Virus record (IMG/VR): IMGVR_UViG_3300014838_000019
Coordinates: 1-64,000 of that record
Strand: one strand, 5' to 3'
DNA length: 64,000 nt
Origin: a virus
Shown here: positions 1 through 64,000 of the stretch, one piece after another
How positions within the stretch are numbered: position 1 is the first letter of the stretch
How the letters are laid out: each line of letters opens with the position of its first letter
The notes under the pieces: model-generated
What the model was told of the DNA's origin: nothing
Seen by the model: only the letters and a program-made list of their open reading frames with translations
Databases searched by the model: none
Made by a program: the position numbers and the translations under genes

Positions 1-79
1 ACTGGCTTGACGCAAGTCGGAATGTTGGTTGGAAGTACAACGACCATCTCCATTGTGGGTTCGAATCCCATCACAGTAA
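1..79 (+). ncRNA. Partial tRNA-like RNA (5' end outside window)
   Basis: Clear T-arm GTGGG-TTCGAAT-CCCAT followed by an acceptor-like 3' strand (CACAGTA). Upstream hairpins do not form a canonical anticodon arm. Confidence 0.4.
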
Positions 80-112
80 GAATTGATAGCGTCCATGTAT
101 ATCTCTAATTAT

Positions 113-196
113 GCTGATGTGGTGTAATGGAAGCCACGCAAGTCTCAGAAGCTTGTGCCGAAAGGCGTGGGAGTTCGACTCTCCCCATCAGCACCA
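113..196 (+). tRNA. tRNA-Leu(CAG)
   Basis: Cloverleaf with anticodon arm CAAGT-CTCAGAA-GCTTG, long variable arm, GTTCGA T-loop, encoded CCA. Confidence 0.95.
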
Positions 197-221
197 AATT
201 TAGTCATGGTTCAGCATCTCT

Positions 222-299
222 GCCACGGTGATGCAATTTGGAAGACATTCCTGATTTAGACTCAGGATTTTAGGGGTTCAAGTCCCCTCTGTGGCACCA
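222..299 (+). tRNA. tRNA-Leu(TAG), short variable loop
   Basis: Anticodon arm CCTGA-TTTAGAC-TCAGG, 5-nt variable loop, A73 discriminator, CCA. Confidence 0.9.
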
Positions 300-303
300 A
301 TTT

Positions 304-594
304 ATGAATAAGTTTAAACAAATTTTTGATGATTCGTGGAAAAAATATAACTTACCTCCGAAAAAGGTATTCAAATTTACATGGGAATATTGTCCCTTAT
401 GCGATGCTATGTTTGTGCGCTGCCCTAAATGTGGAAATAATTGTTGTAATGCAACTTTTGGCCGAGTGACAAAACTCGGGTTTCCAACAAAACGGTGGGG
501 GAAAGAAACTAAAGAATGTGATGTGTGTAATTTGGCATATATGTATCAATCGTTGGCCGAACAAACAAATACGGTTCCTAAAAAACCGTTATGA
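304..594 (+). CDS. Hypothetical Cys-rich (zinc-finger) protein
   Basis: Multiple CxxC motifs (CPLC, CPKC, CDVC); starts right after the tRNA. Confidence 0.7.
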   Translation: MNKFKQIFDDSWKKYNLPPKKVFKFTWEYCPLCDAMFVRCPKCGNNCCNATFGRVTKLGFPTKRWGKETKECDVCNLAYMYQSLAEQTNTVPKKPL

Positions 595-884
595 ACATCA
601 ACTCAGTTAACATTGATTTAGACCAAGCGATTGGCGTAGTAACATTTTCAGATAACAGCGTCATACACATCAAAGGTTATTGTCAATGTGTAGCGTTTGG
701 TGAAATCGTATGGAATTATACATATATGAAAGACAAATTGCAACACGAGAAAGACTACGTTGAGTTCTTGGAGAAGCGACTGAAAAGTTCTCATTTTAAG
801 AAGAACGTAAGCCCCGAAGAATTTGAAAAGACCGAGAAAAAGCTTAAGAAAGCCCGACTTGTCTTGAGGGTGTTGGAAAAATAA
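591..884 (+). CDS. Hypothetical protein; C-terminus resembles the ValRS C-terminal tRNA-binding coiled coil
   Basis: ATGA overlap with the previous ORF. LEKRLKSSHFKKNVSPEEFEKTEKKL resembles the ValRS motif xxKLxNxxFxxKAPxEVVEKEREKL. Confidence 0.55.
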   Translation: MNINSVNIDLDQAIGVVTFSDNSVIHIKGYCQCVAFGEIVWNYTYMKDKLQHEKDYVEFLEKRLKSSHFKKNVSPEEFEKTEKKLKKARLVLRVLEK

Positions 885-950
885 TTTGACTTTCATCCGT
901 TATTGTAGTAGGCTACAAACAATCCGTTAAGCCTGTAGGCAGGCAAAAAT

Positions 951-1026
951 GTCGGTGTAGTGAAATGGTTATCACGGAAGCCTTTCAAGCTTTAATAGGC
1001 GAGTTCAATTCTCCCCACCGACACCA
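951..1026 (+). tRNA. tRNA-Glu(TTC)
   Basis: Anticodon arm GAAGC-CTTTCAA-GCTTT, CCA end. Confidence 0.93.
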
Positions 1027-1071
1027 TTATAATAGGACATTGTTTTTAGATATTTTCCCTTATTAATCAAT

Positions 1072-1437
1072 ATGAGAACATGGATAGAGCAAAAACCTAA
1101 AAGTCATAACTGTGGCCCAATTGCTGTCGCCGTTATCGCAGGTGTTACTTTAGAAGAAGCGATAAAAGCAATAGGTAAGAAGGGTTCCACTACAACTAAA
1201 CAATTGGTTTGTGGGTTACGTAAACTTGGATGGAATTGTCCTGACCGATGTAAGAAAATGCCGAAACCACCACTTGGGATTGCACAGTTGAAATCCCCCA
1301 CACGAAAATCGGGATGGCATTGGGTAGTTGTTGATGGAGACAAAATTTACGATGGATGTAACGGGAATCCCGATGGCACTGTCAGATGGATTAATGGAGA
1401 ACGAATCACGTCGTATCTTCCAGTGACAAAGATTTAA
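1072..1437 (+). CDS. C39-like cysteine peptidase domain protein
   Basis: Q-x5-CGP, HWVVV and IYD motifs in the C39 order (Q, C, H, D). Confidence 0.65.
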   Translation: MRTWIEQKPKSHNCGPIAVAVIAGVTLEEAIKAIGKKGSTTTKQLVCGLRKLGWNCPDRCKKMPKPPLGIAQLKSPTRKSGWHWVVVDGDKIYDGCNGNPDGTVRWINGERITSYLPVTKI

Positions 1438-1438
1438 T

Positions 1439-1516
1439 GCGTTAGTAATGGCTCCGGTTTCTACCCGGTACGTGCATAATTGGACAATGAGGGTTCGAGT
1501 CCCTCCTGACGCACCA
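1439..1516 (+). tRNA. Atypical D-armless tRNA-Arg(TCT)-like gene
   Basis: Acceptor GCGTTAG/CTGACGC+ACCA, T-arm GAGGG-TTCGAGT-CCCTC, anticodon arm CCGG-TTTCTAC-CCGG. Only ~8 nt where the D-arm should be and ~20 nt in the variable position. Confidence 0.7.
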
Positions 1517-1626
1517 CTTTTTATCAGAAAATTACTGACCACGGTATCAGTAAGTTTACGGTCGCCAAGAAGAAAGTCATTACTGATGACGAACCTACTT
1601 CCCGACGCAATCGTTAACCAACAAGT

Positions 1627-1702
1627 GGCTTCATGGTGAAATTGGACATCATGGGAATTTCCTAAATTTTCGTTCCGAGTTCAAATCTCGGTGGAGCCAC
1701 CA
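1627..1702 (+). tRNA. tRNA-Arg(CCT)
   Basis: Anticodon loop TTCCTAA, T-loop GTTCAAAT, CCA. Confidence 0.9.
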
Positions 1703-1706
1703 CTTT

Positions 1707-1958
1707 ATGAAATCATTTACAAAAGTTACAGAGACCACCTACACTCCAACATGGATTAAATCTCATTTCATCACTTACGACGAGCATTTTATTCGCATTC
1801 GCCAAAATTTTCCATACAAATGTGACCGCTGTGAAAAATGCGATCACAAATTTCTTCTTGGAGAAAGTATTGGCTTAGCTGCATTTGAGAACATTGGAAA
1901 CCGAGTGTTATGTGAATCCTGTGTCATAGAATTAGAATGTTCACATCAACCGGCATAG
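1707..1958 (+). CDS. Hypothetical zinc-finger protein
   Basis: CDRCEKC and LCESC motifs. Confidence 0.65.
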   Translation: MKSFTKVTETTYTPTWIKSHFITYDEHFIRIRQNFPYKCDRCEKCDHKFLLGESIGLAAFENIGNRVLCESCVIELECSHQPA

Positions 1959-2365
1959 TTCATTACGATGATGACGAAGGACATAGAGTAATTCTCCGAG
2001 TATCTCAAAGCTTGGCGGATTATTATAGGTCATTCATTCCCAAATGTGAAAGAGTCATCAAACCAAGGTGGGCGGCTCATGCAACGGTTATAAGACCGGG
2101 ATTTGAAGTTCCTCCCAAGATTAGTTATTGGGGAGACTACGAGGGAGAGGTAGTAGAATTTCTATATGATTCATATCAGTTGAATGGTTACGGCTATTAC
2201 TGGGTGAACATATGGTCAAAAAGATTGGAAGAAATTCGCACTGAATTGGGGTTGACCAATGTTAGCAAATATGCATTGCGTCCACCGGGATATGATAAGA
2301 CCTTTCATATCACCATCGGTAACTATATAGAAATACTTAGGAATGGGGAGTCTCCCGAAAAATAA
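1937..2365 (+). CDS. 2H phosphoesterase-family protein
   Basis: Two HxT motifs (HATV and HITI) about 75 aa apart. Confidence 0.7.
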   Translation: MFTSTGIVHYDDDEGHRVILRVSQSLADYYRSFIPKCERVIKPRWAAHATVIRPGFEVPPKISYWGDYEGEVVEFLYDSYQLNGYGYYWVNIWSKRLEEIRTELGLTNVSKYALRPPGYDKTFHITIGNYIEILRNGESPEK

Positions 2366-2378
2366 GTGCAGATTTCAT

Positions 2379-2410
2379 TTGACATTTCGTTAAGGTCTGT
2401 TATATTTATA
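2379..2410 (+). promoter_or_regulatory. Composite sigma70-like plus late promoter
   Basis: TTGACA-N16-TATATT with extended TG, overlapping TATTTATA, just before tRNA-Ser. Confidence 0.7.
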
Positions 2411-2418
2411 CTCACAAC

Positions 2419-2510
2419 GGTAGGATGGCAGAGCACGGCTTATCGCACCTGACTTGAAATCAGATGTGGCCTCAAAACCACCGGGGGTTCGAATCCCTCT
2501 CCTACCGCCA
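2419..2510 (+). tRNA. tRNA-Ser(TGA)
   Basis: Anticodon loop CTTGAAA, long variable arm, G73, CCA. Confidence 0.95.
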
Positions 2511-2516
2511 ATTTCT

Positions 2517-2590
2517 GCGGGGTTAATTAATCGGTATAATAATTCGCCTACACCGAATAGTGAGTGGTTCGACTCCACTACCTCGTACCA
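2517..2590 (+). tRNA. tRNA-Val(TAC) with non-canonical C33
   Basis: Anticodon arm ATTCG-CCTACAC-CGAAT, GTTCGA T-loop, ACCA. Confidence 0.85.
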
Positions 2591-2594
2591 TTTT

Positions 2595-2798
2595 ATGTCA
2601 GATGCAGTGACTCAAACGCCCGATTGGTTGGTTGACAGAATGGATAAAATATCCAAACTGCCACCGCCGACGTTGGAAGAAGTGAGGATGCAGTTTGATG
2701 GGTCGAGCAATCAAAAAGAATCTAAGGTTATCATTGTTACACCGACCATGAGTCGAGTGGTTAAATCCGCAGGCAAGAAATTGTGGCAAATTTTATAA
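2595..2798 (+). CDS. Hypothetical protein
   Basis: ATG directly after the tRNA 3' end; the longer computed ORF overlaps tRNAs. Confidence 0.55.
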   Translation: MSDAVTQTPDWLVDRMDKISKLPPPTLEEVRMQFDGSSNQKESKVIIVTPTMSRVVKSAGKKLWQIL

Positions 2799-2836
2799 TG
2801 TGACTTACGAAGATTTCAATATGAAATCTGTTCAAT

Positions 2837-2924
2837 GGAAGGTAAAACAGCCAGGGGTTGTGATTGATTGCTAATCAAATCGTGCCTTAATCGGCATGGG
2901 AATCGTGCTCTCTGCCTTCCGCCA
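2837..2924 (+). tRNA. tRNA-Ser(GCT) with atypical D- and T-loops
   Basis: Acceptor GGAAGGT/GCCTTCC+GCCA, anticodon loop TTGCTAA, long variable arm. T-loop region reads GAATCGTG rather than GTTCGA. Confidence 0.85.
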
Positions 2925-2935
2925 ATTTCGTAATT

Positions 2936-3001
2936 GCGAGTCAATCCTTTAACTCTATACAGTGATTTACGACTGTGAGTGGGGACTAAATAGACCGCCC
3001 A
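2936..3001 (+). ncRNA. Candidate structured RNA ending in CCA
   Basis: Closing stem GCG(A)GTC/GACCGC followed by CCA, with internal hairpin ACAGT...ACTGT. Confidence 0.3.
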
Positions 3002-3007
3002 ATTTAT

Positions 3008-4323
3008 CTTTGTAGGAGCAGAAAACCCATCTCCCTTTAGGGGATGGGATGAATGCGACTCATTGAAAATAATTTAACGTTTTCTGAAAGTGATTGATAT
3101 GTATCTTGTAGAATGTATAACCGAGCATACAAATATCGTTTGATTCCGAATAAAGAACAACAAGTTCTATTGTCCAAACACTTTGGACATTGTAGATTCG
3201 TATATAACCATTTCCTCCAAGTGAAGATTGACCATTACAAGAAAACCAAGAAAACAATCAATTGGCAGGATATGGCAACACAACTTCCAAAATTAAAGAA
3301 TGAATATGAATGGTTAAGTGAGGTTGGCTCACAATCTCTCCAGCAATCTATTCTCAATTTAGATAGAGCATATACATCTTTCTTTCGTAGTGGAACTGGA
3401 TTTCCCAAGTTTAAGTCGAGAAAGTATGCTCGCAAATCATTCATTGTTCCTATTACTAATAACAATATTAAATTGAACTATGAAACGAAACGATTGGTCA
3501 TACCAAAGTTTAGAAATGGTATTAAATGTATCTTTGATAGAGAAGCAGAAGGAACATTAAAGCAAGCAATCATATCACAAGACAGAGATGGAACGTATTA
3601 TGTCTCCATATTGGTTGAAGTGAATAATGATTTTCCAACTAAACCAGAACCAAAGAAGACTAAAGCGATTGGAATGGATTTTGGAGTAAAGACGTTCCTA
3701 ACATTGAATAATGGAGAAAAGATTGAAAATCCAAAAGTGTTGAAACAATCATCTGATAAATTGGGAAAACGCCAGCAAGAACTGGAGACATTAACCAAAG
3801 GTTCCACTGCTCACATTTCCAAGCAAGAGCAGATTACCAAACTCCATAGTAAAATAGCAAGACAGAGAAAAGATTTCTTGGATAAACTCTCACACAAACT
3901 AACCAATGATAACCAAATTGGAACGATTTGTATTGAGGACTTATCCATAAAAAACATGCAGGCAGACAACTACAAAGCAACCAACAATAGAATTGCTGAT
4001 TATGCTTGGGGTAAGTTTGTGAGTATGTTGCAGTATAAGAGTGATTGGTATGGGAAGAACTTCCGAAAGATTGGAAGATTTGACCCGTCCAGTAAAATGT
4101 GTAACGAATGTGGATATGTAAATCATTCTCTAACTTTAAGTGACAGAGAATGGAAGTGTCCAAGTTGTAGCACAAATCACGATAGAGGTGTGAATGCTGC
4201 CAAGAATATCTTGGACTTCTCATTTCCCAAAACAGAGTTTAATAAGGGTAGGAATTACCCTATAGAAACCTTAATGTTAGAGCAACGGGGAAACCCACTT
4301 GCTTTAGCGGGTGGGTAATTCAT
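3008..4323 (+). mobile_element. IS200/IS605-family tnpB-only element (IS1341-like)
   Basis: Subterminal hairpins at the left end (CCCATCTCCCTTTAGGGATGGG) and right end (CCCACTTGCTTTAGCGGGTGGG...TTCAT); TTTAT lies immediately 5'; no tnpA. Confidence 0.75.
3113..4318 (+). CDS. tnpB: TnpB RNA-guided endonuclease; RuvC-III Asp appears mutated to Gly
   Basis: N-terminal AYKYRLIP...FGHCRFVYN, RuvC-I GMDFG, RuvC-II IEDL, CxxC/CxxC zinc ribbon, HDRGVNAAKNI where HDRDxNAAxNI is expected. Confidence 0.93.
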   Translation: MYNRAYKYRLIPNKEQQVLLSKHFGHCRFVYNHFLQVKIDHYKKTKKTINWQDMATQLPKLKNEYEWLSEVGSQSLQQSILNLDRAYTSFFRSGTGFPKFKSRKYARKSFIVPITNNNIKLNYETKRLVIPKFRNGIKCIFDREAEGTLKQAIISQDRDGTYYVSILVEVNNDFPTKPEPKKTKAIGMDFGVKTFLTLNNGEKIENPKVLKQSSDKLGKRQQELETLTKGSTAHISKQEQITKLHSKIARQRKDFLDKLSHKLTNDNQIGTICIEDLSIKNMQADNYKATNNRIADYAWGKFVSMLQYKSDWYGKNFRKIGRFDPSSKMCNECGYVNHSLTLSDREWKCPSCSTNHDRGVNAAKNILDFSFPKTEFNKGRNYPIETLMLEQRGNPLALAGG

Positions 4324-4533
4324 ATGATATGTTTTCTTTGTTCGTGTGAAGAATTCAACGTGAAGATGGATGCTGTAGTTATTCAGGAATATAAAGGGAT
4401 GACCCTCGAAGTTCCAAGTCCAACTATGGTTTGCAAAAAGTGCGGGTGGGAAACCCTCGCCCGTGGTCAAGTGGATGCCTTATTTGTTGCTACTAAAAAG
4501 TGTTATGAAGAAAAAGTTTCCGAAGTTTCCTGA
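4324..4533 (+). CDS. Stand-alone YgiT/MqsA-type zinc-finger protein
   Basis: MxCxxC...YKGMTLEV...CKKCG followed by a helix, matching the MqsA N-terminal layout; no HTH domain. Confidence 0.7.
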   Translation: MICFLCSCEEFNVKMDAVVIQEYKGMTLEVPSPTMVCKKCGWETLARGQVDALFVATKKCYEEKVSEVS

Positions 4534-4846
4534 CTCTGTAATCATACTCAAACAGTATTTAACGTACATGGATTATGCAGCTACGGGTGAAGGTAGGACG
4601 TTTGAACTTAATATTTGTTTTGCCGAGACTCAAGCTGAGGCAAAAGCAAAACATTTGAAAAGATTTTATCCTACAGATGACGCAGCCCGAACATACTACG
4701 GTGTAGCTGTTGAGGTGGTTCCATTTAAAAGTAAAAGAGCCAAGGACATTATTACACATATATTCAAGTTGGGCGAGGGATTACACGAAGATTTACTTAA
4801 ATATGGAATTGATTTCTATTTCAAGTATTATGTTAATGCAAGTTAA
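4505..4846 (+). CDS. Hypothetical protein
   Basis: ORF from the in-frame ATG at 4505. Confidence 0.65.
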   Translation: MKKKFPKFPDSVIILKQYLTYMDYAATGEGRTFELNICFAETQAEAKAKHLKRFYPTDDAARTYYGVAVEVVPFKSKRAKDIITHIFKLGEGLHEDLLKYGIDFYFKYYVNAS

Positions 4847-4956
4847 TATATAAAATAAGGTCAGAGACATTCTTTAATGTTTTTTACTCGCAGCCTTATG
4901 GCTTACGAGATTGCTTCGGGGTCAGTGAGCAGGATTAATCACGGACTCAATAATTT

Positions 4957-5322
4957 ATGAAAACGAAAAATGCAGTTGTAGTATCAATCGTCGGCGCAAT
5001 AGTCGCCTTAACATTAACAGGTTGTGTCGCAACATGGACACCAGGAGGCGTAGTTGTTAGTGGACCACCACCATTGGTGATCGAACCTCCAATTGTAGAA
5101 GTCTCTCCAGTCGGAGTTGCAGTCGGTGTTCCAGATGAATATACTTGGGATGGATACGAATATGTGGGAATCGTAGGTGGGCAATATGTTTACCTTGGAC
5201 CCGTTGGCGTTTGGGGTGTCTGTGAACCTTGGCGTTTAGACCGCTTTCATGGATGGGAACGTGGTCATAGTGATTGGCGTAGCCATGCTTTTCATGGACG
5301 TGGAGGGCATGGTCGTCGTTAA
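4957..5322 (+). CDS. Putative lipoprotein
   Basis: Signal peptide with lipobox LTGC, Pro-rich segment, W/G-rich core, His/Gly/Arg tail. Confidence 0.75.
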   Translation: MKTKNAVVVSIVGAIVALTLTGCVATWTPGGVVVSGPPPLVIEPPIVEVSPVGVAVGVPDEYTWDGYEYVGIVGGQYVYLGPVGVWGVCEPWRLDRFHGWERGHSDWRSHAFHGRGGHGRR

Positions 5323-5327
5323 TTCCT

Positions 5328-5528
5328 ATGGAATACATCAACGAAGCAAATTCATTCCTCGACGCTCTGTATAAGAGCGTTGGGGCTTCTACCGCAGAGC
5401 AAAAGTATAATACACTAATTCTTAGGCTCGGGTACGAAAACGAGTTTATTGGGTTCAGTCATATTCCAACATGGCAACAAAAGCAGAGAATGATGGAATA
5501 TGAACTTTTGGATCGTCAAGGCGCATGA
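5328..5528 (+). CDS. Hypothetical protein
   Basis: Tightly packed ORF in an operon. Confidence 0.6.
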   Translation: MEYINEANSFLDALYKSVGASTAEQKYNTLILRLGYENEFIGFSHIPTWQQKQRMMEYELLDRQGA

Positions 5529-5833
5529 GAAAATGGCTCCAAACTATTGCTGCGTGTATTGCGTTGATACTTATAGTTGGATGTGTTCCAATACACGTCA
5601 ATGGTACAACGCATTATCTAGTGGTGGGCATTGGAGTAATAAGTGTAAATAACACTAATCAAGCCTTGGCACAAGTGACTAAAGCAACAATCCTTGGGGG
5701 ATATGCATCGGAACAGGGTGGAGGTATTGGATTTAGTTCGGTTAAGAAAGTAATGATCGCTACAAACGTCAATATGGTTATTGACGTGAGTAATGCCCCA
5801 TTCAAACCTTTAAATGTGGAAGTTCAAAAATGA
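5525..5833 (+). CDS. Putative lipoprotein
   Basis: Hydrophobic leader with IVGC lipobox; ATGA overlaps. Confidence 0.7.
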   Translation: MRKWLQTIAACIALILIVGCVPIHVNGTTHYLVVGIGVISVNNTNQALAQVTKATILGGYASEQGGGIGFSSVKKVMIATNVNMVIDVSNAPFKPLNVEVQK

Positions 5834-6252
5834 AAAATAAAATTATAAGCTTTATTAGCATGGGTCTGTTGGCAGTTTTGATGATGGGATGTAAAATTCA
5901 ACCAAATTACATTATTATATCATCCGCCACCACGGTTGGGTTTGATGTATCTGAATCAACCGTATCACAAACCCCGCAAGCCACCTTGGCATATAAACGA
6001 GGCGAGTTAGTGATTGTGCCGATTCCTACGAATGGACCTGTTCCCGATGTCATTATGGATTTCAGTTTCAAGACTTCAATATTTACTTCATCGGGTGGAA
6101 TTTATTCTCGAATTGCAACGGGTCCACATGCGACCACAAGTGCCGCTTCGGCATTGATGATGTCTAAGGATAAAAACGGAAACCTTTTTACGAATTTACC
6201 TAGTGTTTTGCCTTCGATCACCACTTTCCTAACTCCTAAATCAACAAAATAA
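5830..6252 (+). CDS. Putative lipoprotein
   Basis: Leader with MMGC lipobox. Confidence 0.7.
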   Translation: MKNKIISFISMGLLAVLMMGCKIQPNYIIISSATTVGFDVSESTVSQTPQATLAYKRGELVIVPIPTNGPVPDVIMDFSFKTSIFTSSGGIYSRIATGPHATTSAASALMMSKDKNGNLFTNLPSVLPSITTFLTPKSTK

Positions 6253-6254
6253 GT

Positions 6255-6506
6255 ATGACGAAATTAAATAGTTATTGTAAACACCTCAAACCAGGTAAGA
6301 TATATCTTGCCGAAAAAGTTGCAGCGGAAAAGATAAAAATAGCTCGCCAAGCCGTGGTTGATCGTGCTGAAAAGGATGCTGAATTTGCCGCAGATGTTTT
6401 GAAAGCTATTGGTGACAAGTTGAGTCCCGAGGCTAGAAACATATGTGAAAAGAGCGTTGCAACCGACAAGGCAAAAAAACTTCAATCTGGATTTGTGGAT
6501 TTGTGA
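6255..6506 (+). CDS. Hypothetical protein
   Basis: Operon-packed ORF. Confidence 0.6.
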   Translation: MTKLNSYCKHLKPGKIYLAEKVAAEKIKIARQAVVDRAEKDAEFAADVLKAIGDKLSPEARNICEKSVATDKAKKLQSGFVDL

Positions 6507-6530
6507 ATTTTGATTGATAGTTATTAATAT

Positions 6531-6607
6531 CGGAGCGTAGGATAATTGGCTATTCCGCATGTTTTGGGTACATGATATTGCGAGTTCAAGTCTCGCCGCT
6601 CCGACCA
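6531..6607 (+). tRNA. tRNA-Pro(TGG)
   Basis: CGGAGCG acceptor, anticodon arm CATGT-TTTGGGT-ACATG, CCA. Confidence 0.95.
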
Positions 6608-6620
6608 TCTTCTAAAAGTT

Positions 6621-6944
6621 ATGAGTAACAACATTTATCCCGTATCAACAGGTCAAAAACCTCCATTCTACGTAGAGTTTAATCGTGGTGGAATGGGCGG
6701 AGAATTCACTCTGTTTCGTCGTAACTTCATGTATTCACCAAGCGAGTTAGCAGAAATGGAAAAGAAATCTCCTGAACACGCCCCCATGTTAAAACTGTGC
6801 AATGAAGTTCACCCTTGGAATCTATTCACGGCTGAGTATGGTAAGGATGGATCAGTTCCCGACCGCAAGTGGATTGAATGGATGGTAGATGCTTTAAACT
6901 CAAAGGCGGAACAGGAAGAAATGGGAAGTGAATATTTCTCTTGA
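6621..6944 (+). CDS. Hypothetical protein
   Basis: 107-aa ORF. Confidence 0.65.
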   Translation: MSNNIYPVSTGQKPPFYVEFNRGGMGGEFTLFRRNFMYSPSELAEMEKKSPEHAPMLKLCNEVHPWNLFTAEYGKDGSVPDRKWIEWMVDALNSKAEQEEMGSEYFS

Positions 6945-6977
6945 CCCTTAACTTATTTTCCGATACAATTTAGACCT

Positions 6978-7343
6978 ATGACAAAACCTGAAAAAATCAA
7001 AGCTATTCTAGCACGTCTCAAAAAGGAAAACGCTGACATTGCGGAGGCTCATATCTCGGCTATGGTCATTACTGGTTATTTAGATGATCTCGCTCAGGCG
7101 GGGATCATCGAAAGCGCATTCGCTATGACCCCCGTTGGTCGCTCAGTAAGGTCTATTTGCGAAGAGTTTGATTGGAAACCGACTGATGAAGACCTAATTG
7201 CATTTGTAAGCAATATGGTCGGTCCTGAAGAACGTGTTGGGTTCTTGTTTATGCTGAAAAAGTATCGGGATGATCGAACTGGGCTTCTGACAGAATTTAA
7301 GGCTATGATGGATAAACAAACTCCTCCCGACGAAGCAACGTAA
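6978..7343 (+). CDS. Hypothetical protein
   Basis: 121-aa ORF preceded by a TTGACC...TACAAT promoter-like sequence. Confidence 0.7.
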   Translation: MTKPEKIKAILARLKKENADIAEAHISAMVITGYLDDLAQAGIIESAFAMTPVGRSVRSICEEFDWKPTDEDLIAFVSNMVGPEERVGFLFMLKKYRDDRTGLLTEFKAMMDKQTPPDEAT

Positions 7344-7375
7344 GGTTTGGTAATTCGTTTAATATTTATAGTAAA

Positions 7376-7460
7376 GCCGCTGTGGTGTAACTGGAAGCCA
7401 CACAAGTTTGAGAGACTTGTGCCGTAAGGCGTGGAGGTTCAAATCCTCTCAGCGGCACCA
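7376..7460 (+). tRNA. tRNA-Leu(GAG)
   Basis: Anticodon arm CAAGT-TTGAGAG-ACTTG, long variable arm, CCA; close paralog of tRNA-Leu(CAG). Confidence 0.95.
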
Positions 7461-7467
7461 TTTTATC

Positions 7468-7785
7468 ATGAAAAACATTGAAGGTCTCGTCGTATCCGCC
7501 AAGTTGTTCTGCGTATTTGCTGGAACTAGCTTGCTCACTCTCCAAACTGGATTAGGTAGTTTAGCTCAATCAGATAAACCCGCCACCAATATCCAGTGGG
7601 CAATGGTTGTCGGTGGAAGTCTCGGTACGGGGCTTACGGCGGCTGGGGCTTTCTTGTCAAATGCGTTTGGAAACTACATGAATAACGTTAATATCAATGG
7701 AAATCCAATCACTTCTCAGACGGGAAGTATAAATCCTCTATTGACAGAAGTCAAAAAGGATGCTACAGTAAAGCCAGTTCTTTGA
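7468..7785 (+). CDS. Small membrane protein (2 TM; holin-like topology possible)
   Basis: ATG after the tRNA; two hydrophobic segments. Confidence 0.55.
   Translation: MKNIEGLVVSAKLFCVFAGTSLLTLQTGLGSLAQSDKPATNIQWAMVVGGSLGTGLTAAGAFLSNAFGNYMNNVNINGNPITSQTGSINPLLTEVKKDATVKPVL
7741..7769 (+). promoter_or_regulatory. sigma70-type promoter for the RNase P RNA
   Basis: TTGACA-N17-TACAGT with extended TG, ~20 nt upstream of P1. Confidence 0.7.
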
Positions 7786-7788
7786 GAT

Positions 7789-8135
7789 TTTGTCGTAAGC
7801 GACTCTACGCTGGGGAGAAATCCTTAGAGGAAGTTCGCCGCTGCACAGCAGATGATTGGGAGAATTTGGTTACAATAGGATTGGTCAAGTCGTGAAGTCC
7901 GAAAATCAATCAGCAGAACCTTAATCACAACTGATTGACCCTTGCAACCATTTCGTTATTACCACAAATTAGCAGCAATCCTAAATAGGTCAAGTCTAGT
8001 GCTGGACGTTACTAAGACCGAGGTTGGAGCAGTCTCCTTTAACGGGGGACCAGTTGAAAGACTGAGAAAAATGTAGAGATAGACCATAACGGCGGCTAAA
8101 ACATGAGCTATAAACTCATGGGTGCGAACGACAAT
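7789..8135 (+). ncRNA. rnpB: RNase P RNA (type-A-like catalytic domain, divergent S-domain)
   Basis: P1 TGTCGT/ACGACA; P2 CTCTAC(7803)/GTAGAG(8073); P3 GAAA hairpin; P4 GAGGAAGTTCGCCG(7827)/AACGGCGGCTA(8088) with bulged U; P5 CTGC/GCAG+CAA; P6 CAGC/GCTG; P15 with L15 GGT; P16 GGTC/GACC; AGAAAAATG at J18/2. Confidence 0.87.
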
Positions 8136-8216
8136 TTTTAAAAGTATGGGGAACGTCGAAAGACGCACTAGTCTCCATCAATATGTCATCTAAAAAATGA
8201 TGATGACAAAATTTAT

Positions 8217-8278
8217 GCCCGTGGTCGGATTGGGTTGCTGCGATACCACCGACATATTTGAGCAGAACATGGGCATCA
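8217..8278 (+). ncRNA. Candidate tRNA-like mini RNA
   Basis: 7-bp acceptor-like stem GCCCGTG/CATGGGC + ATCA, enclosing a GTCGG...CCGAC hairpin; no D- or T-arm. Confidence 0.4.
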
Positions 8279-8282
8279 TTAT

Positions 8283-8360
8283 GGGGCCGTAGCACAATTG
8301 GTAGTGCAGCACGTTCGCAACGTGAAGGTTTTGGGCGTTCAACTCGCCTCGGCTCCACCA
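8283..8360 (+). tRNA. tRNA-Ala(CGC)
   Basis: GGGGCCG acceptor with G3:U70, anticodon loop TTCGCAA, CCA. Confidence 0.93.
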
Positions 8361-8367
8361 TCATAAC

Positions 8368-8410
8368 AAAAAGAGAGGCGACTGAAAAGTCGCCTCTCTC
8401 TTTTTTTTTT
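8368..8410. terminator. Bidirectional intrinsic terminator
   Basis: A-tract + GAGAGGCGACT-GAAA-AGTCGCCTCTC + T-tract, between convergent transcription units. Confidence 0.9.
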
Positions 8411-8419
8411 AGTTATACC

Positions 8420-8638
8420 TTATGCGATACAACTAATTGGTGCGGGGTTTGACCCGACGTGAATGTCACGGTTTCCATGTAGAACTCCAAATACATTAAG
8501 CAACCATAGTATGATGGCTATGACTGCTACAACGTTAATGATTTTCTTGATGGCATCCGGCATTGGGATGTACATGTTGACGAGCCATAGGAGAACTCCT
8601 ATGATTGCCAACGTTACGATGATTGCTATGAGGGACAT
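8420..8638 (-). CDS. Small two-TM membrane protein (Thivi_2564-like family)
   Basis: GVLLWLVNMYIPMPDAIKKIINVV...LWLL pattern typical of this family. Confidence 0.75.
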   Translation of the reverse strand: MSLIAIIVTLAIIGVLLWLVNMYIPMPDAIKKIINVVAVIAIILWLLNVFGVLHGNRDIHVGSNPAPISCIA

Positions 8639-8744
8639 ATATTTCCTTTTGTTATTTGATGTGTTCCAAACGCCATATAATTACCCCTATCATACCACTC
8701 GCTAAGATTAGAGTAAAGAATAGCATATGATTCCATTTTGGTTC

Positions 8745-9137
8745 TTAGTCTCGTGGGGCACCGGCAGACAATCCAAGGTTGGTTGTTGTTCGATCTTGTG
8801 ATTTGTCAGGTAGTGTTTGAACCACATTGACACTAATTTGGTTATAGATGAATCCATCGGCGTTAACTGTTGCAGATTGATGCAAATCTATATTGACCCA
8901 TTTACGTGCGGTTTTTAGATTCATATCCGTATCTGCTCCAACCAAGAATACCGTTACTCCCGGCGTGGAAGATGCAGTTATGATTGCGGTCATTCCATCA
9001 ACTGATGGTTTGATTGTAGATTCTCCACTGATAACTTTCCAAGTAATCGTCTTTACACGACCTACTTTTCCAGAAAAACTCTGTGGATTCATCGTCAACG
9101 TAATCGTTTGATTTACTGTTAGTGTTAGATTTATCAT
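8745..9137 (-). CDS. Ig-like beta-sandwich hypothetical protein
   Basis: Alternating hydrophobic beta-strands, Thr/Val-rich. Confidence 0.6.
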   Translation of the reverse strand: MINLTLTVNQTITLTMNPQSFSGKVGRVKTITWKVISGESTIKPSVDGMTAIITASSTPGVTVFLVGADTDMNLKTARKWVNIDLHQSATVNADGFIYNQISVNVVQTLPDKSQDRTTTNLGLSAGAPRD

Positions 9138-9214
9138 ATAGTTTCCTATTTTATTTGAATTAAAATTGATATTCTCGTGAAATATTTCTATTTCACGAGA
9201 ACATTTGTTACGCT

Positions 9215-10180
9215 TTATCGGCGATTAGATTTATTAAACTGACGAGCCAAAGATGCCGAAGCATTTTGGACGACTGTATAAGTTGCAACTACAGTTCCAT
9301 TCAAGATAACATTCTCAACCACTTGGTTATTGAATGAACCCGTGAATCCACCAACGTAAGTTCCACTGATGGAGTTTCCGTTAATTGAACCCGTGAATGC
9401 TCCACTACCAATACCGTTCATGCTTGCGCTGACGACCGTTGCGGTCGAACTAGACAAGTCGGTGATTGTTCCAGTGTAAGTTCCAACATAGGAACCACTC
9501 AATGGACCTTGGGTAGAACCGCTATATGATCCACTGTATGATCCGCTATTTGAACCACTGATTGATCCACTGTATGATCCACTATTTGAACCGCTTGAAT
9601 TTGCTGATGCATATGCATCGAGGGCGTCAAGTTTAGCTGCTATGGTGCTGGCTCGTGCTGAGAGAGCATCAAGCAATGCTTGGTCACTTTGAGTGAATAC
9701 AGAACCCGAAGAGTTCTGAAGGGAGTTGATTGTAGTTACGAGGTAACTTACGTCACCTTGTAAATCTGTCACCGCAATGTCCATACGGTCATTGAATGCG
9801 TTCTGCGTTGTTGCGAAGTTTGATACTTGGCTCATAATTTTTTCCTCTGTTTGTTTCAAGTCGAGTTTACTCACGAATTCATGGGACTTGAACCATTCCA
9901 ATTCGTTTTTGGTTTGTTTTTCAAGATTTTCTAGTTCTTGAAAAATTCTTTGAAAGAGATGATATGTGGGATGATTATCCACATGATGTTCTCTTAATTC
10001 CGTAGGACTGATGCGTGTGACTACAGCATTACTAGCTGTGGGTGCATGAGGTACGGATTCTGTCGTTGTAAATTGTGTTTCTCCGGTGAATGTCGAAATT
10101 CTATTCACTGGGTCACTTAAAAGTATAGTTGGCGATACTGCCGACTGTGTAATGGGATAGTGACGATGAAAATAGTTCAT
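9215..10180 (-). CDS. Hypothetical protein with coiled coil and SGSY/SGSN repeats
   Basis: 321-aa ORF; central helical segment followed by (SGSx)n repeats. Confidence 0.7.
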   Translation of the reverse strand: MNYFHRHYPITQSAVSPTILLSDPVNRISTFTGETQFTTTESVPHAPTASNAVVTRISPTELREHHVDNHPTYHLFQRIFQELENLEKQTKNELEWFKSHEFVSKLDLKQTEEKIMSQVSNFATTQNAFNDRMDIAVTDLQGDVSYLVTTINSLQNSSGSVFTQSDQALLDALSARASTIAAKLDALDAYASANSSGSNSGSYSGSISGSNSGSYSGSYSGSTQGPLSGSYVGTYTGTITDLSSSTATVVSASMNGIGSGAFTGSINGNSISGTYVGGFTGSFNNQVVENVILNGTVVATYTVVQNASASLARQFNKSNRR

Positions 10181-10467
10181 ATTTTACCTTATGGTTATTC
10201 GTGGATGTAAATTCTACGCACGAGTTTATACGTGATTGTATAGTTAACGGGATATTGAACGGGAAGATAAACAAACTGTCATCCGATGGAATGGGTCTAT
10301 AGGACGGACACCTTTTTGAGGTATGAGAACTTGGAAGTTATTCCATCTCGACTTGCTTATACATATTGGAACGAATAATTAATATCGATTATATCGCAAT
10401 ATATATTTTATAATATTGCTGTAAATTTATCACTTGACTTCTTCTTGAGATGTGATATTATGATGGC

Positions 10468-10638
10468 ATGATTTGCGTCATTTGTAAAAAATGTAAAAAA
10501 GAATTGACACTCCCCGGCGGTTTATTATTTTCTCCTCCGATTGGGGGGCAAGTGAACAAATATCATTTGTGCCTCAGTTGTTACGTGTCTTTAATTCAAT
10601 GGCTTAACACTCCATTATCGAAAAATAAAAAGTTATGA
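10468..10638 (+). CDS. Small zinc-finger protein (not in ORF track)
   Basis: MICVICKKCKKEL...HLCLSCY; 56 aa, ATGA-coupled to the next gene, TTGACT promoter upstream. Confidence 0.6.
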   Translation: MICVICKKCKKELTLPGGLLFSPPIGGQVNKYHLCLSCYVSLIQWLNTPLSKNKKL

Positions 10639-11138
10639 TCCTAACAGACTACAGAATTGGCGTATTCAACTCCCATTGGTGGAAGGACGTTTGGTATAAT
10701 CAAGTAGCGTCTAGGTGGAACCCTCGTAATAAATGGCTTACCAAGAAGATTCCTCGCACTTGGATGGACAAAGATCATATTATTGAAATCTGTGTCCTAG
10801 AATCACTCAAACATTATATTGAGGGAGAAGAAGCTTTGGGCAAGGATATGTGTCATTTTCAATCGAGTCAGGATGACCCGTCATTTCCCGGATGGAAAAA
10901 GGAATCAGATCGAGAAGTGAAGAAGCAGTATGAATTAGTAACGATCAAGTTGGACTCTCTCGAAAAGCAACTGAAAATAGAATGGAATAATGTTCCGACT
11001 CGGAATTGGCGAGATGTTACTAAGCTTGACTACGAGCAGACTTATGGCAAGATTGATCGGTTGGAGAAAGAAATATACGATTTGCAGACTGAGATAATGG
11101 TTTGGGTCGTAAAGAATCGCAATATACTTTGGACATGA
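10635..11138 (+). CDS. Hypothetical phage protein
   Basis: 167 aa, Trp-rich N-terminus, coiled-coil C-terminus. Confidence 0.7.
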   Translation: MILTDYRIGVFNSHWWKDVWYNQVASRWNPRNKWLTKKIPRTWMDKDHIIEICVLESLKHYIEGEEALGKDMCHFQSSQDDPSFPGWKKESDREVKKQYELVTIKLDSLEKQLKIEWNNVPTRNWRDVTKLDYEQTYGKIDRLEKEIYDLQTEIMVWVVKNRNILWT

Positions 11139-11139
11139 T

Positions 11140-11517
11140 ATGAAAGTTACAATTCCCGCAAGAACAGAAGAAATCACACGATGTTATCATTCGTGCCCAT
11201 ATTTTGGGCTTGATGGTGGTCCTAGTTCCGTAATGTATTGTAAGCATCCATATTGGGATGACAAGGGAAGTTATGCTGGATTTATTATTTCTCACCCCGA
11301 ATGCGATGACGGATTCCCATCACTGTGCCCATTGTATAAAGAAAATGGAATGTCACCACCACCGAAAGAGCAACCGATAAAGGAAAAATCATATTTGACT
11401 GATGAAGAACGAGCCAAGTTTTCTGTCGGTGAGGCATTGAATGTTGAGTATCAGCGACGTTTCGATGAAGTGCTTCTCAATGCACTTTTGAAAATTCCAA
11501 TTGATAATAAATTATGA
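11140..11517 (+). CDS. Hypothetical Cys-containing protein
   Basis: CxxCPY...C...CPL pattern. Confidence 0.65.
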   Translation: MKVTIPARTEEITRCYHSCPYFGLDGGPSSVMYCKHPYWDDKGSYAGFIISHPECDDGFPSLCPLYKENGMSPPPKEQPIKEKSYLTDEERAKFSVGEALNVEYQRRFDEVLLNALLKIPIDNKL

Positions 11518-11972
11518 AAACAAATGCGACAATCGGTCTGTATGCGGGCAGTTTTAATCCGTTTCATGTTGGGCATCTATCAATCGTGAATCAAGCCAAG
11601 GAAGTATTTAATAAAGTAATTGTTGCACAAGGTATCAACCCCGACAAGAATTATGATGACAGTGCTCTTTTTCCCGAGTCGTATTTGGCATCTATAAATG
11701 TTGAGACCCGATCATACAACTGTTTGTTGACTACGCTCATAGAGAAAATAGAGCAGCAATATTCAGCTACCAATGTTGTCTTGGTTCGTGGGTTAAGGAA
11801 TGGTGCCGATTTGGAATACGAGCAGAACCTTATTGCGTTTTTACGAGGGTTCAAGCCCGGACTCAAGGTCACGGCGTTCTATTGCGACCCGATATATCGC
11901 CACGTCAGTTCGAGTGCTCTGCGGGGCATTCAGAAGTTTTCCGAACAGGAATACAGAAAATACGTGGTCTGA
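11514..11972 (+). CDS. coaD: Phosphopantetheine adenylyltransferase
   Basis: YAGSFNPFHVGH (HxGH), LVRGLRNGADLEYE and VSSS motifs. Confidence 0.85.
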   Translation: MKTNATIGLYAGSFNPFHVGHLSIVNQAKEVFNKVIVAQGINPDKNYDDSALFPESYLASINVETRSYNCLLTTLIEKIEQQYSATNVVLVRGLRNGADLEYEQNLIAFLRGFKPGLKVTAFYCDPIYRHVSSSALRGIQKFSEQEYRKYVV

Positions 11973-11992
11973 AATATAAATAATCATGGGAC

Positions 11993-12024
11993 TTGACATT
12001 TTCGACTTCCCGTGCTATATTTAT
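11993..12024 (+). promoter_or_regulatory. Composite sigma70-like plus late promoter
   Basis: TTGACA-N17-TATATT(TAT) with extended TG. Confidence 0.75.
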
Positions 12025-12035
12025 GCGTAAGATTT

Positions 12036-12168
12036 GAGATGCACACAGCGACAAAAAATCTATGAGCCGAAAGACTCACCATGAGTCATCCTCTCCCTCG
12101 CAAAAAAGAGAGGCGGAAGAATAACCGTGCTGTTTTTATAGTGCAGCGTAAAATTGGGCATCTCGCAA
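12036..12168 (+). ncRNA. Candidate multi-hairpin RNA closed by an acceptor-like stem
   Basis: GAGATGC/GCATCTC 7-bp stem + GCAA; internal hairpins TGAGCCGAAAGACTCA, CCTCTC..GAGAGG, GCTG..CAGC; directly after a promoter. Confidence 0.5.
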
Positions 12169-12228
12169 AATTTCCTATTCACCAATGGTGGAAAAGGTTG
12201 GGATAGACGTTCAGCGTCATCCTTTTAT

Positions 12229-12304
12229 GGGGCATTAGCTCAGTCAGTAGAGCGTCTGCTTTGCAAGCAGAAGGTGCCGGGAGCAAAGCCCGGATGCTCC
12301 ACCA
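12229..12304 (+). tRNA. tRNA-Ala(TGC) with atypical T-loop
   Basis: Anticodon loop TTTGCAA, G3:U70, T-arm CCGGG-AGCAAAG-CCCGG, CCA. Confidence 0.92.
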
Positions 12305-12351
12305 ATCTAAATATTTCGATTCGTTTCCGTTTCTCTCCACTATTTATTGGT

Positions 12352-13143
12352 ATGAAGATGATACCAATCACTTGCCACAAATGTTCTAATATTGTTGACC
12401 GGCCAAAATCCGAGGTTGACCGACAAATTAGAAATGGGCGGAAATATTTTTTCTGCTCATTGTCTTGCTCCACATCGGCAACAAAAACCACAACTCGCAA
12501 TATAAAATCACGATGTCTATTTTGTCATAAAGAGTTTGATTCGACTACTCGTAAAAAAGCAAAAGTATGTTGTAGCAAAGAGTGTGCAATAAAATATTCT
12601 CAATCATTTGTGGACCCGGTAATTCACAAAAAATCTATTCAGCGGCCATCACATTATCCCCGAGTCGAGAATTTCGAGTGCGTTATATGTGGAACGACGT
12701 TTAATAAGAATATAAAATCTCACGTCGAAACATATCAGACCTGTTCGGATAAATGTTTTAGAACACTACTCCAAGTAAAGGCAAGAGCCAATCCAAATTG
12801 CGGCGGGGATACGAATTATCGAAGGTATAAATATAATGGGATATGGATGGACTCAAAATGGGAAATAGAATTAGCCAAATGGATGGATGCCAATAGTATA
12901 TCGTGGGAGAGGGACAATAAGAAACATCAATTCATATGGACGGATAAAGACGGAAATAAGCGGCGATATTATCCCGACTTTTACCTTCCATCTTATAATG
13001 TGTATTTAGACCCGAAGAACAAATATCTCATTAAAGTTGATGATTACAAAATAAATCAAGTCATTCGGGAAAATAAAATTTGTCTTGTTTGGGGTCTGTT
13101 AGAAAATGTGAAAAAAGAAGTTGACATTTTGCGGGGAGTCTGA
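12352..13143 (+). CDS. Putative homing endonuclease (zinc-finger repeats + PD-(D/E)XK domain)
   Basis: Repeated CxxC...FCSxxC units; C-terminal DSKWE...YYPDFYLP...LDPK. ATG at 12352 follows TATTTAT. Confidence 0.75.
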   Translation: MKMIPITCHKCSNIVDRPKSEVDRQIRNGRKYFFCSLSCSTSATKTTTRNIKSRCLFCHKEFDSTTRKKAKVCCSKECAIKYSQSFVDPVIHKKSIQRPSHYPRVENFECVICGTTFNKNIKSHVETYQTCSDKCFRTLLQVKARANPNCGGDTNYRRYKYNGIWMDSKWEIELAKWMDANSISWERDNKKHQFIWTDKDGNKRRYYPDFYLPSYNVYLDPKNKYLIKVDDYKINQVIRENKICLVWGLLENVKKEVDILRGV

Positions 13144-13152
13144 TATATTTAT
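13121..13152 (+). promoter_or_regulatory. Composite sigma70-like plus late promoter
   Basis: TTGACA-N17-TATATT(TAT) with extended TG. Confidence 0.75.
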
Positions 13153-13375
13153 GACCATAGCTCATCTACCAAGTAAGTGTAGAAGGAGTAACGGGTCCGT
13201 CAAGTGGCGAACCCATCAATTTGCCTATCGCCCATGTGGTGAAAAGGTATCTGAAGTCACTGCGAAGTGACCTCTGACAACTGCGGGAGTCGGCAGACAA
13301 TAAAATAAGACGGAACTCCAATACCTTATGGTATTGCGAATCAAACCGAGGGGCACGGTCTCTCGGTCAGTTTAT

Positions 13376-13453
13376 TGCGGGCTAGGCAGTTCTGGTGAAC
13401 TCCTTTGTCTCATAAGCAAATCTAGAAAAGTTCAATTCTTTTGCCCGCTACCA
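13376..13453 (+). tRNA. tRNA-Met(CAT), initiator-like 1:72 mismatch
   Basis: Anticodon loop CTCATAA, T1:T72 mismatch, CCA; lacks the three G:C anticodon-stem pairs. Confidence 0.85.
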
Positions 13454-13517
13454 ATTTTGCTCTTGTAAATGTCCCGATCCAAAGTCATAGACTTGAGAAG
13501 AAGGTATTGAGCATTAT

Positions 13518-13591
13518 GGGGTCGTCGTTCAACGGTAGGACTTGACTATGGCATAGTTAGGATAGGGGTTCGATTCCCCTCGGCTCCACCA
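13518..13591 (+). tRNA. tRNA-Ala(GGC)
   Basis: Anticodon loop ATGGCAT, G3:U70, GTTCGA T-loop, CCA. Confidence 0.93.
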
Positions 13592-13638
13592 AGTATTTGA
13601 CTGGAATAGTTTCAGTCATTAGAGAAATAAAACATAAC

Positions 13639-14202
13639 ATGAAGAAAACATTATCATTATTTGCAACCCTCATCCTTGCGGTAGGTCTATTCGCAGGATG
13701 TGCATCTCCAAACGGAGCATCATCCCTCACCCCCGCTCAAGTAGCAACCGTTGGTGTGGTTGTAACTCAAGCCGCCAATGTTGGTGCTGCATATGCAATT
13801 CAGCAAGACAAAACGAACGCCAAGTATTTTGTTCTTGCCGATGCCGCCATTGACACCTTGGTTGTAAGCAGCAATGCAAGTCCAACCGAACTTGAAAATG
13901 CTCTTGCTCCAATCGAAGGAAGCAATCAATTGGTTAATGTTGCCATCAGCGGAGCACTCGTCGCTTATGACCTCACATTGAGCCAATATTCAATCACGAA
14001 TGCCGCTGACGCCGATGCCATTATATGGCTTGGTGATATAGAAGTCGGATTCAAGGAAGCATTGGTCTCGACTGGTGCAACAGGATTGACAGTCGCCCAC
14101 ATTGATCCTCCTTATTACTTGCAGCACGTTGGAACAGGTATCGTAGTTAATACGAATGCTATCAAGTTTACAATCGAAGAAGCCAAGCCAGTGACAAAGT
14201 AA
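13639..14202 (+). CDS. Putative lipoprotein
   Basis: MKKTL...LFAGC lipobox; Ala-rich helical body. Confidence 0.75.
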   Translation: MKKTLSLFATLILAVGLFAGCASPNGASSLTPAQVATVGVVVTQAANVGAAYAIQQDKTNAKYFVLADAAIDTLVVSSNASPTELENALAPIEGSNQLVNVAISGALVAYDLTLSQYSITNAADADAIIWLGDIEVGFKEALVSTGATGLTVAHIDPPYYLQHVGTGIVVNTNAIKFTIEEAKPVTK

Positions 14203-14218
14203 ATTAACTTTAACGCAT

Positions 14219-14250
14219 ATCCCTCGCTTCGGCGAGGGATTTTTTTTTTT
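14219..14250 (+). terminator. Intrinsic terminator
   Basis: ATCCCTCGC-TTCG-GCGAGGGAT + T-tract. Confidence 0.9.
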
Positions 14251-14261
14251 GTAGAAAGTGT

Positions 14262-14293
14262 TTGACATTTGGAAAAGGTGTGGTATATTTATA
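14262..14293 (+). promoter_or_regulatory. Composite sigma70-like plus late promoter
   Basis: TTGACA-N16-TATATT(TATA) with extended TG. Confidence 0.75.
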
Positions 14294-14302
14294 TCTGACG
14301 AT

Positions 14303-14376
14303 TGGAGTTTAGTGTAGTGGTAGCACGACTCTCTCTGAAAGAGCAAGTGAAAGTTCGATTCTTTCAACTCCAGCCA
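14303..14376 (+). tRNA. tRNA-Gln(CTG)
   Basis: TGGAGTT acceptor, anticodon loop CTCTGAA, GCCA end. Confidence 0.92.
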
Positions 14377-14386
14377 ATTTTAGTTT

Positions 14387-14574
14387 TTGATGTAGCAGAC
14401 ATACCAAAATTCTATGTGCCCGTCATGTGGACATATGGGACGAACGTCAGCAACAAGTAGGTTCTTAAGTTTGAACCGAAGATGACGATGGGAGGTCACA
14501 ACCCAAAGAGTGACTTTGCGAAGACTGCGAGTAAGGTCTAGGTCAACTACGAACTGTCGTAAGGGCTACATCAA
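14387..14574 (+). ncRNA. Candidate ~185-nt multibranch RNA between two tRNAs
   Basis: Closing stem TTGATGTAGC/GCTACATCAA; internal stems CGTCA/TGACG, GGTTC/GAACC, GTCAC/GTGAC, TACGA/TCGTA; no ORF. Confidence 0.55.
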
Positions 14575-14579
14575 TTTTA

Positions 14580-14667
14580 GGCGAATTGCCGGAACGGTAA
14601 CGGGCCAGCTTGGAAAGCTGAGGCAAGTTAACTACTTGAGTGGGTTCGACTCCTACATTCGCCGCCA
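14580..14667 (+). tRNA. tRNA-Ser(GGA)
   Basis: Anticodon loop TTGGAAA, long variable arm, GCCA. Confidence 0.94.
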
Positions 14668-14787
14668 ATTTTAAATGCGACTGCAACTAGCGATGAAGGT
14701 TCGATTCCTTAGTAAAGTGGAACGCAAGTCAGGGGCATAATCTGATAGGGTTATGTCAGCATTACGATTATGGATATACAGTATCGA

Positions 14788-14878
14788 GGTGAGTTGGTAG
14801 AGATGGATTATTGCACCTGACTCGAAATCAGGAGTGGCCTCAAAACCACCGGGGGTTCGAATCCCTCACTTACCGCCA
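14788..14878 (+). tRNA. tRNA-Ser(CGA)
   Basis: Anticodon loop CTCGAAA; variable and T arms identical to tRNA-Ser(TGA). Confidence 0.94.
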
Positions 14879-14946
14879 TTTTGTAGTTGACATCAATTGA
14901 GTAAAGTGTTAAACTATCTTTGAAATTGAAATTCTAAAATACAGTT

Positions 14947-15213
14947 ATGACATTACCAATATGGTTCCTCGTTCTTAGTCTTTTCCTCCCTCGCATTGCA
15001 CTCTTAGCTGCATTTATTGCGGGTGGATCATTCCCACATCTGTTCACCAAATGGCTTTCTGTGCCAATGGCTGCACTTATTCCCCGAGTTCTTGTTCTTA
15101 TTGCTATAGCCACTACAATGGGGATATGCGTATGGTTTTGGATTCATTTAGGATTCATGATTGTAGTTTGGTTCATATCCATACTTCGTAGTTCTGTCAG
15201 TCGTGGAAAGTAA
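14947..15213 (+). CDS. Small membrane protein
   Basis: Highly hydrophobic with repeated LPR/IPR. Confidence 0.7.
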   Translation: MTLPIWFLVLSLFLPRIALLAAFIAGGSFPHLFTKWLSVPMAALIPRVLVLIAIATTMGICVWFWIHLGFMIVVWFISILRSSVSRGK

Positions 15214-15217
15214 TTCT

Positions 15218-15514
15218 ATGCAAGAACCAACGTCTATCATGGTCAAGTGTGAATGCCACGATGAAGCACTTGAAGTGACCCATTGGCCAGATACAAATGG
15301 CAATGGAGAAAGTGAAAATGAGTATTGGTTTGCAATATGGAAACAAGGATTTGATACTCGTCTCTGTTGGAGAGAACGTTTCCGTTGGTGTTGGAATATT
15401 TTAAGGACGGGCAAGCCGTGGGGTGACAATATAATTTTAACTCCCGAGAACGCTAAACAAGTTTCTGAGTTCATTAATCAAAATTTAAAAAATGATACCG
15501 AGACCAAAAAATAG
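15218..15514 (+). CDS. Hypothetical phage protein
   Basis: CEC motif and WRERFRWCWNIL pattern. Confidence 0.65.
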   Translation: MQEPTSIMVKCECHDEALEVTHWPDTNGNGESENEYWFAIWKQGFDTRLCWRERFRWCWNILRTGKPWGDNIILTPENAKQVSEFINQNLKNDTETKK

Positions 15515-15746
15515 TGTGGCACCGTCAAGCCATCAAACGGATATAGCCAGTAACCACGAGGCAACCCCCATCAAGTATGTAGTTGTCCGCAATGGGCATC
15601 GAGTATCTGATAAAGATTACGATGCTCCCAATAATCCTCGGTGTTTGGATGAAATAAATTTCTGGACAAGAGTTTCCAATAACACTTCGTTTGGGGAAAA
15701 GGTTGAGGTGGTCCCCTATGATTCAAAAAGGCATCGAGTTTGGTAA
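15492..15746 (+). CDS. Hypothetical protein
   Basis: 84-aa ORF followed by a terminator. Confidence 0.65.
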   Translation: MIPRPKNSVAPSSHQTDIASNHEATPIKYVVVRNGHRVSDKDYDAPNNPRCLDEINFWTRVSNNTSFGEKVEVVPYDSKRHRVW

Positions 15747-15763
15747 CTATATCTATTTCTACA

Positions 15764-15792
15764 GGAGCACGTATTTACGTGCTCTTTTTTTT
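15764..15792 (+). terminator. Intrinsic terminator
   Basis: GAGCACGT...ACGTGCTC + T-tract. Confidence 0.8.
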
Positions 15793-15837
15793 GGTTCTTT
15801 TATTTCTTTTGTCCACAAGTATCTCATATTTATGAGT

Positions 15838-15975
15838 ATGCGGAAATTGACGTTAGATGAATTCATTCTGAAAGCAAAGCACGCTCATGGTGGAAAATAT
15901 GATTATTCGAAATTTGTGCGAATAACACATAAAGATTTCTCAAATATATATTCGGGTTTATCTTCTATGTTATGA
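15838..15975 (+). pseudogene. Internally deleted homing-endonuclease stub (DUF723-like N-terminus)
   Basis: MRKLTLDEFILKAKHAHGGKYDYSK joined directly to FVRITHKDFSNI, a typical HEG C-terminus. Confidence 0.6.
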
Positions 15976-16328
15976 AGAAAAAAAATAAAAATATTGAGGC
16001 AGAGGGTTATATTCTTCCGTCTAATAATGATGAGATGAGAAAATTCATATCCAAATTCAAAGTGGACATGATGGAAAAAGTAGTATCTTCAATAAAGTTT
16101 GCAGTGGAAAACAAGCTCTCCCTAATCGAAGTTTTTCAATTTAAAGGAACTCCATTCGTTGTTACTATAAACAAAGATGAGTTCATGCTTAATCTTTCAC
16201 ACATTCATCAATTCTATATGAATAATGAAATGTATGAACTGTGTCAGCGGGTAGAAGTGTTATGCGAAACCCTAAAGAAGAATGAAAAAGAAAACCACAA
16301 ACCAAACGGACCAAACTCAACCATATAA
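15972..16328 (+). CDS. Hypothetical protein
   Basis: 118-aa ORF; ATGA overlap. Confidence 0.7.
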   Translation: MKKKNKNIEAEGYILPSNNDEMRKFISKFKVDMMEKVVSSIKFAVENKLSLIEVFQFKGTPFVVTINKDEFMLNLSHIHQFYMNNEMYELCQRVEVLCETLKKNEKENHKPNGPNSTI

Positions 16329-17034
16329 CGATCACTACGACCATTCTCCGGTCATTCCGCAAAGAAGTAAATTAAAGTCAGTTCTCAAAATATATAAACG
16401 AGAATTGACTCCCCGCCAACAAGAATTCCTTTCCCTCGCTAACGACAAATCGTCGAAAATCATTTTCGTTTCTGGTCCCGCTGGAACTTCGAAAACATTC
16501 CTCTCTATCTTCCACGCCTTAACTATGATTAATGAGAAAAAGGTCAGTGATCTCATTTACATCCGTAGTGCAGTGGAATGCTCGGATGCTAAATTGGGGT
16601 TCCTTCCCGGTGAAGCTAATGAGAAAATGGCACCTTACATCCAACCATTGCTAGATAAACTATCAGAGTTCCTTCCTAAGAGTGATATTGATATTTTACT
16701 CAAAGAAGAGCGAGTGACTGGCATTCCGGTTGGATTTTTGCGTGGTTTAAACTGGAATGCGAAGGTAATTATAGCCGATGAGGCACAAAATATGTCCTAT
16801 AAGGAACTTTTGACACTTATTACACGCACCGGGGAGTTTTCCAAAGTATTTATTCTTGGCGACCCAGAGCAAAGCGATATTAATGGTAAAAGTGGTTTTA
16901 TAAAAATGGTAAGCCATTTCGACGACGAGGAAAGCCGTCAGAATGGTATTCACGTATTCCGTTTCACGGAAGACGATATTGTCCGAAGTGGATTGGTCCA
17001 ATTTATAATTCGAAAGATAAAAAAGACTCTGTAA
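16282..17034 (+). CDS. phoH: PhoH-family ATPase
   Basis: GPAGTSKT Walker A, LGFLPG, FLRG, IIADEAQN, GDPEQSD, DIVRSGLV. Confidence 0.95.
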   Translation: MKKKTTNQTDQTQPYNDHYDHSPVIPQRSKLKSVLKIYKRELTPRQQEFLSLANDKSSKIIFVSGPAGTSKTFLSIFHALTMINEKKVSDLIYIRSAVECSDAKLGFLPGEANEKMAPYIQPLLDKLSEFLPKSDIDILLKEERVTGIPVGFLRGLNWNAKVIIADEAQNMSYKELLTLITRTGEFSKVFILGDPEQSDINGKSGFIKMVSHFDDEESRQNGIHVFRFTEDDIVRSGLVQFIIRKIKKTL

Positions 17035-17050
17035 TCGCTATGTATATCTT

Positions 17051-18976
17051 ATGGCAAACATGCGTGTATCAGAACTGGTGCAAATTACAGTGCCCGAAAT
17101 GGTGGCCGGAGACCTCCTGCTCGTTTCCGACATAAATGCAAACCAGTCCAAAAAATTAACGGTTGGTGATCTTGGTACGTTTCTTATTGAGAACGGATTA
17201 CTAACGGGGTCTTTTAATGGAACTTCCAGTTACGCATTGGTTGCGGCGACAGCATCATATGTGGTGCCGGGATCGGCTTCTTATGCCCCAACTTCCAGTT
17301 GGGCACTGAATGTATCAACTGCATCCTATGCGTTAACTGCCACGTCAGCAGCTAATTCTGTCACAAGTTCATATGTTGTTACCGCATCGTATGCATTATT
17401 TGCATCGGTTCAATCGGTATTTTCCGCATCGTTTGCTGGCAATGCCCAAACCGCTTCGTTTTTGTTTTTTACACCGGGGGAAACAAATGGAACTGCATCA
17501 TCGGCAATTACAGCGTCATATGCTCTTAAAACATCCCCGACATCATCATTCGCAATTACGGCGTCATATGTTCTCGGTCTTGTCACCCAAGTATCAGCAT
17601 CGTATGCTCAAACAGCATCCATAGCTAATACAGCATCGTATGCTCAAACTTCAACCTATCTTCAATTTAATGGTGTTCCAAATGGAACTTCTTCGTATGC
17701 ATTAGCTGCCGCATATATTGCTGGAGTAACTTCCGATTTTGGAACTTATGCCGCAATAACACAATCCTTATCTTCATCTCAACTCGACATGGTATTTGTA
17801 AGTCCATCATTGGCTGGATATAGAAATACTAATTTTGAAGCGTTAGGAACTATCTGCGTTCCATTTACATCATCCAATGGACCCACGAATGGAACCATTC
17901 AATTCTTCGTTGTAGATAGACAAAATGGTGGCTCTCAATCTTTAGATTCAACTTCCATTTATGTTAATTTAGCAAGTTCATCTAGTATTTCTGGAACTTT
18001 CAAATATCCATTTTCTCTTGCTGGTGATGTATCTTTAAGTGGATCATATGAGCTATATGTTACTGCATCGAACGGAGTTTTTATTGAACCATCAAGAAAT
18101 GTTAAATTTAAAATCACAAGTCAAAGCGATGTATTAAAAGTTCAATCTTCCGAACCAATACAGTTTTATACTACTCCATCCAACATTGTAATGGGATATT
18201 CATCAAGTTTAAATCCTGCTACAGCCTATGTGGGTTCCGCTTCCCAAGTCATTTTCTCGGGGTCAAATGATCCGACCGTTCTAGTTGTTCCTGCGGCGAG
18301 CGGAATGACTAGCCTTTCTTATACATGGACATTGATAAATCTAACGTATCTGAATACAATTGGTAATTCAAGTATTACTAATATTGGTGGAGCACCGAGT
18401 TCACTTCTAACAATGTCCGTAGCAAGTTGTAGTATTTTGGCAATTCCACATTTAGGAACTTCTTCAGTTCAAATATTGGACTGTTCTAATAACAACATAA
18501 ATGGAGTATTGGAATTGGCACCATCAATGAGTTATGTTAACGTATCAAACAATCCAAATTTGATATTACCTTCATATTTGCCACAGGGATTAACCTCCCT
18601 TTGGGCGAATCAGTTGTCTATATTGTCAACTCCTACAACAATACCCGATACACTCCAAACTATGTCCATGGCTTCTTGTACAAGTTTGAATTCATGGGCA
18701 AGTCTAACATTTCCCTTATCAATCGGATATTTTGATTGTCATTCAACATCAATAGCAAGTCTTCCGACCTTTATACCATCACATATGTTATATTGTGATG
18801 TTTCATATTGTCAAATGACCCCAACTACAATAGGTAATATTTGTAGTGGTCTTGTTTCAAATGCATTATCAAATGGAACATTGAAAGTCATTGGAAACCC
18901 ATCAAGTCAGTCGGCTCCGAGCATAGTGACAAATATAGCCACACTTGTTAGCCGTGGATGGACGGTTGTATCATAA
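17051..18976 (+). CDS. Putative tail fibre / receptor-binding protein with TASYA repeats and C-terminal LRRs
   Basis: N-terminal fibre-like anchor, (T/S)ASYA repeats, then ~8 LxxLxxxxN/C-type repeats. Confidence 0.65.
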   Translation: MANMRVSELVQITVPEMVAGDLLLVSDINANQSKKLTVGDLGTFLIENGLLTGSFNGTSSYALVAATASYVVPGSASYAPTSSWALNVSTASYALTATSAANSVTSSYVVTASYALFASVQSVFSASFAGNAQTASFLFFTPGETNGTASSAITASYALKTSPTSSFAITASYVLGLVTQVSASYAQTASIANTASYAQTSTYLQFNGVPNGTSSYALAAAYIAGVTSDFGTYAAITQSLSSSQLDMVFVSPSLAGYRNTNFEALGTICVPFTSSNGPTNGTIQFFVVDRQNGGSQSLDSTSIYVNLASSSSISGTFKYPFSLAGDVSLSGSYELYVTASNGVFIEPSRNVKFKITSQSDVLKVQSSEPIQFYTTPSNIVMGYSSSLNPATAYVGSASQVIFSGSNDPTVLVVPAASGMTSLSYTWTLINLTYLNTIGNSSITNIGGAPSSLLTMSVASCSILAIPHLGTSSVQILDCSNNNINGVLELAPSMSYVNVSNNPNLILPSYLPQGLTSLWANQLSILSTPTTIPDTLQTMSMASCTSLNSWASLTFPLSIGYFDCHSTSIASLPTFIPSHMLYCDVSYCQMTPTTIGNICSGLVSNALSNGTLKVIGNPSSQSAPSIVTNIATLVSRGWTVVS

Positions 18977-18986
18977 GGAACAATAT

Positions 18987-20105
18987 ATGGCAACATACGA
19001 CATAAAAATAAGTCAGCTTAACTCGTTTCCTGATCCAACCCAAACGGTGGATTTTTTCCCATTGGTTGATAGTTCATCGCTGACTACATACCGTGCATCA
19101 ATCGCAGATATAGCACCATTGATGACCCACTCTATACAGTCTGATTCTGCATCATTAACTGTAACAGCGTCATATGCCCTCAGTTCCTCATATGTGGTTT
19201 CAGCAAGTAATGCTATCAGTTCGTCATATGCTATTACATCCTCAAATGCAGTAACAGCCTCGAACTCTTTATTCGCAAGTAGTTCTATTAGTGCATCATA
19301 TGCATTGAACGCTGGTAATTCTTTAACGGCATTATCTTCTATTTCTGCAAGCAATACGATCAGTGCGTCATACACATTAAGCTCGTCATACACCATAACC
19401 GCCAGCAATGCAATAAGTGCTGCATATACATTATCATCAAGCAATACTGTCAGTGCCTCGTATGCTATTTCGGCGAGCAATACTGTCAGTGCCTCGTATG
19501 CTATTTCGGCGAGCAATGCAATCACGGCGTCATATGCAATAAATGCGGGAAGTTCAAGTTATGCTTTGACTGCATCTTACGTAAATCAAGGACAGACTTA
19601 TTTGCCTTACCCTTTTATTCAAGGAATGTTGTTTGTGGCTACGAACGATGATTATATAAATGCAAATTTATTGGGAACGAACTGGCAAGCCGGAACATAT
19701 GATATGTGCCCTGCATTTACTAATAACCAAGTAGGGGATAATGAAGCGTTAGCGTTATCATATTCATTTACATGGGATAATATCAACCAGGCGTATGTGA
19801 GTCCTAGTTCGCACGGAGTATATTTTCCAACATTTTGTTCCCCGACTTCTTGTATTAGAATGTGGTGTGATAATCGTGGTGGTGGTGGAAACAACTGGAA
19901 TATGTATGGATATTTCTATGTATATTTTGCATTATCTCCAACGCAGGTTGTTACACATTCATATTCTCCCGTGCTACATAAAAATTATGCCCAGCCAAAT
20001 TTCATAGTCAGTGCTTATCGTGCCTCCGCCGGACTCAATGCTATAGTGCAAGCTGATACCACAAACACTATAAATTTGATATTCCCGTCTCCAATAATAA
20101 GTTAA
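18987..20105 (+). CDS. Putative fibre protein with SASYA repeats
   Basis: IKISQL N-terminal anchor paralogous to the previous gene; about 12-aa periodic SASYA repeats. Confidence 0.65.
   Translation: MATYDIKISQLNSFPDPTQTVDFFPLVDSSSLTTYRASIADIAPLMTHSIQSDSASLTVTASYALSSSYVVSASNAISSSYAITSSNAVTASNSLFASSSISASYALNAGNSLTALSSISASNTISASYTLSSSYTITASNAISAAYTLSSSNTVSASYAISASNTVSASYAISASNAITASYAINAGSSSYALTASYVNQGQTYLPYPFIQGMLFVATNDDYINANLLGTNWQAGTYDMCPAFTNNQVGDNEALALSYSFTWDNINQAYVSPSSHGVYFPTFCSPTSCIRMWCDNRGGGGNNWNMYGYFYVYFALSPTQVVTHSYSPVLHKNYAQPNFIVSAYRASAGLNAIVQADTTNTINLIFPSPIIS
19440..19517 (+). repeat. Exact 36-bp tandem duplication
   Basis: AGCAATACTGTCAGTGCCTCGTATGCTATTTCGGCG x2. Confidence 0.9.
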
Positions 20106-20221
20106 TATAATAAGTTGACTATTCTTTTAATTATGATATTATATCACTATTGATAAAACAAAATCTACTTTTTCACATGGAAAACAATATGTATCCGTCG
20201 GTTAGTCATAAGAAAAATACT

Positions 20222-20359
20222 ATGGATCAATCCGACATTCAATACATATTGGACCTGCTAAACGATGCAGTCTTAGAAAAGGACTGGGATAAAGTGGAAG
20301 AAGCTCGTGAAACACTCAAGGAATTCTTGGATGCCACCGAGGCTGTTTTAGAAGAATAA
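20222..20359 (+). CDS. Small acidic hypothetical protein
   Basis: MDQSDIQYIL... helical; start codon uncertain. Confidence 0.5.
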   Translation: MDQSDIQYILDLLNDAVLEKDWDKVEEARETLKEFLDATEAVLEE

Positions 20360-20360
20360 T

Positions 20361-20651
20361 ATGATTATAACACTCTTATCATTAGCTCTAGTTATCTCTT
20401 TAGGACTTCTTTTCTCGGCTTATGTCATAATTCGAAAATTGCTAGTTAAAGTTGCCATCTATGAGACATGGATAATGGACGTTAAGACTGATGTTATAGA
20501 CACCGTTGAACAAATGCGTGAGGTTGACAAGTCCGGAGTTCTGTCTTCCAGATTAAATGATAAAGGCGTCTTCGAATCAGATGACCAAGTTGGTGGAGTT
20601 TTTAAAGATTTGCTTGATCTAATTGAGAAGCTAAATCAAAGAACTCAATGA
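20361..20651 (+). CDS. Membrane-anchored hypothetical protein
   Basis: N-terminal TM helix; FESDDQVG motif. Confidence 0.7.
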   Translation: MIITLLSLALVISLGLLFSAYVIIRKLLVKVAIYETWIMDVKTDVIDTVEQMREVDKSGVLSSRLNDKGVFESDDQVGGVFKDLLDLIEKLNQRTQ

Positions 20652-21541
20652 AAAAAAACAAAAAAGTTACACGTAAGTCCCGGTCCACTTCTAATCGTTC
20701 CAAAGTTAAACCCGCCATCCTAAGACAAAGAAAGAAGGCGGTATCCGTTCCTGTCGTAACCATTACGTCTCCGATTATAGAGAAAGCCAAGCTTCCTCGT
20801 AAACGTCGAACCAAGAACGTTACCCGGATGTATTTCACCCAAGATACCGAAGATGCTATTGTGCTCTACAATAACACCACCGACCTCGCTGTGCGTGAAC
20901 AAATCTTCCGTGACAGAATCCTTCACCCCTTTCAGAAACTTGTTGAGAACGTGTTTAACACGTTCAAGTTCTCTTATTTTGAGACTGGTCCGTTAGATGT
21001 TCAAAAGGAATGTTTGACGCATCTTGTTGCCAATATGCACAAATTCGATCCTACTCGCACTAGTCGTAATGATCCAACCAAGAAGACTCGGGCATTTGCC
21101 TACTTTTCTATAATCGCCAAGCATTATCTCATTCTTTTGAATAACACCAATTATAAGAAATTCAATCAGAATGTCGAAATAAGTGATGAGAGGGAAGACA
21201 ATACCATTCAACTTCAACAAGATGATAAATATTACGCTCAACAGGAATTGAACGATTTCATCAAGCTTATCATTGATTTCTGGGAAAAGAACGTTTCTAA
21301 GATATTCAATAAACAACGGGACTTGAATATTGCGAATGCAGTCATTGAGCTATTTCGTAGTTCCGACCGCATTGACGCCTTTAATAAAAAAGCCCTCTAT
21401 TTGTATATTCGTGAAATTGCTTTATGTAAGACCCAACAGATTACTAAGGTTATTAATCGAATGAAACAGTATCAGGATACCATTCAAAAGTCCTATATGG
21501 AAAATGGAAGCATCAATGCTGACCGTTATTCCGTATCCTAA
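20648..21541 (+). CDS. Putative phage sigma-like (gp55-type late) transcription factor
   Basis: Region-2-like segment KFDP...AFAYFSIIAKHYLI and a C-terminal helical domain. Confidence 0.55.
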   Translation: MKKNKKVTRKSRSTSNRSKVKPAILRQRKKAVSVPVVTITSPIIEKAKLPRKRRTKNVTRMYFTQDTEDAIVLYNNTTDLAVREQIFRDRILHPFQKLVENVFNTFKFSYFETGPLDVQKECLTHLVANMHKFDPTRTSRNDPTKKTRAFAYFSIIAKHYLILLNNTNYKKFNQNVEISDEREDNTIQLQQDDKYYAQQELNDFIKLIIDFWEKNVSKIFNKQRDLNIANAVIELFRSSDRIDAFNKKALYLYIREIALCKTQQITKVINRMKQYQDTIQKSYMENGSINADRYSVS

Positions 21542-21603
21542 TACCGTTAAAATAGACCGTTTGCCCACGTAAAGTCGGGTGATAGGTCTATTTATGTACA
21601 AGT

Positions 21604-21666
21604 ATGAGAAAATCCGGCATATACAGCATAACCAATTCTAAGAACGGGAAGGTATATTATGGATAA
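21604..21666 (+). pseudogene. GIY-YIG endonuclease N-terminal stub (20 aa)
   Basis: MRKSGIYSITNSKNGKVYYG*, matching the starts of the intact GIY-YIG genes at 48484 and 57852; overlaps the next ATG. Confidence 0.7.
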
Positions 21667-22042
21667 TGATTTCGAAATTTATGGTGGGAAAACATTTAAA
21701 GATTTATGCAAGGAAATCGTTGACCGTTCAGAAAACAAAAAAATGCAAGTAGATACACTTATCGGAGACTTGCGGACTCTTATAAAGGGTCCAAACGATG
21801 TTGCGTCGTTTATGCCTCGAATCAAAGAACTTCTCGAAGTTGGGGTAAAAAATGATGAGCAACTCATCAAGCTTGCTGCTGTTTGTCAAAGAATTCAATC
21901 TAGTCAAATCGAAGTCTCAGGTGGAGAAGGGTCGGGTTTATCCGAAGAAGATAAGGCTAAACTATTAGAAAACCACTTGGCTGAAGCTGAAGCCACCCTA
22001 AAAGGTATAAAAAAGAATACGGATGATTCTATACCCAAATAA
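21659..22042 (+). CDS. Hypothetical helical protein
   Basis: 127-aa ORF at the start of the structural module. Confidence 0.75.
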   Translation: MDNDFEIYGGKTFKDLCKEIVDRSENKKMQVDTLIGDLRTLIKGPNDVASFMPRIKELLEVGVKNDEQLIKLAAVCQRIQSSQIEVSGGEGSGLSEEDKAKLLENHLAEAEATLKGIKKNTDDSIPK

Positions 22043-22045
22043 TAT

Positions 22046-23554
22046 ATGGCATACTGGAAAGACAGTTCTAAGAATACTCGCCCGTTAGATAGTTTTGGTC
22101 TGACGACGAATCAGTCTGCCGCCAAGGGAGGAAATAGGGAATTTCATGAGTTAGAAATGGGCGTAGTACTTGATATTGTATTAGATTTAACTCACCCTAT
22201 TTTCACAAAAGCTAATCCTGAACAGACTAGAATTGATGCCGACAGATGGCCTGTAGATTTAACTGGGAAGCCCCCATCTCAAAACGACCCCGATTTGACA
22301 TGGATTGGTCGTGTGTTGGTTCGTCCTATTATTTCTGGAAAACTAACCAAAAAAGATCAACTCAAATGGGCATACCCGTTAGAAAATAACTTTGGAGAAT
22401 ATCCTCTCATTAACGAGAAGGTAATGTTATATGAGTCAGACAACCGTTTATATTATAGTAGAACGTTAAATTTTAGAAACTTACCGAATAACAATCTCGA
22501 CTTTACAATCGAAGATGCTACGTCGGGTGCAGGAAACACCGAACTATTTAGCACATCTCCTTACACTGGGCGCATTCTATCTCAAACAAACTGGAAGGGA
22601 GATGATGGAAGAATTGGGTATGCGGGAAAGTATTTCTATGCCAATCCTAAAATCCGTCAAGTACATCGGTTTGAAGGAGACACCGTGTTGGAAAGCCGTC
22701 ATGGGTCCGAAGTTATTATAAAGGCTTTTGATAAGAATCGTGCAAATGACGTGGGGTATTATCCAGATTACTCCAACAGCGGGAATCCAATGCTAATTCT
22801 CCGAAATCGTCAACGTCAGTTATTGAAGGTTGGTCAAACTCTTTCATTAACTAACAGTCCTAATCCAGCAACCGTTACTGGAACCATCGAAGAAAAAAAT
22901 GTGGGTGGATATTTGGATGAAAATATAAATCATGACGGGTCATCGGTTTATATGACGAGTGGGCAAACTATTAGTGAATGGGTAACAACATGTTATAAAA
23001 AAATGTTTGGTGTGGGTGAAGAGGTTGATGCATTTAACGGTACTACCAATTTTACATATCCCGTTTTAAATGGCGATCAGATTGTTATACAATCCGATAG
23101 GTTGATATTATCGGCACGTTATGGAGAATTATTTCAATATTCTAAAAAGAGACATGGTATAGTTACTGATAGTGAATTTACGGTAGATGCCCACGATCAA
23201 ATTGTAATGACAACTCACGTCAAAACCGTTTTTAACTCACCTCTTATTTTCCTCGGAGAATATGACCAGAGTGGAGAACCGGCATTGTTAGGTCAAACAA
23301 CTGTTAATTGGTTATATGAACTTTGTGAATGGTTACTTGCTCATACACATTGGTATCATCATGTACATCCAGATGCAGTAACTAAAGATGGCGAAGGAGT
23401 TGATACAAAGCAGCCTGAGCCTTTGCAGACTCAAGCTCCAGTTCAAGTGTTAAAGTTGATGGCATTGCGGGATAATTTACAAACAATTATGAGCCGTAGA
23501 GTATTTATAACTGGTGGAGGTTATGCTCCCGGTCAAAATGGAGCAACTATATAA
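22046..23554 (+). CDS. Putative baseplate hub/spike (gp5-like)
   Basis: N-terminal GR...YPLINEKV OB-like region, EGDTVLESRHG motif, beta-repeat region, His-rich tip (HTHWYHHVH); upstream of gp25. Confidence 0.6.
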   Translation: MAYWKDSSKNTRPLDSFGLTTNQSAAKGGNREFHELEMGVVLDIVLDLTHPIFTKANPEQTRIDADRWPVDLTGKPPSQNDPDLTWIGRVLVRPIISGKLTKKDQLKWAYPLENNFGEYPLINEKVMLYESDNRLYYSRTLNFRNLPNNNLDFTIEDATSGAGNTELFSTSPYTGRILSQTNWKGDDGRIGYAGKYFYANPKIRQVHRFEGDTVLESRHGSEVIIKAFDKNRANDVGYYPDYSNSGNPMLILRNRQRQLLKVGQTLSLTNSPNPATVTGTIEEKNVGGYLDENINHDGSSVYMTSGQTISEWVTTCYKKMFGVGEEVDAFNGTTNFTYPVLNGDQIVIQSDRLILSARYGELFQYSKKRHGIVTDSEFTVDAHDQIVMTTHVKTVFNSPLIFLGEYDQSGEPALLGQTTVNWLYELCEWLLAHTHWYHHVHPDAVTKDGEGVDTKQPEPLQTQAPVQVLKLMALRDNLQTIMSRRVFITGGGYAPGQNGATI

Positions 23555-23558
23555 ACAT

Positions 23559-24080
23559 ATGGCGGACACAGATTTATCTTCTTTTGGATTAACTAGTTCA
23601 GACAATGCGGTTTATGATCCAAACGCTCAACATCCATCATTGGAAAGTACCGAGGGTGTTTCCACCCCAAACCCAAATTATAACCCCCCAAAATTGCCAG
23701 TTACTCCATCGACAGTAAATATAACTACTGGGAATGGAGTTCCAGGTGGGTTTGATTGTTCCAGCATAAAATCTCCAACGTCCGCCACAACGAATGCGTC
23801 ATTGGCTATTTCGGCAATAATGGCTGAAGCATCCGCAGTTACCGCTGTAATTTCAGCAATCAAGGCGGGGTTAATTCCATCAGTTCCTGGAATAATGGGG
23901 GCATCCAGTAAATTAGCGGCACTGCAAACAAAAGCAGCCAACAAACTGAACGCAGCCAAATCAGCGCCGGACTTCTCGAAAAGTTATATATTACCCTCTC
24001 CACCTACAATACCGGCTGTTCCAAATTTTGCAAGTGCAGGAATACCCACACTACCTAAACTCCCATCGGTGAGTTTGTAG
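23559..24080 (+). CDS. Hypothetical Pro/Ala-rich protein
   Basis: ORF within the baseplate module. Confidence 0.6.
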   Translation: MADTDLSSFGLTSSDNAVYDPNAQHPSLESTEGVSTPNPNYNPPKLPVTPSTVNITTGNGVPGGFDCSSIKSPTSATTNASLAISAIMAEASAVTAVISAIKAGLIPSVPGIMGASSKLAALQTKAANKLNAAKSAPDFSKSYILPSPPTIPAVPNFASAGIPTLPKLPSVSL

Positions 24081-24132
24081 TCGTCGTGAATGGACCCGAA
24101 TAAATAATAACCAGCTATTTATACACATACAT

Positions 24133-24738
24133 ATGAAAAAGTCAGAACTCACACAACTCACACAGATAATTGAAGTTCTCGTAACTCGGGAAGTTCGCAA
24201 ACAACTCCCTAAACTCATTGGAGAGGTATTTTCCAACATGACCGGGAAGGCAATGGTCACGGAAAATGTCCATAAGGAAGTTGCACATCCATCAACAACC
24301 GTCGATCATCACGAATTTAAGTCATCTCTGAAAGACCTTTTTACTGGGGCAATACCCATAACAAGGGCAGAATTAGAAGAGGGGGTTCGTTCATCCCCTC
24401 CAAAGGTAATGAAAACCTATACTAAAGACCCAATTCTTAATAAAATTTTGAATGAAACCACTCCAAGAGCAAGTGAAGGACCGGGAGCAATGGCAGCATT
24501 AGCTGGAGGATTTAGTCCGTCGGGTCCAATTGATATGGGGCAAATAGTTCAACCAACGTCAAATGCTACAATGTTATCGGAAGGTCATGCTCCGTTATCG
24601 AATATACCAGATGGAGTTTCGGTGTTGGATGTAGCCAAGATGGGTGGAGGTGTTATTGCCGCCCCAGTTGTGGAAGCATTGACCAATTATGATCGAATGA
24701 AGAAGATTTTGGATGCATCGAAAGGTAAGAGATACTAA
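24133..24738 (+). CDS. Hypothetical (likely virion) protein
   Basis: TATTTATA upstream; KDPILNKILNET motif. Confidence 0.7.
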   Translation: MKKSELTQLTQIIEVLVTREVRKQLPKLIGEVFSNMTGKAMVTENVHKEVAHPSTTVDHHEFKSSLKDLFTGAIPITRAELEEGVRSSPPKVMKTYTKDPILNKILNETTPRASEGPGAMAALAGGFSPSGPIDMGQIVQPTSNATMLSEGHAPLSNIPDGVSVLDVAKMGGGVIAAPVVEALTNYDRMKKILDASKGKRY

Positions 24739-25146
24739 ATGTCCCTTATAAAAAATACTCCAATCGGTATTACGTTTCCCATCCGAGATGGGCGTGATGG
24801 GTATTTTGAGCAGTCAACGGATAGTTTCACGGCTTACCGGATGAATATCATCAATTTGCTTAGAACTAACCAAGGAGAACGAAGGTTGAATCCAACGTTT
24901 GGTTCTAGATTGGGAACTTTGGTATTCGATCCGAATGATGATTTTCTACTGAAGAAGATTGAAAACATAATTCAGCAAGATATATCCGAATGGATTCCTG
25001 GCATCACAGTGACAAATGTAGCGGTCGAGGGAAACCAAAATACAAATACTGATAATTATACATTGCAAATTTCCGTCACATATGTCATAAACGCAATCAA
25101 TGCGGCGGATGTAGTGGGGATTAACCTCAATGTGAACAAAGTTTAA
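24739..25146 (+). CDS. Baseplate wedge protein gp25-like
   Basis: NLLRTNQGERRLNPTFGSRL...FDP...WIPGI, the GPW/gp25 signature. Confidence 0.9.
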   Translation: MSLIKNTPIGITFPIRDGRDGYFEQSTDSFTAYRMNIINLLRTNQGERRLNPTFGSRLGTLVFDPNDDFLLKKIENIIQQDISEWIPGITVTNVAVEGNQNTNTDNYTLQISVTYVINAINAADVVGINLNVNKV

Positions 25147-25148
25147 AT

Positions 25149-27128
25149 ATGGCAACTACAACACCAAAGTCTTTTCAGCCTAATAGCAAAGACATTCGAT
25201 ATATTAACCGGGATTTCTCTCAACTAAGGGAGGCGTTAATCAATTTCGCAAAGGTTTATTATCCGAATACATATAAAGACTTTTCCCCTGCCGCCCCCGG
25301 CATGATGTTCATTGAACAAGCTGCTTATGTTGGTGATGTACTCAGTTATTATACGGATTATATTTTCGGGGAAACAACCATACAAAATGCCACCGAAAGA
25401 AAAAATATCATAGGGCTTGCAAGTTACTTGGGATATAAAGCTCAAGCAACGACCGCTGCTAATGGAGTTGTTAACCTCCAACAACTTTGTCCCGCTGCTA
25501 CTGATGGAGCAGGATCATATTATCCTGACCCAAATTACATGCTAACAGTAAGTCAAAATACTCAATTTTCCAACCAAAATGGAGCATATTACATATTGAC
25601 TTCGGATATTAACTTCAACGTTAGCACATCATTATCTCCGAGAACCGACCAAGTGTATTCTAGAAACTCAGATGGAACTCCACAGTTTTTCTTGATGACA
25701 AAGGAAGGACCAATTAGTTCTGGACAAATATTGACTATAAACGTTACGGTTGGAACACCGACAGCATATTTTCAAATTCCACTTACGGAAACCAATGTTA
25801 TTGACATTGTTGACATTGTTGATTCTGACAATAACGAGTGGTATGAGGTGGAGTATTTAGCTCAGGGTATGGTTCCTACTGCCGTTCCAAATGATGCCGA
25901 ATACGAAGGATCACTTGCACAATATCAAGATTCCGTCCCGTACATTTTGACATATCTCAAAACATCTCGCAAGTTTATAAAAAGCGTGGATGAGAACAAT
26001 TTGACGACTATTACATTTGGTGCGGGAATAAACGGAGTAGATGATGAATTGGTGACATTTGATTCCAATTTACTTGGGGTAGGACTTCAAAACATAAATA
26101 CTGTAAATGTCCCATTGGACCCAAGCACATTCTTAAATAATGAAAACTATGGCATAGCACCACAAAACACCACCCTCACGGTAACTTACACGATTGGTGG
26201 AGGATTGCTATCCAACTGTCAATCGGGAGAAATAACGAACATAGTAGCACCGATATTCAATAACCCAACGGAAGGTCTGTTACCATCACAAATGGCGTTG
26301 CTTCAAACCGTTCAAAATTCTCTTGCGGTATATAACCCATCACCATGTAATGGTGGTAAAGATGCAGAGACCGACGACGAATTGAGATTAAATGCAATGG
26401 CAACGTTTGCCGCACAGAATCGTGCCGTTACTCAGAATGATTATTTGACACGTCTATATTCAATGCCCTCGCAGTTTGGTTCTATTGCTAAAGCACAGAT
26501 TGTTGCCAATACCAGTTTACAAGTTGGTATCAATAAGATTTTGATTGGAAACATTGACCAAAATAATGTAGCTCAAGTTACTGATAACAGTAATAGTAGT
26601 TACTTGCGTAGCATTGCATATGACAATACAAACCCCTTTGCACTCAATGTTTATATTCTAAGTTATGACGCAAATAAGAATTTAACACCATCCAACCAAG
26701 CATTAATAACAAATTTAATTACCTATCTAAAACAATACAGAATTATTACTGATGGGGTAAACCTAATTGATGGATATGTTATAAATATAGGAGTTAATTT
26801 TACAATCACCGCTTACAAAGGCTACAATAAGAAAGATGTGTTGAGCAACTGTATATCGACCGTTCAAGATTTTTTCAGCATTGACAAATGGAGTTTTTCT
26901 CAACCCATTAACTTGAGCCAATTGAATTTGGAAATAGCCAAGATTGAAGGAGTGCAATCTGTGCCTGTTGTTCAGATTACAAACCTAACAACTATGGATG
27001 GAACTTATTCAGGAGTTCAATATGACATTTCAGCAGCAACTAAGAATAATATAGTATATCCATCGATCGATCCTAGCGTGTTTGAGGTTCGTTTTCCGAA
27101 TAGTGATATTAGAGGAAGTTGCTTATAA
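25149..27128 (+). CDS. Baseplate wedge protein gp6-like (baseplate J family)
   Basis: RDFSQLREAL, GDVLSYYTD, LGYK, GGKDAET, QNRAVTQNDY motifs. Confidence 0.88.
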   Translation: MATTTPKSFQPNSKDIRYINRDFSQLREALINFAKVYYPNTYKDFSPAAPGMMFIEQAAYVGDVLSYYTDYIFGETTIQNATERKNIIGLASYLGYKAQATTAANGVVNLQQLCPAATDGAGSYYPDPNYMLTVSQNTQFSNQNGAYYILTSDINFNVSTSLSPRTDQVYSRNSDGTPQFFLMTKEGPISSGQILTINVTVGTPTAYFQIPLTETNVIDIVDIVDSDNNEWYEVEYLAQGMVPTAVPNDAEYEGSLAQYQDSVPYILTYLKTSRKFIKSVDENNLTTITFGAGINGVDDELVTFDSNLLGVGLQNINTVNVPLDPSTFLNNENYGIAPQNTTLTVTYTIGGGLLSNCQSGEITNIVAPIFNNPTEGLLPSQMALLQTVQNSLAVYNPSPCNGGKDAETDDELRLNAMATFAAQNRAVTQNDYLTRLYSMPSQFGSIAKAQIVANTSLQVGINKILIGNIDQNNVAQVTDNSNSSYLRSIAYDNTNPFALNVYILSYDANKNLTPSNQALITNLITYLKQYRIITDGVNLIDGYVINIGVNFTITAYKGYNKKDVLSNCISTVQDFFSIDKWSFSQPINLSQLNLEIAKIEGVQSVPVVQITNLTTMDGTYSGVQYDISAATKNNIVYPSIDPSVFEVRFPNSDIRGSCL

Positions 27129-27138
27129 TAAATAATTT

Positions 27139-28026
27139 ATGGAATATAAAAAACAATGTCCAACTTGTGGGAAAGAGATTGTGTTCTCTTGTAAACAATC
27201 ATTACGATTATCCATAAAAAATAATCGTGATTGTAAACAGTGGTCTGCATTAAAACGTGCTCCGAAATCAGAAGAAACTAAATGTAAAATTTCACAGACC
27301 TTAATTGGAAGAACAATACCACGAGATATAGTTGAAAAAATAAGAACTACGCTCAAGGTTAAATTTAATACTCCCGAATATAAAAATAAGTTCAAGATAC
27401 AAAATGGGGGAGAAAATAATCCCAATTTTGGAAATCATCATGATGAGAAAATAAGAAACAAGATTTCTATTCAAACGAAAATAGCAATAAGTTCGGAGGA
27501 TGTAAGAAATCGTCACTTAGAGTCGCATAGAACAGAAGAATATAGAAATAAAATTTCTCAACTTAATCTTGGGCGAAAGCATTCATGTAATAGTCGAATG
27601 AAAATGAAAGGTCCAAGACCAAGTTTACAAGGCGAAAACAATCCGAATTTTGGAAAACACAGAAAGCATTCGGATGAAGATAGAAGAAAAATGAGAATAG
27701 CTTTCGTGACTCGTCTCGACGAAATGTTTCGAGATGGGTGTGATATAACATATCCAAATTATAATCCGAACGCCTGTAAAATAATTACAGAATATGGGAG
27801 GCAAAATGGATATAAATTCCAACACGCTCTCAAGGGTGGAGAATATCATATCAAAGATTTGGGATATTGGGTAGATGGATATGATAAAGAAAAGAATGTG
27901 GTTATAGAAATTGATGAGCATCATCACAATAAGCCAAGTCAAAGAGAAAAAGACATTCGTCGTCAAAAGGAAATAGAGAAACATCTTGGTTGCAAGTTTA
28001 TACGTCTGCCTTTCGTTAAACCTTGA
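27139..28026 (+). CDS. Homing endonuclease (NUMOD3 repeats + PD-(D/E)XK-type domain)
   Basis: GENNPNFG/KHS repeats; YWVDGYDKEKNVVIEIDEHHH...D..RQKEI. Confidence 0.8.
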   Translation: MEYKKQCPTCGKEIVFSCKQSLRLSIKNNRDCKQWSALKRAPKSEETKCKISQTLIGRTIPRDIVEKIRTTLKVKFNTPEYKNKFKIQNGGENNPNFGNHHDEKIRNKISIQTKIAISSEDVRNRHLESHRTEEYRNKISQLNLGRKHSCNSRMKMKGPRPSLQGENNPNFGKHRKHSDEDRRKMRIAFVTRLDEMFRDGCDITYPNYNPNACKIITEYGRQNGYKFQHALKGGEYHIKDLGYWVDGYDKEKNVVIEIDEHHHNKPSQREKDIRRQKEIEKHLGCKFIRLPFVKP

Positions 28027-28626
28027 CTATTTATATCTGATATGATTAAGTTGAAAGAATTAATAATGGAGACCAAACGAAAACAGTATGGATGTGTTAT
28101 GGCGTGTATTGATGGAGGCATTAAATCCGAAATTCTAAAATTTAATAAATCCATTATTGAAAATGAAATCATTTATGATAACAAAGAAAAAGAATTTGGA
28201 CGGGAGACCGACCCTCACATCACCATTAAATTTGGGTTGACTAAAAATTATACCCGAAAAGATATGGAAACTTTTTTGAAAGATGTATCGCCGTTTACTA
28301 TAAATATTGATGGCGTAAGTGTATTTGAAAATGATGATTTTGACGTTGTTAAAATGGATGTGTCTGGAGATGAACTGAAGAAATTAAATAAGAAATTTAG
28401 TAAATTGCCAAATGAAGATGAACATCCAGATTATCATCCACATTGTACTTTAGCATATGTAACTCATGGTGAAGGAGATAAATTTAACGGCAAATCAAAG
28501 AAATTTTTAAATATAGAAATTAGTCGAATAGTATATTCTTGTTCCGATGGAAAGAGTTATTATAACTTAAAATATTCCTATCCAAAATCTTAAAATGGCA
28601 TTGACTATTTATATCTGATATGATTA
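28023..28626 (+). repeat. 26-bp identical promoter/start cassette at 28023-28048 and 28601-28626
   Basis: TTGACTATTTATATCTGATATGATTA precedes and includes the starts of both small cargo genes. Confidence 0.9.
28042..28593 (+). CDS. 2H phosphoesterase, Acb1/T4 57B-like (putative anti-CBASS)
   Basis: PHIT and PHCT HxT motifs; DYHPHCTLAY resembles Acb1 DYTPHITLSY; MIKLKELIME leader. Confidence 0.75.
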   Translation: MIKLKELIMETKRKQYGCVMACIDGGIKSEILKFNKSIIENEIIYDNKEKEFGRETDPHITIKFGLTKNYTRKDMETFLKDVSPFTINIDGVSVFENDDFDVVKMDVSGDELKKLNKKFSKLPNEDEHPDYHPHCTLAYVTHGEGDKFNGKSKKFLNIEISRIVYSCSDGKSYYNLKYSYPKS

Positions 28627-28964
28627 GGATGAAGACATTATTGTTGGAGACTATGGTGAAATTGACTCATGAAGATGCTCAAGAAGTGATGCATAAAATT
28701 GGAGTGTTAGCTGATAATACAGATTTACAAGAGGACTATGGTGTTACATCAGAACAAGCGAAGGCATTGGTACACAGCATTCCTCAGAATGGGGGAGAAT
28801 GGCTCATTCCAGATTGGGGAATAAATGCTGTTAGAGGTGAAATAGAAGACCATATACAGGTGCTTAGAGATATAGCTATGGATGCATACAATAGCAATGA
28901 AAAAGGACAATTTTTGAGAATAAGTAAACAAGCCAAACGATTAACTGCCTTATTTGAGTTATAA
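28620..28964 (+). CDS. Hypothetical protein with MIRMKTLLLE leader
   Basis: 114 aa; shares the upstream cassette and the leader motif. Confidence 0.7.
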   Translation: MIRMKTLLLETMVKLTHEDAQEVMHKIGVLADNTDLQEDYGVTSEQAKALVHSIPQNGGEWLIPDWGINAVRGEIEDHIQVLRDIAMDAYNSNEKGQFLRISKQAKRLTALFEL

Positions 28965-28968
28965 ATAT

Positions 28969-29139
28969 ATGAAGGAAATAAATTCCAATGAAGAATTGAA
29001 GTGGAAACGAGATTGTCCGTCTTGTGGAGAGGAACTTATTTATGGAATATTAAGAGAGAAGGATATTCGTCGTCAGAATGAAATAGAACAATATCTTAAA
29101 TGTAAGTTTATAAGAATTCCCATCAAATACAAGGTATAA
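28969..29139 (+). pseudogene. Internally deleted homing-endonuclease stub
   Basis: KWKRDCPSCGEELIY joined to REKDIRRQNEIEQYLKCKFIRIP, matching both ends of 27139..28026. Confidence 0.75.
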
Positions 29140-29140
29140 T

Positions 29141-31744
29141 ATGCATCATCAGATTTTTCCGGTCACAGATACTTACATAACCGACCGTCCAAATGATTTG
29201 GATACGAAGAACTTTGGTGTGACGGAAATCCTCCAAGTTGGAACTCAGAACAAACTAATAGGATATATCAGTCCCACCACGGATTATCTCTACTCCAACA
29301 TTATATTTGACAGCATTGGGGTTCAATACTTTAACGGCACATTTACGGGGTCTATATTAGGAACGACTGGTAGTTCATATGCATATCTCGTTGGATCGGG
29401 AAGTATTACATCGGCATCTTATTTCAGTGGTTCAGATATAGGTGGGGTAATAAATGGGATTTTTTCGGGATCATTTGAGGTTGATTTTTATGTTGGAAGT
29501 ATAGCCAGCGGTTCATATGTTTGTTTTTATGGAACGGCATCTGGAACTGATACTCGTCAGCAAAGAAGCAGCCAATATAGCACCCAATCGTTCGCCGACC
29601 ACGCTCTATTACAATTTGATATTACTGCTATTTCCCAGTCCATTTCTTCGGGAGATATAGTGAATGCGTCATTTTTCCTAAAAGTCAAGATTTGTAACGA
29701 ATTTGAGATTCCAATGGCATATTCCATTTATGCTGCCCCACTCAGCGAAAGTTGGGTCGGTGGAGTCGGCTATACATCCGATGGTGGAGATTCCAATGGA
29801 GCAAGTTGGGTCTATAGAGATTTTGATGGAGGAACAGCATGGGTCACTGCGGGAGGAACTGTAATACCCACATATTGTACGCAAAGTTTTCAATATCAAT
29901 CGGCTGATCTCGATATGGATGTTACTCCCATTGTAAATCAATGGTTCGCAGGACTTCCAAACAATGGATTTATTATTCAGTCTTCCGATGAACTTTTCCC
30001 AACTGGATCAGGATTCATTCTTAAATATTTTAGCAAAGAAACAAACACGGTATATTCTCCCGTGCTCGATGTAGGATGGGACGATTCCTCGTTTATTACG
30101 GGCAGTTTCTTTACAGCCAGTGCTCAAGTATTATCCATTACAGCGTCATCTATGACAGTAAATGGTAGTGGATCGTGGTTAAATGCCGTTGGAGGAGTTC
30201 ATGGAAACTTTTCGGCTTCAACAGCTATAACCATAGGAACTAACTACATTACATCAAGTGGAAACATGACTATATTCGTAAATGAATTGGTGCAACAATT
30301 CACCGGAAGTTTGACTGGTTCATTCTATGGAATTGCAGATGTCATTTATGGAACTTTGTCAGGAAGTGGGACGTTCTACACTGATTATTACTCGGGGTCC
30401 GTTAACGGATTTCCAATAGTGTCTTCGGGAAGTATAAGTAGTGGATTGATTGATGTGTTCATTAGTGGAACAGTAATAATGCCTACGAGTTCTATTACTT
30501 TATTCACAGGATATTTGTTATCCAATGCCATATCTTTAAATGGAACGGGGTCTGGTCAATATTATGATTCTGCCTCGGTCGCATTTAGTGGGTTCATATT
30601 TGGACAGGGAATATCGGGAAATATTTCAGGAGTTCCCATATTTGGACCGGCATTTGGTGTAATGAGTGTTACAACTACCGTTGTAACGTTGCCAACAGAA
30701 TGGAAATATTCATATCCGACATCTCCCAATGAGGCTCCATACGGAGATATGATACGTCAGATTTTCAACTGTTCTGATTGTGGTGATGGTGGATGGGCTA
30801 ACCGTCCAAACCCTTGGAATGCCTCCCCACCATTGAACAGTCAATTTTGCAATCCAACGCCATATGCATTTGATAGTTTATACTATGTATGGTCAGGCGA
30901 TGATGTTGGATGGACTATGACCCTTCCACAGGCATCATCATCGGTCATAACGTCATCTTGCGGGAAATATCATACCGTTCAAAAAATGGATGGAACGTTT
31001 AGTGATGGAGTTTTCAGTGGAAGTTCATTCTTTGCCTTTTATGAGAACTATAAAATATCATTCGGAATGTTAACTGGGTCGTGGAATCCATCTGCATTGA
31101 ATGGGGAAACGCTTGTCGTTACCTTACCTCCATTGTTTTTCCCATATTATACCGCAGTTCTTGAAGGTCCGTATGCTTATGGACCAATCATGGGTATTTA
31201 TACTACGTCTGGCTCTTATAGCGCAAGTTTTTATGGTCAGTTCACCGACGGAATGTTGTTGGGGGCAATGGCGGACTTTCAACTGTCGGGAAGTGCCGTT
31301 ACTTCAAGTTATGCTTATACGAGCAGCGTAAATTTGTCAGCCAGTTATTTGTTGCCACTCGACGTAGAACAACAGTTCAGCATAAATCTGACCAATTTGC
31401 AGTCAGAATATAAGGCAGGAGATATTATCAAACTCAATGTATTTGGAAGAAAAAAATATCCTCAGAAGTTTTTCGATCATACTAATCAACAAACTCAATA
31501 TCTTATTCCTGAGTTTTTGCCTTCATCGTCATATTATGCGTTAAAAGACAATCAGACTGGAGAAATTGTAGTTAATTTCGATAGTTATACCCGTATAAGC
31601 TGCGACTACCCATATGGAAACTATTTCCTAGTGGATACGACGGGCATACCACAAGAGAGATACTATAAAGTATTGGTTCGTGTGGAAGACGGGTCAATAA
31701 TGGACACGATTGACACAGGAAAAATATTTAAGATAACGAGATAA
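29141..31744 (+). CDS. Large virion structural protein (DNRLRE-like N-terminal domain, GS-rich)
   Basis: DTYI...NFG...LLQFD...W...G...DVTPIV...W...NNGF pattern; many TGS/SGS repeats. Confidence 0.65.
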   Translation: MHHQIFPVTDTYITDRPNDLDTKNFGVTEILQVGTQNKLIGYISPTTDYLYSNIIFDSIGVQYFNGTFTGSILGTTGSSYAYLVGSGSITSASYFSGSDIGGVINGIFSGSFEVDFYVGSIASGSYVCFYGTASGTDTRQQRSSQYSTQSFADHALLQFDITAISQSISSGDIVNASFFLKVKICNEFEIPMAYSIYAAPLSESWVGGVGYTSDGGDSNGASWVYRDFDGGTAWVTAGGTVIPTYCTQSFQYQSADLDMDVTPIVNQWFAGLPNNGFIIQSSDELFPTGSGFILKYFSKETNTVYSPVLDVGWDDSSFITGSFFTASAQVLSITASSMTVNGSGSWLNAVGGVHGNFSASTAITIGTNYITSSGNMTIFVNELVQQFTGSLTGSFYGIADVIYGTLSGSGTFYTDYYSGSVNGFPIVSSGSISSGLIDVFISGTVIMPTSSITLFTGYLLSNAISLNGTGSGQYYDSASVAFSGFIFGQGISGNISGVPIFGPAFGVMSVTTTVVTLPTEWKYSYPTSPNEAPYGDMIRQIFNCSDCGDGGWANRPNPWNASPPLNSQFCNPTPYAFDSLYYVWSGDDVGWTMTLPQASSSVITSSCGKYHTVQKMDGTFSDGVFSGSSFFAFYENYKISFGMLTGSWNPSALNGETLVVTLPPLFFPYYTAVLEGPYAYGPIMGIYTTSGSYSASFYGQFTDGMLLGAMADFQLSGSAVTSSYAYTSSVNLSASYLLPLDVEQQFSINLTNLQSEYKAGDIIKLNVFGRKKYPQKFFDHTNQQTQYLIPEFLPSSSYYALKDNQTGEIVVNFDSYTRISCDYPYGNYFLVDTTGIPQERYYKVLVRVEDGSIMDTIDTGKIFKITR

Positions 31745-31747
31745 GAT

Positions 31748-32206
31748 ATGGCTGATTTTTCGATGGACATAGACCAATTTCAGAAGGATGGAACTTATAC
31801 ATATGAGTTTGATGATGCTGGAAACTTGTATTTTAACAGTGCCTCCACTGACTTTTCACAGGTCTATTTATCATTACCATTGACCAACGTATCTTATAAC
31901 AGTGCGAGAATAGAAAAGTTTTACAATCCAACGTTTCTTGAGTTTATTCCAACAACGATTGTTACATCTTCGGCACCAAGCACAGAGGATTTACAGGCTC
32001 AGTTGGGAGTCGTCCAACAAGAAAATATAACATTAAAGTCACAACTTGATAATGTTATTGCTGAAAATGAAACCACAAGCAATTCGTCAGATTCACAGGT
32101 TGTAAAACAAATAATTTTGGAATTAAGAATAGCCTTGGGGCAAGGTCGAGTAGCAGCAAATTTCTCGGATACATTTCCGTATGCGCCGTTAACGGCACAA
32201 TCATAA
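31748..32206 (+). CDS. Hypothetical structural protein with coiled coil
   Basis: 152-aa ORF in the structural operon. Confidence 0.7.
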   Translation: MADFSMDIDQFQKDGTYTYEFDDAGNLYFNSASTDFSQVYLSLPLTNVSYNSARIEKFYNPTFLEFIPTTIVTSSAPSTEDLQAQLGVVQQENITLKSQLDNVIAENETTSNSSDSQVVKQIILELRIALGQGRVAANFSDTFPYAPLTAQS

Positions 32207-32207
32207 T

Positions 32208-35200
32208 ATGGATTACATATCATATCAGTCAATCTCCGAAAACTCACAAAGTTTGAATACGGGTTCTTATTTGAATCCTACGGAATATGCTATGTTTGTA
32301 AATGGGTTCGTTCCAGATTTATGGTATGGACTGTCGGCTAAAGATGTGGTTGAAATTGGACTTTGGGATAGAACTGAAAATCAACTTGGATGGGATATAT
32401 TATATCAATCGAAGAGTTATGATGCTGTAACTGTATCCTATTTGGATTCTAAAAATAATTCCGTCACATACTCTTATAAAGAGCTTATTCCAGATTTCAT
32501 TCTGAATAAAACGAACAATCTATTGGTTGATCCAACAAATAATATTTCATCGTCCTTTTCCATTTTTAGCGGAAGCTTCAATCTGACATATAATTTGACC
32601 CGAGAAATGGCAGGTTCTCCTACTATTCCATTGGTCATTACAGACATAGCCCCATCAAGGACTGAAGTAAAATTACTTCCGTTATCAGCATCAGACGATT
32701 CTTACACTGCATTTTGTCAGCATCAAGTTTTGATACAAGATGCGTCCCCACTGTATATCAGTTCGCTTACATCATGTCCTTACGGTAAGATTTTAAGCGT
32801 AGTAACTCCTCTCTATACCAATCAAATTTCTACAATCCGAAACTTATTTTTCATTTCATCTGAGGGTGGAATAGAACTATTTTTCCGTAACATTTATGAA
32901 GACTTGCTCATGTATTCTTCGAATACATTCGGGGTTCAGAACTTTATCCGAATTCAAGGAATCAAGACGTATTTCACAAACTATCTTCTGTCTAATGGAG
33001 ATACTATAGTTAATTTCAGTGATATTGATTCTAATTTCGGAGCATTGGTTTCGGCTTCAATCGAACGAAAGTTTGTGTCGGTAGGAAAAAATCCTCCGCA
33101 AGAATATGTCAATGCCAAAGAGTTTGTATATGATTTCTTCACTAAGTATTTTTATACTCCAATATCCAATACGCTTCAGACCACATATAATGACAAATAT
33201 TTTGGATATTTTAAGAACGCTCTGAATGTTGGAAACAACCGCTTGCTTCCAATATTAAGTATAGGAATGATGGATGAGAGAACCAGTCCATATGATCCTC
33301 TGACGTTGCTTATCAAACTTAAAGACGGGTTACCTTCCGATCTTACGATGCAGACTCAATGCTGGGTCTCGAATATTTCGTTGGTTCCTCAGATTGTTAG
33401 TTCTATTTTGGTTAGTAATACATCGATCGGAGTATATCAAATTGGTCCTCCAAACTTTTCTATACCAATCCCACACGCAAGTTTGACTAATACTAATACG
33501 TCTTACACTGCGAATGATTTGACGCAGACAGACGAGGCAGAACGTCAAATTACTGTTGGCCAGAACATACAAAAATTGTCGGTAGATTATACCGATTTCA
33601 GTAACTTCGTTCTATTTTCATCTGCTGAAATGCGTTTGAAAGTATTCAAAAATAAAGCCATAAATCTGTGTGTATTAAGTGCATCGTTAGGATCATTGAA
33701 CACAATTGCTAATACGTTTCTCGTAGCAAGTGGAAGTGTCTATCCATATTATACTCAAGAATATACGACCATCCAAACTCAGATGGATAATATCATAAAC
33801 ACGTTTGATGGTTATGAGTCATATCTTTATAACAATGGAAGTTATGCCTTCCAAAATGGAGAATTTGTAAGTTCCAGTTATGTAGCGAGTCAAGATGTGA
33901 TCGCTACTCAATATGATACTGACAATCGTGATAGTTTGGTAAATACTTGTCCCGAACACGTTCTAACTAATCCCGATAATGATGATTATATAATATTCCT
34001 TTCGATGATTGGTCACTTTTTCGATAACATTTACATTTACATTGCTAACATGCCTTCGGAAAAGAAGTTGGGAAATGATACGACTTCTGTGTTTTCTCGA
34101 CAAGTGGTTGACTACATGCTAGAAACTTTCGGGTGGGATATTGGAAATTCTCTTGAGCAAACCGATTTACTCAACAATTTCTTGACTTCCAACCAAATTG
34201 CCGGATTAAACAGTATGTCGGCGGAAGACCGATTGAAAACGATTCGTAATCGCATCCTACAAAATCTTCCGGCCATTTACAAGGCAAAAGGAACGGACGA
34301 AGCAGTTCAACTCATTTTAGGGTGTTATGGTATTCCATCGGCTCTTCTTAGCGTTCGAGAATATGGTGGAGTAAACTACAACGACCCATCGGCAGCTTAT
34401 ACGCTCTATGAGCGTGTTTATATGCGTCAGTGGGATACTTCGTCTCGATATGACTCTTACGACCTGCAAGTTCCCACAGGATCACATACGTATTTGTTCA
34501 AAATACACCTTGACGACTCTACTCCATACACGTATGGAAATGAGCAGATTTTGTTTGGGAGAGTTCAAGATTCGAATAACACGTCTGTTAGTGGTTCGGG
34601 CGAGTGGTCAACTGGATTTGTTCGCATTCCTAAAAAGAATACTGGGCAAATATTCTTCAGAATTGGATATAAAGGTCAAGAAGAGTTTAAGTTATACAGT
34701 CCTGAATTTCCTCTGTTTGATGGAAACATTTATAGTATAATGATTCGTCGGAATTATCCCGATGCGAATTTTGATATTTCAACCAACCCAGATGTAGTAC
34801 CGGCTCTTTACGATTTGTATGTAAAAAGAAATCAATTTGGAAATCAAGTTGTAGCTCTGTCATCCAGTGCAGTTTGCTATGATGTTGGAACCAATTCTCG
34901 ATTTAGTCAAGGTGGATTGATTAAAATTGGAGGATGGTTCTCTGATTATAATGGTCAAGGATTTACTGGAGCATTCGATAAGTTTCAAGCTTGGTTAAAC
35001 CCAATTTCCAATGATGACCTTGAAAACTATGCAAACAATTTTAATGCATATACTTCTCAAGTAAGTGGGGCACTTTCCTATAAATCATTGTTTTTCCGTA
35101 TGCATACAGATTATCCATTCAATCAAAATGTGAATGGAATATGGAGAAATGGAAACCCATATTTTGCTGTATCTTCATCGGTAAAACTGAATACTCTGTA

Positions 35201-37490
35201 TGGAGAGCCAAACTGCAATGTTGATTATATCGTAGGAACCTTGCCTTGGTCTGGTTCGACCGAGATGGTAGAAGGACCATGTGGTCTTGTATCCCAATCA
35301 GTTTATCCGTGGCAATGGAAGGTGTTTGATTATCCTAGCACATGGGGAATGTCTCAATACGGACCCAATAAGTTTCGAAATGAGAAGACGAAATATGTCT
35401 CTCAATCGTTGCAAGTTCGCCTAGACAACTTAAACCGTTCAACCTATGTGGATACGAGTGGAATAGCACCTGATTCCAATCAAGTTGGATTCTTTGCTGA
35501 CCCACAAGATTTCAAAAATCGTGATATTGTTCGTTACTTTGGTAATTACAACTTCATGGATGCTATTGGAGACCCCGAGCTTCAGTTCTCTCAAAGTTAT
35601 GACCCACTGCGTCTATTCCGAAAAGAGTTTGCTGAGGATCAAAATCAATTTAGCGGAAGCCGAACACTGTTCAATGAACTTCTCACTACTTACAAGTTAT
35701 ATTTTAATCGTTCGGTATTTGATAGCATTAAGAATGTGGTTCCTGCGAGAACAAACGCCCTAGTGGGGATTGTTATAGAACCTACTATTTTGGAGAGACC
35801 GAAATATCAATCGAAACCAATGGAAGTTAAGGCGAGGTATGCATTCGAAGTGCCAATTGGACGATTAATGCGAATGACTGCTTCGTTGGCTCCGTCTCAT
35901 TCAATGAACTTGGATGTTAAATATGTTTCATACCCTAACAAAGATTATCCCGTCAATTATGGTGGAAACTATATTGGAGATTTGACCGACCGTATTGAGT
36001 TCGGGCATTTCGCTGCTGGAGTTCCACCTCGATACATTGATTTTTCTGCAAGTTTAGTTGCGGGGGTTGCACCATTGATTGTTTATTTCACTAACCTTTC
36101 ATATGGAGCAAGCACGTATGTTTGGGATTTTGGAGATGGTGTAACTGATTCAAATCCACAAGAGAACATAGTGAATGGTAATTATCCCGTTACACATTCA
36201 TATTTGTTACCCGGCGTTTACACTGTTACATTAAATGGATACTACGGTAGTTACGGATTGCACACTACCAAAATAGGATATATAACAGTTGGTTCCTATC
36301 CATTTAATGCTGATTTTGCCGCAAGTCAAAATATTGGATTAGCACCATTGTCGGTAACATTTACTAATAATACCACCCCGGGTGCAGCTAACTATTATTG
36401 GGATTTCGGGTCTGGATCAGCAACTAGTACTGCTTATTCCCCAACTCAAGTATATACAAATCCCGGCGTTTATAACGTGACATTGGCATCATCCACATCA
36501 TCCATATCAACCGGCGTATTCGCTTCTCAACATGTTAGCACGAGTTATATCACAGTATTGTATCCGACCAATAATTGCAATGGACCATATTTCAATGCTG
36601 TTGCTGGAGGAATATACGGACACTATTCAGTATCACAATCATATATGGTTTCCCTTGGGTCACTTGAAACTCCCGTTACTGTTAGTTATAATGCAGGAGC
36701 AAGTGCATCTCGATATGTTGTCACCATAAACGGAGTGCAAGAATATGATAGCTTATGGGTATCTACTGCTGGAACAAGTTCGGCTATTATTAATTCCATC
36801 AATTCGGCACTGATTTCATATGGAGCAGTGACCGCATCATTCCTATCAGCATCGTCGGCGAATGTGGTGACTGCATTTAATAATTCTCTATTCTACTTCA
36901 ACAAAGATCAGAGTGGAAGCATAACTCAAGTAACAGTGTATAATCCATTTAACACGACTTCTAGCTTTACAATGAGTTGCCCTACAGCTATAGCTCTTGC
37001 AACTGGATCGGCTCCACCATTATTCACTTATAACTCGGAAACGGCAGTATCTATAGTTTCAGATGCTGGTGGAAATCCATATCCAACATCATTCTTCATT
37101 CAGTTTACAAATGTGGACGATGATATGGCATTGGCTTGGTCGGCTAATAGTCCTATTCGTATTGTATTATGGTATAATGGAGTTGCACAAAATCCAGTGC
37201 TTTCTCTAGGAAATCCGAATTTCAATTACAACGGAAGCTTATTTGGTGACACTGGTTACATTGGTGATCCAAGTCAACAGGGAGTATTGAATAATGCCCT
37301 AATTGCTCAAGGTGGTGGGGCGGCTATTATTACTCCATTTACACCGTTGAATGGAGTATCAAGTGGAATATTCCTAAATAGCTTCTTTGAAAAACAATCA
37401 TGGGGGGCTGGATCGAACGAGCTGGCGGTTCAAGTTTATGCTCCAATTCCTAACACCAAGTTTACCATAACAGTGGGGAACCCATACTAA
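32208..37490 (+). CDS. Very large baseplate/tail protein with two PKD domains
   Basis: IYKAKGT...YGIP (gp7 / tail I-like) motif; WDFGDG and WDFGSG PKD motifs. Confidence 0.7.
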   Translation: MDYISYQSISENSQSLNTGSYLNPTEYAMFVNGFVPDLWYGLSAKDVVEIGLWDRTENQLGWDILYQSKSYDAVTVSYLDSKNNSVTYSYKELIPDFILNKTNNLLVDPTNNISSSFSIFSGSFNLTYNLTREMAGSPTIPLVITDIAPSRTEVKLLPLSASDDSYTAFCQHQVLIQDASPLYISSLTSCPYGKILSVVTPLYTNQISTIRNLFFISSEGGIELFFRNIYEDLLMYSSNTFGVQNFIRIQGIKTYFTNYLLSNGDTIVNFSDIDSNFGALVSASIERKFVSVGKNPPQEYVNAKEFVYDFFTKYFYTPISNTLQTTYNDKYFGYFKNALNVGNNRLLPILSIGMMDERTSPYDPLTLLIKLKDGLPSDLTMQTQCWVSNISLVPQIVSSILVSNTSIGVYQIGPPNFSIPIPHASLTNTNTSYTANDLTQTDEAERQITVGQNIQKLSVDYTDFSNFVLFSSAEMRLKVFKNKAINLCVLSASLGSLNTIANTFLVASGSVYPYYTQEYTTIQTQMDNIINTFDGYESYLYNNGSYAFQNGEFVSSSYVASQDVIATQYDTDNRDSLVNTCPEHVLTNPDNDDYIIFLSMIGHFFDNIYIYIANMPSEKKLGNDTTSVFSRQVVDYMLETFGWDIGNSLEQTDLLNNFLTSNQIAGLNSMSAEDRLKTIRNRILQNLPAIYKAKGTDEAVQLILGCYGIPSALLSVREYGGVNYNDPSAAYTLYERVYMRQWDTSSRYDSYDLQVPTGSHTYLFKIHLDDSTPYTYGNEQILFGRVQDSNNTSVSGSGEWSTGFVRIPKKNTGQIFFRIGYKGQEEFKLYSPEFPLFDGNIYSIMIRRNYPDANFDISTNPDVVPALYDLYVKRNQFGNQVVALSSSAVCYDVGTNSRFSQGGLIKIGGWFSDYNGQGFTGAFDKFQAWLNPISNDDLENYANNFNAYTSQVSGALSYKSLFFRMHTDYPFNQNVNGIWRNGNPYFAVSSSVKLNTLYGEPNCNVDYIVGTLPWSGSTEMVEGPCGLVSQSVYPWQWKVFDYPSTWGMSQYGPNKFRNEKTKYVSQSLQVRLDNLNRSTYVDTSGIAPDSNQVGFFADPQDFKNRDIVRYFGNYNFMDAIGDPELQFSQSYDPLRLFRKEFAEDQNQFSGSRTLFNELLTTYKLYFNRSVFDSIKNVVPARTNALVGIVIEPTILERPKYQSKPMEVKARYAFEVPIGRLMRMTASLAPSHSMNLDVKYVSYPNKDYPVNYGGNYIGDLTDRIEFGHFAAGVPPRYIDFSASLVAGVAPLIVYFTNLSYGASTYVWDFGDGVTDSNPQENIVNGNYPVTHSYLLPGVYTVTLNGYYGSYGLHTTKIGYITVGSYPFNADFAASQNIGLAPLSVTFTNNTTPGAANYYWDFGSGSATSTAYSPTQVYTNPGVYNVTLASSTSSISTGVFASQHVSTSYITVLYPTNNCNGPYFNAVAGGIYGHYSVSQSYMVSLGSLETPVTVSYNAGASASRYVVTINGVQEYDSLWVSTAGTSSAIINSINSALISYGAVTASFLSASSANVVTAFNNSLFYFNKDQSGSITQVTVYNPFNTTSSFTMSCPTAIALATGSAPPLFTYNSETAVSIVSDAGGNPYPTSFFIQFTNVDDDMALAWSANSPIRIVLWYNGVAQNPVLSLGNPNFNYNGSLFGDTGYIGDPSQQGVLNNALIAQGGGAAIITPFTPLNGVSSGIFLNSFFEKQSWGAGSNELAVQVYAPIPNTKFTITVGNPY

Positions 37491-37491
37491 T

Positions 37492-38262
37492 ATGAATCTA
37501 GACGGACAAGTATATTTTGACATGTTCCGAACATCTCATCCAACGATTGGGAACTCAGTATTTATGCTCAAACGATGGACTAAGAATACCATTTATGCAT
37601 TAAGCGGTTCTTACAAACATCATCAAAGTCAATCTTGGCACAGTGTATCCGACCCAAGATTTAACATGTATTCTACTAATTCCATATATTTGTATGATTA
37701 TGTGTTGGTAAACGATGCATTTTTTGATGCTGCGGTTTATACCTCCTCCAGTGTTGATTCAACCCCCGCTGGAATTGCAAGTTACGCTGGAACTATAAAC
37801 GGTACAGCATCATTTTCTCATAGTGCAAATACATGGAAAAATAGTCCAAATGCAACAACTAACAACTATTTGTTAAGGTATAATCCTCTTGCAAGTTCGT
37901 TTAGAAAATTCCCCGTGTATGGGCTTGACCCCGGATATGCCGCAACGGCATCATATCAAGCGTTAATGGCGACTCCTATTTATACTGATAATGGGACGTA
38001 TTTCGAAATAGTCAGTGGATACCCGAGGAATCACCACACCCATAAAAGAAACATGTTTGCGGCAGAACGATTCACAAGCTATGGATTGACTGGAGATTTA
38101 TTTATAGGAACTACGATTACATCTGCATCTTACAGAACGGGATTTCAGACGGCGGCGACAACCATTAATTCAGGAGGATTAAGCGACGGAACTGATCCAG
38201 TTCAATCGTTCCAAGTAACGAATATTAATTTCATACAATCGAACAACGTAATTTACCAATAA
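37492..38262 (+). CDS. Hypothetical structural protein
   Basis: 256-aa ORF contiguous with the previous gene. Confidence 0.7.
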   Translation: MNLDGQVYFDMFRTSHPTIGNSVFMLKRWTKNTIYALSGSYKHHQSQSWHSVSDPRFNMYSTNSIYLYDYVLVNDAFFDAAVYTSSSVDSTPAGIASYAGTINGTASFSHSANTWKNSPNATTNNYLLRYNPLASSFRKFPVYGLDPGYAATASYQALMATPIYTDNGTYFEIVSGYPRNHHTHKRNMFAAERFTSYGLTGDLFIGTTITSASYRTGFQTAATTINSGGLSDGTDPVQSFQVTNINFIQSNNVIYQ

Positions 38263-38312
38263 AAAGCATCAACTCACTTATACTTATAGATTAGAACCCG
38301 ATTTATAAAAAT

Positions 38313-38960
38313 ATGGCATATATTGACAACCAGAGCATCACTGTTGATGCAATTTTGACCCAAAAGGGTCGCCAACTGTTGGCACAAAATGGCAACTTGA
38401 ACATTACATCATTTGCGCTTGCCGATGACGAAATTGACTACACGCTGTATCAGCCAAACCACCCGCAAGGAAGTGCTTTCTATGACATTGCTCTTCGCAA
38501 TACACCAGTATTTGAACCACTGACTGATGAAACACAAGTGATGAAATATAAGTTGGTTACCCTCAATCAGGGTGTCACGTCCATTCCAGTCATCACTATT
38601 TCTCAAGACAAGATTTTGGTTACTTCTACATATACGGGAGATATTATAATAAATCCTTCCACTAACCCAACATACAATTTACAATTGGGATATACAGCAA
38701 TTCTTGGAAACAAAAACGTGGGATTGTTGATTGTTCAACAAACTAATGCGGTTAACTCTGTTTCCAATACGGTTCCAACATTTGCAGGAAACATTAACAT
38801 CGCCAGTGCTCAAGTTGTTGTTGGTAATAGTTTCCGATTTGTCCCAAACAGTGGATTGACCCAGACCACCACGACCAATTTAACCATCATTGGCAATGAG
38901 TCGGGAGGAAGCACTTCAATTGAAGTTACTGTTACAGTTCCCACGACTACTACCTCCTAA
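38313..38960 (+). CDS. Putative virion structural protein
   Basis: DAILTQKGRQLLA...FALADDEIDY; TACTTATA motif upstream. Confidence 0.7.
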   Translation: MAYIDNQSITVDAILTQKGRQLLAQNGNLNITSFALADDEIDYTLYQPNHPQGSAFYDIALRNTPVFEPLTDETQVMKYKLVTLNQGVTSIPVITISQDKILVTSTYTGDIIINPSTNPTYNLQLGYTAILGNKNVGLLIVQQTNAVNSVSNTVPTFAGNINIASAQVVVGNSFRFVPNSGLTQTTTTNLTIIGNESGGSTSIEVTVTVPTTTTS

Positions 38961-38968
38961 AAAAGATT

Positions 38969-40117
38969 ATGATATTCAATACATTTGACCCCAATCAGGA
39001 TGTTGTAACGGGACGTGTTACCCAAGTTGCCAGTGGTTATTGGCCCGATGGCTCTCCTAACTGGGGGCAAGGAAATTTCTTGTCAGATTTTTGGAGAAAT
39101 ACGGGGTCGTCAGCATCTCCATCATACGGAACGTCTTATTATGACGTTCTATACACAATGTATTATTTGAATGTGTTTCCAGACATTGGGACATATACAA
39201 ATTACGATCCATATTTTTCCATTACTTATGGAAACTTTTATGGGGAGTTCGGAAGTGGTTCATTTGCAATAGAATCGTCGAGTATTATGGCATCTCCTAC
39301 AAAGGCTATTTACAGTCAATATAAAAATGTTTTACTTGCAGATTCTAATGTTAGTGCTACTTCCAATGGAATGTTTTCCATGATTAGCGCAAGCACCACC
39401 GTCAATGCGACAGATATTTGGGCTATAAACTTTTCGGCTTATAAAATGAAAGACCATGTTGATGAGGGTCTTCTTCAACTTAACTTCAGTGGTTCAAATG
39501 GGTTGTTTTCATTCATTGATGACTCGATCTATACATCCAATAATCAATCCGTATATCAAATAGTTCCCGGAACTATTGATGCTCCCAATGCCTCTCCGAC
39601 GTATGCTGGTATTGGATTGTTTTATCCACAATCAGGAATTGTTATTCTCAATGCCGCAGTTCTTGCTAACATCCTCGGAATCACCATCACCACTGGAACA
39701 GGACCGGGAACGGGCGGACCATTGCCCGATGGATCGTGGCCATATAACTCATCATCTCTAGCAACCAATTACACCTACAATCACATGACTCTGTTTGAGT
39801 CAATGAACAGTTGTGTTGGACTTGACATGAACGTTCGCAAATCAGAGTATGTTCCTTCTCAACATTACTTCGTGCGTGTAATGAATCGTGATTTTAACTA
39901 CAGCAACAACCCAACGTATGTATGGGATGGAACAGATGGAATTCATCCACAAGGGTTAATATACAACTCGGATTTTATTACTGACCCCAAGACATATATT
40001 ACGAGTGTTGGACTGTATGATGACAACAATAACCTTGTTGCCATTGCGAAGTTGAGCCGTCCAGCAGTCAAATCATTTGACCAAGAATTGCTCATAAAAG
40101 TCCGTCTTGATTTTTGA
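38969..40117 (+). CDS. Putative virion structural protein
   Basis: C-terminal YITSVGLYD...LVAIAKL...VRLDF shared with 44770..47307. Confidence 0.7.
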   Translation: MIFNTFDPNQDVVTGRVTQVASGYWPDGSPNWGQGNFLSDFWRNTGSSASPSYGTSYYDVLYTMYYLNVFPDIGTYTNYDPYFSITYGNFYGEFGSGSFAIESSSIMASPTKAIYSQYKNVLLADSNVSATSNGMFSMISASTTVNATDIWAINFSAYKMKDHVDEGLLQLNFSGSNGLFSFIDDSIYTSNNQSVYQIVPGTIDAPNASPTYAGIGLFYPQSGIVILNAAVLANILGITITTGTGPGTGGPLPDGSWPYNSSSLATNYTYNHMTLFESMNSCVGLDMNVRKSEYVPSQHYFVRVMNRDFNYSNNPTYVWDGTDGIHPQGLIYNSDFITDPKTYITSVGLYDDNNNLVAIAKLSRPAVKSFDQELLIKVRLDF

Positions 40118-40197
40118 CCATAAGTCATTAATAAAATAGAGTTTTGACTATGTGGATCAATAGTTCTTAAATGCGTTATTTGAGTATATTTATTATC

Positions 40198-40737
40198 ATG
40201 ATTAAACTCCTCGACCTTCTTGTAGAATATCATGATACTAATATTTGGTATCATGGGTCTGCGTCAGGAGATTTGCGTGGAGGTAAAACAGGTCTTCATT
40301 TAGGAACTGCTTTGGCGGCTAAACAAGCATTGGAAGCAACAATTGGGATACCCATCGAAGGATACTGGGATGGAACTCGTGAATATGGAAAAACTTTACT
40401 TTGTGGTAAAAATACGTTAAAACATAGAGGAATTTTTCCAACGGGGATTAATTGTGATGTTACGGAGGAAGATTTCTATGTTACGCCAGAAATCATTCGC
40501 CGACGGTCATCCTTTATAACATCATCAATGAAACCCTCTATAAAAAAGTATAAGATAGTTTGTAGAATGACAAATACTCCGGAAAATCCATATCCCGACT
40601 TTAAAGCCAACGGATATATGGGCGGGTTACTGAAACGAGGAATAGCGAAAAATGGATTTTATTACAAAAACGAGTCCGAAGATTATGGGAGTATATCCGC
40701 TGTAGTTCCAAATGGAACTTGCGTGAAAGAGGTATGA
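40198..40737 (+). CDS. ADP-ribosyltransferase-like protein with MIKLLDLLVE leader
   Basis: WYHGS...GLHLGT...YYKNESEDYGSISAVV matches the layout of H-type phage ART-fold domains. Confidence 0.55.
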   Translation: MIKLLDLLVEYHDTNIWYHGSASGDLRGGKTGLHLGTALAAKQALEATIGIPIEGYWDGTREYGKTLLCGKNTLKHRGIFPTGINCDVTEEDFYVTPEIIRRRSSFITSSMKPSIKKYKIVCRMTNTPENPYPDFKANGYMGGLLKRGIAKNGFYYKNESEDYGSISAVVPNGTCVKEV

Positions 40738-42170
40738 TAAAGCAAATCAATCCTCAGAATATTCTGATTTCGCCGTTTATTGCGGCTAAATCTCGTGCTT
40801 TATCCAACACAGCAAATTCTGATATAGTCATCCTTGAACAAGATACCACTGAAACGATTGGTATTGCGCTCGAATATATTGATTATAATTTTGGAACTCC
40901 CCTACTTAATCGTGACTGTAATATAGCTCTTGAGCAACAAAGCAATGATCTCGCAATGTATCAAGAAGGTGTTTCGGGATCGGGAACATTCAATAGTCAA
41001 TCAGCAGTTTTAAATGGAGATGGGACCTATAAAGTTCTTGTTTACAACACAGTAAAGAATCTATTCTATAATACCTATAATAATCCTACTGAGATTTTAG
41101 GTCTTGAACATATTGATTTTCCTCTTAGTAACACCCTCCGAAATCTGTCACAACAGTTTCGAATGTTTTCTATCCCCCAAAGTGTTTTTGGAGATAGAAT
41201 ACAACCTAAAAGTGTTCAGCTTTTCGACGAACTTTTGGATGATAACATCATAATTTTTGACGATGGAAACCAAAACCTGATTGCTGGGTATAATTTATTT
41301 TCAAAAGTTCAAGAGGTTCACACATATCCGGCTGGATTTAATCCTCAGATTCTACTACCGGGAGCAGTGAGTCTTTCATGCCCAGTTTACAATCCTGTAT
41401 ATTTCACTCTCAATCCGTCTCCACAGGGAAATTGGACGACTCCGACATATATTTACGAGTCATTACCCGACAAAAATTTCTTTACAGCATCATTTACGGT
41501 AAGCGCAAGTGCAGGAAACAATGAGATAACATTCCAATGGTATTCAGGAAGCACTGCATTAGTTGACAATGCTAGAGTAACGGGAAGTTTGGTGGTATCT
41601 AGCTCAGTATCGGGTTCGACTTTACAAATTAACGATCTTCAATTTAGTGATTATGGTAATTACTATTGTTCGGCAACAGACAATGCAGGAACTTCCTTCA
41701 GTTCAAATGGATTATTGACTGTTTGGGATAATACGGTGTCTCAAAGTATGGTTGATACAATGACGTTGGGAACCTCCGTTCTTTATGGTAGCACTACTAC
41801 ATTGCTACCATATGGGGAAGCAAGTGTTCCAACATTTGGAACAACACTACGTAGTGGTTTGGTAGTTAACAATGTCTTCTATGCTAATGCATACGAAACT
41901 GCTTCTGTATCGGTTGGATTTGATAGTGGATTATTGTTTAACGTTCTTGTTCCATCGTATGGAGGACAAGAAACTGCTTCTGTATCGGTTGGATTTGATA
42001 GTGGATTATTGTTTAACGTTCTTGTTCCATCGTATGGAGGACAAGAAACTGCCTCAGTATCAGTAGGGTTTGATAGTGGACAACTTACAACACTTGTAGG
42101 TCCATATGTGAGTGTTACAGAAACACCGGCAACATTTGCAGTAAGCTTATTGACGGGAAGCGTCTTTTAA
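40734..42170 (+). CDS. Structural protein with Ig-like domain and C-terminal 25-aa repeats
   Basis: FQWY...LQIND...DYGNYYC Ig signature. Confidence 0.7.
   Translation: MIKQINPQNILISPFIAAKSRALSNTANSDIVILEQDTTETIGIALEYIDYNFGTPLLNRDCNIALEQQSNDLAMYQEGVSGSGTFNSQSAVLNGDGTYKVLVYNTVKNLFYNTYNNPTEILGLEHIDFPLSNTLRNLSQQFRMFSIPQSVFGDRIQPKSVQLFDELLDDNIIIFDDGNQNLIAGYNLFSKVQEVHTYPAGFNPQILLPGAVSLSCPVYNPVYFTLNPSPQGNWTTPTYIYESLPDKNFFTASFTVSASAGNNEITFQWYSGSTALVDNARVTGSLVVSSSVSGSTLQINDLQFSDYGNYYCSATDNAGTSFSSNGLLTVWDNTVSQSMVDTMTLGTSVLYGSTTTLLPYGEASVPTFGTTLRSGLVVNNVFYANAYETASVSVGFDSGLLFNVLVPSYGGQETASVSVGFDSGLLFNVLVPSYGGQETASVSVGFDSGQLTTLVGPYVSVTETPATFAVSLLTGSVF
41895..42080 (+). repeat. 75-bp tandem repeat (two exact copies plus a diverged partial third)
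   Basis: Units start at 41895, 41970 and 42045; they encode ETASVSVGFDSGLLFNVLVPSYGGQ. Confidence 0.92.
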
Positions 42171-42191
42171 AAATATGTATAGGACATAAAT

Positions 42192-43442
42192 ATGAACAGC
42201 ATACAACAACTTTCTCAGACATTTCACGGTTATTATAAAATTGGCGTAGTCAATCCTGCGACCGACGAAGTTGAGTGGAAGTGCTCGGGCAGCAACATTA
42301 TCCTCAATGCTGGAATGGATAACTTGTATAATATGTCCATTGCCGATCAGACCGATTATGCAATGTGTGGAGTTGGAACCCGGCCCACCAATTTGTTTGG
42401 TGGAGCATCTCAGATTTCCCAATCTGGGAACCAAGTCCTTTTATATAACACAGGGGGGCTTATTACCGATTTTACATCATCATACAATGTGTATCCAAAC
42501 TTGGTTCAAGCAGGAGATATGATTTCTTGTTCCAATGGACAACAACTCATAGTATCAAGTGTTAATAATGGATTCAATCTAACGGTAACTCCTCCTTATA
42601 CGTTTGGACCACAGACGTTTGCAGTTTATAAAACATCTCAAGTAGGGCTTCAGGCTGAATCCTATCGTGCAGGTCCAGGTATTTCCAATAGTCAATATTT
42701 CACAGGACTTAATGGATGTGGAACAACATACAATGGAAACATTGTGGAATTACTTCGAACCTATGATTTTGCCCCGATAGTAACAACTCAAACATTCAAT
42801 GAAGTTGGGGTAGGATGGGCATCAACTGGAGCAGCCACAGTATTCAGCCGCCTATTGCTCCCATCTCCGGTGACCGTTACGGCTGGATTTAAATTGAGGT
42901 TAGCATATACACTCACCACAACATTTGGTCCAAATGGTTCCATTTTTGGAGCAGCATCAATTGGTGGATGGCCATTATTACCATCAACAAACACGAACGG
43001 AACTCAATCAGTCCAAGATTTGCTGTGTTCATATATTGATACTAATGGTAATACACAGGCGAGTCTTGCAGTGCTTGATCCATTCTTTATCAATGTTGGA
43101 GGAAATTATGCCGCAATATATGCATCAACAAATTCACAATCGCTTGCCCCATTTGGAAGTGCCTATGACCGCACAAGTACAGCAGTCACTGGTCCTCAAA
43201 TGAGTTTAGCGTCTTATACTAATGGAAGTTATTTTTGTGATAAAACGGGAACTACTACTGCGGGAGCAATTAGTTCTAACACGATATATAGCATTGGATT
43301 CGGAGTAATAGCATATGGATATGTTCCCTATTCCTCAACAGGTCAAGCATATACATTTATATTCGCCCAGCCTCAAACATTGACCAATACCCAAACTCTA
43401 TCTCTGACTTTCAGATACACATGGGGAAGAATATTAGGATAA
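42192..43442 (+). CDS. Putative tail/baseplate structural protein (paralog A)
   Basis: NIILNAGMD...EVGVGW...FSR shared with the next gene. Confidence 0.7.
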   Translation: MNSIQQLSQTFHGYYKIGVVNPATDEVEWKCSGSNIILNAGMDNLYNMSIADQTDYAMCGVGTRPTNLFGGASQISQSGNQVLLYNTGGLITDFTSSYNVYPNLVQAGDMISCSNGQQLIVSSVNNGFNLTVTPPYTFGPQTFAVYKTSQVGLQAESYRAGPGISNSQYFTGLNGCGTTYNGNIVELLRTYDFAPIVTTQTFNEVGVGWASTGAATVFSRLLLPSPVTVTAGFKLRLAYTLTTTFGPNGSIFGAASIGGWPLLPSTNTNGTQSVQDLLCSYIDTNGNTQASLAVLDPFFINVGGNYAAIYASTNSQSLAPFGSAYDRTSTAVTGPQMSLASYTNGSYFCDKTGTTTAGAISSNTIYSIGFGVIAYGYVPYSSTGQAYTFIFAQPQTLTNTQTLSLTFRYTWGRILG

Positions 43443-43446
43443 GATT

Positions 43447-44760
43447 ATGAGTGAACAAAACAACTTAAATTATAACGGTGGAATACAGATAGGATTATCG
43501 GGGCGGTATTGCGTTCAAGTAGTTGATTCTACGACCGACGAAATAATGGCAGATTATGGGTGGCACAAAAATCTTATTCTTAACAATGGAATGGATGCAG
43601 TCGCATCTGTAGAAATGGGTGCTCTGTCAGAAATCGCAATTTCTGGGACTGGATCACGTCCTAATTATTTTACCAGTAGCACATCCACTATAACTCAGTC
43701 AGCAAACTATATTGGATTGGTAAATTCATCCTCAATTACATCATTCAATCAATCGGTAACTACTAATGGAACTAGTTCTTATCCTTATATAGTTCAAGCA
43801 GGAGATTTAATCATAGATCAAACTTTGAGTCAATCTGTAGTTATCACAACATCTATTGATGGTAAAACTATTCAGATTAGTGGAAACGGTCAATCATTCT
43901 CTACCCCCAGAACGTTTACTATATGGAAAACATCTCAATATGGGTTGCAAGGAGAAAGTCAACGCACTAACAATTATTACCCGGGGTTTGTTAATACAAG
44001 TTCTTGGAATTGCGGGTCGGTTCAAAGTGGAAGCACATTGACCATGCGTCGTACTTTTAACTTCTTACCGGAAGTTCAAACTCAATCATATACAGAGGTA
44101 GGATGTGGATGGAACACCAATCCTTCTTATGGTGCTTTCAGTCGTGTTTTATTGCCACAAACAGTATCGTTGTCCCCATTCCAACAGTTGCGACTCATTT
44201 ATGATTTGTCGGTTTCATATGGACCGTTTACCCTAATAACTAGGAGTATAAATATTGCTGGATGGCCTGTCGGTCCTTCTACAAATACTTTGGGAACCGA
44301 ATCAGTGCAAAATTTCAATGTTTCATCAGTAAACATAGGTGGATACTCTGACGGGTGGGGACAATATGGGTTATATACCTTAGACCCCTCGAACATAAGC
44401 CAGTTTAACGTTTTTGCATCTGTATATACGGCATCGTTTTATACTGGGTCTCCCACGTCTGGCTCCGCAAGTAATTTGCCCGGTGATTATACACTTACAA
44501 ACACACTGGGAACCTATGTTCCTGGGACTTATACCAACACAAAAACTGGATTTTTTACCATCTATCAAGTAACTTCTTCAAACTTAATGAGTATTGGATT
44601 TGGAACGTATCTTCTAGATTATAATAATAATGTATTGACATATCCTTGGGATAAATATGGACAAGCAATGGTATTTTCGTTTAATCAGCCACAATCAAAA
44701 AACAGTTATCAATCCTTAACTCTAACGTGGAGATGGTATTGGTCACGGATTATTCAATAA
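43447..44760 (+). CDS. Putative tail/baseplate structural protein (paralog B)
   Basis: NLILNNGMD...EVGCGW...FSR; colinear with the previous gene. Confidence 0.7.
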   Translation: MSEQNNLNYNGGIQIGLSGRYCVQVVDSTTDEIMADYGWHKNLILNNGMDAVASVEMGALSEIAISGTGSRPNYFTSSTSTITQSANYIGLVNSSSITSFNQSVTTNGTSSYPYIVQAGDLIIDQTLSQSVVITTSIDGKTIQISGNGQSFSTPRTFTIWKTSQYGLQGESQRTNNYYPGFVNTSSWNCGSVQSGSTLTMRRTFNFLPEVQTQSYTEVGCGWNTNPSYGAFSRVLLPQTVSLSPFQQLRLIYDLSVSYGPFTLITRSINIAGWPVGPSTNTLGTESVQNFNVSSVNIGGYSDGWGQYGLYTLDPSNISQFNVFASVYTASFYTGSPTSGSASNLPGDYTLTNTLGTYVPGTYTNTKTGFFTIYQVTSSNLMSIGFGTYLLDYNNNVLTYPWDKYGQAMVFSFNQPQSKNSYQSLTLTWRWYWSRIIQ

Positions 44761-44769
44761 TTATTTATT

Positions 44770-47307
44770 ATGCCAGTCGTCTTCAACCCACCAACAGGTT
44801 CTGCATCAGGATCATTATCAGGTTCTGCATCAGGATCATTATCAGGATCGATATCAAGTTCCTACACCGGTTCCGCTCATTCCGTCCATGTAATAGCACA
44901 AAATGTAAACTATGGATATGCAGTCGCAACATATGGTGACTATGTTGTGGTTGGGAATCCTGATTTTTTACCATATGACCAATCGACTGGAAGTTTTCAT
45001 ACGGGGTCGGTTGATGTTTTTCTTTACAACAAATCTACAGATGAACATGATTATGTAGGAAGTATTGTCCAACTTTGGAGAGACGTTGATGTTATAATGA
45101 CTACGGAAGCCAATAATTCTCCGTCGGCTTTCACACCAATATCAACCGAAAGTTCGTCCCTAACCTCCTATCCTGAGTATGATATTGTTATAGATAAAAA
45201 TCTATATGAATACTCCATCGAAAATGGATATGGTACTTCCCTTGATATGTATAAAACATATTTAGTAGTGGGAAACCCGTATGATAAAGAAATTACTCAG
45301 ACTCAAGCGGGTGTATTCGTATCTTCTTCTTGGTCGATGGTAGATATTTATGATTTGTCCAAGATAGCTTGGCCATTATTAAGTTCAAGTGCGGCTCTTT
45401 TTACAATTGATGACCCTGATTTGACCACTGATTTTGGATTCACGGGATCATTTGGAACCTCCGTATCCATCAACGCCGAATGGGTTGCTGTTGGAGCACC
45501 ACGTCACAATGGATCGAATGGATTGGTTTATATCTATCAAAATCAATCCATAGGAAATAATTACTCGTGGTCGTTATTTCAAACACTTCAACCTCCGGCA
45601 TCTGCCGTATCCCAATCTGAATTTGGATACAAATTAAAGCTGAATAAATATGATGGTCCTCATAGTAATAGTCTTATAGTAGGGTGTGGAAATCCAATGG
45701 CATCGGTAGCATATTATTTCGAGTTTATTAATAATGTATGGACTCAAACCTTTGTTTTCCAACCAGACATGAGTGTCTATCCTATGACATTCAATCCAAA
45801 TTATTATCCTCAGCCCGGTAATATCAACATGAATGTGTTCAATGGGTTTGGGATGGCAGTTGGATGTTATGGCGATGGAGTTATTATCGGAGAACCATTT
45901 GATCGAAGTTTCTACGAGTTTGCTAGTTCATCACTTTATCAACAAGGTTCAACATATATTTTTGAACGATGCATAACTGGATCGGGTTGGCAGCAAGTTT
46001 TAAAAACATATGGAACTCCTACAACATTATTTAACAATCGAATGGGATTGTCCGTTGATATGTTTGGTACAAACGGGGTATCGGGAATTCCTAAAATAAA
46101 TGAAGGTCAGGAAAATTCATGTTATATCGAAGGAACCCTAAGTCAGGTTTATCAATGTGGAACTAATTTACAAGAGATTGTCAATGGACAAGTAATGTTG
46201 CTTCAACAAAATACTCAGTCGGGACAATGGGGAGTTACTAATGTATATCAAAAAAAGAAACAGTTTTTAACTCCGTTCCGTGATTATGGGTTTGATGTTG
46301 CCGTGGCAGACGTTTCGATGGTTGTCGGTGCTCCAATGCTTGTAGCAGATAACAATCGTATTATAAATACGCCATTAACACAAAGCGGAGCATCAATGTT
46401 AGGGGATTTAATGGGTAAAGCCTACATTTACGATTTCGATACATTTAGAGATCAATTTCATGTCGGTAATGTATTTTACCGAAATGGAAAAATAATCATC
46501 ATGACCTCGGGGTCAGTGTTTGATGGTCTGTTTTATAATCCAGTAAATACTAATAATTACGAATATGACTTGGCATTCAATAGTCAGCACACGATCTACG
46601 AAAAACAGATCATCTGCACGGTTGACCCGGGTGAGTTCAACGTCAGCACCAACCCAACTGCTATCACTCAGGGCATCGCTACTTTTGACATCAATGGGAA
46701 TGGAATCTTCGACTTCCAAGACGCCGATGTTATCTTGCGATACATGCAATACAAATATACGTCGATTCTCGGAGTTCCAGTGTCAACCGATTGGAGTTCC
46801 TCTGTTGTTAATACTGTTGACGAAATAAGTTTGTATAACTATTATTTAACGAACTACAATAATATTTCAACCCCAACTTTACTTTCTCAGAGTTTGACTA
46901 CGTGGGAGACGACAAATACTGAAATGCAAACGATCCTTGATCTTAACCAAGATGGTAAGATTGACATTCGAGATATAAACATCTTGTGGAAATATTTCTC
47001 GCACCGATTGACTCAAGATAACTATTCTCTTTACATTACGCCTGCATGTTCACGCCGATTGTTCAGTGATGTAACCGATTATCTCAATGGATTGACTGGA
47101 AAATATAATACTCCATTGATTAACAATAACTTCATGGACTATGAGCGGTTGACTGCCACAGATAATACTGGGTCGTATTTAGCTCCTATGGCTACTTTGA
47201 TTGGAATTTATGATGGACTGCAACTTGTAGCATTGGGAAAACTTGGAACTCCAATTAAAATTTCCCCAGAACTTCCAATTAATTTTGTAGTCAAAATGGA
47301 CTTCTAA
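44770..47307 (+). CDS. FG-GAP beta-propeller structural protein with dockerin/EF-hand-like motifs
   Basis: Repeated (F/Y)G...V.VG(A/N)P blades; DINGNGIFDFQD and DLNQDGKIDIRD. Confidence 0.75.
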   Translation: MPVVFNPPTGSASGSLSGSASGSLSGSISSSYTGSAHSVHVIAQNVNYGYAVATYGDYVVVGNPDFLPYDQSTGSFHTGSVDVFLYNKSTDEHDYVGSIVQLWRDVDVIMTTEANNSPSAFTPISTESSSLTSYPEYDIVIDKNLYEYSIENGYGTSLDMYKTYLVVGNPYDKEITQTQAGVFVSSSWSMVDIYDLSKIAWPLLSSSAALFTIDDPDLTTDFGFTGSFGTSVSINAEWVAVGAPRHNGSNGLVYIYQNQSIGNNYSWSLFQTLQPPASAVSQSEFGYKLKLNKYDGPHSNSLIVGCGNPMASVAYYFEFINNVWTQTFVFQPDMSVYPMTFNPNYYPQPGNINMNVFNGFGMAVGCYGDGVIIGEPFDRSFYEFASSSLYQQGSTYIFERCITGSGWQQVLKTYGTPTTLFNNRMGLSVDMFGTNGVSGIPKINEGQENSCYIEGTLSQVYQCGTNLQEIVNGQVMLLQQNTQSGQWGVTNVYQKKKQFLTPFRDYGFDVAVADVSMVVGAPMLVADNNRIINTPLTQSGASMLGDLMGKAYIYDFDTFRDQFHVGNVFYRNGKIIIMTSGSVFDGLFYNPVNTNNYEYDLAFNSQHTIYEKQIICTVDPGEFNVSTNPTAITQGIATFDINGNGIFDFQDADVILRYMQYKYTSILGVPVSTDWSSSVVNTVDEISLYNYYLTNYNNISTPTLLSQSLTTWETTNTEMQTILDLNQDGKIDIRDINILWKYFSHRLTQDNYSLYITPACSRRLFSDVTDYLNGLTGKYNTPLINNNFMDYERLTATDNTGSYLAPMATLIGIYDGLQLVALGKLGTPIKISPELPINFVVKMDF

Positions 47308-47323
47308 CTGATATTTATAGGTA

Positions 47324-47449
47324 ATGATTGAATTATATCAAAATGAACAGTCGCAATGGTGCCTCAAATGCTCATGTGGAGATGCCATGGTTTATGCAAA
47401 CAAACGTGCCGCAGAAACAAATTCAACTATACCAATCCTATGCCTATAA
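47324..47449 (+). pseudogene. Possible homing-endonuclease N-terminal stub (41 aa)
   Basis: MIELYQNEQSQWCLKCSCGDAMVYANK..., lying between TATTTATA and the next ATG; resembles the W..CPxCG..Y starts at 27139 and 28969. Confidence 0.4.
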
Positions 47450-47733
47450 GTTCACCACGCCCATCACTGACGACCACCCTAGACCAGCGTTATGCAACTC
47501 AGAATGTTGGAGAGGCATTCAACGTTAAAGCCGTTCTAGGAGGACCGGGAGCCGTTCCAACCTCGGGAGAGACTATTGACGCTGTAAGTAGTAATGGACA
47601 AACTTTTCAAAGTCCGAATGGGTTTTGGGTCAGCCCGAAGTCGCAAGTGTCTCAACTTAAAGATGTTCAGTCTGGAAATAGCTCTCTATCTACCTATATT
47701 AAAGGCTTAGATACGACAAAGTATCATCCGTAA
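47440..47733 (+). CDS. Hypothetical protein
   Basis: In-frame ATG at 47440. Confidence 0.6.
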   Translation: MPISSPRPSLTTTLDQRYATQNVGEAFNVKAVLGGPGAVPTSGETIDAVSSNGQTFQSPNGFWVSPKSQVSQLKDVQSGNSSLSTYIKGLDTTKYHP

Positions 47734-47747
47734 AAAAATATTTTCAC

Positions 47748-47795
47748 AAAAACCTCCATTGCCCTATGTATATCAAACGGCAATGGAGGTTTTTT
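47748..47795. terminator. Long inverted repeat/terminator enclosing a late-promoter-like motif
   Basis: AAAAACCTCCATTGCC / GGCAATGGAGGTTTTT arms; the loop contains TATGTATA. Confidence 0.7.
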
Positions 47796-47823
47796 CATTG
47801 TCGAAAACAACGTAACAAATAAC

Positions 47824-48402
47824 ATGTCACTACAAGAAATCAAAGTTGCACGCACGGATGTTCTCAAAATTGTGCAAGAGAACAAGGAAAAACACGATGG
47901 TATCCTCAAAACAGCCATCGAAGGTTACTGGATTGATGCAGAATCGTATTTGAAGAAATTTGAGAAGGAAGAACTCGAAAAAGCTACGAAAACGCATAAG
48001 GCACAGCTAAAATCTATACGAAAAAGTCATAAAGAGTTAGTAAAGTCAATAAAATCTCGTGTTAAGGAAGACCTCACGAAAGTAGCTTCCCGAACTAAGG
48101 ATAAAGGATTTAATTACTGGCGTGGAGCATATCCAGAAGATCATGGCGATGATTATACCGGAACCATTCGTAGGTTGGAATTATGTGTTGAACCTAACAT
48201 CGACCTTAATACCAATGAGTTTGATTCCTATATCCGTAATAAATGGTCGTGGAAGGATTCATTCATCACGTCAAATCGTGGGTATGTAACTTCATTCGCT
48301 AGTGCTAATAATATGGGAATTGGAAACTATCAACCAAGCTATACTATTAGTGCATCCTATGCATCGACTGGAAGCTACCTTAACGCCTTAGCAAGGTTCT
48401 AA
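47824..48402 (+). CDS. Hypothetical protein
   Basis: 192-aa ORF; coiled-coil middle region. Confidence 0.75.
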   Translation: MSLQEIKVARTDVLKIVQENKEKHDGILKTAIEGYWIDAESYLKKFEKEELEKATKTHKAQLKSIRKSHKELVKSIKSRVKEDLTKVASRTKDKGFNYWRGAYPEDHGDDYTGTIRRLELCVEPNIDLNTNEFDSYIRNKWSWKDSFITSNRGYVTSFASANNMGIGNYQPSYTISASYASTGSYLNALARF

Positions 48403-48431
48403 AAAGTCATAAAATAAAATGTTACAATATG

Positions 48432-48458
48432 AAATGGCATCTTCGGGTGCCATTTTTT
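48432..48458 (+). terminator. Intrinsic terminator
   Basis: ATGGCATC-TTCG-GGTGCCAT + T-tract. Confidence 0.85.
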
Positions 48459-48483
48459 ATGTTTTCGACCAATACTTATAAAC

Positions 48484-49047
48484 ATGAAGCAATCAGGCGT
48501 TTATAAAATCCAAAATACTATCAATGGGAAATCTTACATAGGGAGTTCGTTTGATATTGTTGACCGATGGAATAGACACAAACGTTTATTGTCTGATGAA
48601 AAACATCATAACACTCATCTTCAAAATGCATGGCACAAATATGGCAGTGGGCAGTTTACATTTGAAGTTTTGGAGCTTGTCCCGTGTAATGAACTATTGG
48701 TAGTGGAACAGAAGTATTTGAACGATTGTAAACTTAACCCCGATTGCTATTACAATACGGTGTATGAAGCAGGAGCACCGATGAGAGGACGGGTTCCGTG
48801 GAATAAAGGGAAAGTAGGAGTTCAGGCTGCTTGGAACAAAGGGATATTATTTTCGGATGACGCAAAACGCAAAATGAGTGAAGCTGCCAAAAATAGAACC
48901 GGAAATAAAAACTCGATGTTCGGGAAAAAACACTCCGAAGAAACACGAAAAAAGTTAAAAATTGCACGACGAAGCCGACCTCCTGTTAGTATTGAGACAC
49001 GAGAAAAGATGCGTCAATCACATTTGGCTCGATGGAGGAACCAATGA
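48484..49047 (+). CDS. GIY-YIG homing endonuclease with NUMOD3
   Basis: GVY...YIGSS...R...LQNAWHKYG...EQ; GKKHSEETR. Confidence 0.9.
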   Translation: MKQSGVYKIQNTINGKSYIGSSFDIVDRWNRHKRLLSDEKHHNTHLQNAWHKYGSGQFTFEVLELVPCNELLVVEQKYLNDCKLNPDCYYNTVYEAGAPMRGRVPWNKGKVGVQAAWNKGILFSDDAKRKMSEAAKNRTGNKNSMFGKKHSEETRKKLKIARRSRPPVSIETREKMRQSHLARWRNQ

Positions 49048-49538
49048 AAAGTTTAGGCTTGGACTTATCAACAACTGTATGTGGATTCGCCATTGCGGAA
49101 AACAAAATCATTTTGGATGCTGGATTTTTTGATATAAGCGATGTGGCAAAATACAAAGAAAAATCATCCATTATTATAAATGGACTTGAAGGTAAAGTTT
49201 TTGATAGAATAATCATTGAAGAAACATTGTCGGGATTTGCGTTTGGAAAAACCTCTCAACAGGTGTTATTGAAGTTGGCTAAAAACAAAGCGGTCATATC
49301 ATACATTTTGGAAGAGCATTATAAACTCTCCATTTTTTATGCCAACGCTGTGACCATGAGAAAACAATTGTTCGGAATTTCTCGAATCAAAGGAATAAAA
49401 CCAAAAGATTTTGTAAAATCAAAACTGGACGCTATGTATGATATGACACGGTGGACTACGCTCAATCGAAACGGCGTTCCAGATAAAAAGATGGAAGATG
49501 TTTATGATGCCGTAGTGATAGCGTGTTACGAACCGTAA
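49044..49538 (+). CDS. RuvC-like Holliday junction resolvase
   Basis: LGLDLS, IIIEE and DVYDAVVIA acidic motifs. Confidence 0.8.
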   Translation: MKSLGLDLSTTVCGFAIAENKIILDAGFFDISDVAKYKEKSSIIINGLEGKVFDRIIIEETLSGFAFGKTSQQVLLKLAKNKAVISYILEEHYKLSIFYANAVTMRKQLFGISRIKGIKPKDFVKSKLDAMYDMTRWTTLNRNGVPDKKMEDVYDAVVIACYEP

Positions 49539-49539
49539 T

Positions 49540-49755
49540 ATGAAAACAATCAAGATAACGTGTGACCGATGCGGGACAGTAGTTGAGGGGGTTATAAACC
49601 ATAATTCCAAGGGGGACATAGTAACTACTGGTGGATATTACATCGTTTCCGAAGGCAGTAGTTGGAACGAATATCAACGGGACGACGAAGAATACGTCTG
49701 CGACGAATGTATGCATGAAGACCCGCTCTACAAAAAGTTATACCTTCAGGAATGA
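49540..49755 (+). CDS. Small zinc-finger protein
   Basis: CDRCG...CDEC. Confidence 0.65.
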   Translation: MKTIKITCDRCGTVVEGVINHNSKGDIVTTGGYYIVSEGSSWNEYQRDDEEYVCDECMHEDPLYKKLYLQE

Positions 49756-50057
49756 GTGGCGGCTACATATACATAATATCTAATCCCGCCCATCCAAATT
49801 TTCTAAAATTTGGAATTACGGAAGACATAAAGTCCCGTTTGTCCACCTATAACACAGGCGACCCTCAACGAGCATATCGGGTGGAGTATTACATTTTCCA
49901 TCCAAAATATAAAAAGGCTGAAATGAAGATTCAAGAAATGCTCAAATACTTTGCAAAATCCCAAAAGAATGAATGGGCGGAAATTTCACTTCCAATTGCC
50001 ATATCAAGATTGGATGAGACGTTGGATGATTATAACAATGGTCCTGAGAACTATTGA
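49752..50057 (+). CDS. T5orf172/MUG113-like (GIY-YIG superfamily) protein
   Basis: GYIYII...KFGIT...RL..YNTGDP...E...NEW. Confidence 0.8.
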   Translation: MSGGYIYIISNPAHPNFLKFGITEDIKSRLSTYNTGDPQRAYRVEYYIFHPKYKKAEMKIQEMLKYFAKSQKNEWAEISLPIAISRLDETLDDYNNGPENY

Positions 50058-50061
50058 TAAC

Positions 50062-50754
50062 TTATTGTTTTGTGTTTAGGCATTTCCACCGTCTATATGA
50101 TTTGATATGCCCATTGATTAACTGTGAGAGCACTTTTCGATTAAACTGAAACCGAGTTCGCAAGTTAAACATTGTATCACTGACCACTTGGTTGGTGTCA
50201 ACATTGAATAGATTATAGACCTTCGTGTCATATGCTGAGTTTTTACTTCCATTTCGCATATTTTTATACCTCTCGATAGTTTCTTTCGAATGCTTTTTTC
50301 CATAGTTCGGGGCTAATTTTCCCACACGATTCTTTCTAAAAAACTTCATTTTGGCAATAGAGTTGTCTGAATGTCGCATTCCATAAAACCCATTCCGCTC
50401 ACCACGATTTTTGAATGATATTTTTTGACGGGACAATTCGGTTAGTTCGCCGCCCGAGGCATCAAAGCATAGGTTATAACATTTGCATTTTTCCGATTTT
50501 GCTACATCGAGATATTTCTGTTCTTCGGTTAGGAGATAATTTCTATTGACATCATGATGAAACTCTACAATTATTATGAAGTCAAAATTTTTCTCTCCAT
50601 ATTTATTCCACGCAGATTGAAGGTGGACGTTTTTATGTGATTGTTTACGCAAATCTATTCTATGATTCATCCATCGAATTGATATTCGGTTGGAACTCCC
50701 AACATAATATTTGCCATTAACTCGGTTGATAATTTTATAAATCCCACAGTTCAT
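50062..50754 (-). CDS. GIY-YIG homing endonuclease with NUMOD3 (opposite strand)
   Basis: GIY...YVGSS...LQSAWNKYGE; YGKKHSKET. Confidence 0.9.
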   Translation of the reverse strand: MNCGIYKIINRVNGKYYVGSSNRISIRWMNHRIDLRKQSHKNVHLQSAWNKYGEKNFDFIIIVEFHHDVNRNYLLTEEQKYLDVAKSEKCKCYNLCFDASGGELTELSRQKISFKNRGERNGFYGMRHSDNSIAKMKFFRKNRVGKLAPNYGKKHSKETIERYKNMRNGSKNSAYDTKVYNLFNVDTNQVVSDTMFNLRTRFQFNRKVLSQLINGHIKSYRRWKCLNTKQ

Positions 50755-50854
50755 ATCAATATTATACATATTTCCACTCGAATGTCAACCCAAACATTTC
50801 CATCATCGAATATAAAAAGTTGATAGTGAGGGCGGTATCAGTTACAATCTTGGA

Positions 50855-51808
50855 ATGCTTTTACAATCAGAACTCGTAGCTCTATTTGACCAATTGCTCG
50901 GTCAAAAGGCTCGACTCCGAAAAAATGGAGTTCAGGCAACATACCATTGCCCGTTCTGCGTTGATAAAAATCTTGCTACAAACAAGTTGGAAATAGCCGT
51001 CGGGGGTCCGAGAATCGGAAACTATCACTGTTGGCGTTGTGATTTTCGAGGAAGATCATTTGGCAGTCTCCTTTATAAACTCAAAGCCCCACAAAACTAT
51101 CGGGACGCCATCGTTAAACTTACGGGCGATATTCGGATGGTTAATTCCCATCAAGATATAGAATCAACGTATGTGTGTCTTCCACCCGAGTTTCATCCAA
51201 TGCATAAGCCTAAAAAGACTCCGGAATATAAGAATGCAATGGTGTATTTGAAACGCCGTGGTATTACACGAGAAGACATTCTTCGTTACAACATTGGATA
51301 TTGCGAATCGGGGGAATATGAAAATCATGTCATCATTCCATCGTATGATGCCAAGGGTGATTTGAACTTTTTCATTGGGCGACGTTATTACGCAGCCGAC
51401 CCCGGACTCCCCCATAAGAAACCGGAAACACCAATGAATGAGATTATCGGGTTTGAATCATTTATCAACTGGAATGAACCTCCGATTTTAGTTGAAGGTG
51501 CATTTAACGCAATCACAATTCGGCGAAATGCCATTCCACTGTTCGGAAAGTTTCCATCCAAAAAACTATATGAAACTATGCTTGAAAATCACGTTGAAAA
51601 AGTGTATATCTGCTTGGATTCAGATGCCGAACCAGATGCAATATCCATATGTAAGCGATTGCTTCGACTCGGGATAGTGCCATATATTGTAAAACTAATT
51701 GGCGGAAAAGATGCTAATGAAATTGGATTTCATAATTCGTGGCAATGCATTCGGTCAGCAGTCGAAATAGACAGCACCGAATTATTGAAATATAAATTGA
51801 AAATATGA
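50855..51808 (+). CDS. DNA primase (zinc finger + TOPRIM)
   Basis: CPFC...HCWRC zinc finger, YLKRRGI, VEGAFN, LDSDA, KDANE. Confidence 0.88.
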   Translation: MLLQSELVALFDQLLGQKARLRKNGVQATYHCPFCVDKNLATNKLEIAVGGPRIGNYHCWRCDFRGRSFGSLLYKLKAPQNYRDAIVKLTGDIRMVNSHQDIESTYVCLPPEFHPMHKPKKTPEYKNAMVYLKRRGITREDILRYNIGYCESGEYENHVIIPSYDAKGDLNFFIGRRYYAADPGLPHKKPETPMNEIIGFESFINWNEPPILVEGAFNAITIRRNAIPLFGKFPSKKLYETMLENHVEKVYICLDSDAEPDAISICKRLLRLGIVPYIVKLIGGKDANEIGFHNSWQCIRSAVEIDSTELLKYKLKI

Positions 51809-54800
51809 ATGTATTAAAAACAAATCTTAACAAAGTAACTCATATAATTCACATCGCTGATATTCATGTGAGATTAAATAAAAGAATGGATGAATATAAA
51901 GAAGTATTTAAGAAGTTATACTCAGAGGTTAAATCTTCACCCGAATCATCCGTCGTGGTGATGGTGGGAGATACATGCCACAGCAAAAACGAATTGAGTC
52001 CAGAGTGCGTTCAGTTAATATCCGAATTATTTACGAATATCGCCAACATCAGACCTCTTATTCTCGTGGCAGGAAATCACGATGCTATATTATCTAATAA
52101 AACTCGTTTGGATAGCCTCACACCTATTGTGGATGCATTAAACCACCCCAATCTACATTACCTCAAGACAACGGGATTATATGGATTCGGAAACATCCTA
52201 TTTAACAACATGTGTATATTTGATGAACCCGATAAATACATCCTCGGCAAAGATATTCCCGCAATATATCGTAATCAATATGACCATATTATCGCATTGT
52301 TTCATGGTGCCGTTGATAGAGCATCATTAGATACTGGATATGCCATTAGCAATCCGTCAATAATGCTTCCATTGTTTGATAATCATCACGCAGCATTGCT
52401 TGGCGACATACATAAAATGCAGGATATGCAGGACTATGACGGCAATAGAAACAAACCATGCGTTAGATATTGCGGCTCACTTTGCCAACAGAACCATGGG
52501 GAATCTCTTATGGGGCATGGTTATTCATTATGGGATTTATCCGATTATTCTTATCAACACCACGAACTTCCAAATGAATATGGTTATTTCACCGTGGAAA
52601 TCCACAATGGTAAATTGACTACTGATATTTCAAATTTACCCAAGTTTGTTAGACTTCGGGTCAAGTTTTACAATAGCATAGCATCAGAAGTAAAGCAGGT
52701 TGTCGCCGACATTAAAATGAAAGTGCAAGTCATAGAGACTGCATATTTTCGAATGGATCAAGACCAAGATAAGTCAAATGGCATTCCTCTTTGCAAAGAT
52801 ATTGTGCTATCTGATTTGACGAGTGTCGATTATCAATCCAAACTGCTAACCGAATTTTTATCCAAAAAATTGGAAATCAATTCCCCGCAGAAAATCGAGG
52901 ATATTTTAAAGATTAATAAGGATACAAACTCTATTATTAAAAAGGATGACTTTACTCGCAACTTAAAGTGGAAACCTATCCGTTTCGAGTGGGACAATAT
53001 GTTCACGTATGGTGAGGGAAACGTTATTGACTTCACTCAAATGAATGGTGTCTATGGTATTTTTGGACCCAACGCATCGGGAAAATCGGCAATTCTATCA
53101 TCCATGATATTCTGTCTGTTCGATAAGTTTGATCGTGGATATAAGGGATTGCACGTTTTGAATGTTCAAAAGCAATCGTTCCATTGTAAGTTTGAATTTG
53201 AAATATCCGGTGTGCGTTACTTCATTGAACGAGAAGGAAACACTACCCGCACGGGAAATGTCAAGGTCGATGTATTTTTTTGGAAGATGGTGAATGGAGT
53301 CAAGGAAGAACTCCACGGCAATGCCCGACGTAATACCAATGACATCATTCGTGACTATATAGGAACGTATGAAGATTTCATTATTACTGCCGCATCTTTT
53401 CAGACTGCCAAAAACCTTACATCATTTATTGACATGGGTAATAGTGAACGCAAAGATTTACTCGTTCAGTATATTGGACTCAACGTATTTGACCGATTGC
53501 ATGAGTCGGCTGGCGAACGAAGTAAGGAACTGACCACCATTCTAAAAACACATAAGGATAAGAACTATCAGCTTGAAATTCAACAGAATGAGAGTGCGTT
53601 ATCACACGCCAATGAATTGTTCACTGCCGCAGCCGGAGAAGCTGAGAGTTTAAAAAATCAAATCGCAGCCGTAAATGAACAAATTGTGCTTGAAACGGCA
53701 AATATAATCAAACTTGATACGAGCGTACCAACGGATTTATCCGCATTGGAATCCCGTAAAAAAACATCCGAAGAAACATTAACGGCAAAACGAAAGGTAA
53801 TTTCTGATGCCCGTGAAGTGTTAGGAGTTCAAGAAAAAATTCTTGCTGAAATCAATAAGAAAATTGAGGATATTGAGAAGTCGAAATTTGTCGAAGCTCA
53901 TAAGACTTATAAGAATCTAACAGATTCAGTTACTTCCCTCAAGCAAAAAATTGACTTGAAGAAAGTTGAAATCAAGGGGAAACTTGAGAAAGTAGCTCGT
54001 TTAGATAAACACGAGTATGATCCTAACTGCAAGTTTTGTATAAATAACTCTTTCGTTAAGGATGCAACCAAAGCCAAGAAGGAACTTGTTGATGATAAGG
54101 TAGAAGCAAATGGAATGATGGAAACATTGGCGACTCTACGAAAGGATTTGGATGATGTTAAGTGGGTGGAACACACCTATGAGACCTACACTAAGTTGCT
54201 GACCGACCGTGGAACTTCCAAAGATACATGTGCTACGGCAAGCAGAAACATCATTATTGCAACAAATGAACTGGAACGGTTGGATACTTCTGCAAAGGCG
54301 GTTGTTCAACAAATAGAAATCTATCACCGCAATGAAGTTGCCGTAGAACAGAATTCTAAGGTTCAAGCGAAGATTAATGCGTTTCGAGTGACTTTAACAA
54401 AACTCGATTCCATATTCCAAAAACAATATCAATCACTGGTGGATATTTCTGGAAAGCGTGAAATGTTCAAGACAACTATTGCGAATGTGACTAAGACTCT
54501 TGCTGACGTGACGGCAATGGAAACGGAACTTGAAAACTATCAACTCTATTTGCAGTCAGTAGGACGAGATGGATTGCCATTTCAAGTCATATGCAATACA
54601 GTCCCCGAGATTGAGAAAGAGGTAAATTCCATTCTAAGTCAAGTGGTTGATTATACCCTTCAGTTTGAAACGGATGGAAAGAACATCGTTCCTTACGTTG
54701 TCTATGAATTTGGACGTTGGCCTATCGAATTGACATCCGGATATGAACGATTTGTTGCAAGCGTAGCTATCCGTGTTGCTCTGACCAACATCTCCAACTT

Positions 54801-55008
54801 GCCCAAGACGACGTTTCTTGCCCTCGATGAAGGCTTTGGAACATTGGACCCCGATAATCTCGCATCTATGTTCACACTCTTCTCTGTTCTCAAGAACAAC
54901 TTTGACTTTGTGTTTGTAATCTCACACCTGGATGCACTCAAGGATGCGGTAGACAAACGAATCGAGATCAAACGGGAGGGTAATTTCTCCCTCGTGAAAT
55001 ACGAATAA
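51805..55008 (+). CDS. Fused SbcD/Mre11 (gp47) nuclease - SbcC/Rad50 (gp46) ATPase
   Basis: HIADIH, GD, GNHD and GDIH phosphoesterase motifs, then GPNASGKS, CKFC hook, SGYE signature, LDEGFG and ISH. Confidence 0.9.
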   Translation: MNVLKTNLNKVTHIIHIADIHVRLNKRMDEYKEVFKKLYSEVKSSPESSVVVMVGDTCHSKNELSPECVQLISELFTNIANIRPLILVAGNHDAILSNKTRLDSLTPIVDALNHPNLHYLKTTGLYGFGNILFNNMCIFDEPDKYILGKDIPAIYRNQYDHIIALFHGAVDRASLDTGYAISNPSIMLPLFDNHHAALLGDIHKMQDMQDYDGNRNKPCVRYCGSLCQQNHGESLMGHGYSLWDLSDYSYQHHELPNEYGYFTVEIHNGKLTTDISNLPKFVRLRVKFYNSIASEVKQVVADIKMKVQVIETAYFRMDQDQDKSNGIPLCKDIVLSDLTSVDYQSKLLTEFLSKKLEINSPQKIEDILKINKDTNSIIKKDDFTRNLKWKPIRFEWDNMFTYGEGNVIDFTQMNGVYGIFGPNASGKSAILSSMIFCLFDKFDRGYKGLHVLNVQKQSFHCKFEFEISGVRYFIEREGNTTRTGNVKVDVFFWKMVNGVKEELHGNARRNTNDIIRDYIGTYEDFIITAASFQTAKNLTSFIDMGNSERKDLLVQYIGLNVFDRLHESAGERSKELTTILKTHKDKNYQLEIQQNESALSHANELFTAAAGEAESLKNQIAAVNEQIVLETANIIKLDTSVPTDLSALESRKKTSEETLTAKRKVISDAREVLGVQEKILAEINKKIEDIEKSKFVEAHKTYKNLTDSVTSLKQKIDLKKVEIKGKLEKVARLDKHEYDPNCKFCINNSFVKDATKAKKELVDDKVEANGMMETLATLRKDLDDVKWVEHTYETYTKLLTDRGTSKDTCATASRNIIIATNELERLDTSAKAVVQQIEIYHRNEVAVEQNSKVQAKINAFRVTLTKLDSIFQKQYQSLVDISGKREMFKTTIANVTKTLADVTAMETELENYQLYLQSVGRDGLPFQVICNTVPEIEKEVNSILSQVVDYTLQFETDGKNIVPYVVYEFGRWPIELTSGYERFVASVAIRVALTNISNLPKTTFLALDEGFGTLDPDNLASMFTLFSVLKNNFDFVFVISHLDALKDAVDKRIEIKREGNFSLVKYE

Positions 55009-55046
55009 GGTTATATGTATAGGTGGGGCTTTTCCCCATCATACAT

Positions 55047-57632
55047 ATGGCCACTCAATTATTGTCTTCGTTCGGAACACGAGGCGACAGCAGCTATACA
55101 ACGACTGGAGTCCATCAAGGTCTCGCAGATTTAAGTATAGATATTACTGATACCGCCCATCTATCCACATATTTTCAAGTGGTTGAGTTCAATCCTGTGT
55201 TTACGGCAGGAAAGAACTCCATTTCGTTCAATGGTTCTAGTCTACTGGCGGTTGGCTCTGAGATAAAAATCGAAGTCTTAGATGCCGGTGGGAACTCCTT
55301 ATATTTAAAATCCCCACCAGCGACAGCCAATTACATTGATGTTGCTATCTTTACGGTTTCCATTTATGTGTATGAGGATACTGTAGCTGGATCGGGAAAA
55401 GTCATTTTAGTGGGAACTACTATTAACGGTGAAAGTGTTCGATGGACGGGAAATATAAGTATAAACACCACGTATAAAAATGTTTCACGTACTCGATTTT
55501 ATTATGCCCCCACTATAGAATCTCTTCCGCTCTTACTTCCCACGGTTGATTTAACAACTGGAGCTACCCTTGGTGTAGATGCAATCTTAACCGGATCATG
55601 CACGGGTCAGTCATTGATTGGGGCAACAATAGCCAATGGACCAAACTCTAACTATAGAGTGGACTTGACGGCGTTCTCATCAAGTATTGGATTTATTACT
55701 GGATTTGGTTCGCAACTTATTGGGCAAAACATTTCGCTATACGTTTACAAGGCAAAAAATCTATTCAATAATGGTATGGATGTTGTAAACTCAACTCAGT
55801 CGTTTACCATAAAAAACGTCATTAGTCCCACAGAACTTCAACTTGACGGTGATGTAGTTGATACCTCTACCACTCAACTATCTCAGTATCTATCTCCTTA
55901 TTTCATAGGAAGCTTTTATATAAGCTATAGCCAAACGGGTTATTTGAATCAAGCAACGGCGGTTCCCTGTGTTGGAACTTATAATGCACTATCACATTCT
56001 ATGACGCTTATTGCAAACAACTCATTTTTTACAGCATCAATGATTGGAAATGCCATTCAAGTAAACTATGATACATTGTATCTTGGAAATGGAAGTCCTA
56101 CCTTGACGTTAAATCCATCAATATCTTCGTCTACAAACAGAATACCTATAACATCATCGGTTTATACAGTCTTAACAGTTAAGGATTCTTATACAGCAAG
56201 TATAACACCTGTAACGTATAATCTTTATTCTGGAAACCCACATGTTGTGGCTCCAACTATATACACCGCATCCAAAATTTTAGGCAGTGTGACATCTCTA
56301 AGTTCATCCACTGCATATCAGTATTATACAACTGTATATTCATCATCCGTGCTTCTCCAAAAATCCTACATGGATGTTGTATTTCGAAATTTAGATACTT
56401 TTACGGGATGTGTTGCCAGCCAAAAATTGTATGCCATGAGCAACATTTATCCCGGTGATTTTGAACTTGTAAGTAATACTCAAATTGGTCCCACGGAATT
56501 ATTGTATGATCCTATTACGGTAAACAAAAACTATGCGGATATTGGAATATTTTACAATCAAGACCAAGTGAATAAATACTGGTATGCTTCTTCCGCATCG
56601 CTTTCACTTATTCAAAGTGATACTCCAGTGTTAAGTTCAATGACCATACAATCGTCTCCGAATTTTACGGGGGCGGATGGAAATAGTTATGTCGTCGTCA
56701 AAACATCTGCTATAAATGTTAATAATGATAGCAATTATTATCCATATGACCAAGTAAGTTTTGATGATTTTAATGGAACAGGTTACACATCCAATTTCAT
56801 ATTTCTTCTTAAAAATGTTTTATATGCTCTGACGACAGACGTAACTATCAATAAGAATCCCAATGTTTCAGCCAAAGTATCGTTTTACATGACAAGTTCG
56901 TCTCCTGAAATTTCGGGTGAACCAAATTTCGATCCAATATATGGTCTGAAAATAGGAGAGGTAAGTGTAACCGATTTAGTATCAAAGAAGGTATTCTCGC
57001 CATCACCAGAGTTATTTTTTACACCACTCAACGATTATTATGGCACGTTGGTTATTGTGCCCTATCAATGTAATGTGACGCTTGCAAATATGTCTATGGT
57101 AAACTATGGGGATTATGGATTTTCTCCCGGTGGTGCTACGATTCAAATTCCGTTTCCATTACATGTTGCAAATGAAACATACACGATAAAAGCGGAACTC
57201 TACGATAACAATTCAAATTTGGTATATACAACTGCTCCAATCATACAAACATTTGATCCGTTGGGATTGAGTCTATATGGAAGCAGTATTATCGCCACGG
57301 CTGGGTCTGGAAGCACAATTCCAACTGTGGTTCCAACATTTACGGTTACAAACAATTTATTTCTCCAAGGACTTACGCAACTAACCCCGCCGATGAAGTT
57401 TTTGGCATACGAACCATTCAATGGTATGGTAGGATTTACACCGGTATCAAATATAAGCTTAATTCCAACAAATGTTAATGATGCGGGATCAGTTGATTAT
57501 ATTAACATAGAACTTAATGGAGGAGCCAATATTGGAAGGTCTTTAGCCGTTAGATATAGCGGAAGCTCTCCAAATGTATTCGGTCGCCGAGTCTATGTGG
57601 ATCAGAGTGGTAACAAAACAACTTATATGTAA
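55047..57632 (+). CDS. Large Ser/Thr-rich putative virion protein
   Basis: FTAGKNS...EIKIEVLD N-terminus; TATGTATA upstream. Confidence 0.65.
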   Translation: MATQLLSSFGTRGDSSYTTTGVHQGLADLSIDITDTAHLSTYFQVVEFNPVFTAGKNSISFNGSSLLAVGSEIKIEVLDAGGNSLYLKSPPATANYIDVAIFTVSIYVYEDTVAGSGKVILVGTTINGESVRWTGNISINTTYKNVSRTRFYYAPTIESLPLLLPTVDLTTGATLGVDAILTGSCTGQSLIGATIANGPNSNYRVDLTAFSSSIGFITGFGSQLIGQNISLYVYKAKNLFNNGMDVVNSTQSFTIKNVISPTELQLDGDVVDTSTTQLSQYLSPYFIGSFYISYSQTGYLNQATAVPCVGTYNALSHSMTLIANNSFFTASMIGNAIQVNYDTLYLGNGSPTLTLNPSISSSTNRIPITSSVYTVLTVKDSYTASITPVTYNLYSGNPHVVAPTIYTASKILGSVTSLSSSTAYQYYTTVYSSSVLLQKSYMDVVFRNLDTFTGCVASQKLYAMSNIYPGDFELVSNTQIGPTELLYDPITVNKNYADIGIFYNQDQVNKYWYASSASLSLIQSDTPVLSSMTIQSSPNFTGADGNSYVVVKTSAINVNNDSNYYPYDQVSFDDFNGTGYTSNFIFLLKNVLYALTTDVTINKNPNVSAKVSFYMTSSSPEISGEPNFDPIYGLKIGEVSVTDLVSKKVFSPSPELFFTPLNDYYGTLVIVPYQCNVTLANMSMVNYGDYGFSPGGATIQIPFPLHVANETYTIKAELYDNNSNLVYTTAPIIQTFDPLGLSLYGSSIIATAGSGSTIPTVVPTFTVTNNLFLQGLTQLTPPMKFLAYEPFNGMVGFTPVSNISLIPTNVNDAGSVDYINIELNGGANIGRSLAVRYSGSSPNVFGRRVYVDQSGNKTTYM

Positions 57633-57696
57633 AAATATTATGGGATTTTCTGTGTTTTTTCTGTGTTTTTTCTGTGTTATGATATAGTTATAGAAC

Positions 57697-57855
57697 ATGG
57701 ACAACAAGTTATATCAGATCAAATACCGTCGCCACAAGGAGAAAAATGGGTGGCGATATTTTTCTACTATTGTCCCTCCTGATTGTTATTTGGAATTGAA
57801 GAAGTTTTATCTCCGGTGGAAAAGTGAGAATATAGAAAAGTGGAACAATAAATGA
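57697..57855 (+). CDS. Small basic hypothetical protein (52 aa, not in ORF track)
   Basis: MDNKLYQIKYRRHKEKNGW...; ATGA-coupled to the GIY-YIG gene. Confidence 0.5.
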   Translation: MDNKLYQIKYRRHKEKNGWRYFSTIVPPDCYLELKKFYLRWKSENIEKWNNK

Positions 57856-58676
57856 AAACTGGAGTTTATAGAATACGAAATATAATAAATAACCATTGTT
57901 ATATTGGAAGTTGTGCCCACAAAACGGGAATTAAACATAGATGGAGAACTCACGTTCATGGTCTAAAACATGGCAGACATCATTTTATCATATTACAACG
58001 AGCATGGAATAAATATGGAGAAACCAATTTTCAATTCGAAATATTAGAGACGTGTATTCCGTCCGAGTGTATTAATCGAGAACAATTTTATTTGGATACA
58101 CTGACTCCGAAATATAATGTATTAAAAATTGCAGGGAGTTCATTGGGAAGAAAAATGTCGCCGGAACAATATGAAAAAAATAAAAATAGGTCATACGATT
58201 GGATGAAAGGCGATAAAAATTGGAATAAATCTCCAGAAAAACGAGAATTTTATAGACGGAGAATTAAAACGCAAAATTTACGACAATATCTTACGGCAGA
58301 TTCGTTTCTAAAAATATCAAAGTTTCATAAGGGCCGTCCAAAATCGGAAATTCAAAAACAACGAATGTCAGAAGCAGCTATAGGAAAACCCAAAAGTAAG
58401 GAACATGTGGAAAAAATGAAAGCATGGGCAAAGGAAAATAATTCTGGAGAAAAGTCATATTTTCATACTCATAAATTTATCTTCCAAGGAAAAGACAATC
58501 CCGGATTTTCCGGGTATTACAAATTTAGGAATAGAATTACAAATGAAGAAATTGTATGTGCCCAATTTGAGTTTGCTAATAAATTTAATTTTGATAGCGG
58601 ACGAATATCTGCAATATGTTTAGGTAAACGGAAGTCTCATAAACAATGGATTTGTCTCGGAAAGGAAACTATTTAA
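57852..58676 (+). CDS. GIY-YIG homing endonuclease
   Basis: GVY...YIGS...LQRAWNKYGE...REQ...YN; NUMOD3-like repeats. Confidence 0.9.
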   Translation: MKTGVYRIRNIINNHCYIGSCAHKTGIKHRWRTHVHGLKHGRHHFIILQRAWNKYGETNFQFEILETCIPSECINREQFYLDTLTPKYNVLKIAGSSLGRKMSPEQYEKNKNRSYDWMKGDKNWNKSPEKREFYRRRIKTQNLRQYLTADSFLKISKFHKGRPKSEIQKQRMSEAAIGKPKSKEHVEKMKAWAKENNSGEKSYFHTHKFIFQGKDNPGFSGYYKFRNRITNEEIVCAQFEFANKFNFDSGRISAICLGKRKSHKQWICLGKETI

Positions 58677-58678
58677 TT

Positions 58679-59368
58679 ATGAAAAAATGCAAGGGAATGT
58701 CAAATTTAGAGATAGTTTCCCATTATCTCAATGGAACTCGCCCGTTTACTCAATTATCAATGAATATTTCCGAAAAAGAAAAGCATCGAGAAAATGGAGA
58801 AAAATGGACTGTGGATGGAAAGGAATATAAAAGGGAAAATGGGAAAACAATTTGTATTACAAAAACACAAGGAGATATTATTCGGGAGGCTATTGGAAAC
58901 GGATTAAATTGTAAACAATGTGGAGCGCAATATAAGTGGGTAGGAAAAAAAGACCAAAAATTTCTACGACGATGTGGATTATGCATGGATTGTTTGATTG
59001 ATTATGAAACAAAACTTAGAATTTTGGGAATTTATCCAAATTATGAAATATATAAATTAGCATCGTATGAATTGGATTCGTTAAAAACCCGACGGTCTCA
59101 ATTTGAAGAGGTCATTGAATATTTTACGAAAACTAATGGAGATATAATAAAAGTCGCAGAATCCGAATATGACCCCAATATAGTATGGAAAAATACTAAT
59201 AAGACTAAAATCCTCGCCGACTCCAAGAAAGATTTGGGCGAAGTCAATAAAAGAATTGATGCTCTCGAACAAATCCGAGATGAATGTAAGGCAAAGTATA
59301 TCGAATTAGCAACCAAATACGGACTTGAAATTTTATGCCATACGGACAAATCTCTTATCAAGAGTTAA
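58679..59368 (+). CDS. Hypothetical zinc-binding protein upstream of terminase
   Basis: CKQC...CMDC motifs and a coiled coil. Confidence 0.7.
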   Translation: MKKCKGMSNLEIVSHYLNGTRPFTQLSMNISEKEKHRENGEKWTVDGKEYKRENGKTICITKTQGDIIREAIGNGLNCKQCGAQYKWVGKKDQKFLRRCGLCMDCLIDYETKLRILGIYPNYEIYKLASYELDSLKTRRSQFEEVIEYFTKTNGDIIKVAESEYDPNIVWKNTNKTKILADSKKDLGEVNKRIDALEQIRDECKAKYIELATKYGLEILCHTDKSLIKS

Positions 59369-60981
59369 TAAAAAACGAGTATAAGAAGTGCATGGAATCT
59401 CCCGTGTACTTCATGAAACATTATGTCAAGATTAAGCATCCTATGCGGGGTACTATTCTTTTCGATTTATTTAGTTTTCAAGAGGAAACTCTGGATTCGT
59501 TTCATAAATACAAATTTAACATCATCCTAAAATCCCGTCAGATGGGTATCTCAACCCTTGTTGCTGCGTATTCCCTTTGGCTGATGACATTTTTGAAGGA
59601 TAAGAATGTCCTTCTGATTTCATTGCGCCAAGACGATGCCAAAGATGTTGTAGCTAAAGTCAAAGATGCCTATGAAGCATTGCCTAAATGGTTGAAAGTC
59701 AAGTGTCTTGAAGATAACCGTCTATCCATGAAATTCAGCAATGGATCGGCGATCAAGGCTGCATCTACGACTAAAAAATCAGGTGTTGGTCAAGCACTCT
59801 CCCTTCTAATTATCGACGAAGCTGCACTTATTGATGAAGCCGAAGAGTTGTGGACTTCTGCACAACCTACTCTGTCAACTGGTGGTAACGCCATCATCCT
59901 TTCTACCCCTCGTGGTGTTGGTAATTGGTTCCACAAAATGTGGCAAGGTGCTGAAGCTGACAATATGGATAACACTACGGGTAAGAATGGATTTCATCCT
60001 ATTACTCTCCCGTGGCAGTTACATCCTGAACGTGATGACGAATGGCGTAGGGTTGAAGGAGAAAAGCAAGGAAATCCCAAGAAGGCTTCACAGGAGTATG
60101 ACTGTAACTTTCTTGCATCAGGTGATAACGTTGTTGATCTTAACATCATTGAATTTTACAAAAAGAACAAAGCCCTCGACCCCATCGAATGTCGTGGTAT
60201 GGACAGGAACTTGTGGATATGGGAATATCCCGACCGAAATCATGTCTATGTAATTGCGGCTGACGTAGCCCGGGGCGACGGAGCCGACTATTCTGCTTGC
60301 CATGTGTTAGATATAAGCCGAGAGAAACCAGTTCAAGTTGCCGAGTATAAAGGAAAGATAGAAACCAAGGATTTTGGTGACTTTCTGGTGGCGTTGGCTA
60401 CAGAATACAATGGCTGCTTGCTTGTAGTTGAACGTGAAAACGTTGGGTGGGGTACTATTCAAGAAATTCTTGACCGTGGATATTCGAATACTTTTTATAG
60501 TTCTGCTGACCTTAAATATGTAGAAGTTCAACGTCAGTTGAATAATAAGTGGGCGTCTGAAGATAAGAAATTGGTCCCGGGATTCAGCACGAATATGAAA
60601 ACCCGCCCATTGATTATCGACAACATGGAGCATTACATGCGTCAGATGGCAATTGAGATTAGATCAAAGCGCACTTTGGCAGAATTGGAAACGTTTATTT
60701 GGAAGAACGGAAAACCTATAGCAATGGAAGGGTATAATGACGACTTAGTTATGTCTTTGTGTATTGCGCTGTGGGTTCGAGATACGGCTCTTCGTCTTCG
60801 TCAAGAAGGCGTCGAGTTGACCAAACTCGCTGTAGGAGGAATTACATCGACTCAAAAGGATAATACGCCTGTTTATAAAGCGAAACAGCAGCAAGCGGGA
60901 TTCAATTCATGGAAGATGAACACTGGACGCCAAGGATTTGGTAAAGAAAATCAAACGGATATACGGTGGCTTTTAGGTTAA
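59335..60981 (+). CDS. Terminase large subunit (T4 gp17-like)
   Basis: KSRQMGIST Walker A, LLIIDEAA Walker B, STPRG, ADVARG nuclease motif, NDDLVM. Confidence 0.95.
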   Translation: MPYGQISYQELIKNEYKKCMESPVYFMKHYVKIKHPMRGTILFDLFSFQEETLDSFHKYKFNIILKSRQMGISTLVAAYSLWLMTFLKDKNVLLISLRQDDAKDVVAKVKDAYEALPKWLKVKCLEDNRLSMKFSNGSAIKAASTTKKSGVGQALSLLIIDEAALIDEAEELWTSAQPTLSTGGNAIILSTPRGVGNWFHKMWQGAEADNMDNTTGKNGFHPITLPWQLHPERDDEWRRVEGEKQGNPKKASQEYDCNFLASGDNVVDLNIIEFYKKNKALDPIECRGMDRNLWIWEYPDRNHVYVIAADVARGDGADYSACHVLDISREKPVQVAEYKGKIETKDFGDFLVALATEYNGCLLVVERENVGWGTIQEILDRGYSNTFYSSADLKYVEVQRQLNNKWASEDKKLVPGFSTNMKTRPLIIDNMEHYMRQMAIEIRSKRTLAELETFIWKNGKPIAMEGYNDDLVMSLCIALWVRDTALRLRQEGVELTKLAVGGITSTQKDNTPVYKAKQQQAGFNSWKMNTGRQGFGKENQTDIRWLLG

Positions 60982-61048
60982 ATGCGGAATATTTATAGTA
61001 AAGGCCACTAGGTCTTCCACATATACACACTAAATCAAAAGACATATT

Positions 61049-63169
61049 ATGCCAAGTTCAAACCAAATACCGCCGACCAAGCCATTTGAGGACGAAATAC
61101 TCGACGTAAAGAAGCAATCGCTATATGCGAGGCTAAAACGATTGTTCTCAACTGACGTTATTGTCCGCAACGTTGGTGGTAAACAACTCAAGATAAAAGA
61201 CACCGATAGCATAATGTATGCTACGGATCGTAACAGTCTGAGAGACCGCTTCAACCGCATTCGTTCTTCGGGTTATAACGCTTATACTCGTGATTTTGCA
61301 CTGTCCTATCAAGCTGCTCGCATGGACCTCTTTCGTGATTACGATACGATGGACATGGACCCAATTTTATCTTCTGCCCTTGACATTTATGCCGATGAAT
61401 GTTTGACGTATAACGAAGTGGGTAAGATGATTACGGTTCATTCTACGAATAACAACGTCAAACGTATTCTTGAAAACCTATTTGACGAAGTTCTAAACGT
61501 CCGTTTCAATTTGTGGTCGTGGGTAAGAAACATGGTTAAGTATGGAGATTTCTATCTTAAACTCTATGTCACTCCCGAATACGGTATTTACATGGTTGAG
61601 CCAATATCAGCCTATAACGTAGAACGTATTGAAAACTCCGATCCCTCCAATAAACGCTACGTTAAGTTCCAACTTCGTCCAACCGATACATCTCAAGCTG
61701 AAATCCTTGAAAATTACGAAGTGGCTCACTTCCGTCTAATTTCCGATTCTAACTTCTTACCTTACGGCAAAGCAATGATTGAAGGTGCTCGCCGTGTTTG
61801 GAAACAACTATCTCTGATGGAAGACGCCATGCTTATCAGCCGTATCATGCGTGCTCCTGAACGTCGTATTTTCTATACTGATATTGGAAACATCCCACCA
61901 AACGAAGTGGATGCTTACATGCAGAAGATGATGGACAAAATGAAGAAGGTTCCATACGTCGATGAGCAAACGGGTGAATATAACCTTCGATTTAATTTAC
62001 AGAACATGATTGAGGATTATTATATCCCCGTTCGTGGTGGTGATAGCGGAACTAAGATCGACACTTTGGCGGGTATGGAGTGGACGGGTATTGACGATCT
62101 TGAATACGTCAAGAACAAGATGATGGCTGCTCTGAAGATTCCAAAGGCATTCCTTGGATATGAAGAGGGCATTTCCGGTAAAGCTACACTGGCATCCGAA
62201 GACGTTCGTTTTGCACGCACCATTCAGCGTTTACAACGCATTATTTGTTCTGAACTTAGCAAGATTGCTATTGTTCACTTGTATGCCCAAGGTTATCGTG
62301 ATGAATCCTTAGTTGACTTCGAAATCGAACTTACCAATCCATCTACCATTTTCGAAAAGGAAAAGATAGAAATTTGGCAAGATAAGATTGGTGTTGCAAT
62401 TGACATGGTGGAAAATAAATTCTTCTCATTCAATTGGGTTTACAAAACCATATTTAACATGTCTGAAGATGACATTCGTGATGTTAAAGATGAAGTTGTT
62501 GATGATGCCAAACAGAAATATCGTCTCAATAAGATTGAGGAGGATGGTGATGATCCAGCGAAGCCGTTTAAAAAAATTGGTGGTGGAAAAGGTGATGATG
62601 GTGATGACGAAGGTGGTCTTGGAGACATCGGCGGTGGTGGAGGAGGGCATGGGGGCGGCGGAGGTGGAATGGGAGGAGATTTGCCTGACTTAGATGACCT
62701 TGGAGGAGATGAGGGGGAAGGAAAAGATGGAGAAAAGGGAGATGAGGGAGATGAGGAAGACAATGATAAGGGTGAAAAAGAAGAAGCTCCCGACATGAAA
62801 AAGATCAAAGAAGTCGTGGATGTTAAAGACACCCGTGATCGAAGCGACCGTGACCAAAGCGACCGTGACCAGACAGGAGAGAAAGTAGCTCCGGCAATAG
62901 CCGAAGACCCAATTGGTCGGTTAGAACGTTCAGCAACCCAAAAGAAAAAGAGTGAAGGAAAACCTAAGAGTGCGCTTACTCATAACTTTGAGGGCGGAAG
63001 CCCATTGGTTCTGAAAGAAAGATCAGTTCCATATGTTGATACGGGTATGGTGAAGAGTCTTTCGGAGTTCCTAAAAAAGACTCAACCTGAAACTAAACAA
63101 GAACTTTTAAGTGAGAATCAAAAGAGCGGAAGTAAGTCCATGATGGATGTTTCCAACATTTTAGAATAA
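61049..63169 (+). CDS. Portal protein (T4 gp20-like) with acidic/Gly-rich C-terminal extension
   Basis: MEDAMLISRIMRAPERRIFY, EDYYIPVRG and ALKIPK motifs. Confidence 0.93.
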   Translation: MPSSNQIPPTKPFEDEILDVKKQSLYARLKRLFSTDVIVRNVGGKQLKIKDTDSIMYATDRNSLRDRFNRIRSSGYNAYTRDFALSYQAARMDLFRDYDTMDMDPILSSALDIYADECLTYNEVGKMITVHSTNNNVKRILENLFDEVLNVRFNLWSWVRNMVKYGDFYLKLYVTPEYGIYMVEPISAYNVERIENSDPSNKRYVKFQLRPTDTSQAEILENYEVAHFRLISDSNFLPYGKAMIEGARRVWKQLSLMEDAMLISRIMRAPERRIFYTDIGNIPPNEVDAYMQKMMDKMKKVPYVDEQTGEYNLRFNLQNMIEDYYIPVRGGDSGTKIDTLAGMEWTGIDDLEYVKNKMMAALKIPKAFLGYEEGISGKATLASEDVRFARTIQRLQRIICSELSKIAIVHLYAQGYRDESLVDFEIELTNPSTIFEKEKIEIWQDKIGVAIDMVENKFFSFNWVYKTIFNMSEDDIRDVKDEVVDDAKQKYRLNKIEEDGDDPAKPFKKIGGGKGDDGDDEGGLGDIGGGGGGHGGGGGGMGGDLPDLDDLGGDEGEGKDGEKGDEGDEEDNDKGEKEEAPDMKKIKEVVDVKDTRDRSDRDQSDRDQTGEKVAPAIAEDPIGRLERSATQKKKSEGKPKSALTHNFEGGSPLVLKERSVPYVDTGMVKSLSEFLKKTQPETKQELLSENQKSGSKSMMDVSNILE

Positions 63170-63333
63170 GTAAAACGTATCTCCATACAAAATGGAGGTT
63201 TAGACGATATTGTCTATATTTATAATAGTTGAAGATAAATACCAAATACTATGCAGAAGGTGGAATATAAATGCCCTTGTCCAGATGATTCGGAAATCGA
63301 AACATTTTCTAATATTTTGGAGAAATCATAATT

Positions 63334-64000
63334 ATGAGTCAACAGAAGAAAATGCGCCATTCCAAATTTCGTAATACCGGAATCTTGTTTGAGTTGCTAA
63401 CCAAACAAGTTACTGCCGATATTATTTCAGGGAAAGATTCTTCGATAGCTAAAGACTTACTTCATAAGTATTTTCGGGAGACCACCGAGCTTGGGAGAGA
63501 GTGGCAACTGTATAGCACCCTGCTCAATGAAAAGATAAAGGACGAACCCCACGCCGAACGATTTTTTTCCGTTATTTTGGAAGCACGTAAGAAGTTGAAT
63601 AGTCGAAAGCTTTCCATGCTTAAGTATGACTTAATCAAGGAAATAAAGGATGCATATCCTATAGAGGAAATGCTAAAAGCCCCCGTTCGTAACTATAGAG
63701 TCTTGGCTTCTATTTATAAAGCTTTTGAAGACGTTGTAACCCCCGATTGTAAGTTTGATGTCAAAGAAGTGTATCAAGCTAAAAACTGCATCGTAGAACA
63801 CATCGTTGACCGACCGAAGGCATCACACCCCGAGGACGAACTCATCAACTATTATCAAACTCAAACGGAGGATATACGTCTTCTAACTTACAAACTTCTC
63901 TGCGAAAAGTTTAATGAAAAATATTGCAGTGTTCTTGACGAGGACCAACGGGCAGTTTTGCGGGAATACATCTGTAATGTTGCTAATACCAACAACTTCG
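63334..64000 (+). CDS. Hypothetical protein downstream of portal (runs off the window)
   Basis: MSQQKKMRHSKFRNTGILFELL...; no stop codon seen before the window end. Confidence 0.75.
   Translation, partial: MSQQKKMRHSKFRNTGILFELLTKQVTADIISGKDSSIAKDLLHKYFRETTELGREWQLYSTLLNEKIKDEPHAERFFSVILEARKKLNSRKLSMLKYDLIKEIKDAYPIEEMLKAPVRNYRVLASIYKAFEDVVTPDCKFDVKEVYQAKNCIVEHIVDRPKASHPEDELINYYQTQTEDIRLLTYKLLCEKFNEKYCSVLDEDQRAVLREYICNVANTNNF

What the first reader, a model, noticed from the sequence alone, without database searches (positions are those of the whole stretch)
1..14878. Candidate self-contained phage RNA-processing system: divergent RNase P, elbow-deviant tRNAs and acceptor-capped ncRNAs
Seen: several RNAs next to the S-domain-remodelled RNase P RNA break the D/T-loop elbow rules. 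Examples are the D-armless Arg(TCT), Ser(GCT) with an aberrant T-loop and D-arm, and Ala(TGC) with T-loop AGCAAAG. Several non-tRNA RNAs keep only an acceptor-like stem with an NCCA-like end. Inference: an elbow-independent phage RNase P could release these from polycistronic transcripts when host RNase P cannot. That would give the phage a parallel pool of tRNAs and tRNA-capped RNAs, possibly evading host tRNA-targeting defences. The co-location is observed; the functional link is a hypothesis.
Basis: inference. Interest (0 to 1): 0.85.

Follow-up and report, generated by a model that had tools for sequence, protein, structure and literature searches.

The report
Phage mini RNase P among odd tRNAs
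A large uncultured peat and freshwater phage carries, inside its tRNA gene island, a real and highly expressed cut-down RNase P ribozyme next to three conserved kinds of non-standard tRNA, but the evidence does not show that the ribozyme exists to serve those odd tRNAs.

Summary
The observation largely holds. Window 7788-8137 encodes a genuine RNase P RNA. It keeps the bacterial class-A catalytic domain: P1-P6, P15-P18, both pseudoknots and the CCA-binding GGU. The specificity domain is reduced to a stub plus a lineage-specific insert.

The RNA belongs to a family of at least 40 viral contigs. Covariation is strong (89% of cells paired against 34-46% for slid controls). Rfam RF00010 hits two relatives below its threshold. 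In peat metatranscriptomes it is the most abundant RNA of the region.

The three odd tRNAs are real and conserved:
- Ser(GCT) is an (8/4) tRNASer, a class already published for phages.
- Arg(TCT) belongs to a 15-member family with a rearranged D arm.
- Ala(TGC) carries a GNRA-like T loop, a form also seen in other phages.

"Acceptor-capped, NCCA-ended" non-tRNA RNAs were not confirmed. Conserved stem-closed RNAs do exist.

The functional link is not supported. The mini ribozyme occurs in all relatives, while each odd tRNA is patchy. Non-canonical T loops also occur in a jumbo phage in which I found no such ribozyme.

New here: the ribozyme and a 194-nt RNA appear joined head to tail in RNA assemblies, so they may be circular.

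This scan has already found the mini RNase P family on other DNA.

The parts
7741..7769 (+). Promoter-like site for the RNase P RNA unit: TTGACA, 17 nt, TACAGT with an upstream TG. It lies inside the 3' end of the preceding ORF.
   Evidence: consensus match only
7788..8137 (+). Phage mini RNase P RNA, 350 nt. P1 7790-7796/8128-8134. P2 7803-7808/8073-8078. P3 7810-7816/7821-7827 with a GAAA loop. P4 pseudoknot 7832-7840/8090-8097 with bulged U7834. P5 7841-7844/7972-7975. P6 pseudoknot 7846-7849/8001-8004. P7 7857-7859/7962-7964. P15 7979-7981/8026-8028. P16 7988-7991/8016-8019. P17 7994-7996/8005-8007. L15 GGU 8022-8024. Two P18-region hairpins 8032-8050 and 8051-8064. J18/2 8065-8072. Extra 3' hairpin 8102-8120.
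   Evidence: helices and covariation; ends and abundance; RF00010 hits relatives
7862..7954 (+). Lineage-specific insert at the tip of the S-domain stub. It is absent or different in most relatives.
   Evidence: In one search a joint 7851->7955 skips 103 nt in RNA contigs of two runs (short sides), probably from related strains.
8138..8282 (+). Structured spacer between the RNase P RNA and tRNA-Ala(CGC). It lies in the same transcription unit.
   Evidence: the X6 contig 7850-8244 runs through it
8283..8360 (+). tRNA-Ala(CGC), canonical, followed by an intrinsic terminator at 8372-8399.
1439..1516 (+). Atypical tRNA-Arg(UCU)-like gene. It has a 7-bp acceptor, UAAUGGCU, the anticodon arm, a GUGCAUAAUUGGA... 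segment, a canonical T arm and ACCA.
   Evidence: 30.9 bits; 86.9 bits with family model R2
2837..2924 (+). (8/4) tRNA-Ser(GCU). It has an 8-bp acceptor, a 4-bp T stem, T loop AUCGUGC, a long variable arm, G73 and CCA.
   Evidence: 89.2 bits with R1; missed by ARAGORN
12229..12304 (+). tRNA-Ala(UGC) with the G3:U70 pair, a GNRA-like T loop AGCAAAG and a GG-less D loop.
113..14878 (+). Fifteen tRNA genes called by ARAGORN, of which 14 are canonical (Ala(TGC) is listed separately): Leu CAG 113-196, Leu TAG 222-299, Glu 951-1026, Arg CCT 1627-1702, Ser TGA 2419-2510, Val 2517-2590, Pro 6531-6607, Leu GAG 7376-7460, Ala CGC, Ala TGC, Met 13376-13453, Ala GGC 13518-13591, Gln 14303-14376, Ser GGA 14580-14667, Ser CGA 14788-14878. 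All have an encoded CCA, mostly followed by AUUU or AAUUU.
14384..14577 (+). Conserved 194-nt multi-helix RNA between tRNA-Gln and tRNA-Ser(GGA). Its 10-bp closing stem is 14387-14396/14565-14574. It is abundant and joined head to tail in RNA assemblies.
   Evidence: (36 predicted pairs, 19 with compensatory change)
12026..12228 (+). Promoter-driven structured 5' leader of tRNA-Ala(UGC) (promoter 11993-12021). It is conserved in L001, L003, L004 and L125.
13150..13375 (+). Promoter-driven structured 5' leader of tRNA-Met (promoter 13121-13149). It is conserved in L001, and partly in L003, L006 and L010.
   Evidence: (z -4.2)
14668..14787 (+). Conserved leader of tRNA-Ser(CGA) that contains a T-arm-like hairpin (GAAGG-UUCGAUU-CCUUA).
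   Evidence: a joint 14876->14669 appears in one run at low depth

Best explanation
The first 15 kb is the tRNA/ncRNA island of a large phage with T4-like head genes. The record is 75.8 kb, estimated at about 21% of the genome. The phage occurs in peat, permafrost and freshwater samples.

The island contains a genuine, strongly expressed, phage-encoded miniature RNase P RNA derived from the bacterial class-A ribozyme. The catalytic domain is complete, including the P4 core with its bulged U, the A-rich junctions and the L15 GGU that pairs with a tRNA 3'-CCA. The elbow-reading S domain is replaced by a short conserved stub plus a variable insert.

Inferred: it acts as a general 5'-end maturase for all of the phage's own pre-tRNAs and their long structured leaders, canonical and non-canonical alike. 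It most likely works with the host RnpA protein, because no phage rnpA was found. Substrate binding would then rest on the acceptor stem, the leader and the CCA rather than on the elbow.

The three odd tRNAs are functional members of conserved non-canonical families that ride along in the same island. They are not the reason the ribozyme exists. Some neighbouring ncRNAs are released by processing at the flanking tRNAs, not by acceptor-like caps of their own.
For: The RNase P fold is supported by covariation. P2, P3 (outer 6 of 8 pairs) and P4 are 100% paired. P4 has 3 covarying pairs. The P6 pseudoknot is 88.9% paired and P15 is 96.3%.

The invariant columns are CR-I, CR-V and GGU. All helices form in the window copy.

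The curated model RF00010 matches family member L028 at 62.5 bits (E 7e-17) and the LR756508 copy at 49 bits (E 8e-15).

The family is present in 59 held loci, about 40-45 distinct contigs, and in every syntenic relative with enough sequence.

Expression: the rnpB bin has depth 367, 72.8 and 24.8 in three RNA runs, against mostly under 10 nearby. The gene has its own promoter, and a terminator follows the downstream tRNA.

No RnpA was found in the record or in four genomes rated complete.

In the window's clade, 149 of 151 tRNAs have an encoded CCA.

The atypical tRNAs keep their helices with covariation. They carry only Ser or Arg anticodons, which argues for function.

Evidence for a loose link: and PMC5389517.
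Against: No cleavage activity, partner protein or substrate has been shown.

The window copy itself gets no Rfam hit at all.

The S-domain stub is highly conserved (GGGAG ... CGYUAAUAC). It may therefore still contact the substrate or a protein in an unknown way.

LR756508 has a mini RNase P but few CCA-encoding tRNA genes, so dependence on an encoded CCA is not general.

Absence of rnpA was judged from Pfam PF00825 only.

The mini-RNase-P-free status of the control phages rests on a CR-V pattern, an HMM run around their tRNAs, and RF00010.
Confidence: 0.6

Rival explanations
1. One reading: the elbow-blind mini RNase P is a dedicated enzyme for elbow-deviant tRNAs and acceptor-capped ncRNAs that host RNase P cannot process. 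This would give the phage a private pool of RNAs that may escape host defences.
For: The S domain is truly missing or remodelled. Three conserved non-canonical tRNA families lie within 6.5 kb of the gene. 8/4 Ser and Arg-like members were found almost only in loci that also hold the mini ribozyme. About 10% of ARAGORN-called tRNAs in the clade have non-TTCRA T loops.
Against: The co-occurrence is confounded, because the loci were fetched through the ribozyme or its neighbour.

The ribozyme is universal in the clade, while each odd tRNA is patchy.

RsoM2USA, with no detectable mini ribozyme, has 5 of 33 non-canonical T loops, including two AUCGUUA.

8/4 tRNAs occur in bacteria, and 8/4 and 9/3 tRNAs were examined for translation in E. 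coli (PMC5389517).

The Arg-like family keeps a canonical T loop and a GG motif.

No NCCA-capped non-tRNA RNA was found.
Confidence: 0.15
2. The mini RNA is not mainly a tRNA maturase. It may be a decoy that captures host RnpA, or it may process non-tRNA phage RNAs such as leaders, mRNAs or the stem-closed ncRNAs.
For: It is very abundant relative to its neighbours. No phage RnpA was found. The elbow-reading domain is lost. Long structured leaders and ncRNAs surround it.
Against: All catalytic-core nucleotides and the CCA-binding GGU are invariant across distant members. A mere protein sponge would not need that. The gene always sits in tRNA islands.
Confidence: 0.12
3. The odd tRNAs are decaying pseudogenes, and the 'ncRNAs' are just spacers.
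For: ARAGORN misses two of the three. Rfam scores Arg(TCT) at only 30.9 bits. The stretch 2933-2985 next to Ser(GCT) is not conserved.
Against: The 8/4 Ser family is 95.9% paired with 19 covarying pairs. The Arg-like family is 92.1% paired with 15 covarying pairs. Anticodons stay within one amino acid. The Ala form is shared with L012 and three other contigs. The ncRNA at 14384-14577 has 19 compensatory pairs and high RNA depth.
Confidence: 0.05

Closest known systems
Bacterial class-A RNase P RNA (E. coli M1 RNA / rnpB; Rfam RF00010)
   Same: It has P1-P6 and P15-P18, the P4 and P6 pseudoknots, CR-I, CR-IV and CR-V, the bulged U in P4, the L15 GGU and J18/2. RF00010 hits relatives at E 7e-17 and 8e-15.
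   Different: P8-P14 and the CR-II/CR-III elbow-binding module are missing. CR-I has one A fewer (GAGGAAGUUCG). Length is 215-410 nt. Scores are below Rfam's gathering score, and the window copy is not detected at all. It is encoded by a phage with no rnpA of its own.
Type T RNase P RNA of Pyrobaculum and relatives (Rfam RF02357), and engineered C-domain-only or 'micro' P RNAs (from my own knowledge)
   Same: These are natural or engineered RNase P RNAs that work without a specificity domain.
   Different: Those are archaeal RNAs with archaeal proteins, or laboratory constructs. The phage RNA is of bacterial class-A descent and keeps L15 and P15-P17. There is no Rfam hit to RF02357.
(8/4) tRNASer / allo-tRNA (Mukai et al. 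2017, PMC5389517)
   Same: It has an 8-bp acceptor, a 4-bp T stem, a long variable arm, G73 and Ser anticodons, and it is found in phage tRNA clusters.
   Different: The D arm here is an ordinary 4-bp stem with a 7-9-nt GG loop, not the long stem and tetraloop described for allo-tRNAs. Many members have non-canonical T loops (AUCGUGC, GGCGGGA).
D-arm-lacking mitochondrial tRNAs (from my own knowledge)
   Same: There is no hairpin between the acceptor and anticodon stems in the Arg-like family.
   Different: Total length is normal. The T arm is canonical. A D-loop-like AAUUGG segment follows the anticodon arm, and a covarying 3-bp pairing spans that arm. This is a rearrangement rather than a loss.
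Circular archaeal ncRNAs, including circular RNase P RNA reported in Sulfolobus (from my own knowledge, not checked here)
   Same: A stable ncRNA whose ends meet at a closing stem and appear joined.
   Different: Here the evidence is only closed cycles in assemblies of bacterial-phage RNA. The joining enzyme is unknown.

Membership tests
Bacterial class-A RNase P RNA (RF00010) | The P4 pseudoknot formed by CR-I and CR-V, with a bulged U | tested here: met
   Window pairs 7832-7840 with 8090-8097, U7834 bulged. In A2 all 8 pairs are 100% paired and 3 covary.
Bacterial class-A RNase P RNA (RF00010) | Catalytic-domain helices P1, P2, P3, P5, P15, P16/17 and the P6 pseudoknot | tested here: met
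   P2 100%, P3 (outer 6 of 8 pairs) 100%, P5 94%, P6 89%, P15 96% of cells paired, all with changes on both sides.
Bacterial class-A RNase P RNA (RF00010) | The L15 GGU that pairs with the tRNA 3'-CCA | tested here: met
   GGT is invariant directly 3' of P16 in 22 and 18 sequences. In the window it is 8022-8024. The pairing itself is not testable here.
Bacterial class-A RNase P RNA (RF00010) | Specificity domain P7-P14 with CR-II/CR-III | tested here: not met
   Only P7 plus a stub of about 35-45 nt remains in minimal members. The window has an unrelated insert.
Bacterial class-A RNase P RNA (RF00010) | Score at or above Rfam's gathering threshold (100 bits) | tested here: not met
   Window: no hit at E<=10. 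Relatives score 62.5 and 49 bits.
Bacterial class-A RNase P RNA (RF00010) | Cleaves pre-tRNA 5' leaders and works with RnpA | not testable with these tools
   No phage RnpA was found in the record or in 4 complete genomes. That leaves host RnpA, or no protein, as the partner.
(8/4) tRNASer | 8-bp acceptor stem plus 4-bp T stem (a 12-bp branch) | tested here: met
   acceptor 99.3% paired and the 8th pair covaries (AU 9, UA 8, GC 1). The T stem is 100% paired and all 4 pairs covary.
(8/4) tRNASer | Long variable arm, G73 and a Ser anticodon | tested here: met
   the variable stem is 100% paired, 17 of 18 have G73, and the anticodons are GCU, GGA, CGA or UGA.
(8/4) allo-tRNA in the strict sense | tRNASec-like long D stem with a tetraloop | tested here: not met
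   The D stem is 4 bp with a 7-9-nt loop. The feature is as described in PMC5389517.
Armless (D-arm-lacking) tRNA | No D-arm helix of any kind | tested here: inconclusive
   There is no local hairpin, but columns 10-13 pair with 45-47 across the anticodon arm in 91.7% of cells, and 2 of the 3 pairs covary.

The most novel reading that the evidence does not exclude
The island is a phage-private RNA maturation system. In this reading, a covalently circular, elbow-blind mini RNase P ribozyme (350 nt) and at least one further circular RNA (194 nt) are made by phage or host RNA ligases, and the mini enzyme is required for at least one class of the phage's non-canonical tRNAs.

Taken alone, I put the odds that the two RNAs are truly circular at about 0.4. 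Closed-cycle contigs of length circle + 30 were seen in two runs for each RNA. In the same runs the nearby linear mRNA ends in adaptor sequence instead.
Probability: 0.12. Interest if true: 0.9.

Novelty: new variant of a known kind. Interest (0 to 1): 0.66.

Why it matters
RNase P is taken to be a cellular housekeeping ribozyme whose bacterial form needs a specificity domain to read the tRNA elbow. A widespread, abundant, natural phage version that lacks that domain is a ready-made minimal ribozyme. It could be used to ask what the domain is for, and how far CCA pairing and the protein subunit can replace it.

It also shows that large phages take over one more step of translation. They carry this ribozyme alongside non-standard tRNAs that standard gene finders miss.

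If the head-to-tail joints reflect real circles, this would be a circular RNase P RNA and a circular ncRNA in a DNA phage. That would point to an RNA-stabilising pathway in phage infection.

For annotation, neither Rfam nor ARAGORN sees the ribozyme, the 8/4 tRNASer or the Arg-like tRNA in this window.

Tried and rejected
- **Rfam.** Scans of the whole window and of 7700-8290 alone gave no RNase P hit. RF00010 on the whole record gave nothing.
- **GenBank phages.** Megablast and blastn of the region and of the RNA against GenBank phages found no match.
- **Covariance model.** I used an HMM instead.
- **Bacterial genomes.** The scan with the CR-I 17-mer returned 120 rows, essentially chance matches. 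None passed the HMM. This says nothing about origin.
- **Encoded CCA idea, abandoned.** I considered that the mini ribozyme goes with genome-encoded CCA: 149 of 151 tRNAs in the clade against 6 of 32 in supposed controls. The 484-kb 'control' LR756508 then proved to carry a divergent mini ribozyme itself. The mini-ribozyme-free phages KVP40 and RsoM2USA also encode CCA.
- **NCCA-capped non-tRNA RNAs.** The search found tRNAs, plus one match at 3098-3210 inside the TnpB-like gene.
- **Proteins in the own record.** RnpA, T4 Rnl1, Rnl2-type ligase and RtcB were not found in the 75.8-kb record. It is only about 21% of the genome, so this is uninformative. The Rnl1 family rang in no control genome.
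- **Nearest cultured relatives.** Microcystis phage Mel-JY01 and Flavobacterium phage immuto gave no member by pattern plus HMM. They have only 1 and 3 tRNAs.
- **RNA contig coverage.** Parts of the stretch without cover in the RNA contigs are not evidence of silence.
- **Literature.** Searches found no paper describing a phage-encoded RNase P RNA. The library is incomplete, so this is not proof of novelty.

Full report
**Context**

The window is the first 64 kb of a 75.8-kb IMG/VR virus record that CheckV rates at 21% complete. Its portal and large terminase are T4-like. The nearest isolates by portal protein are Microcystis phage Mel-JY01 and Flavobacterium phage immuto, at about 50% identity. 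Near-identical DNA occurs in permafrost, peat and freshwater metagenomes and in peat metatranscriptomes.

**What lies in 1-14878**

ARAGORN tRNA genes, all on the + strand. Rfam adds a weak tRNA hit at 1439-1513. Every tRNA gene ends in an encoded CCA, mostly followed by AUUU or AAUUU. Strong sigma-70-like promoters (TTGACA, 16-17 nt, TATATT) stand in front of several non-coding units. Two clear intrinsic terminators lie at 8372-8399 and 14219-14240.

**The RNase P RNA is real**

Rfam gives no RNase P match anywhere in the window, even at E<=10 on 7700-8290 alone. RF00010 finds nothing in the whole record. Another first-reader note placed the candidate at 7741-8135.

Reading the sequence shows the class-A catalytic-domain layout. 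CR-I reads GAGGAAGUUCGCCGC and CR-V reads AUAACGGCGGCU. Their complementary parts form P4 with a bulged U. Coordinates for every helix are listed under parts.

The test is comparative:
- Thirteen of 15 syntenic relatives, fetched through a neighbouring protein, have a homologous RNA at the same place. For a fourteenth relative the gene lies elsewhere on its contig.
- A motif scan of IMG/VR, filtered for CR-V and P4 complementarity, gave 40 distinct members with CR-I to CR-V spans of 168-382 nt.
- An HMM finds the family in 59 held loci.
- On an 18-member alignment, my hand-drawn structure is 89.0% paired. Slid controls give 34-46%. Fifty of 61 pairs change on both sides, and no shuffle out of 500 does as well.
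- The structure comprises P1, P2, P3, P4, P5, P6, P7, a stub hairpin, P15, P16, P17 and two P18-region hairpins.
- The invariant columns are CR-I, CR-V, the GCUG at the P2/P3 junction, and GGU on the 3' side of the P15/P16 internal loop. That GGU occupies the place of E. coli G292-G293-U294, the CCA binder. This mapping comes from my own knowledge of M1 RNA.
- The curated model RF00010 recognises two members. L028, which is in my alignment, scores 62.5 bits with E 7e-17. A divergent copy in the published 484-kb uncultured phage LR756508 scores 49 bits with E 8e-15. My HMM found that copy at the same place.

**The specificity domain**

In most members only P7, a conserved internal loop (GGGAG on one strand, CGYUAAUAC on the other) and a short hairpin remain, about 35-45 nt in all. 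P8-P14 and CR-II/CR-III are absent. The tip of that hairpin is a hot spot for unrelated insertions. The window has about 85-93 nt there (7862-7954). L003, L011, L002, L009, L026, L080 and L032 have other inserts. So 'remodelled S domain' is correct. Loss of the usual elbow contact is a fair inference, but it has not been shown.

**Expression and ends**

Four peat metatranscriptome runs, held as Logan contigs, were laid on 1-15500.
- The bin holding the ribozyme has the highest depth in three of the four runs: 367, 72.8 and 24.8, against mostly under 10 elsewhere. The fourth run has no cover there.
- Two runs give closed-cycle contigs of 380 and 374 nt. These equal 350 and 344 nt plus 30 (k-1), and they join 8137 to 7788 and 8132 to 7789. 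The ends therefore sit at the base of P1.
- The conserved 194-nt RNA at 14384-14577 gives the same picture in two runs. The contigs are 224 nt, at depths of 244 and 52.5.
- In the same runs the neighbouring mRNA contigs (13609-14194 and 13794-14204) end in Illumina adaptor sequence rather than in a joint. That is what a linear RNA should give.

This points to circular RNAs. Template switching by reverse transcriptase on abundant linear RNAs with exactly these ends remains possible. Contigs cannot decide between the two. One run also has a contig that continues past 8137 to 8244.

Other agents of this scan have reported similar joints for other phage ncRNAs. That could mean a real phenomenon or a shared artefact.

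**Partner proteins**

No RnpA (PF00825) is encoded in the record. None is encoded in four genomes rated 100% complete that carry the ribozyme: 158, 167, 168 and 365 kb. Rnl2-type ligase domains occur in 4 of 5 such records. In one record the ligase gene lies about 1.1 kb from the ribozyme gene. RtcB occurs in one record.

**The three odd tRNAs**

1. *Ser(GCT), 2837-2924.* All 18 family members found in relatives have an 8-bp acceptor stem. The 8/4 cloverleaf is 95.9% paired. The eighth acceptor pair and all four T-stem pairs covary. Anticodons are GCU, GGA, CGA and UGA, 17 of 18 have G73, and the variable arm is long. A covariance model separates these (50-98 bits) from canonical tRNASer (30-40 bits). 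Mukai et al. described (8/4) tRNASer in phage tRNA clusters and in bacteria, and they examined 8/4 and 9/3 tRNAs for translation in E. coli (PMC5389517). This part is therefore already known. The frequent non-canonical T loops (AUCGUGC, GGCGGGA) may not be.

2. *Arg(TCT), 1439-1516.* Fifteen members score 65-95 bits with the family model, while ordinary tRNAs score 41 or less. All carry Arg anticodons (UCU, CCU or UCG). They have a canonical T arm and an NCCA end. A D-loop-like AUAAUUGGA follows the anticodon arm. The helices are 92.1% paired. That includes a 3-bp pairing that spans the anticodon arm, with 2 covarying pairs. This looks like a rearranged D arm and a three-way junction. L010 and L012 have a normal Arg(TCT) instead.

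3. *Ala(TGC), 12229-12304.* G3:U70 is intact. The T stem CCGGG/CCCGG is capped by AGCAAAG, which has a GNRA-like core. The D loop has no GG. L012 shares this form, and nine relatives are canonical. The same T arm occurs in Ala(CGC), Ala(UGC) and Gly(GCC) genes of five other viral contigs. One of these is a complete 168-kb genome that also carries the ribozyme.

**Non-tRNA RNAs**

Several intergenic segments are conserved in relatives. The 194-nt RNA has 36 predicted pairs, 19 of them with compensatory changes. The units at 12026-12228 and 13150-13375 are promoter-driven structured leaders of tRNA-Ala(UGC) and tRNA-Met.

None of these RNAs ends in NCCA. A scan for NCCA with a trailer and a perfect 7-bp closing stem found tRNAs, apart from one match at 3098-3210 inside the TnpB-like gene. 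The 'CCA' at 7948 lies inside the ribozyme's own insert.

The ends implied by the joints leave 2-3 unpaired U on both sides of the closing stems. The 3' end of the 194-nt RNA lies 2 nt before the 5' end of the next tRNA. This fits release by processing of the flanking tRNAs. It does not fit RNase P cutting at an acceptor-like cap.

**Is the ribozyme linked to the odd RNAs?**

- In the window's clade, 149 of 151 ARAGORN tRNAs carry CCA and 16 (10.6%) have non-TTCRA T loops.
- I first took Mel-JY01, immuto and LR756508 as controls without the ribozyme. LR756508 then proved to carry a divergent copy. It has few encoded CCA, so dependence on encoded CCA is not general.
- In Ralstonia phage RsoM2USA and Vibrio phage KVP40, a CR-V pattern, the HMM and RF00010 all find no member.
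- RsoM2USA has 5 of 33 non-canonical T loops, including two AUCGUUA. KVP40 has 1 of 30.
- Deviant T loops are therefore not peculiar to phages that carry the mini ribozyme.
- Within the clade the ribozyme is constant, whereas each odd tRNA comes and goes.

The co-location is real. It is explained most simply by all of these genes belonging to the tRNA island.

**Verdict**

The proposed dependency between the ribozyme and the atypical RNAs is unsupported and somewhat weakened. I found no paper on phage-encoded RNase P RNA in the searchable library. The scan has met this family repeatedly on other DNA, so it is not new to the scan.

Noticed in passing
window 7788-8137 and 14384-14577: Closed-cycle metatranscriptome contigs (length = RNA + 30) join the 3' end to the 5' end of the mini RNase P RNA in two runs, and of the 194-nt RNA in two runs. 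The nearby mRNA contigs end in adaptor sequence instead. These may be circular RNAs.
   Followed up: partly
window 12274-12290; also L259, L265, L267, L268, L101: An identical T arm, GCCGGG-AGCRAAG-CCCGG with a GNRA-like loop, recurs in Ala(UGC), Ala(CGC) and Gly(GCC) tRNA genes of unrelated viral contigs. Several of these have GG-less D loops (AGUYAGUA).
   Followed up: partly
L136 / L278 (record of L015, about 124.1-125.7 kb): In this relative an Rnl2-type RNA ligase domain gene lies about 1.1 kb upstream of the mini RNase P gene, on the same strand.
   Followed up: no
L080 3020-3403 and L044 5523-5903: Two phage contigs that carry the ribozyme also encode a full tmRNA (Rfam 161.7 and 123.6 bits) within a few kb of it.
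   Followed up: no
window 3113-4318: A 401-aa ORF whose N-terminus reads like an IS200/IS605 TnpB/OrfB. One RNA run has a contig that skips 3193-4025 and has 27 other letters in between, probably from a strain variant. I did not search it against protein families.
   Followed up: no
window 9215-10180 (- strand) and 13639-14202 (+ strand): After the ribozyme, these two protein genes have the highest RNA contig depths in the stretch (up to 180 and 70). The second starts with a lipoprotein-like signal sequence.
   Followed up: no
window 1-80: The contig starts inside what looks like the 3' part of a tRNA-like gene. A canonical T arm GUGGG-UUCGAAU-CCCAU is present, but no CCA follows.
   Followed up: no
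T loops in relatives (L003, L006, L011, L013, L014 and others): Many deviant T loops swap positions 54 and 58 (A54 with U58, as in AGCGUAA, AGCAUUA, AUCGUGC). That could keep the reverse-Hoogsteen pair in flipped form. Others change only U55 to G.
   Followed up: no

What the first reader, a model, noticed from the sequence alone, without database searches (positions are those of the whole stretch)
1439..1516. D-armless tRNA-Arg(TCT)-like gene with the missing length moved to the variable position
Seen: it has a 7-bp acceptor stem, ACCA, a canonical T-arm and a TCT anticodon hairpin, but only TAATGGCT lies between acceptor and anticodon stems. A ~20-nt variable segment (GTGCATAATTGGAC) can form an imperfect hairpin with a D-loop-like AATTGG. 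Total length (78 nt) is normal for a tRNA. Known: D-armless tRNAs are characteristic of animal mitochondria, not bacteria. Inference: this is a rearranged tRNA topology or a decoy for anticodon nucleases.
Basis: partly seen in the sequence, partly recalled or inferred. Interest (0 to 1): 0.72.

Follow-up and report, generated by a model that had tools for sequence, protein, structure and literature searches.

The report
Phage arginine tRNA with permuted D-arm
This 78-base gene in a large phage's tRNA cluster is very probably a working arginine tRNA (anticodon UCU) that has every standard tRNA part, but one D-stem strand and the D-loop sit after the anticodon arm; hundreds of phages share this non-cloverleaf layout, gene finders miss it, and I found no paper describing it.

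Summary
At 1439-1516(+) there is a 7-bp acceptor stem, an encoded ACCA, a canonical T-arm and a UCU anticodon hairpin. Only 8 nt separate the acceptor and anticodon stems, and about 20 nt follow the anticodon arm.

The RNA is not D-armless. The 5' connector (1448-1452) pairs with 1472-1477 around the anticodon arm, rebuilding a D-stem. A D-loop (AAUUGGA, with G18 G19 A20) follows and runs straight into the T-stem.

Family evidence:
- I collected 112 distinct relatives from phage contigs and cultured phages, including Felix O1-like, rV5-like, crAss-like, Agrobacterium and Stenotrophomonas phages.
- In two sets (45 and 49 sequences), the two central pairs of the rebuilt stem are Watson-Crick in every sequence, with three or four pair types.
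- All 65 members with arginine anticodons have A20, the ArgRS identity base. The isoleucine-type members have U20 and A73.
- The genes sit in tRNA arrays and rarely duplicate an anticodon already present there.
- ARAGORN called 3 of 124.
- No copy was found in 5,426 E. coli genomes.

Best reading: a functional phage tRNA-Arg(UCU) with a permuted core (about 0.8). Expression and charging are not shown. This scan has noted the same family before on other DNA. I found it in no paper.

The parts
1439..1445 (+). Acceptor stem, 5' strand (GCGUUAG), tRNA positions 1-7
   Evidence: Pairs with 1506-1512 (7 bp, one U.G). All 7 pairs covary in the family, with 97.8% of cells paired.
1446..1447 (+). Invariant UA connector. 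U is read as U8, the partner of A14. A is read as the equivalent of A21, because it directly precedes the strand that plays positions 22-25.
   Evidence: Invariant in all 45 aligned Arg members and in all 49 members of the second set. The assignment to tertiary roles is inference from canonical tRNA geometry.
1448..1452 (+). Rebuilt D-stem, 5'-located strand (AUGGC). It plays the role of canonical positions 22-25 plus 26.
   Evidence: A1448-U1477, U1449-A1476 and G1450-C1475 pair directly. With G1474 bulged, G1451.U1473 and C1452-G1472 also pair. Family columns 11-42 and 12-41 are Watson-Crick in 45 of 45 sequences, with 4 pair types each. RNAalifold predicts the helix on its own. In the closest subfamily, G.U changes to G-C at 1451/1473, and C-G changes to U-A at 1452/1472 in L110.
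1453..1469 (+). Anticodon arm: stem UCCGG/CCGGU (U.U plus 4 Watson-Crick pairs) and loop UUUCUAC. U33 is at 1459, anticodon UCU at 1460-1462, A37 at 1463.
   Evidence: Sequence. The four stem pairs covary, with 98.3% of cells paired. U33, C35 and A37 are invariant.
1470..1471 (+). Short linker (AC) between the anticodon stem and the 3'-located D-stem strand. It corresponds to the 4-5-nt (U/A)GAAA-type linker of most relatives.
   Evidence: Alignment A1. Some relatives carry a hairpin insertion here, for example L114, as a variable region would.
1472..1477 (+). Rebuilt D-stem, 3'-located strand (GUGCAU, with G1474 bulged). It plays the role of canonical positions 10-13.
   Evidence: See 1448-1452. 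The last U (1477) is invariant and lies opposite U, A or G, like the often non-Watson-Crick 13-22 pair.
1478..1488 (+). Relocated D-loop and joiner AAUUGGACAAU. Read as A14 A15 U16 U17 G18 G19 A20 C, then A, A, and U as the position-48 equivalent just before the T-stem.
   Evidence: AAUUGGA and the final AU are invariant or nearly so in 45 sequences. A after GG occurs in 65 of 65 Arg-type members and U in 46 of 47 non-Arg members. The tertiary roles (U8-A14, A15-U48, G18-psi55, G19-C56) are inferred.
1489..1505 (+). T-arm: stem GAGGG/CCCUC, loop UUCGAGU
   Evidence: Canonical T-loop consensus. Stem 98.2% paired, with 3 covarying pairs.
1506..1512 (+). Acceptor stem, 3' strand (CUGACGC)
   Evidence: Pairs with 1439-1445.
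1513..1516 (+). Discriminator A73 and encoded CCA
   Evidence: Sequence. All 15 ARAGORN-called tRNAs of the window also encode CCA: ARAGORN ends are 3 nt beyond the Rfam ends.

Best explanation
The element is a gene for a functional elongator tRNA-Arg(UCU) that reads AGA. It belongs to a large phage-borne family with a permuted tRNA core.

Compared with the cloverleaf, the block made of D-stem strand 10-13 plus the D-loop (14-20) has moved from before the anticodon arm to between the variable linker and the T-stem.

The resulting order is:
1. acceptor 5' strand
2. U8
3. A (equivalent to A21)
4. strand '22-25'
5. '26'
6. anticodon arm
7. short linker
8. strand '10-13'
9. D-loop (A14 A15 U U G18 G19 A20 ...)
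10. U48
11. T-arm
12. acceptor 3' strand
13. A73
14. CCA

The D-stem still forms, now as a helix that encloses the anticodon arm and can stack on it as in a normal tRNA. The relocated D-loop can still reach the T-loop to form the elbow. All nucleotides that make the canonical tertiary contacts are present, so an L-shape with different strand connectivity is expected.

Shown here: the sequence features, family conservation, covariation of the helix, coupling of identity bases to the anticodon, and the genomic setting in tRNA arrays.

Inferred: the three-dimensional fold; processing by RNase P and 3' trimming to the encoded CCA; charging by the host ArgRS through A20, C35 and U36; and decoding of AGA, which makes up 23% of Arg codons in this phage's long ORFs.
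For: Anatomy at 1439-1516. Rfam tRNA 30.9 bits with the D-arm deleted. Family model R1 75.1 bits.

Relatives:
- Pattern scans of viral contigs gave 3, then 103, then at least 119 loci.
- 112 distinct permuted sequences were parsed.
- One query matched 265 cultured-phage records, including Felixounavirus, Vequintavirinae, PBECO4-like jumbo phages, and Klebsiella and Salmonella phages.
- Further matches: Alishewanella, Stenotrophomonas and Agrobacterium phages, Vibrio, Streptomyces and Microbacterium phages, and crAss-like phages.

The helix:
- On a MAFFT alignment not fitted to any structure, pairs 11-42 and 12-41 are Watson-Crick in 45 of 45 sequences, with 4 pair types each. Pair 13-40 holds in 35 of 45.
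- The whole structure is 92.8% paired, against 60% after shuffling and 40-49% when the partners are slid.
- This repeats in a second set of 49 mostly Ile-type sequences, aligned to R1 and so leaning towards the structure. Both central pairs are 49 of 49 Watson-Crick.
- RNAalifold predicts the same helix unaided.

Signs of aminoacylation and decoding:
- Every Arg-anticodon member (UCU, CCU, ACG, UCG, GCG) has A20: 65 of 65.
- Ile, Met and Val-type members have U20 in 46 of 47.
- A73 is present in all 44 Ile members.
- The 10 members found only by the model obey the same rule.
- Some contigs carry two or three permuted Arg isoacceptors, and others carry permuted Arg and Ile genes together.
- Only 6 of 124 members share an anticodon with a canonical tRNA in the same locus, and 84 of 124 lie among 3 or more canonical tRNAs.

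This window:
- Its tRNA set has a canonical Arg(CCU) 110 nt downstream but no other Arg(UCU). The remaining 12 kb of the record has no tRNA.
- AGA is 7.6 per 1000 codons.

Restriction to phages:
- 13 hits in 185,579 prokaryote species genomes, 12 of them family members, all on metagenome-assembled genome (MAG) contigs.
- None in 5,426 complete E. coli genomes.
Against: There is no direct evidence of a mature, charged RNA. The only RNA-library signal is one 203-nt metatranscriptome contig, 100% identical, covering 1261-1463. It could be precursor RNA or contaminating DNA.

For this single sequence, nearest-neighbour thermodynamics prefers the local hairpin: -25.1 against -21.6 kcal/mol, with pair probabilities for the long-range helix below 0.01. 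The fold z-score is only -1.74.

In this member the rebuilt stem has only 3 uninterrupted Watson-Crick pairs, then a G.G mismatch or a bulged G. The anticodon stem closes with U.U.

Within the window's small subfamily, the sequences also permit the local hairpin, although 3 of 6 break its U-A pair.

The L-shaped fold and the tertiary contacts are argued from canonical tRNA geometry, not modelled.
Confidence: 0.8

Rival explanations
1. It is a tRNA-like decoy or other non-decoding RNA. It keeps the acceptor/T domain and an Arg anticodon loop to soak up or divert a host anticodon nuclease or another tRNA-binding defence protein, but it is not used by the ribosome.
For: The architecture departs from what the translation machinery normally sees. 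Phage tRNAs are known to counter tRNA-cleaving defences: Azam et al. 2024, PMC11555353, listed, and the Septu/tRNA-Tyr work, PMC13096335, listed. I read only the abstracts. A neighbouring ORF (1937-2365) has a sub-threshold match to a 2H phosphoesterase domain.
Against: A decoy for an anticodon nuclease needs only the anticodon stem-loop. Here A20 tracks Arg anticodons in 65 of 65 members, and U20 and A73 track Ile. Discriminator and CCA are kept. Whole isoacceptor sets exist in this layout, and they complement rather than duplicate the canonical tRNAs beside them. The two roles are not exclusive: a working tRNA can also resist or absorb a nuclease.
Confidence: 0.1
2. It is a truly D-armless tRNA. 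The 5' connector is single-stranded, and the 20-nt segment after the anticodon arm folds on itself into a variable-arm-like hairpin (G1472-C1485, U1473-A1484, C1475-G1482, A1476-U1481).
For: This is the minimum-free-energy fold of the window sequence (-25.1 kcal/mol), with pair probabilities of 0.91-0.98. The window's five closest relatives could form most of it.
Against: Across 45 relatives these pairs are formed in 41% of cells, and only one of the four shows even a single double-sided change. The rival long-range helix is fully conserved and covaries. The hairpin would bury G18 and U17 of the invariant D-loop motif. In 3 of the 6 subfamily members, U1473 is C. That breaks the hairpin pair but improves the long-range pair with G1451.
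Confidence: 0.07
3. It is a decayed tRNA pseudogene or an assembly or rearrangement artefact with no function.
For: ARAGORN does not call it and the Rfam score is marginal.
Against: The same layout recurs in well over a hundred independent contigs and in hundreds of finished genomes of cultured phages. There are compensatory changes in all four helices, and the tertiary-contact bases are invariant. Near-identical DNA of this region is held by peat, permafrost and freshwater metagenome runs from 14 studies.
Confidence: 0.02

Closest known systems
Canonical class I bacterial and phage tRNA-Arg (Rfam RF00005), such as the tRNA-Arg(CCU) gene 110 nt downstream at window 1627-1702
   Same: 7-bp acceptor stem, 5-bp T-stem with a T-psi-C-type loop, 7-nt anticodon loop with U33 and A37, U8, A14, A15, G18, G19, A20, discriminator and CCA. 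Even the D-loop sequence AAUUGGACA is shared with the neighbouring canonical gene. It has the same length and sits in the same kind of tRNA array.
   Different: The order of the parts. The D-stem is not a hairpin closed by the D-loop. It is a helix that encloses the anticodon arm, and the D-loop joins it to the T-stem. There is no position-9 equivalent and no separate variable loop leading into the T-stem. The secondary structure is a three-way junction, not a four-way cloverleaf.
D-arm-lacking mitochondrial tRNAs, such as metazoan mt tRNA-Ser(AGY/UCU) (reviewed in PMC7609411 and PMC4013460)
   Same: No hairpin between the acceptor and anticodon stems. Three helices leave the central junction. 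The anticodon UCU occurs in some.
   Different: According to PMC7609411, the mitochondrial examples lack the D-arm, have short T-arms and gain flexibility from this. Here a D-stem equivalent, the GG motif and a full canonical T-arm are all retained and total length is normal. The hosts are phages of bacteria.
Permuted tRNA genes of the red alga Cyanidioschyzon merolae (from my own knowledge: Soma et al. 2007, not read here)
   Same: The order of tRNA segments in the gene differs from the cloverleaf order.
   Different: There the gene is circularly permuted, with the 3' half upstream of the 5' half, and processing restores a normal mature tRNA. Here the 5' and 3' acceptor strands are at the gene's ends with CCA encoded. 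No simple processing could restore the canonical order, so the mature RNA itself would be permuted.
allo-tRNAs and (8/4) or (9/3) tRNAs (Mukai et al. 2017, PMC5389517)
   Same: Non-canonical tRNAs found in metagenomes and phage tRNA clusters. UAU and Arg anticodons are common among them.
   Different: allo-tRNAs change the acceptor/T split (8/4 or 9/3) and keep a D stem-loop and a long variable arm. The present family keeps 7/5 and rewires the D-arm.
Candidate structured RNA DNAVirus_2961 of Fremin et al. 2023 (PMC10690425)
   Same: A covarying RNA motif from IMG/VR that 'only sometimes' overlaps ARAGORN tRNA-Arg calls and is suggested to be tRNA-like. It could be this family.
   Different: Identity could not be checked: no sequence or supplement is held. 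The paper gives no topology or function.

Membership tests
Canonical cloverleaf tRNA (Rfam RF00005) | 7-bp acceptor stem, discriminator, and a 3' CCA (encoded or added) | tested here: met
   1439-1445 pairs with 1506-1512; A1513; CCA 1514-1516.
Canonical cloverleaf tRNA (Rfam RF00005) | T-arm: 5-bp stem and a 7-nt loop with the GTTCRANY consensus | tested here: met
   GAGGG UUCGAGU CCCUC at 1489-1505, aligned without gaps to the model.
Canonical cloverleaf tRNA (Rfam RF00005) | Anticodon arm with a 7-nt loop, U33 and purine 37 | tested here: met
   Loop UUUCUAC. The stem has 4 Watson-Crick pairs plus U.U.
Canonical cloverleaf tRNA (Rfam RF00005) | D-arm hairpin between positions 9 and 26 | tested here: not met
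   Infernal deletes 15 model positions there; only 4 nt are present. ARAGORN makes no call.
Canonical cloverleaf tRNA (Rfam RF00005) | Score at or above the curated gathering threshold | tested here: met
   30.9 bits against 29, which is marginal.
Permuted-core phage tRNA family (defined here by model R1; not a published family) | Long-range 3-5-bp helix between the 5' connector and the segment 3' of the anticodon arm, enclosing that arm | tested here: met
   1448-1450 pairs with 1475-1477, extended to 1451-1452 with 1472-1473 around a bulged G. The family pairs are 45 of 45 and 49 of 49 Watson-Crick and covary.
Permuted-core phage tRNA family (defined here by model R1; not a published family) | D-loop motif AAYUGGN directly after that helix, followed by AU and the T-stem; UA after the acceptor stem | tested here: met
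   UA at 1446-1447; AAUUGGACAAU at 1478-1488. R1 score 75.1 bits.
tRNA-Arg identity set for bacterial ArgRS (A20, C35, U36 or G36; established for E. coli, from my own knowledge and the review PMC9976931 listed, not read) | A20 in the D-loop | tested here: met
   A1484 follows G18 G19. A at this place occurs in 65 of 65 Arg-type members and in none of 47 non-Arg members. Whether it occupies the spatial position of A20 is inferred.
tRNA-Arg identity set for bacterial ArgRS (A20, C35, U36 or G36; established for E. coli, from my own knowledge and the review PMC9976931 listed, not read) | C35 and U36 or G36 | tested here: met
   Anticodon UCU at 1460-1462.
tRNA-Arg identity set for bacterial ArgRS (A20, C35, U36 or G36; established for E. 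coli, from my own knowledge and the review PMC9976931 listed, not read) | Aminoacylation with arginine | not testable with these tools
   Needs an in vitro charging assay or acid-gel Northern blot.
D-arm-lacking mitochondrial-type tRNA | No D-stem equivalent and no D-loop/T-loop elbow elements | tested here: not met
   A covarying D-stem equivalent, an invariant GG motif and a full T-loop are present.
Circularly permuted tRNA gene (Cyanidioschyzon type) | 3' half encoded upstream of the 5' half, with termini inside the gene | tested here: not met
   The acceptor 5' and 3' strands lie at the two ends of the gene, followed by CCA.

The most novel reading that the evidence does not exclude
The permuted core is an adaptation in the contest over tRNAs between phages and hosts, not a neutral oddity. 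By changing backbone connectivity in the D-arm and variable-loop region while keeping the surfaces read by ArgRS or IleRS, EF-Tu and the ribosome, these tRNAs would escape host defence nucleases or toxins that recognise or cut that region of canonical tRNAs. Alternatively, they would escape a phage-encoded activity that depletes host tRNAs. This would be a naturally 'orthogonal' tRNA scaffold that arose once and spread through phages for the rare-codon decoders Arg(AGA/AGG/CGN) and Ile(AUA/AUY).
Probability: 0.2. Interest if true: 0.95.

Novelty: new variant of a known kind. Interest (0 to 1): 0.85.

Why it matters
The cloverleaf order of tRNA segments is treated as universal outside reduced mitochondrial tRNAs. 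A large, conserved family has the same parts joined in a different order. If these RNAs are charged and used, synthetases, EF-Tu, RNase P, modification enzymes and the ribosome read the three-dimensional shape of a tRNA, not its chain connectivity. It would be a natural test of that idea.

There are practical consequences:
- Phage tRNA censuses and codon-usage arguments undercount Arg and Ile decoders. ARAGORN called 3 of 124 members. GenBank records label them as nothing, 'hypothetical protein', 'tRNA-OTHER', 'tRNA-Ser' or 'tRNA-Phe'.
- The scaffold could serve as an orthogonal tRNA chassis.
- The family occurs in easily grown E. coli, Salmonella and Klebsiella phages, so the questions are directly testable.

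Tried and rejected
- Megablast of window 1-6000 against named phages found nothing. The phage itself has no close cultured relative.
- The pseudogene or artefact reading was rejected on conservation.
- The circularly permuted gene reading was rejected because the acceptor strands are at the gene's ends.
- Expression: six metatranscriptome runs hold small parts of window 1000-2600, and four were laid. Only one contig touches the gene (1261-1463). Contigs cannot show ends, strand or level, so this neither proves nor disproves expression.
- Literature: eight full-text searches and three papers read in part gave no description of this layout. The supplement that might identify Fremin et al.'s csRNA DNAVirus_2961 is not held. 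Subscription journals are not covered, so prior description cannot be excluded.
- Tertiary pairs (U8-A14, A15-U48, G18/G19 with the T-loop) cannot be tested by covariation because the bases are invariant.
- The neighbouring ORFs 1072-1437 and 1707-1958 have no Pfam match.
- I did not build a three-dimensional model. No tool for that was at hand.

Full report
**What is there**

Window 1439-1516 (+) reads, in tRNA terms:
- acceptor 5' strand GCGUUAG
- UA
- AUGGC
- anticodon stem-loop UCCGG-UUUCUAC-CCGGU, with UCU at 1460-1462
- AC
- GUGCAU
- AAUUGGACAAU
- T-arm GAGGG-UUCGAGU-CCCUC
- acceptor 3' strand CUGACGC
- A
- CCA

Rfam's tRNA model matches 1439-1513 at 30.9 bits, just over its gathering score of 29. 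It does so by deleting the whole D-arm and inserting 16 nt in the variable region. ARAGORN finds 15 other tRNAs in the first 15 kb of the window but not this one.

The window is the first 64 kb of a 75.8-kb IMG/VR virus record that CheckV rates 21% complete. It encodes a large terminase, a portal, a baseplate wedge protein and an SbcC-like nuclease. It is therefore a fragment of a large tailed phage. The DNA recurs in peat, permafrost and freshwater metagenomes.

**Relatives**

A pattern requiring the UCU loop, the AAUUGGAC motif and the T-loop found 3 viral contigs. Dropping the anticodon requirement gave 103 loci. About half of these have the same odd layout, and every one of those carries an arginine anticodon.

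Aligning them showed what the single sequence hides. The three or four bases after the invariant 'UA' are complementary to the three or four bases just before 'AAUUGG', and the two sides change together: CCC/GGG, GCC/GGC, CGG/CCG, CAC/GUG, CGC/GCG, CUC/GAG, CUG/CAG, CGA/UCG.

On a MAFFT alignment of 45 distinct sequences, not fitted to any structure:
- Pairs 11-42 and 12-41 are Watson-Crick in 45 of 45 sequences, with four pair types each.
- Pair 13-40 holds in 35 of 45.
- The outermost position is mostly U opposite U.
- The whole four-helix structure is 92.8% paired, against 60% after shuffling and 40-49% when the 3' partners are slid by one to three columns.

RNAalifold predicts the same helix by itself.

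**A second, parallel set**

A covariance model of the 45 sequences (R1) found further members with divergent D-loops. Two of them had non-arginine anticodons and U instead of A after the GG.

About 50 distinct sequences have the same permuted layout, with anticodons UAU or GAU (Ile), plus a few CAU and one UAC.

In this set the two central helix pairs are again Watson-Crick in 49 of 49 sequences, with three and four pair types. That alignment is fitted to the model and so leans towards the structure.

**How I read the architecture**

In a normal tRNA the strand 22-25 runs from the core down to position 26 and into the anticodon stem. The strand 10-13 runs back up and continues into the D-loop (A14, R15, ... 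G18, G19, N20).

Here the strand right after 'UA' leads through one base into the anticodon stem, so it takes the place of 22-25 and 26. The strand after the anticodon arm is followed directly by A A U U G G A, so it takes the place of 10-13 followed by A14 A15 U16 U17 G18 G19 A20.

The layout is therefore what one gets by cutting block 10-20 out of a cloverleaf and pasting it between the variable linker and position 48.

The invariant bases are the ones that make the canonical tertiary contacts:
- U8, the first base after the acceptor stem
- an A that precedes '22', as A21 does
- A14 and A15
- G18 and G19
- a U just before the T-stem that could pair with A15, as U48 does
- G53, T54, psi55, C56, A58 and C61 in the T-arm

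Helix lengths match the canonical ones: 7 + 5 for the acceptor and T-stems, and 5 + about 4 for the anticodon and D-stems.

This is inference from established tRNA geometry. I did not model it.

In the window's own subfamily (window, L054, L047, L099, L105, L110) the helix is AUGGC/G-U-(G)-C-A-U with one bulged G. Within that subfamily, G.U alternates with G-C at one pair, and C-G becomes U-A at the next in L110.

**Why I think it is a working tRNA and not a decoy or a relic**

1. Identity bases follow the anticodon. All 65 distinct members with Arg anticodons (UCU, CCU, ACG, UCG, GCG) have A at the position-20 equivalent, which is the main ArgRS determinant in E. coli (established knowledge). 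Forty-six of 47 Ile, Met or Val-type members have U there. All 44 Ile-type members have A73, while the Arg-type discriminator varies. The search patterns fixed this base but left the anticodon free. The ten members found only by the model obey the same rule.
2. Contigs carry sets. Three permuted Arg isoacceptors (UCU, CCU, ACG) lie within about 360 nt of each other in L037. Permuted Arg and Ile genes lie side by side in L151 and L178.
3. They complement the canonical tRNAs around them. Only 6 of 124 members share an anticodon with an ARAGORN-called tRNA in the same locus. 84 of 124 lie in loci with at least three canonical tRNAs, often only 2-10 nt from the next gene.
4. In this window, the permuted Arg(UCU) and a canonical Arg(CCU) 110 nt downstream together cover AGA and AGG. 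No other Arg(UCU) exists in the 75.8-kb record. AGA is 23% of Arg codons in the long ORFs.
5. All four helices show compensatory change, which a pseudogene would not keep.

**Distribution**

The family is a phage trait.
- One E. coli-phage member used as a query matches 265 records of cultured phages: Felix O1-like, rV5-like, PBECO4-like jumbo, Klebsiella, Salmonella, Proteus, Serratia and others.
- Other members match Vibrio, Streptomyces and Microbacterium phages, Alishewanella, Stenotrophomonas and Agrobacterium phages, and crAss-like phages.
- Where these records annotate the site at all, they call it 'tRNA-OTHER', 'tRNA-Ser', 'tRNA-Phe' or 'hypothetical protein'.
- A strict pattern found only 13 places in one genome each of 185,579 prokaryote species. 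All 12 family members among them lie on MAG contigs.
- None was found in 5,426 complete E. coli genomes.

**What is not shown**

Expression, processing and charging are not shown. Four peat metatranscriptome runs were laid on 1000-2600. One 203-nt contig, 100% identical, covers 1261-1463. It runs from the upstream ORF into the gene and stops in the anticodon loop. Other contigs cover neighbouring tRNAs and an ORF. Contigs from RNA libraries cannot prove transcription or ends, so I count this as weak.

For this sequence alone, nearest-neighbour energies favour the local hairpin (-25.1 kcal/mol) over the long-range helix (-21.6), with negligible pair probability for the latter. That is the main argument against my structure for this particular member. 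I outweigh it with the family evidence and with the three subfamily members that break the hairpin while improving the long-range pair.

**Comparison with what is known**

- It works like a canonical class I tRNA-Arg but fails one defining feature of the cloverleaf, the D hairpin.
- It is not like the D-armless mitochondrial tRNAs, which lack the D-arm (PMC7609411).
- It is not a circularly permuted gene of the Cyanidioschyzon kind, because the acceptor strands are at the gene's ends.
- It is not an allo-tRNA, which keeps a D stem-loop and alters the acceptor/T split (PMC5389517).
- Fremin et al. 2023 list a covarying viral RNA that sometimes overlaps ARAGORN tRNA-Arg calls (PMC10690425). That may be the same family, but no sequence is available to check, and no topology is described.
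- Eight full-text searches found no description. The library lacks most subscription journals, so this is absence of evidence only.

**Earlier notes of this scan**

After reaching the above, I looked at earlier notes. The same family has been reported many times on other DNA, as 'phage arginine/isoleucine tRNA with permuted core', with the same reading and the same negative literature result. These are AI notes and not independent evidence. They agree with what I derived here.

**Verdict**

The element is most likely a functional phage tRNA-Arg(UCU) with a permuted D-arm (confidence 0.8). It is a new variant of a known kind. Interest is high because it contradicts the assumed universality of tRNA segment order and is testable in standard E. 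coli phages.

Noticed in passing
L124, L128, L130, L137, L139, L141, L143, L157, L193, L194 and others (for example L124 around 9480-9570, + strand): About 19 viral contigs carry an ~88-nt tRNA-like gene with a UAU anticodon. It has a normal D-arm (GUUU-AAUGGUA-AAAC) and also a ~22-nt variable region containing GAUAAUUGGUU, which resembles the relocated D-loop of the permuted family. It could be an intermediate form, or just a class-II-like variable arm. The sequences are too alike to test by covariation.
   Followed up: partly
L114:4767-4854 (-) and L119:2951-3039 (-): Two permuted Arg members from MAG contigs carry an extra small hairpin. In L114 it sits in the linker after the anticodon arm (CUC-GUAAA-GAG). 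In L119 it sits between the D-loop and the T-stem (GUCC-GCAA-GGAU). This suggests both joiners point outwards and tolerate insertions.
   Followed up: no
window 3113-4318 (+): A 401-aa TnpB-type protein (IS605 OrfB, HTH and Cas12f1-like TNB domains, E 1e-23) sits inside the phage's tRNA array.
   Followed up: no
window 1937-2365 (+): A 142-aa ORF 240 nt downstream of the two Arg tRNA genes has a sub-threshold match to the 2H phosphoesterase 'Swiss Army Knife' domain (20.8 bits against a cut-off of 27) and a clear match to phrog_12204, of unknown function. A 2H enzyme next to tRNAs would hint at RNA-end repair, but the match is too weak to claim.
   Followed up: partly
window 1627-1702 and 13376-13453 (+): The whole-window Rfam scan at gathering threshold missed two tRNAs that ARAGORN calls, Arg(CCU) and Met(CAU). 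The first scores 51.6 bits when only 381 bases are searched, so its loss was a filter effect. The Met gene was not rechecked.
   Followed up: partly
window 1261-1463: A 203-nt contig from a peat metatranscriptome library, identical to the window, runs from the upstream ORF into the permuted tRNA gene and ends at A37 of the anticodon loop. This could be chance assembly, or a reverse-transcription stop at a modified base.
   Followed up: no
L054:88-163 (+) and L070:3784-3858 (-): ARAGORN calls tRNAs with anticodon CUA ('tRNA-Pyl', that is, amber-reading) in two of the phage tRNA arrays that also hold permuted Arg tRNAs. These are possible stop-codon suppressors.
   Followed up: no
L105:1495-1573 (Alishewanella phage vB_AspM_Slicko01, OQ508956.1 17417-17495): The GenBank record annotates the permuted Arg(UCU) gene as 'tRNA-Ser', with the same boundaries. 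Other records use 'tRNA-OTHER', 'tRNA-Phe' or 'hypothetical protein' for family members.
   Followed up: yes
window 1-14878: An earlier first-reader note on this window claims a divergent RNase P RNA and other elbow-deviant tRNAs in the same array. Rfam at gathering threshold reported no RNase P family in the window. I did not examine this further.
   Followed up: no

Follow-up and report, generated by a model that had tools for sequence, protein, structure and literature searches.

A probable catalytic-domain-only type-A RNase P RNA encoded in a phage tRNA island

We describe a phage transcription unit that probably encodes a type-A RNase P RNA made up of the catalytic domain (C-domain) only, which would mature the phage's own tRNA precursors. 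We put the probability of this reading at about 0.78. The RNA gene lies on the + strand of the window, the 64,000-nucleotide stretch of DNA analyzed here, which covers positions 1 to 64,000 of a 75.8-kb IMG/VR virus record with a CheckV completeness of 21%. Comparison of homologues shows that its helices covary, and its homology with bacterial type-A RNase P RNA is nearly certain. Its specificity domain (S-domain) appears to have been lost. Catalysis by the RNA is what we infer from these sequence comparisons. To our knowledge, RNase P RNA is regarded as a universal cellular ribozyme. In a full-text literature search, no paper turned up on an RNase P RNA encoded by a phage or other virus.

A covarying RNA gene in a phage tRNA island

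The window encodes a large terminase subunit, a portal protein, a baseplate wedge protein, tail fibers, and an SbcC-like nuclease. Because these genes are present, the source is a tailed phage, probably a large one. A tRNA island occupies the first 15 kb and holds 15 tRNA genes, all on the + strand. The RNA gene sits in an ORF-poor gap of this island, between an upstream ORF that ends at 7785 and a tRNA-Ala(CGC) gene that starts at 8283. The features of the region, in window coordinates, are as follows.

7741-7769, + strand: sigma-70-type promoter with TTGACA, a 17-nt spacer, TACAGT, and TG preceding the -10 hexamer (10 of 12 matches plus TG in a consensus scan), as the sequence-only reading of this DNA had proposed (TTGACA-N17-TACAGT)
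7787-8134, + strand: mini RNase P RNA, predicted mature form of about 345 nt from P1 to P1 (outer P1 pair 7790/8134), placed by P1 covariation and RNA contig ends
7790-7801, + strand: P1 5' strand (7790-7796) and a short extension, GCG (7799-7801); partners 8128-8134 and 8123-8125
7803-7808, + strand: P2 5' strand, CTCTAC, pairing with 8073-8078 (GUAGAG)
7810-7827, + strand: P3 hairpin; changes on both sides in 5 of 8 pairs
7827-7840, + strand: CR-I, GAGGAA followed by the P4 5' strand AGUUCGCCG (3 bp, bulged U, 5 bp)
7841-7844, + strand: P5 5' strand; partner 7972-7975
7846-7850, + strand: P6 5' strand; partner 8000-8004 in the P17 loop
7852-7970, + strand: S-domain slot with a P7 stub, junction strands GGGAG and CGUUAUUA, and a long copy-specific hairpin (7863-7953)
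7972-7988, + strand: CR-IV region, consisting of the P5 3' strand GCAG, J5/15 CAA, the P15 5' strand UCC, and the L15 5' side UAAAUAG
7988-7991/8016-8019, + strand: P16; changes on both sides in 4 of 4 pairs
7994-7996/8005-8007, + strand: P17, its loop holding the P6 3' strand (8000-8004); changes on both sides in 2 of 3 pairs
8022-8024 and 8026-8028, + strand: L15 3' side with its conserved GGU, and the P15 3' strand
8032-8050 and 8051-8064, + strand: hairpins P18a and P18b at the P18 position; changes on both sides in 5 of 6 and 3 of 3 pairs
8065-8072, + strand: J18/2, AGAAAAAU, matching conserved Rfam positions
8073-8097, + strand: P2 3' strand GUAGAG, J2/4 AUAGACCAUAA, and P4 3' strand CGGCGGCU (CR-V)
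8102-8120, + strand: extra hairpin between P4 and P1; the alignment shows compensatory changes
8123-8134, + strand: P1 3' strand, placed by alignment and covariation
8135-8282, + strand: structured spacer of three hairpins between ribozyme and tRNA (fold z = -2.69)
8283-8360, + strand: tRNA-Ala(CGC) with encoded CCA, in the transcription unit of the ribozyme
8372-8408, + strand: strong intrinsic terminator, a 12-bp stem followed by a T run

Promoter, mini RNase P RNA, spacer, tRNA-Ala(CGC), and terminator together make up the predicted transcription unit. Most relatives carry a TTGACA-N16/17-TAnnnT promoter at the equivalent relative position, with divergent sequence between the hexamers. The order tRNA-Leu(GAG), RNA, and tRNA-Ala(CGC or GGC) on a single strand recurs at almost all loci that extend far enough, and tRNA-Ala(CGC or GGC) lies 3' of the RNA on the same strand at about 12 of 16 loci.

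The structure was tested by comparison because the single-sequence fold is unconvincing and no Rfam RNase P model matches the RNA. The fold energy of the sequence is unremarkable (z = -1.06 for the + strand and -2.03 for the - strand). Exact-motif scans of IMG/VR and JGI metagenomes yielded 16 distinct full-length copies of 242 to 409 nt, and the proposed structure, including the P4 and P6 pseudoknots, was written onto MAFFT alignment A2. Across the 16 copies, paired cells made up 95.2%, compared with 31 to 46% in controls in which the 3' partners were slid by 1 to 3 columns. Changes on both sides were found in 33 of 65 pairs, P4 and P6 included, and none of 500 shuffles reached the observed values. 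Covariation was heavy in P1 (changes on both sides in 6 of 7 pairs), P3, P16, P17, and both hairpins at the P18 position. P4 (7832-7840/8090-8097, with the bulged U at 7834/7835 and CGCCG/CGGCG) shows compensatory changes of GC to AU and of CG to GC, P5 changes from GC to CG in three copies and from CG to UA in one, and the P6 pseudoknot changes from CG to AU or UA. P3 varies in length from 18 to about 80 nt. The extra hairpin between P4 and P1, which has no counterpart in RF00010, is present in the window copy and in L003, L005, L009, L011, L028, and L037 and is missing from the short copies.

The initial probes held P2 fixed, and a wider scan with P2 free added 30 viral loci. This sample contained 17 distinct combinations, with 12 types of P2 and 12 of P4, every one of them complementary and the bulged U always retained; P2 of L176 was assigned by eye (TTAGAC with GTCTA). 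Covariation of P2 and P4 among homologues, which the sequence-only reading had named as a check on its proposal, is thus abundant. That reading had paired P1 to P6 and P15 to P17 by eye, with the bulged-U P4, GGU, J18/2, two hairpins at the P18 position, and the extra hairpin, and every one of these is found in the sequence where it had put them. Taken together, the comparisons indicate that 7790-8134 (+ strand) is a real structured RNA gene, and it is from comparison, not from thermodynamics, that support for the structure comes.

Covariation also bears on the possibility that the gene is a fragment of host rnpB, captured along with the tRNA island and now drifting without function. The lost S-domain, the hypervariable slot, and the absent Rfam match would suit such a decaying passenger. 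Compensatory changes have nevertheless kept every helix in dozens of divergent phage contigs, promoter position and synteny are conserved, and metatranscriptomes contain a discrete RNA species, all of which make this explanation very improbable.

A blastn search of the INPHARED phage collection with window positions 7400-8400 gave no match. In a scan of genome contigs with the J18/2-P2-J2/4 motif, no host or prophage copy was identified; three matches lacked all other elements and were set aside as chance. About half of 29 metagenome matches to the motif were likewise due to chance.

Homology with bacterial type-A RNase P RNA

For comparison, the RF00010 consensus, with its structure line, was set against E. 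coli rnpB, and each segment of the phage RNA was matched to the consensus without gaps, with the helices as anchors. The E. coli RNA (M1 RNA, encoded by rnpB) is 377 nt long. The order of elements is the same as in RF00010: P1, P2, P3, GAGGAA, the P4 5' strand, P5, and J5/7 with P6, up to the slot. It continues with P5', CAA, P15, AAAUAG, P16, P17 with the P6' loop, P16', GGU, and P15', and ends alike with the hairpin or hairpins, AGAuAAAU, P2', ACAGAA, P4', UA, and P1'. P5 (4 nt) and J5/7 (8 nt) are equal in length to those of RF00010. CR-I and the P4 5' strand align without gaps to the Rfam consensus GAGGAAAGUCCGGg, GCAG-CAA-UCC-UAAAUAGG stands at 7972-7989, and P15 to P17 extend over 7979-8028.

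The conserved Rfam positions were scored across copies. J18/2, AGAugAAU in RF00010, matched at 112 of 112 positions, the P5 3' strand with J5/15 at 77 of 80, and the L15 GGU at 47 of 48. On the L15 5' side, AAAUAGG is identical in the window copy, and 70 of 112 positions match across copies. J2/4 reads ACAGAA in most relatives and in bacteria and CCAUAA in the window copy (4/6). By our own helix-anchored count, about 33 of 36 unpaired, highly conserved core positions of RF00010 are identical in the window copy. The mismatches in CR-I and CR-V are confined to P4 positions that are compensated on the opposite strand.

The phage RNA therefore resembles type-A RNase P RNA in having P1 to P5 with the bulged-U P4 pseudoknot in its 3 + 5 bp geometry, the P6 pseudoknot between J5/7 and the P17 loop, P15-P16-P17 with the AAAUAG/GGU internal loop, J5/15 CAA, J18/2 AGAuAAAU, and J2/4 ACAGAA. 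It differs from RF00010 in that five of eight P4 pairs are swapped, the S-domain is absent, and the gene belongs to a phage tRNA island.

Covariance models of the RNase P clan do not recover the window copy. The sequence-only reading had proposed a search with Rfam models, and here the outcome went against it. At the gathering score, cmscan of the whole window returned tRNAs only. With all 4,227 Rfam families at E ≤ 10, cmscan of 7400-8400 and of positions 380-760 of L001 (a 242-nt copy at 451-692, - strand) gave no match to the RNase P clan, the type-T model RF02357 included for both sequences, and a first look at an RF00010 search of the whole virus record produced no candidate. The gathering score of RF00010 is 100 bits, and the window copy and L001 both fall short of it. 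The low score arises because the model treats P4 as a single-stranded consensus, so that compensated changes count as mismatches.

In the opposite direction, a covariance model was built from phage 3' halves only (R1). Run with filters off against rnpB of E. coli and of three MAGs, R1 gave no significant recovery, and its best on-target score was 2.8 bits. R1 was also searched against 80 viral loci (1.27 Mb) preselected by a canonical CR-V 15-mer that partly overlaps the model. It matched one of the 80, L056, end to end and in register, with 22.4 bits and E = 0.04 under a rough calibration. This link is marginal when taken alone. RF00010 matches the same RNA across the whole model, skipping the S-domain and P18, with 64.8 bits (E = 2.1e-19), which is under the 100-bit gathering score. 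Since both models match it, L056 bridges the phage RNA and bacterial rnpB. Its location is as follows.

3884-4149 of an 84-kb IMG/VR contig, - strand: sister RNA L056, 266 nt, in a cluster of 27 tRNAs, with tRNAs directly flanking both ends

Like the window RNA, L056 has no S-domain and shares the GCA linker, the two-hairpin P18 region, and the J18/2 layout; unlike it, L056 has a canonical P4 (AAGUCCGG/CCGGCUU) and a reduced P16/P17.

Failure of the covariance models in both directions is what would be expected of an unrelated structured RNA that had converged on the RNase P core. Against this stand the roughly 33 of 36 identical unpaired core positions, the strand lengths of P4, P5, and J5/7, which are the same as in RF00010, and the intermediate L056, recognized by RF00010 with E = 2e-19. 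Convergence is thus highly unlikely. Covariation in 16 copies, the RF00010 layout, and the L056 bridge instead make homology with bacterial type-A RNase P RNA all but certain, and the earlier proposal, an RNase P RNA homologue whose type-A catalytic domain is complete, is upheld. Because it lacks the S-domain and does not reach the model score, both defining features of the Rfam family, the phage RNA is a variant, not an ordinary member.

A comparable case is the type-T RNase P RNA of Thermoproteaceae (RF02357), a diminutive RNA that the Rfam models of the time missed and that needed a model of its own (Chan, Brown and Lowe 2012; PMC3579882). That RNA belongs to an archaeal lineage with its own protein set, whereas the phage RNA has the bacterial type-A hallmarks P6, P16/P17, and the L15 GGU.

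The S-domain slot and the P18 position

In bacterial RNase P RNA, the S-domain reads the tRNA elbow, and P18 docks on P8 of the S-domain. No CR-II, CR-III, or P8 to P14 was found in the phage RNA. A single P18 with a GNRA-type loop is also absent, and two other hairpins, with loops of 7 and 6 nt, stand in its place. The sequence-only reading had found no clear P7-P11 cruciform or CR-II/CR-III motifs; these are indeed lacking, and only a P7 stub and a hairpin were found here. The stub pairs 7852-7853 with 7968-7969 and 7857-7859 with 7962-7964 (2 + 3 bp), and its 2-bp part, P7a, covaries among AU, CG, and UA.

Slot length varies between 35 and 161 nt among copies, and the inserts are mutually unrelated; what the copies have in common here is limited to a 5'-flanking GGGAG and a 3'-flanking CGUUAAnACCAC. 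In short copies (242 nt) the slot is a hairpin of 4 to 5 bp, and in long copies it measures 70 to 160 nt. The window insert, 7863-7953, is one long imperfect hairpin, and the three nested stems previously noted there are complementary at 8 of 9, 6 of 6, and 6 of 6 positions within 7866-7950. Metatranscriptome variants from the same habitat share the C-domain and have other slot cassettes, of 73 and 102 nt. One relative carries a small zinc-ribbon-like ORF in the slot.

The sequence-only reading had described the S-domain as remodelled. Its view that the canonical domain is gone holds, but the insert at 7863-7953 is not a conserved alternative domain. Because the slot varies from copy to copy in length and, beyond its flanks, in unrelated sequence, the specificity domain appears to have been lost rather than rebuilt, and the slot appears to tolerate anything.

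S-domain-less RNase P has so far been studied only as engineered deletions (PMC5839562). In one of these, the C-domain RNA of E. coli (Eco CP RPR; Mao et al. 2018), efficiency likely needs a P6-type interaction, and P18 is dispensable once the S-domain is absent (PMC5839562). The phage RNA and Eco CP RPR are both type-A catalytic domains without an S-domain, and the phage RNA keeps a covarying P6 and drops the canonical P18. Unlike Eco CP RPR, the phage RNA arose naturally and under selection; a P7 stub with a hairpin closes it, and its P4 has been rewritten.

RNA ends, candidate substrates, and protein partner

Peat, permafrost, and soil gave 21 RNA runs that contain part of the stretch. Four runs, each from a different study, were aligned to it, as assembled contigs that carry no strand, level, or exact ends. 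RNA contigs from three peat metatranscriptome studies span 7788-8133, 7789-8132, and 7787-8132, within 2 nt of the P1 ends. In another run, contigs extend through the spacer to 8244 and 8276 and are precursor-like. Cover of the flanking coding DNA was low or absent, and neither this cover nor contig depth is usable for ranking expression.

Two contigs contain head-to-tail joints, 8132 to 7787 and 8132 to 7789, with at most one shared letter. The molecules behind them were RNA, since the assembled phage DNA has no such joint. These contigs represent either circles or head-to-tail template switches, an artefact of reverse transcription. Bacterial RNase P RNA has been reported to occur as circular isoforms (bioRxiv 10.1101/2025.06.30.662392); those RNAs are likewise joined head to tail, whereas the phage joints are deduced from assembled contigs only. 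Searches of the record, itself a fragment, for RtcB (PF01139) and RNA ligase (PF09414) found neither.

The tRNA genes point to the likely substrates. CCA is encoded in all 15 phage tRNAs, in keeping with the L15 GGU that the ribozyme retains, and 14 of 15 have a canonical T-loop. The altered substrate rules that the earlier reading had suggested find no sign of need in these tRNAs. Phage tRNAs with deviant elbows that require a special enzyme were considered and rejected, as the T-loop of Ala(UGC) is the only aberrant one among the 15.

In the mechanism we favor, the unit would be transcribed from the phage's own sigma-70-type promoter and end at the intrinsic terminator. Its RNA would be a type-A RNase P RNA cut down to the catalytic domain (P1 to P6, P15 to P17, J5/15, GGU, J18/2, and J2/4), with the S-domain replaced by a P7 stub and a hairpin of free length and sequence and P18 replaced by two hairpins. 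During infection, this RNA would remove 5' leaders from at least 15 phage tRNA precursors. Each pre-tRNA would be held mainly through its acceptor stem, the N-1/J5/15 contact, and pairing of CCA with GGU, not through the T-loop elbow. Cleavage at the start of the downstream tRNA would, in many relatives, also free the 3' end of the ribozyme. In L006, L034, and L037, an RNase P cut would make that 3' end because the tRNA begins 3 to 5 nt past P1.

An active ribozyme could instead have been retargeted, acting through the CCA/acceptor end mainly on acceptor-like hairpins or phage mRNAs, the adjacent spacer being one candidate. The loss of the T-loop-reading domain would fit this, as would the cleavage of a model hairpin substrate by the C-domain-only RNA of E. 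coli (PMC5839562). The spacer at 8135-8282 consists of stable hairpins, the first with a 7-bp acceptor-like stem, and several relatives share a recurrent motif, GGCTGCGWAGGTGACGCCC, just 3' of the RNA. This motif was not found in the window, even when three mismatches were allowed. Sequence conservation of the spacer was not found among relatives either, and hairpin cleavage by the phage RNA is hypothetical. Moreover, the gene always lies within tRNA islands with a normal tRNA-Ala next to it, and the window tRNAs are canonical in 14 of 15 cases and have CCA in all. Retargeting is therefore unlikely.

In bacterial RNase P RNA, the region that contacts the RnpA protein comprises P2/P3, J18/2, and J2/4. 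This region is among the best-conserved parts of the phage RNA. A search for rnpA (PF00825) found none in the record or in four related records (9 to 30% complete), in line with the earlier remark that no rnpA is visible in the window. Because these records are so incomplete, the absence says little. Host RnpA is the probable cofactor, as rnpA was not seen in any of the five fragmentary records.

The same two observations, conserved RnpA contacts and no phage rnpA in five fragmentary records, would also suit a catalytically dead decoy that titrates host RnpA or pre-tRNAs and so blocks or redirects host tRNA maturation. Such a sponge would have little use for the parts that serve substrate binding and chemistry, and yet the bulged U, the P4 geometry, J5/15, the L15 GGU, and P6 are also conserved or covarying. 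Blocking RNase P would in addition harm the phage itself, with its at least 15 tRNA genes. We consider the decoy quite improbable. All four rival explanations are less likely than a C-domain-only RNase P RNA that matures phage pre-tRNAs because catalytic and substrate-binding elements are conserved, the helices covary, and the gene lies in a tRNA context.

We are doubtful of a more far-reaching proposal, offered tentatively: that the phage has a private S-domain-free RNase P that works with host RnpA or with no protein, recognizes its substrates solely by the acceptor end and CCA, frees its own 3' end by cutting at the downstream tRNA, is at least partly circularized in vivo, and has a slot open to unrelated cassettes. 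If this were true, a natural C-domain-only RNase P of bacterial type would suffice for cellular tRNA maturation.

The RNA also exposes an annotation gap, since Rfam models miss phage mini RNase P RNAs and a dedicated covariance model is needed, as it was for type T (PMC3579882). The phage copies provide a small, diverse, and well-covarying sequence set for work on ribozyme structure and engineering. A naturally selected S-domain-less RNase P of bacterial type, present in dozens of contigs from large phages, would demonstrate that the catalytic domain is viable alone in vivo, and it would extend the translation functions carried by large phages to the 5' maturation of tRNAs.

Head-to-tail joints of the phage mini RNase P RNA

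Two metatranscriptome contigs from different studies carry the 3' end of the window RNA (7787-8134) fused to its own 5' end, with joints at 8132->7787 and 8132->7789. At most 1 letter is common to both sides at these joints. Such 3'-to-5' joints suggest either that the mini RNase P RNA exists as a circle or that RT switched templates while copying an abundant RNA whose two ends helix P1 keeps together.

Downstream spacer and tRNA genes

Between the ribozyme and the tRNA-Ala gene, the spacer at 8135-8282 is predicted to fold into three stable hairpins (z = -2.69); this spacer is not conserved among relatives. In the fold, the first hairpin (8146-8178) has a 7-bp acceptor-like stem around a GAAA-capped hairpin, and a tmRNA-like Rfam match at 8148-8180 is very weak (7.8 bits).

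In several relatives, the motif GGCTGCGWAGGTGACGCCC recurs just 3' of the ribozyme, within a stem-closed element that has CACCA at its end. The window lacks this motif. This element may be a further small structured or tRNA-like RNA.

Copies of GGCTGCGWAGGTGACGCCC on contigs with related loci
L003:271-289
L005:1549-1567, (-)
L017:183-201, (-)
L029:6573-6591
L033:1599-1617, (-)

The tRNA-Ala(UGC) of the window (12229-12304) has a non-canonical T-loop, AGCAAAG instead of GTTCRAN; the T-loop is canonical in the other 14 window tRNAs. Rfam and ARAGORN differ at three sites.

tRNA calls made by one program
1439-1513, tRNA, Rfam only (30.9 bits)
1627-1702, tRNA-Arg(CCT), ARAGORN only
13376-13453, tRNA-Met(CAT), ARAGORN only

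Related loci and spread of the family

The RNA at locus L002 contains, on the same strand within the slot of the lost specificity domain, a 52-amino-acid open reading frame (L002:11295-11453, (-)) whose CPKC...CPDC pair gives its sequence a zinc ribbon-like appearance. This frame could reflect insertion of a small gene in the ribozyme RNA, or it could be open by chance.

An 84-kb viral contig (L056) carries 27 tRNA genes within about 11 kb (2900-13620). Its mini RNase P RNA, 266 nt long with a canonical P4, lies between tRNA-Gly(GCC) and tRNA-Thr(UGU), with spacers of about 1 nt.

More distant family members were found on 30 further IMG/VR contigs (L151-L180), some of them 100 to 354 kb in length. 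Their P2 and P4 sequences differ, and the distance from CR-I, the conserved region at the P4 5' strand, to the GGU-bearing loop L15 is 104 to 203 nt. The mini RNase P RNA family is widespread among large phages.
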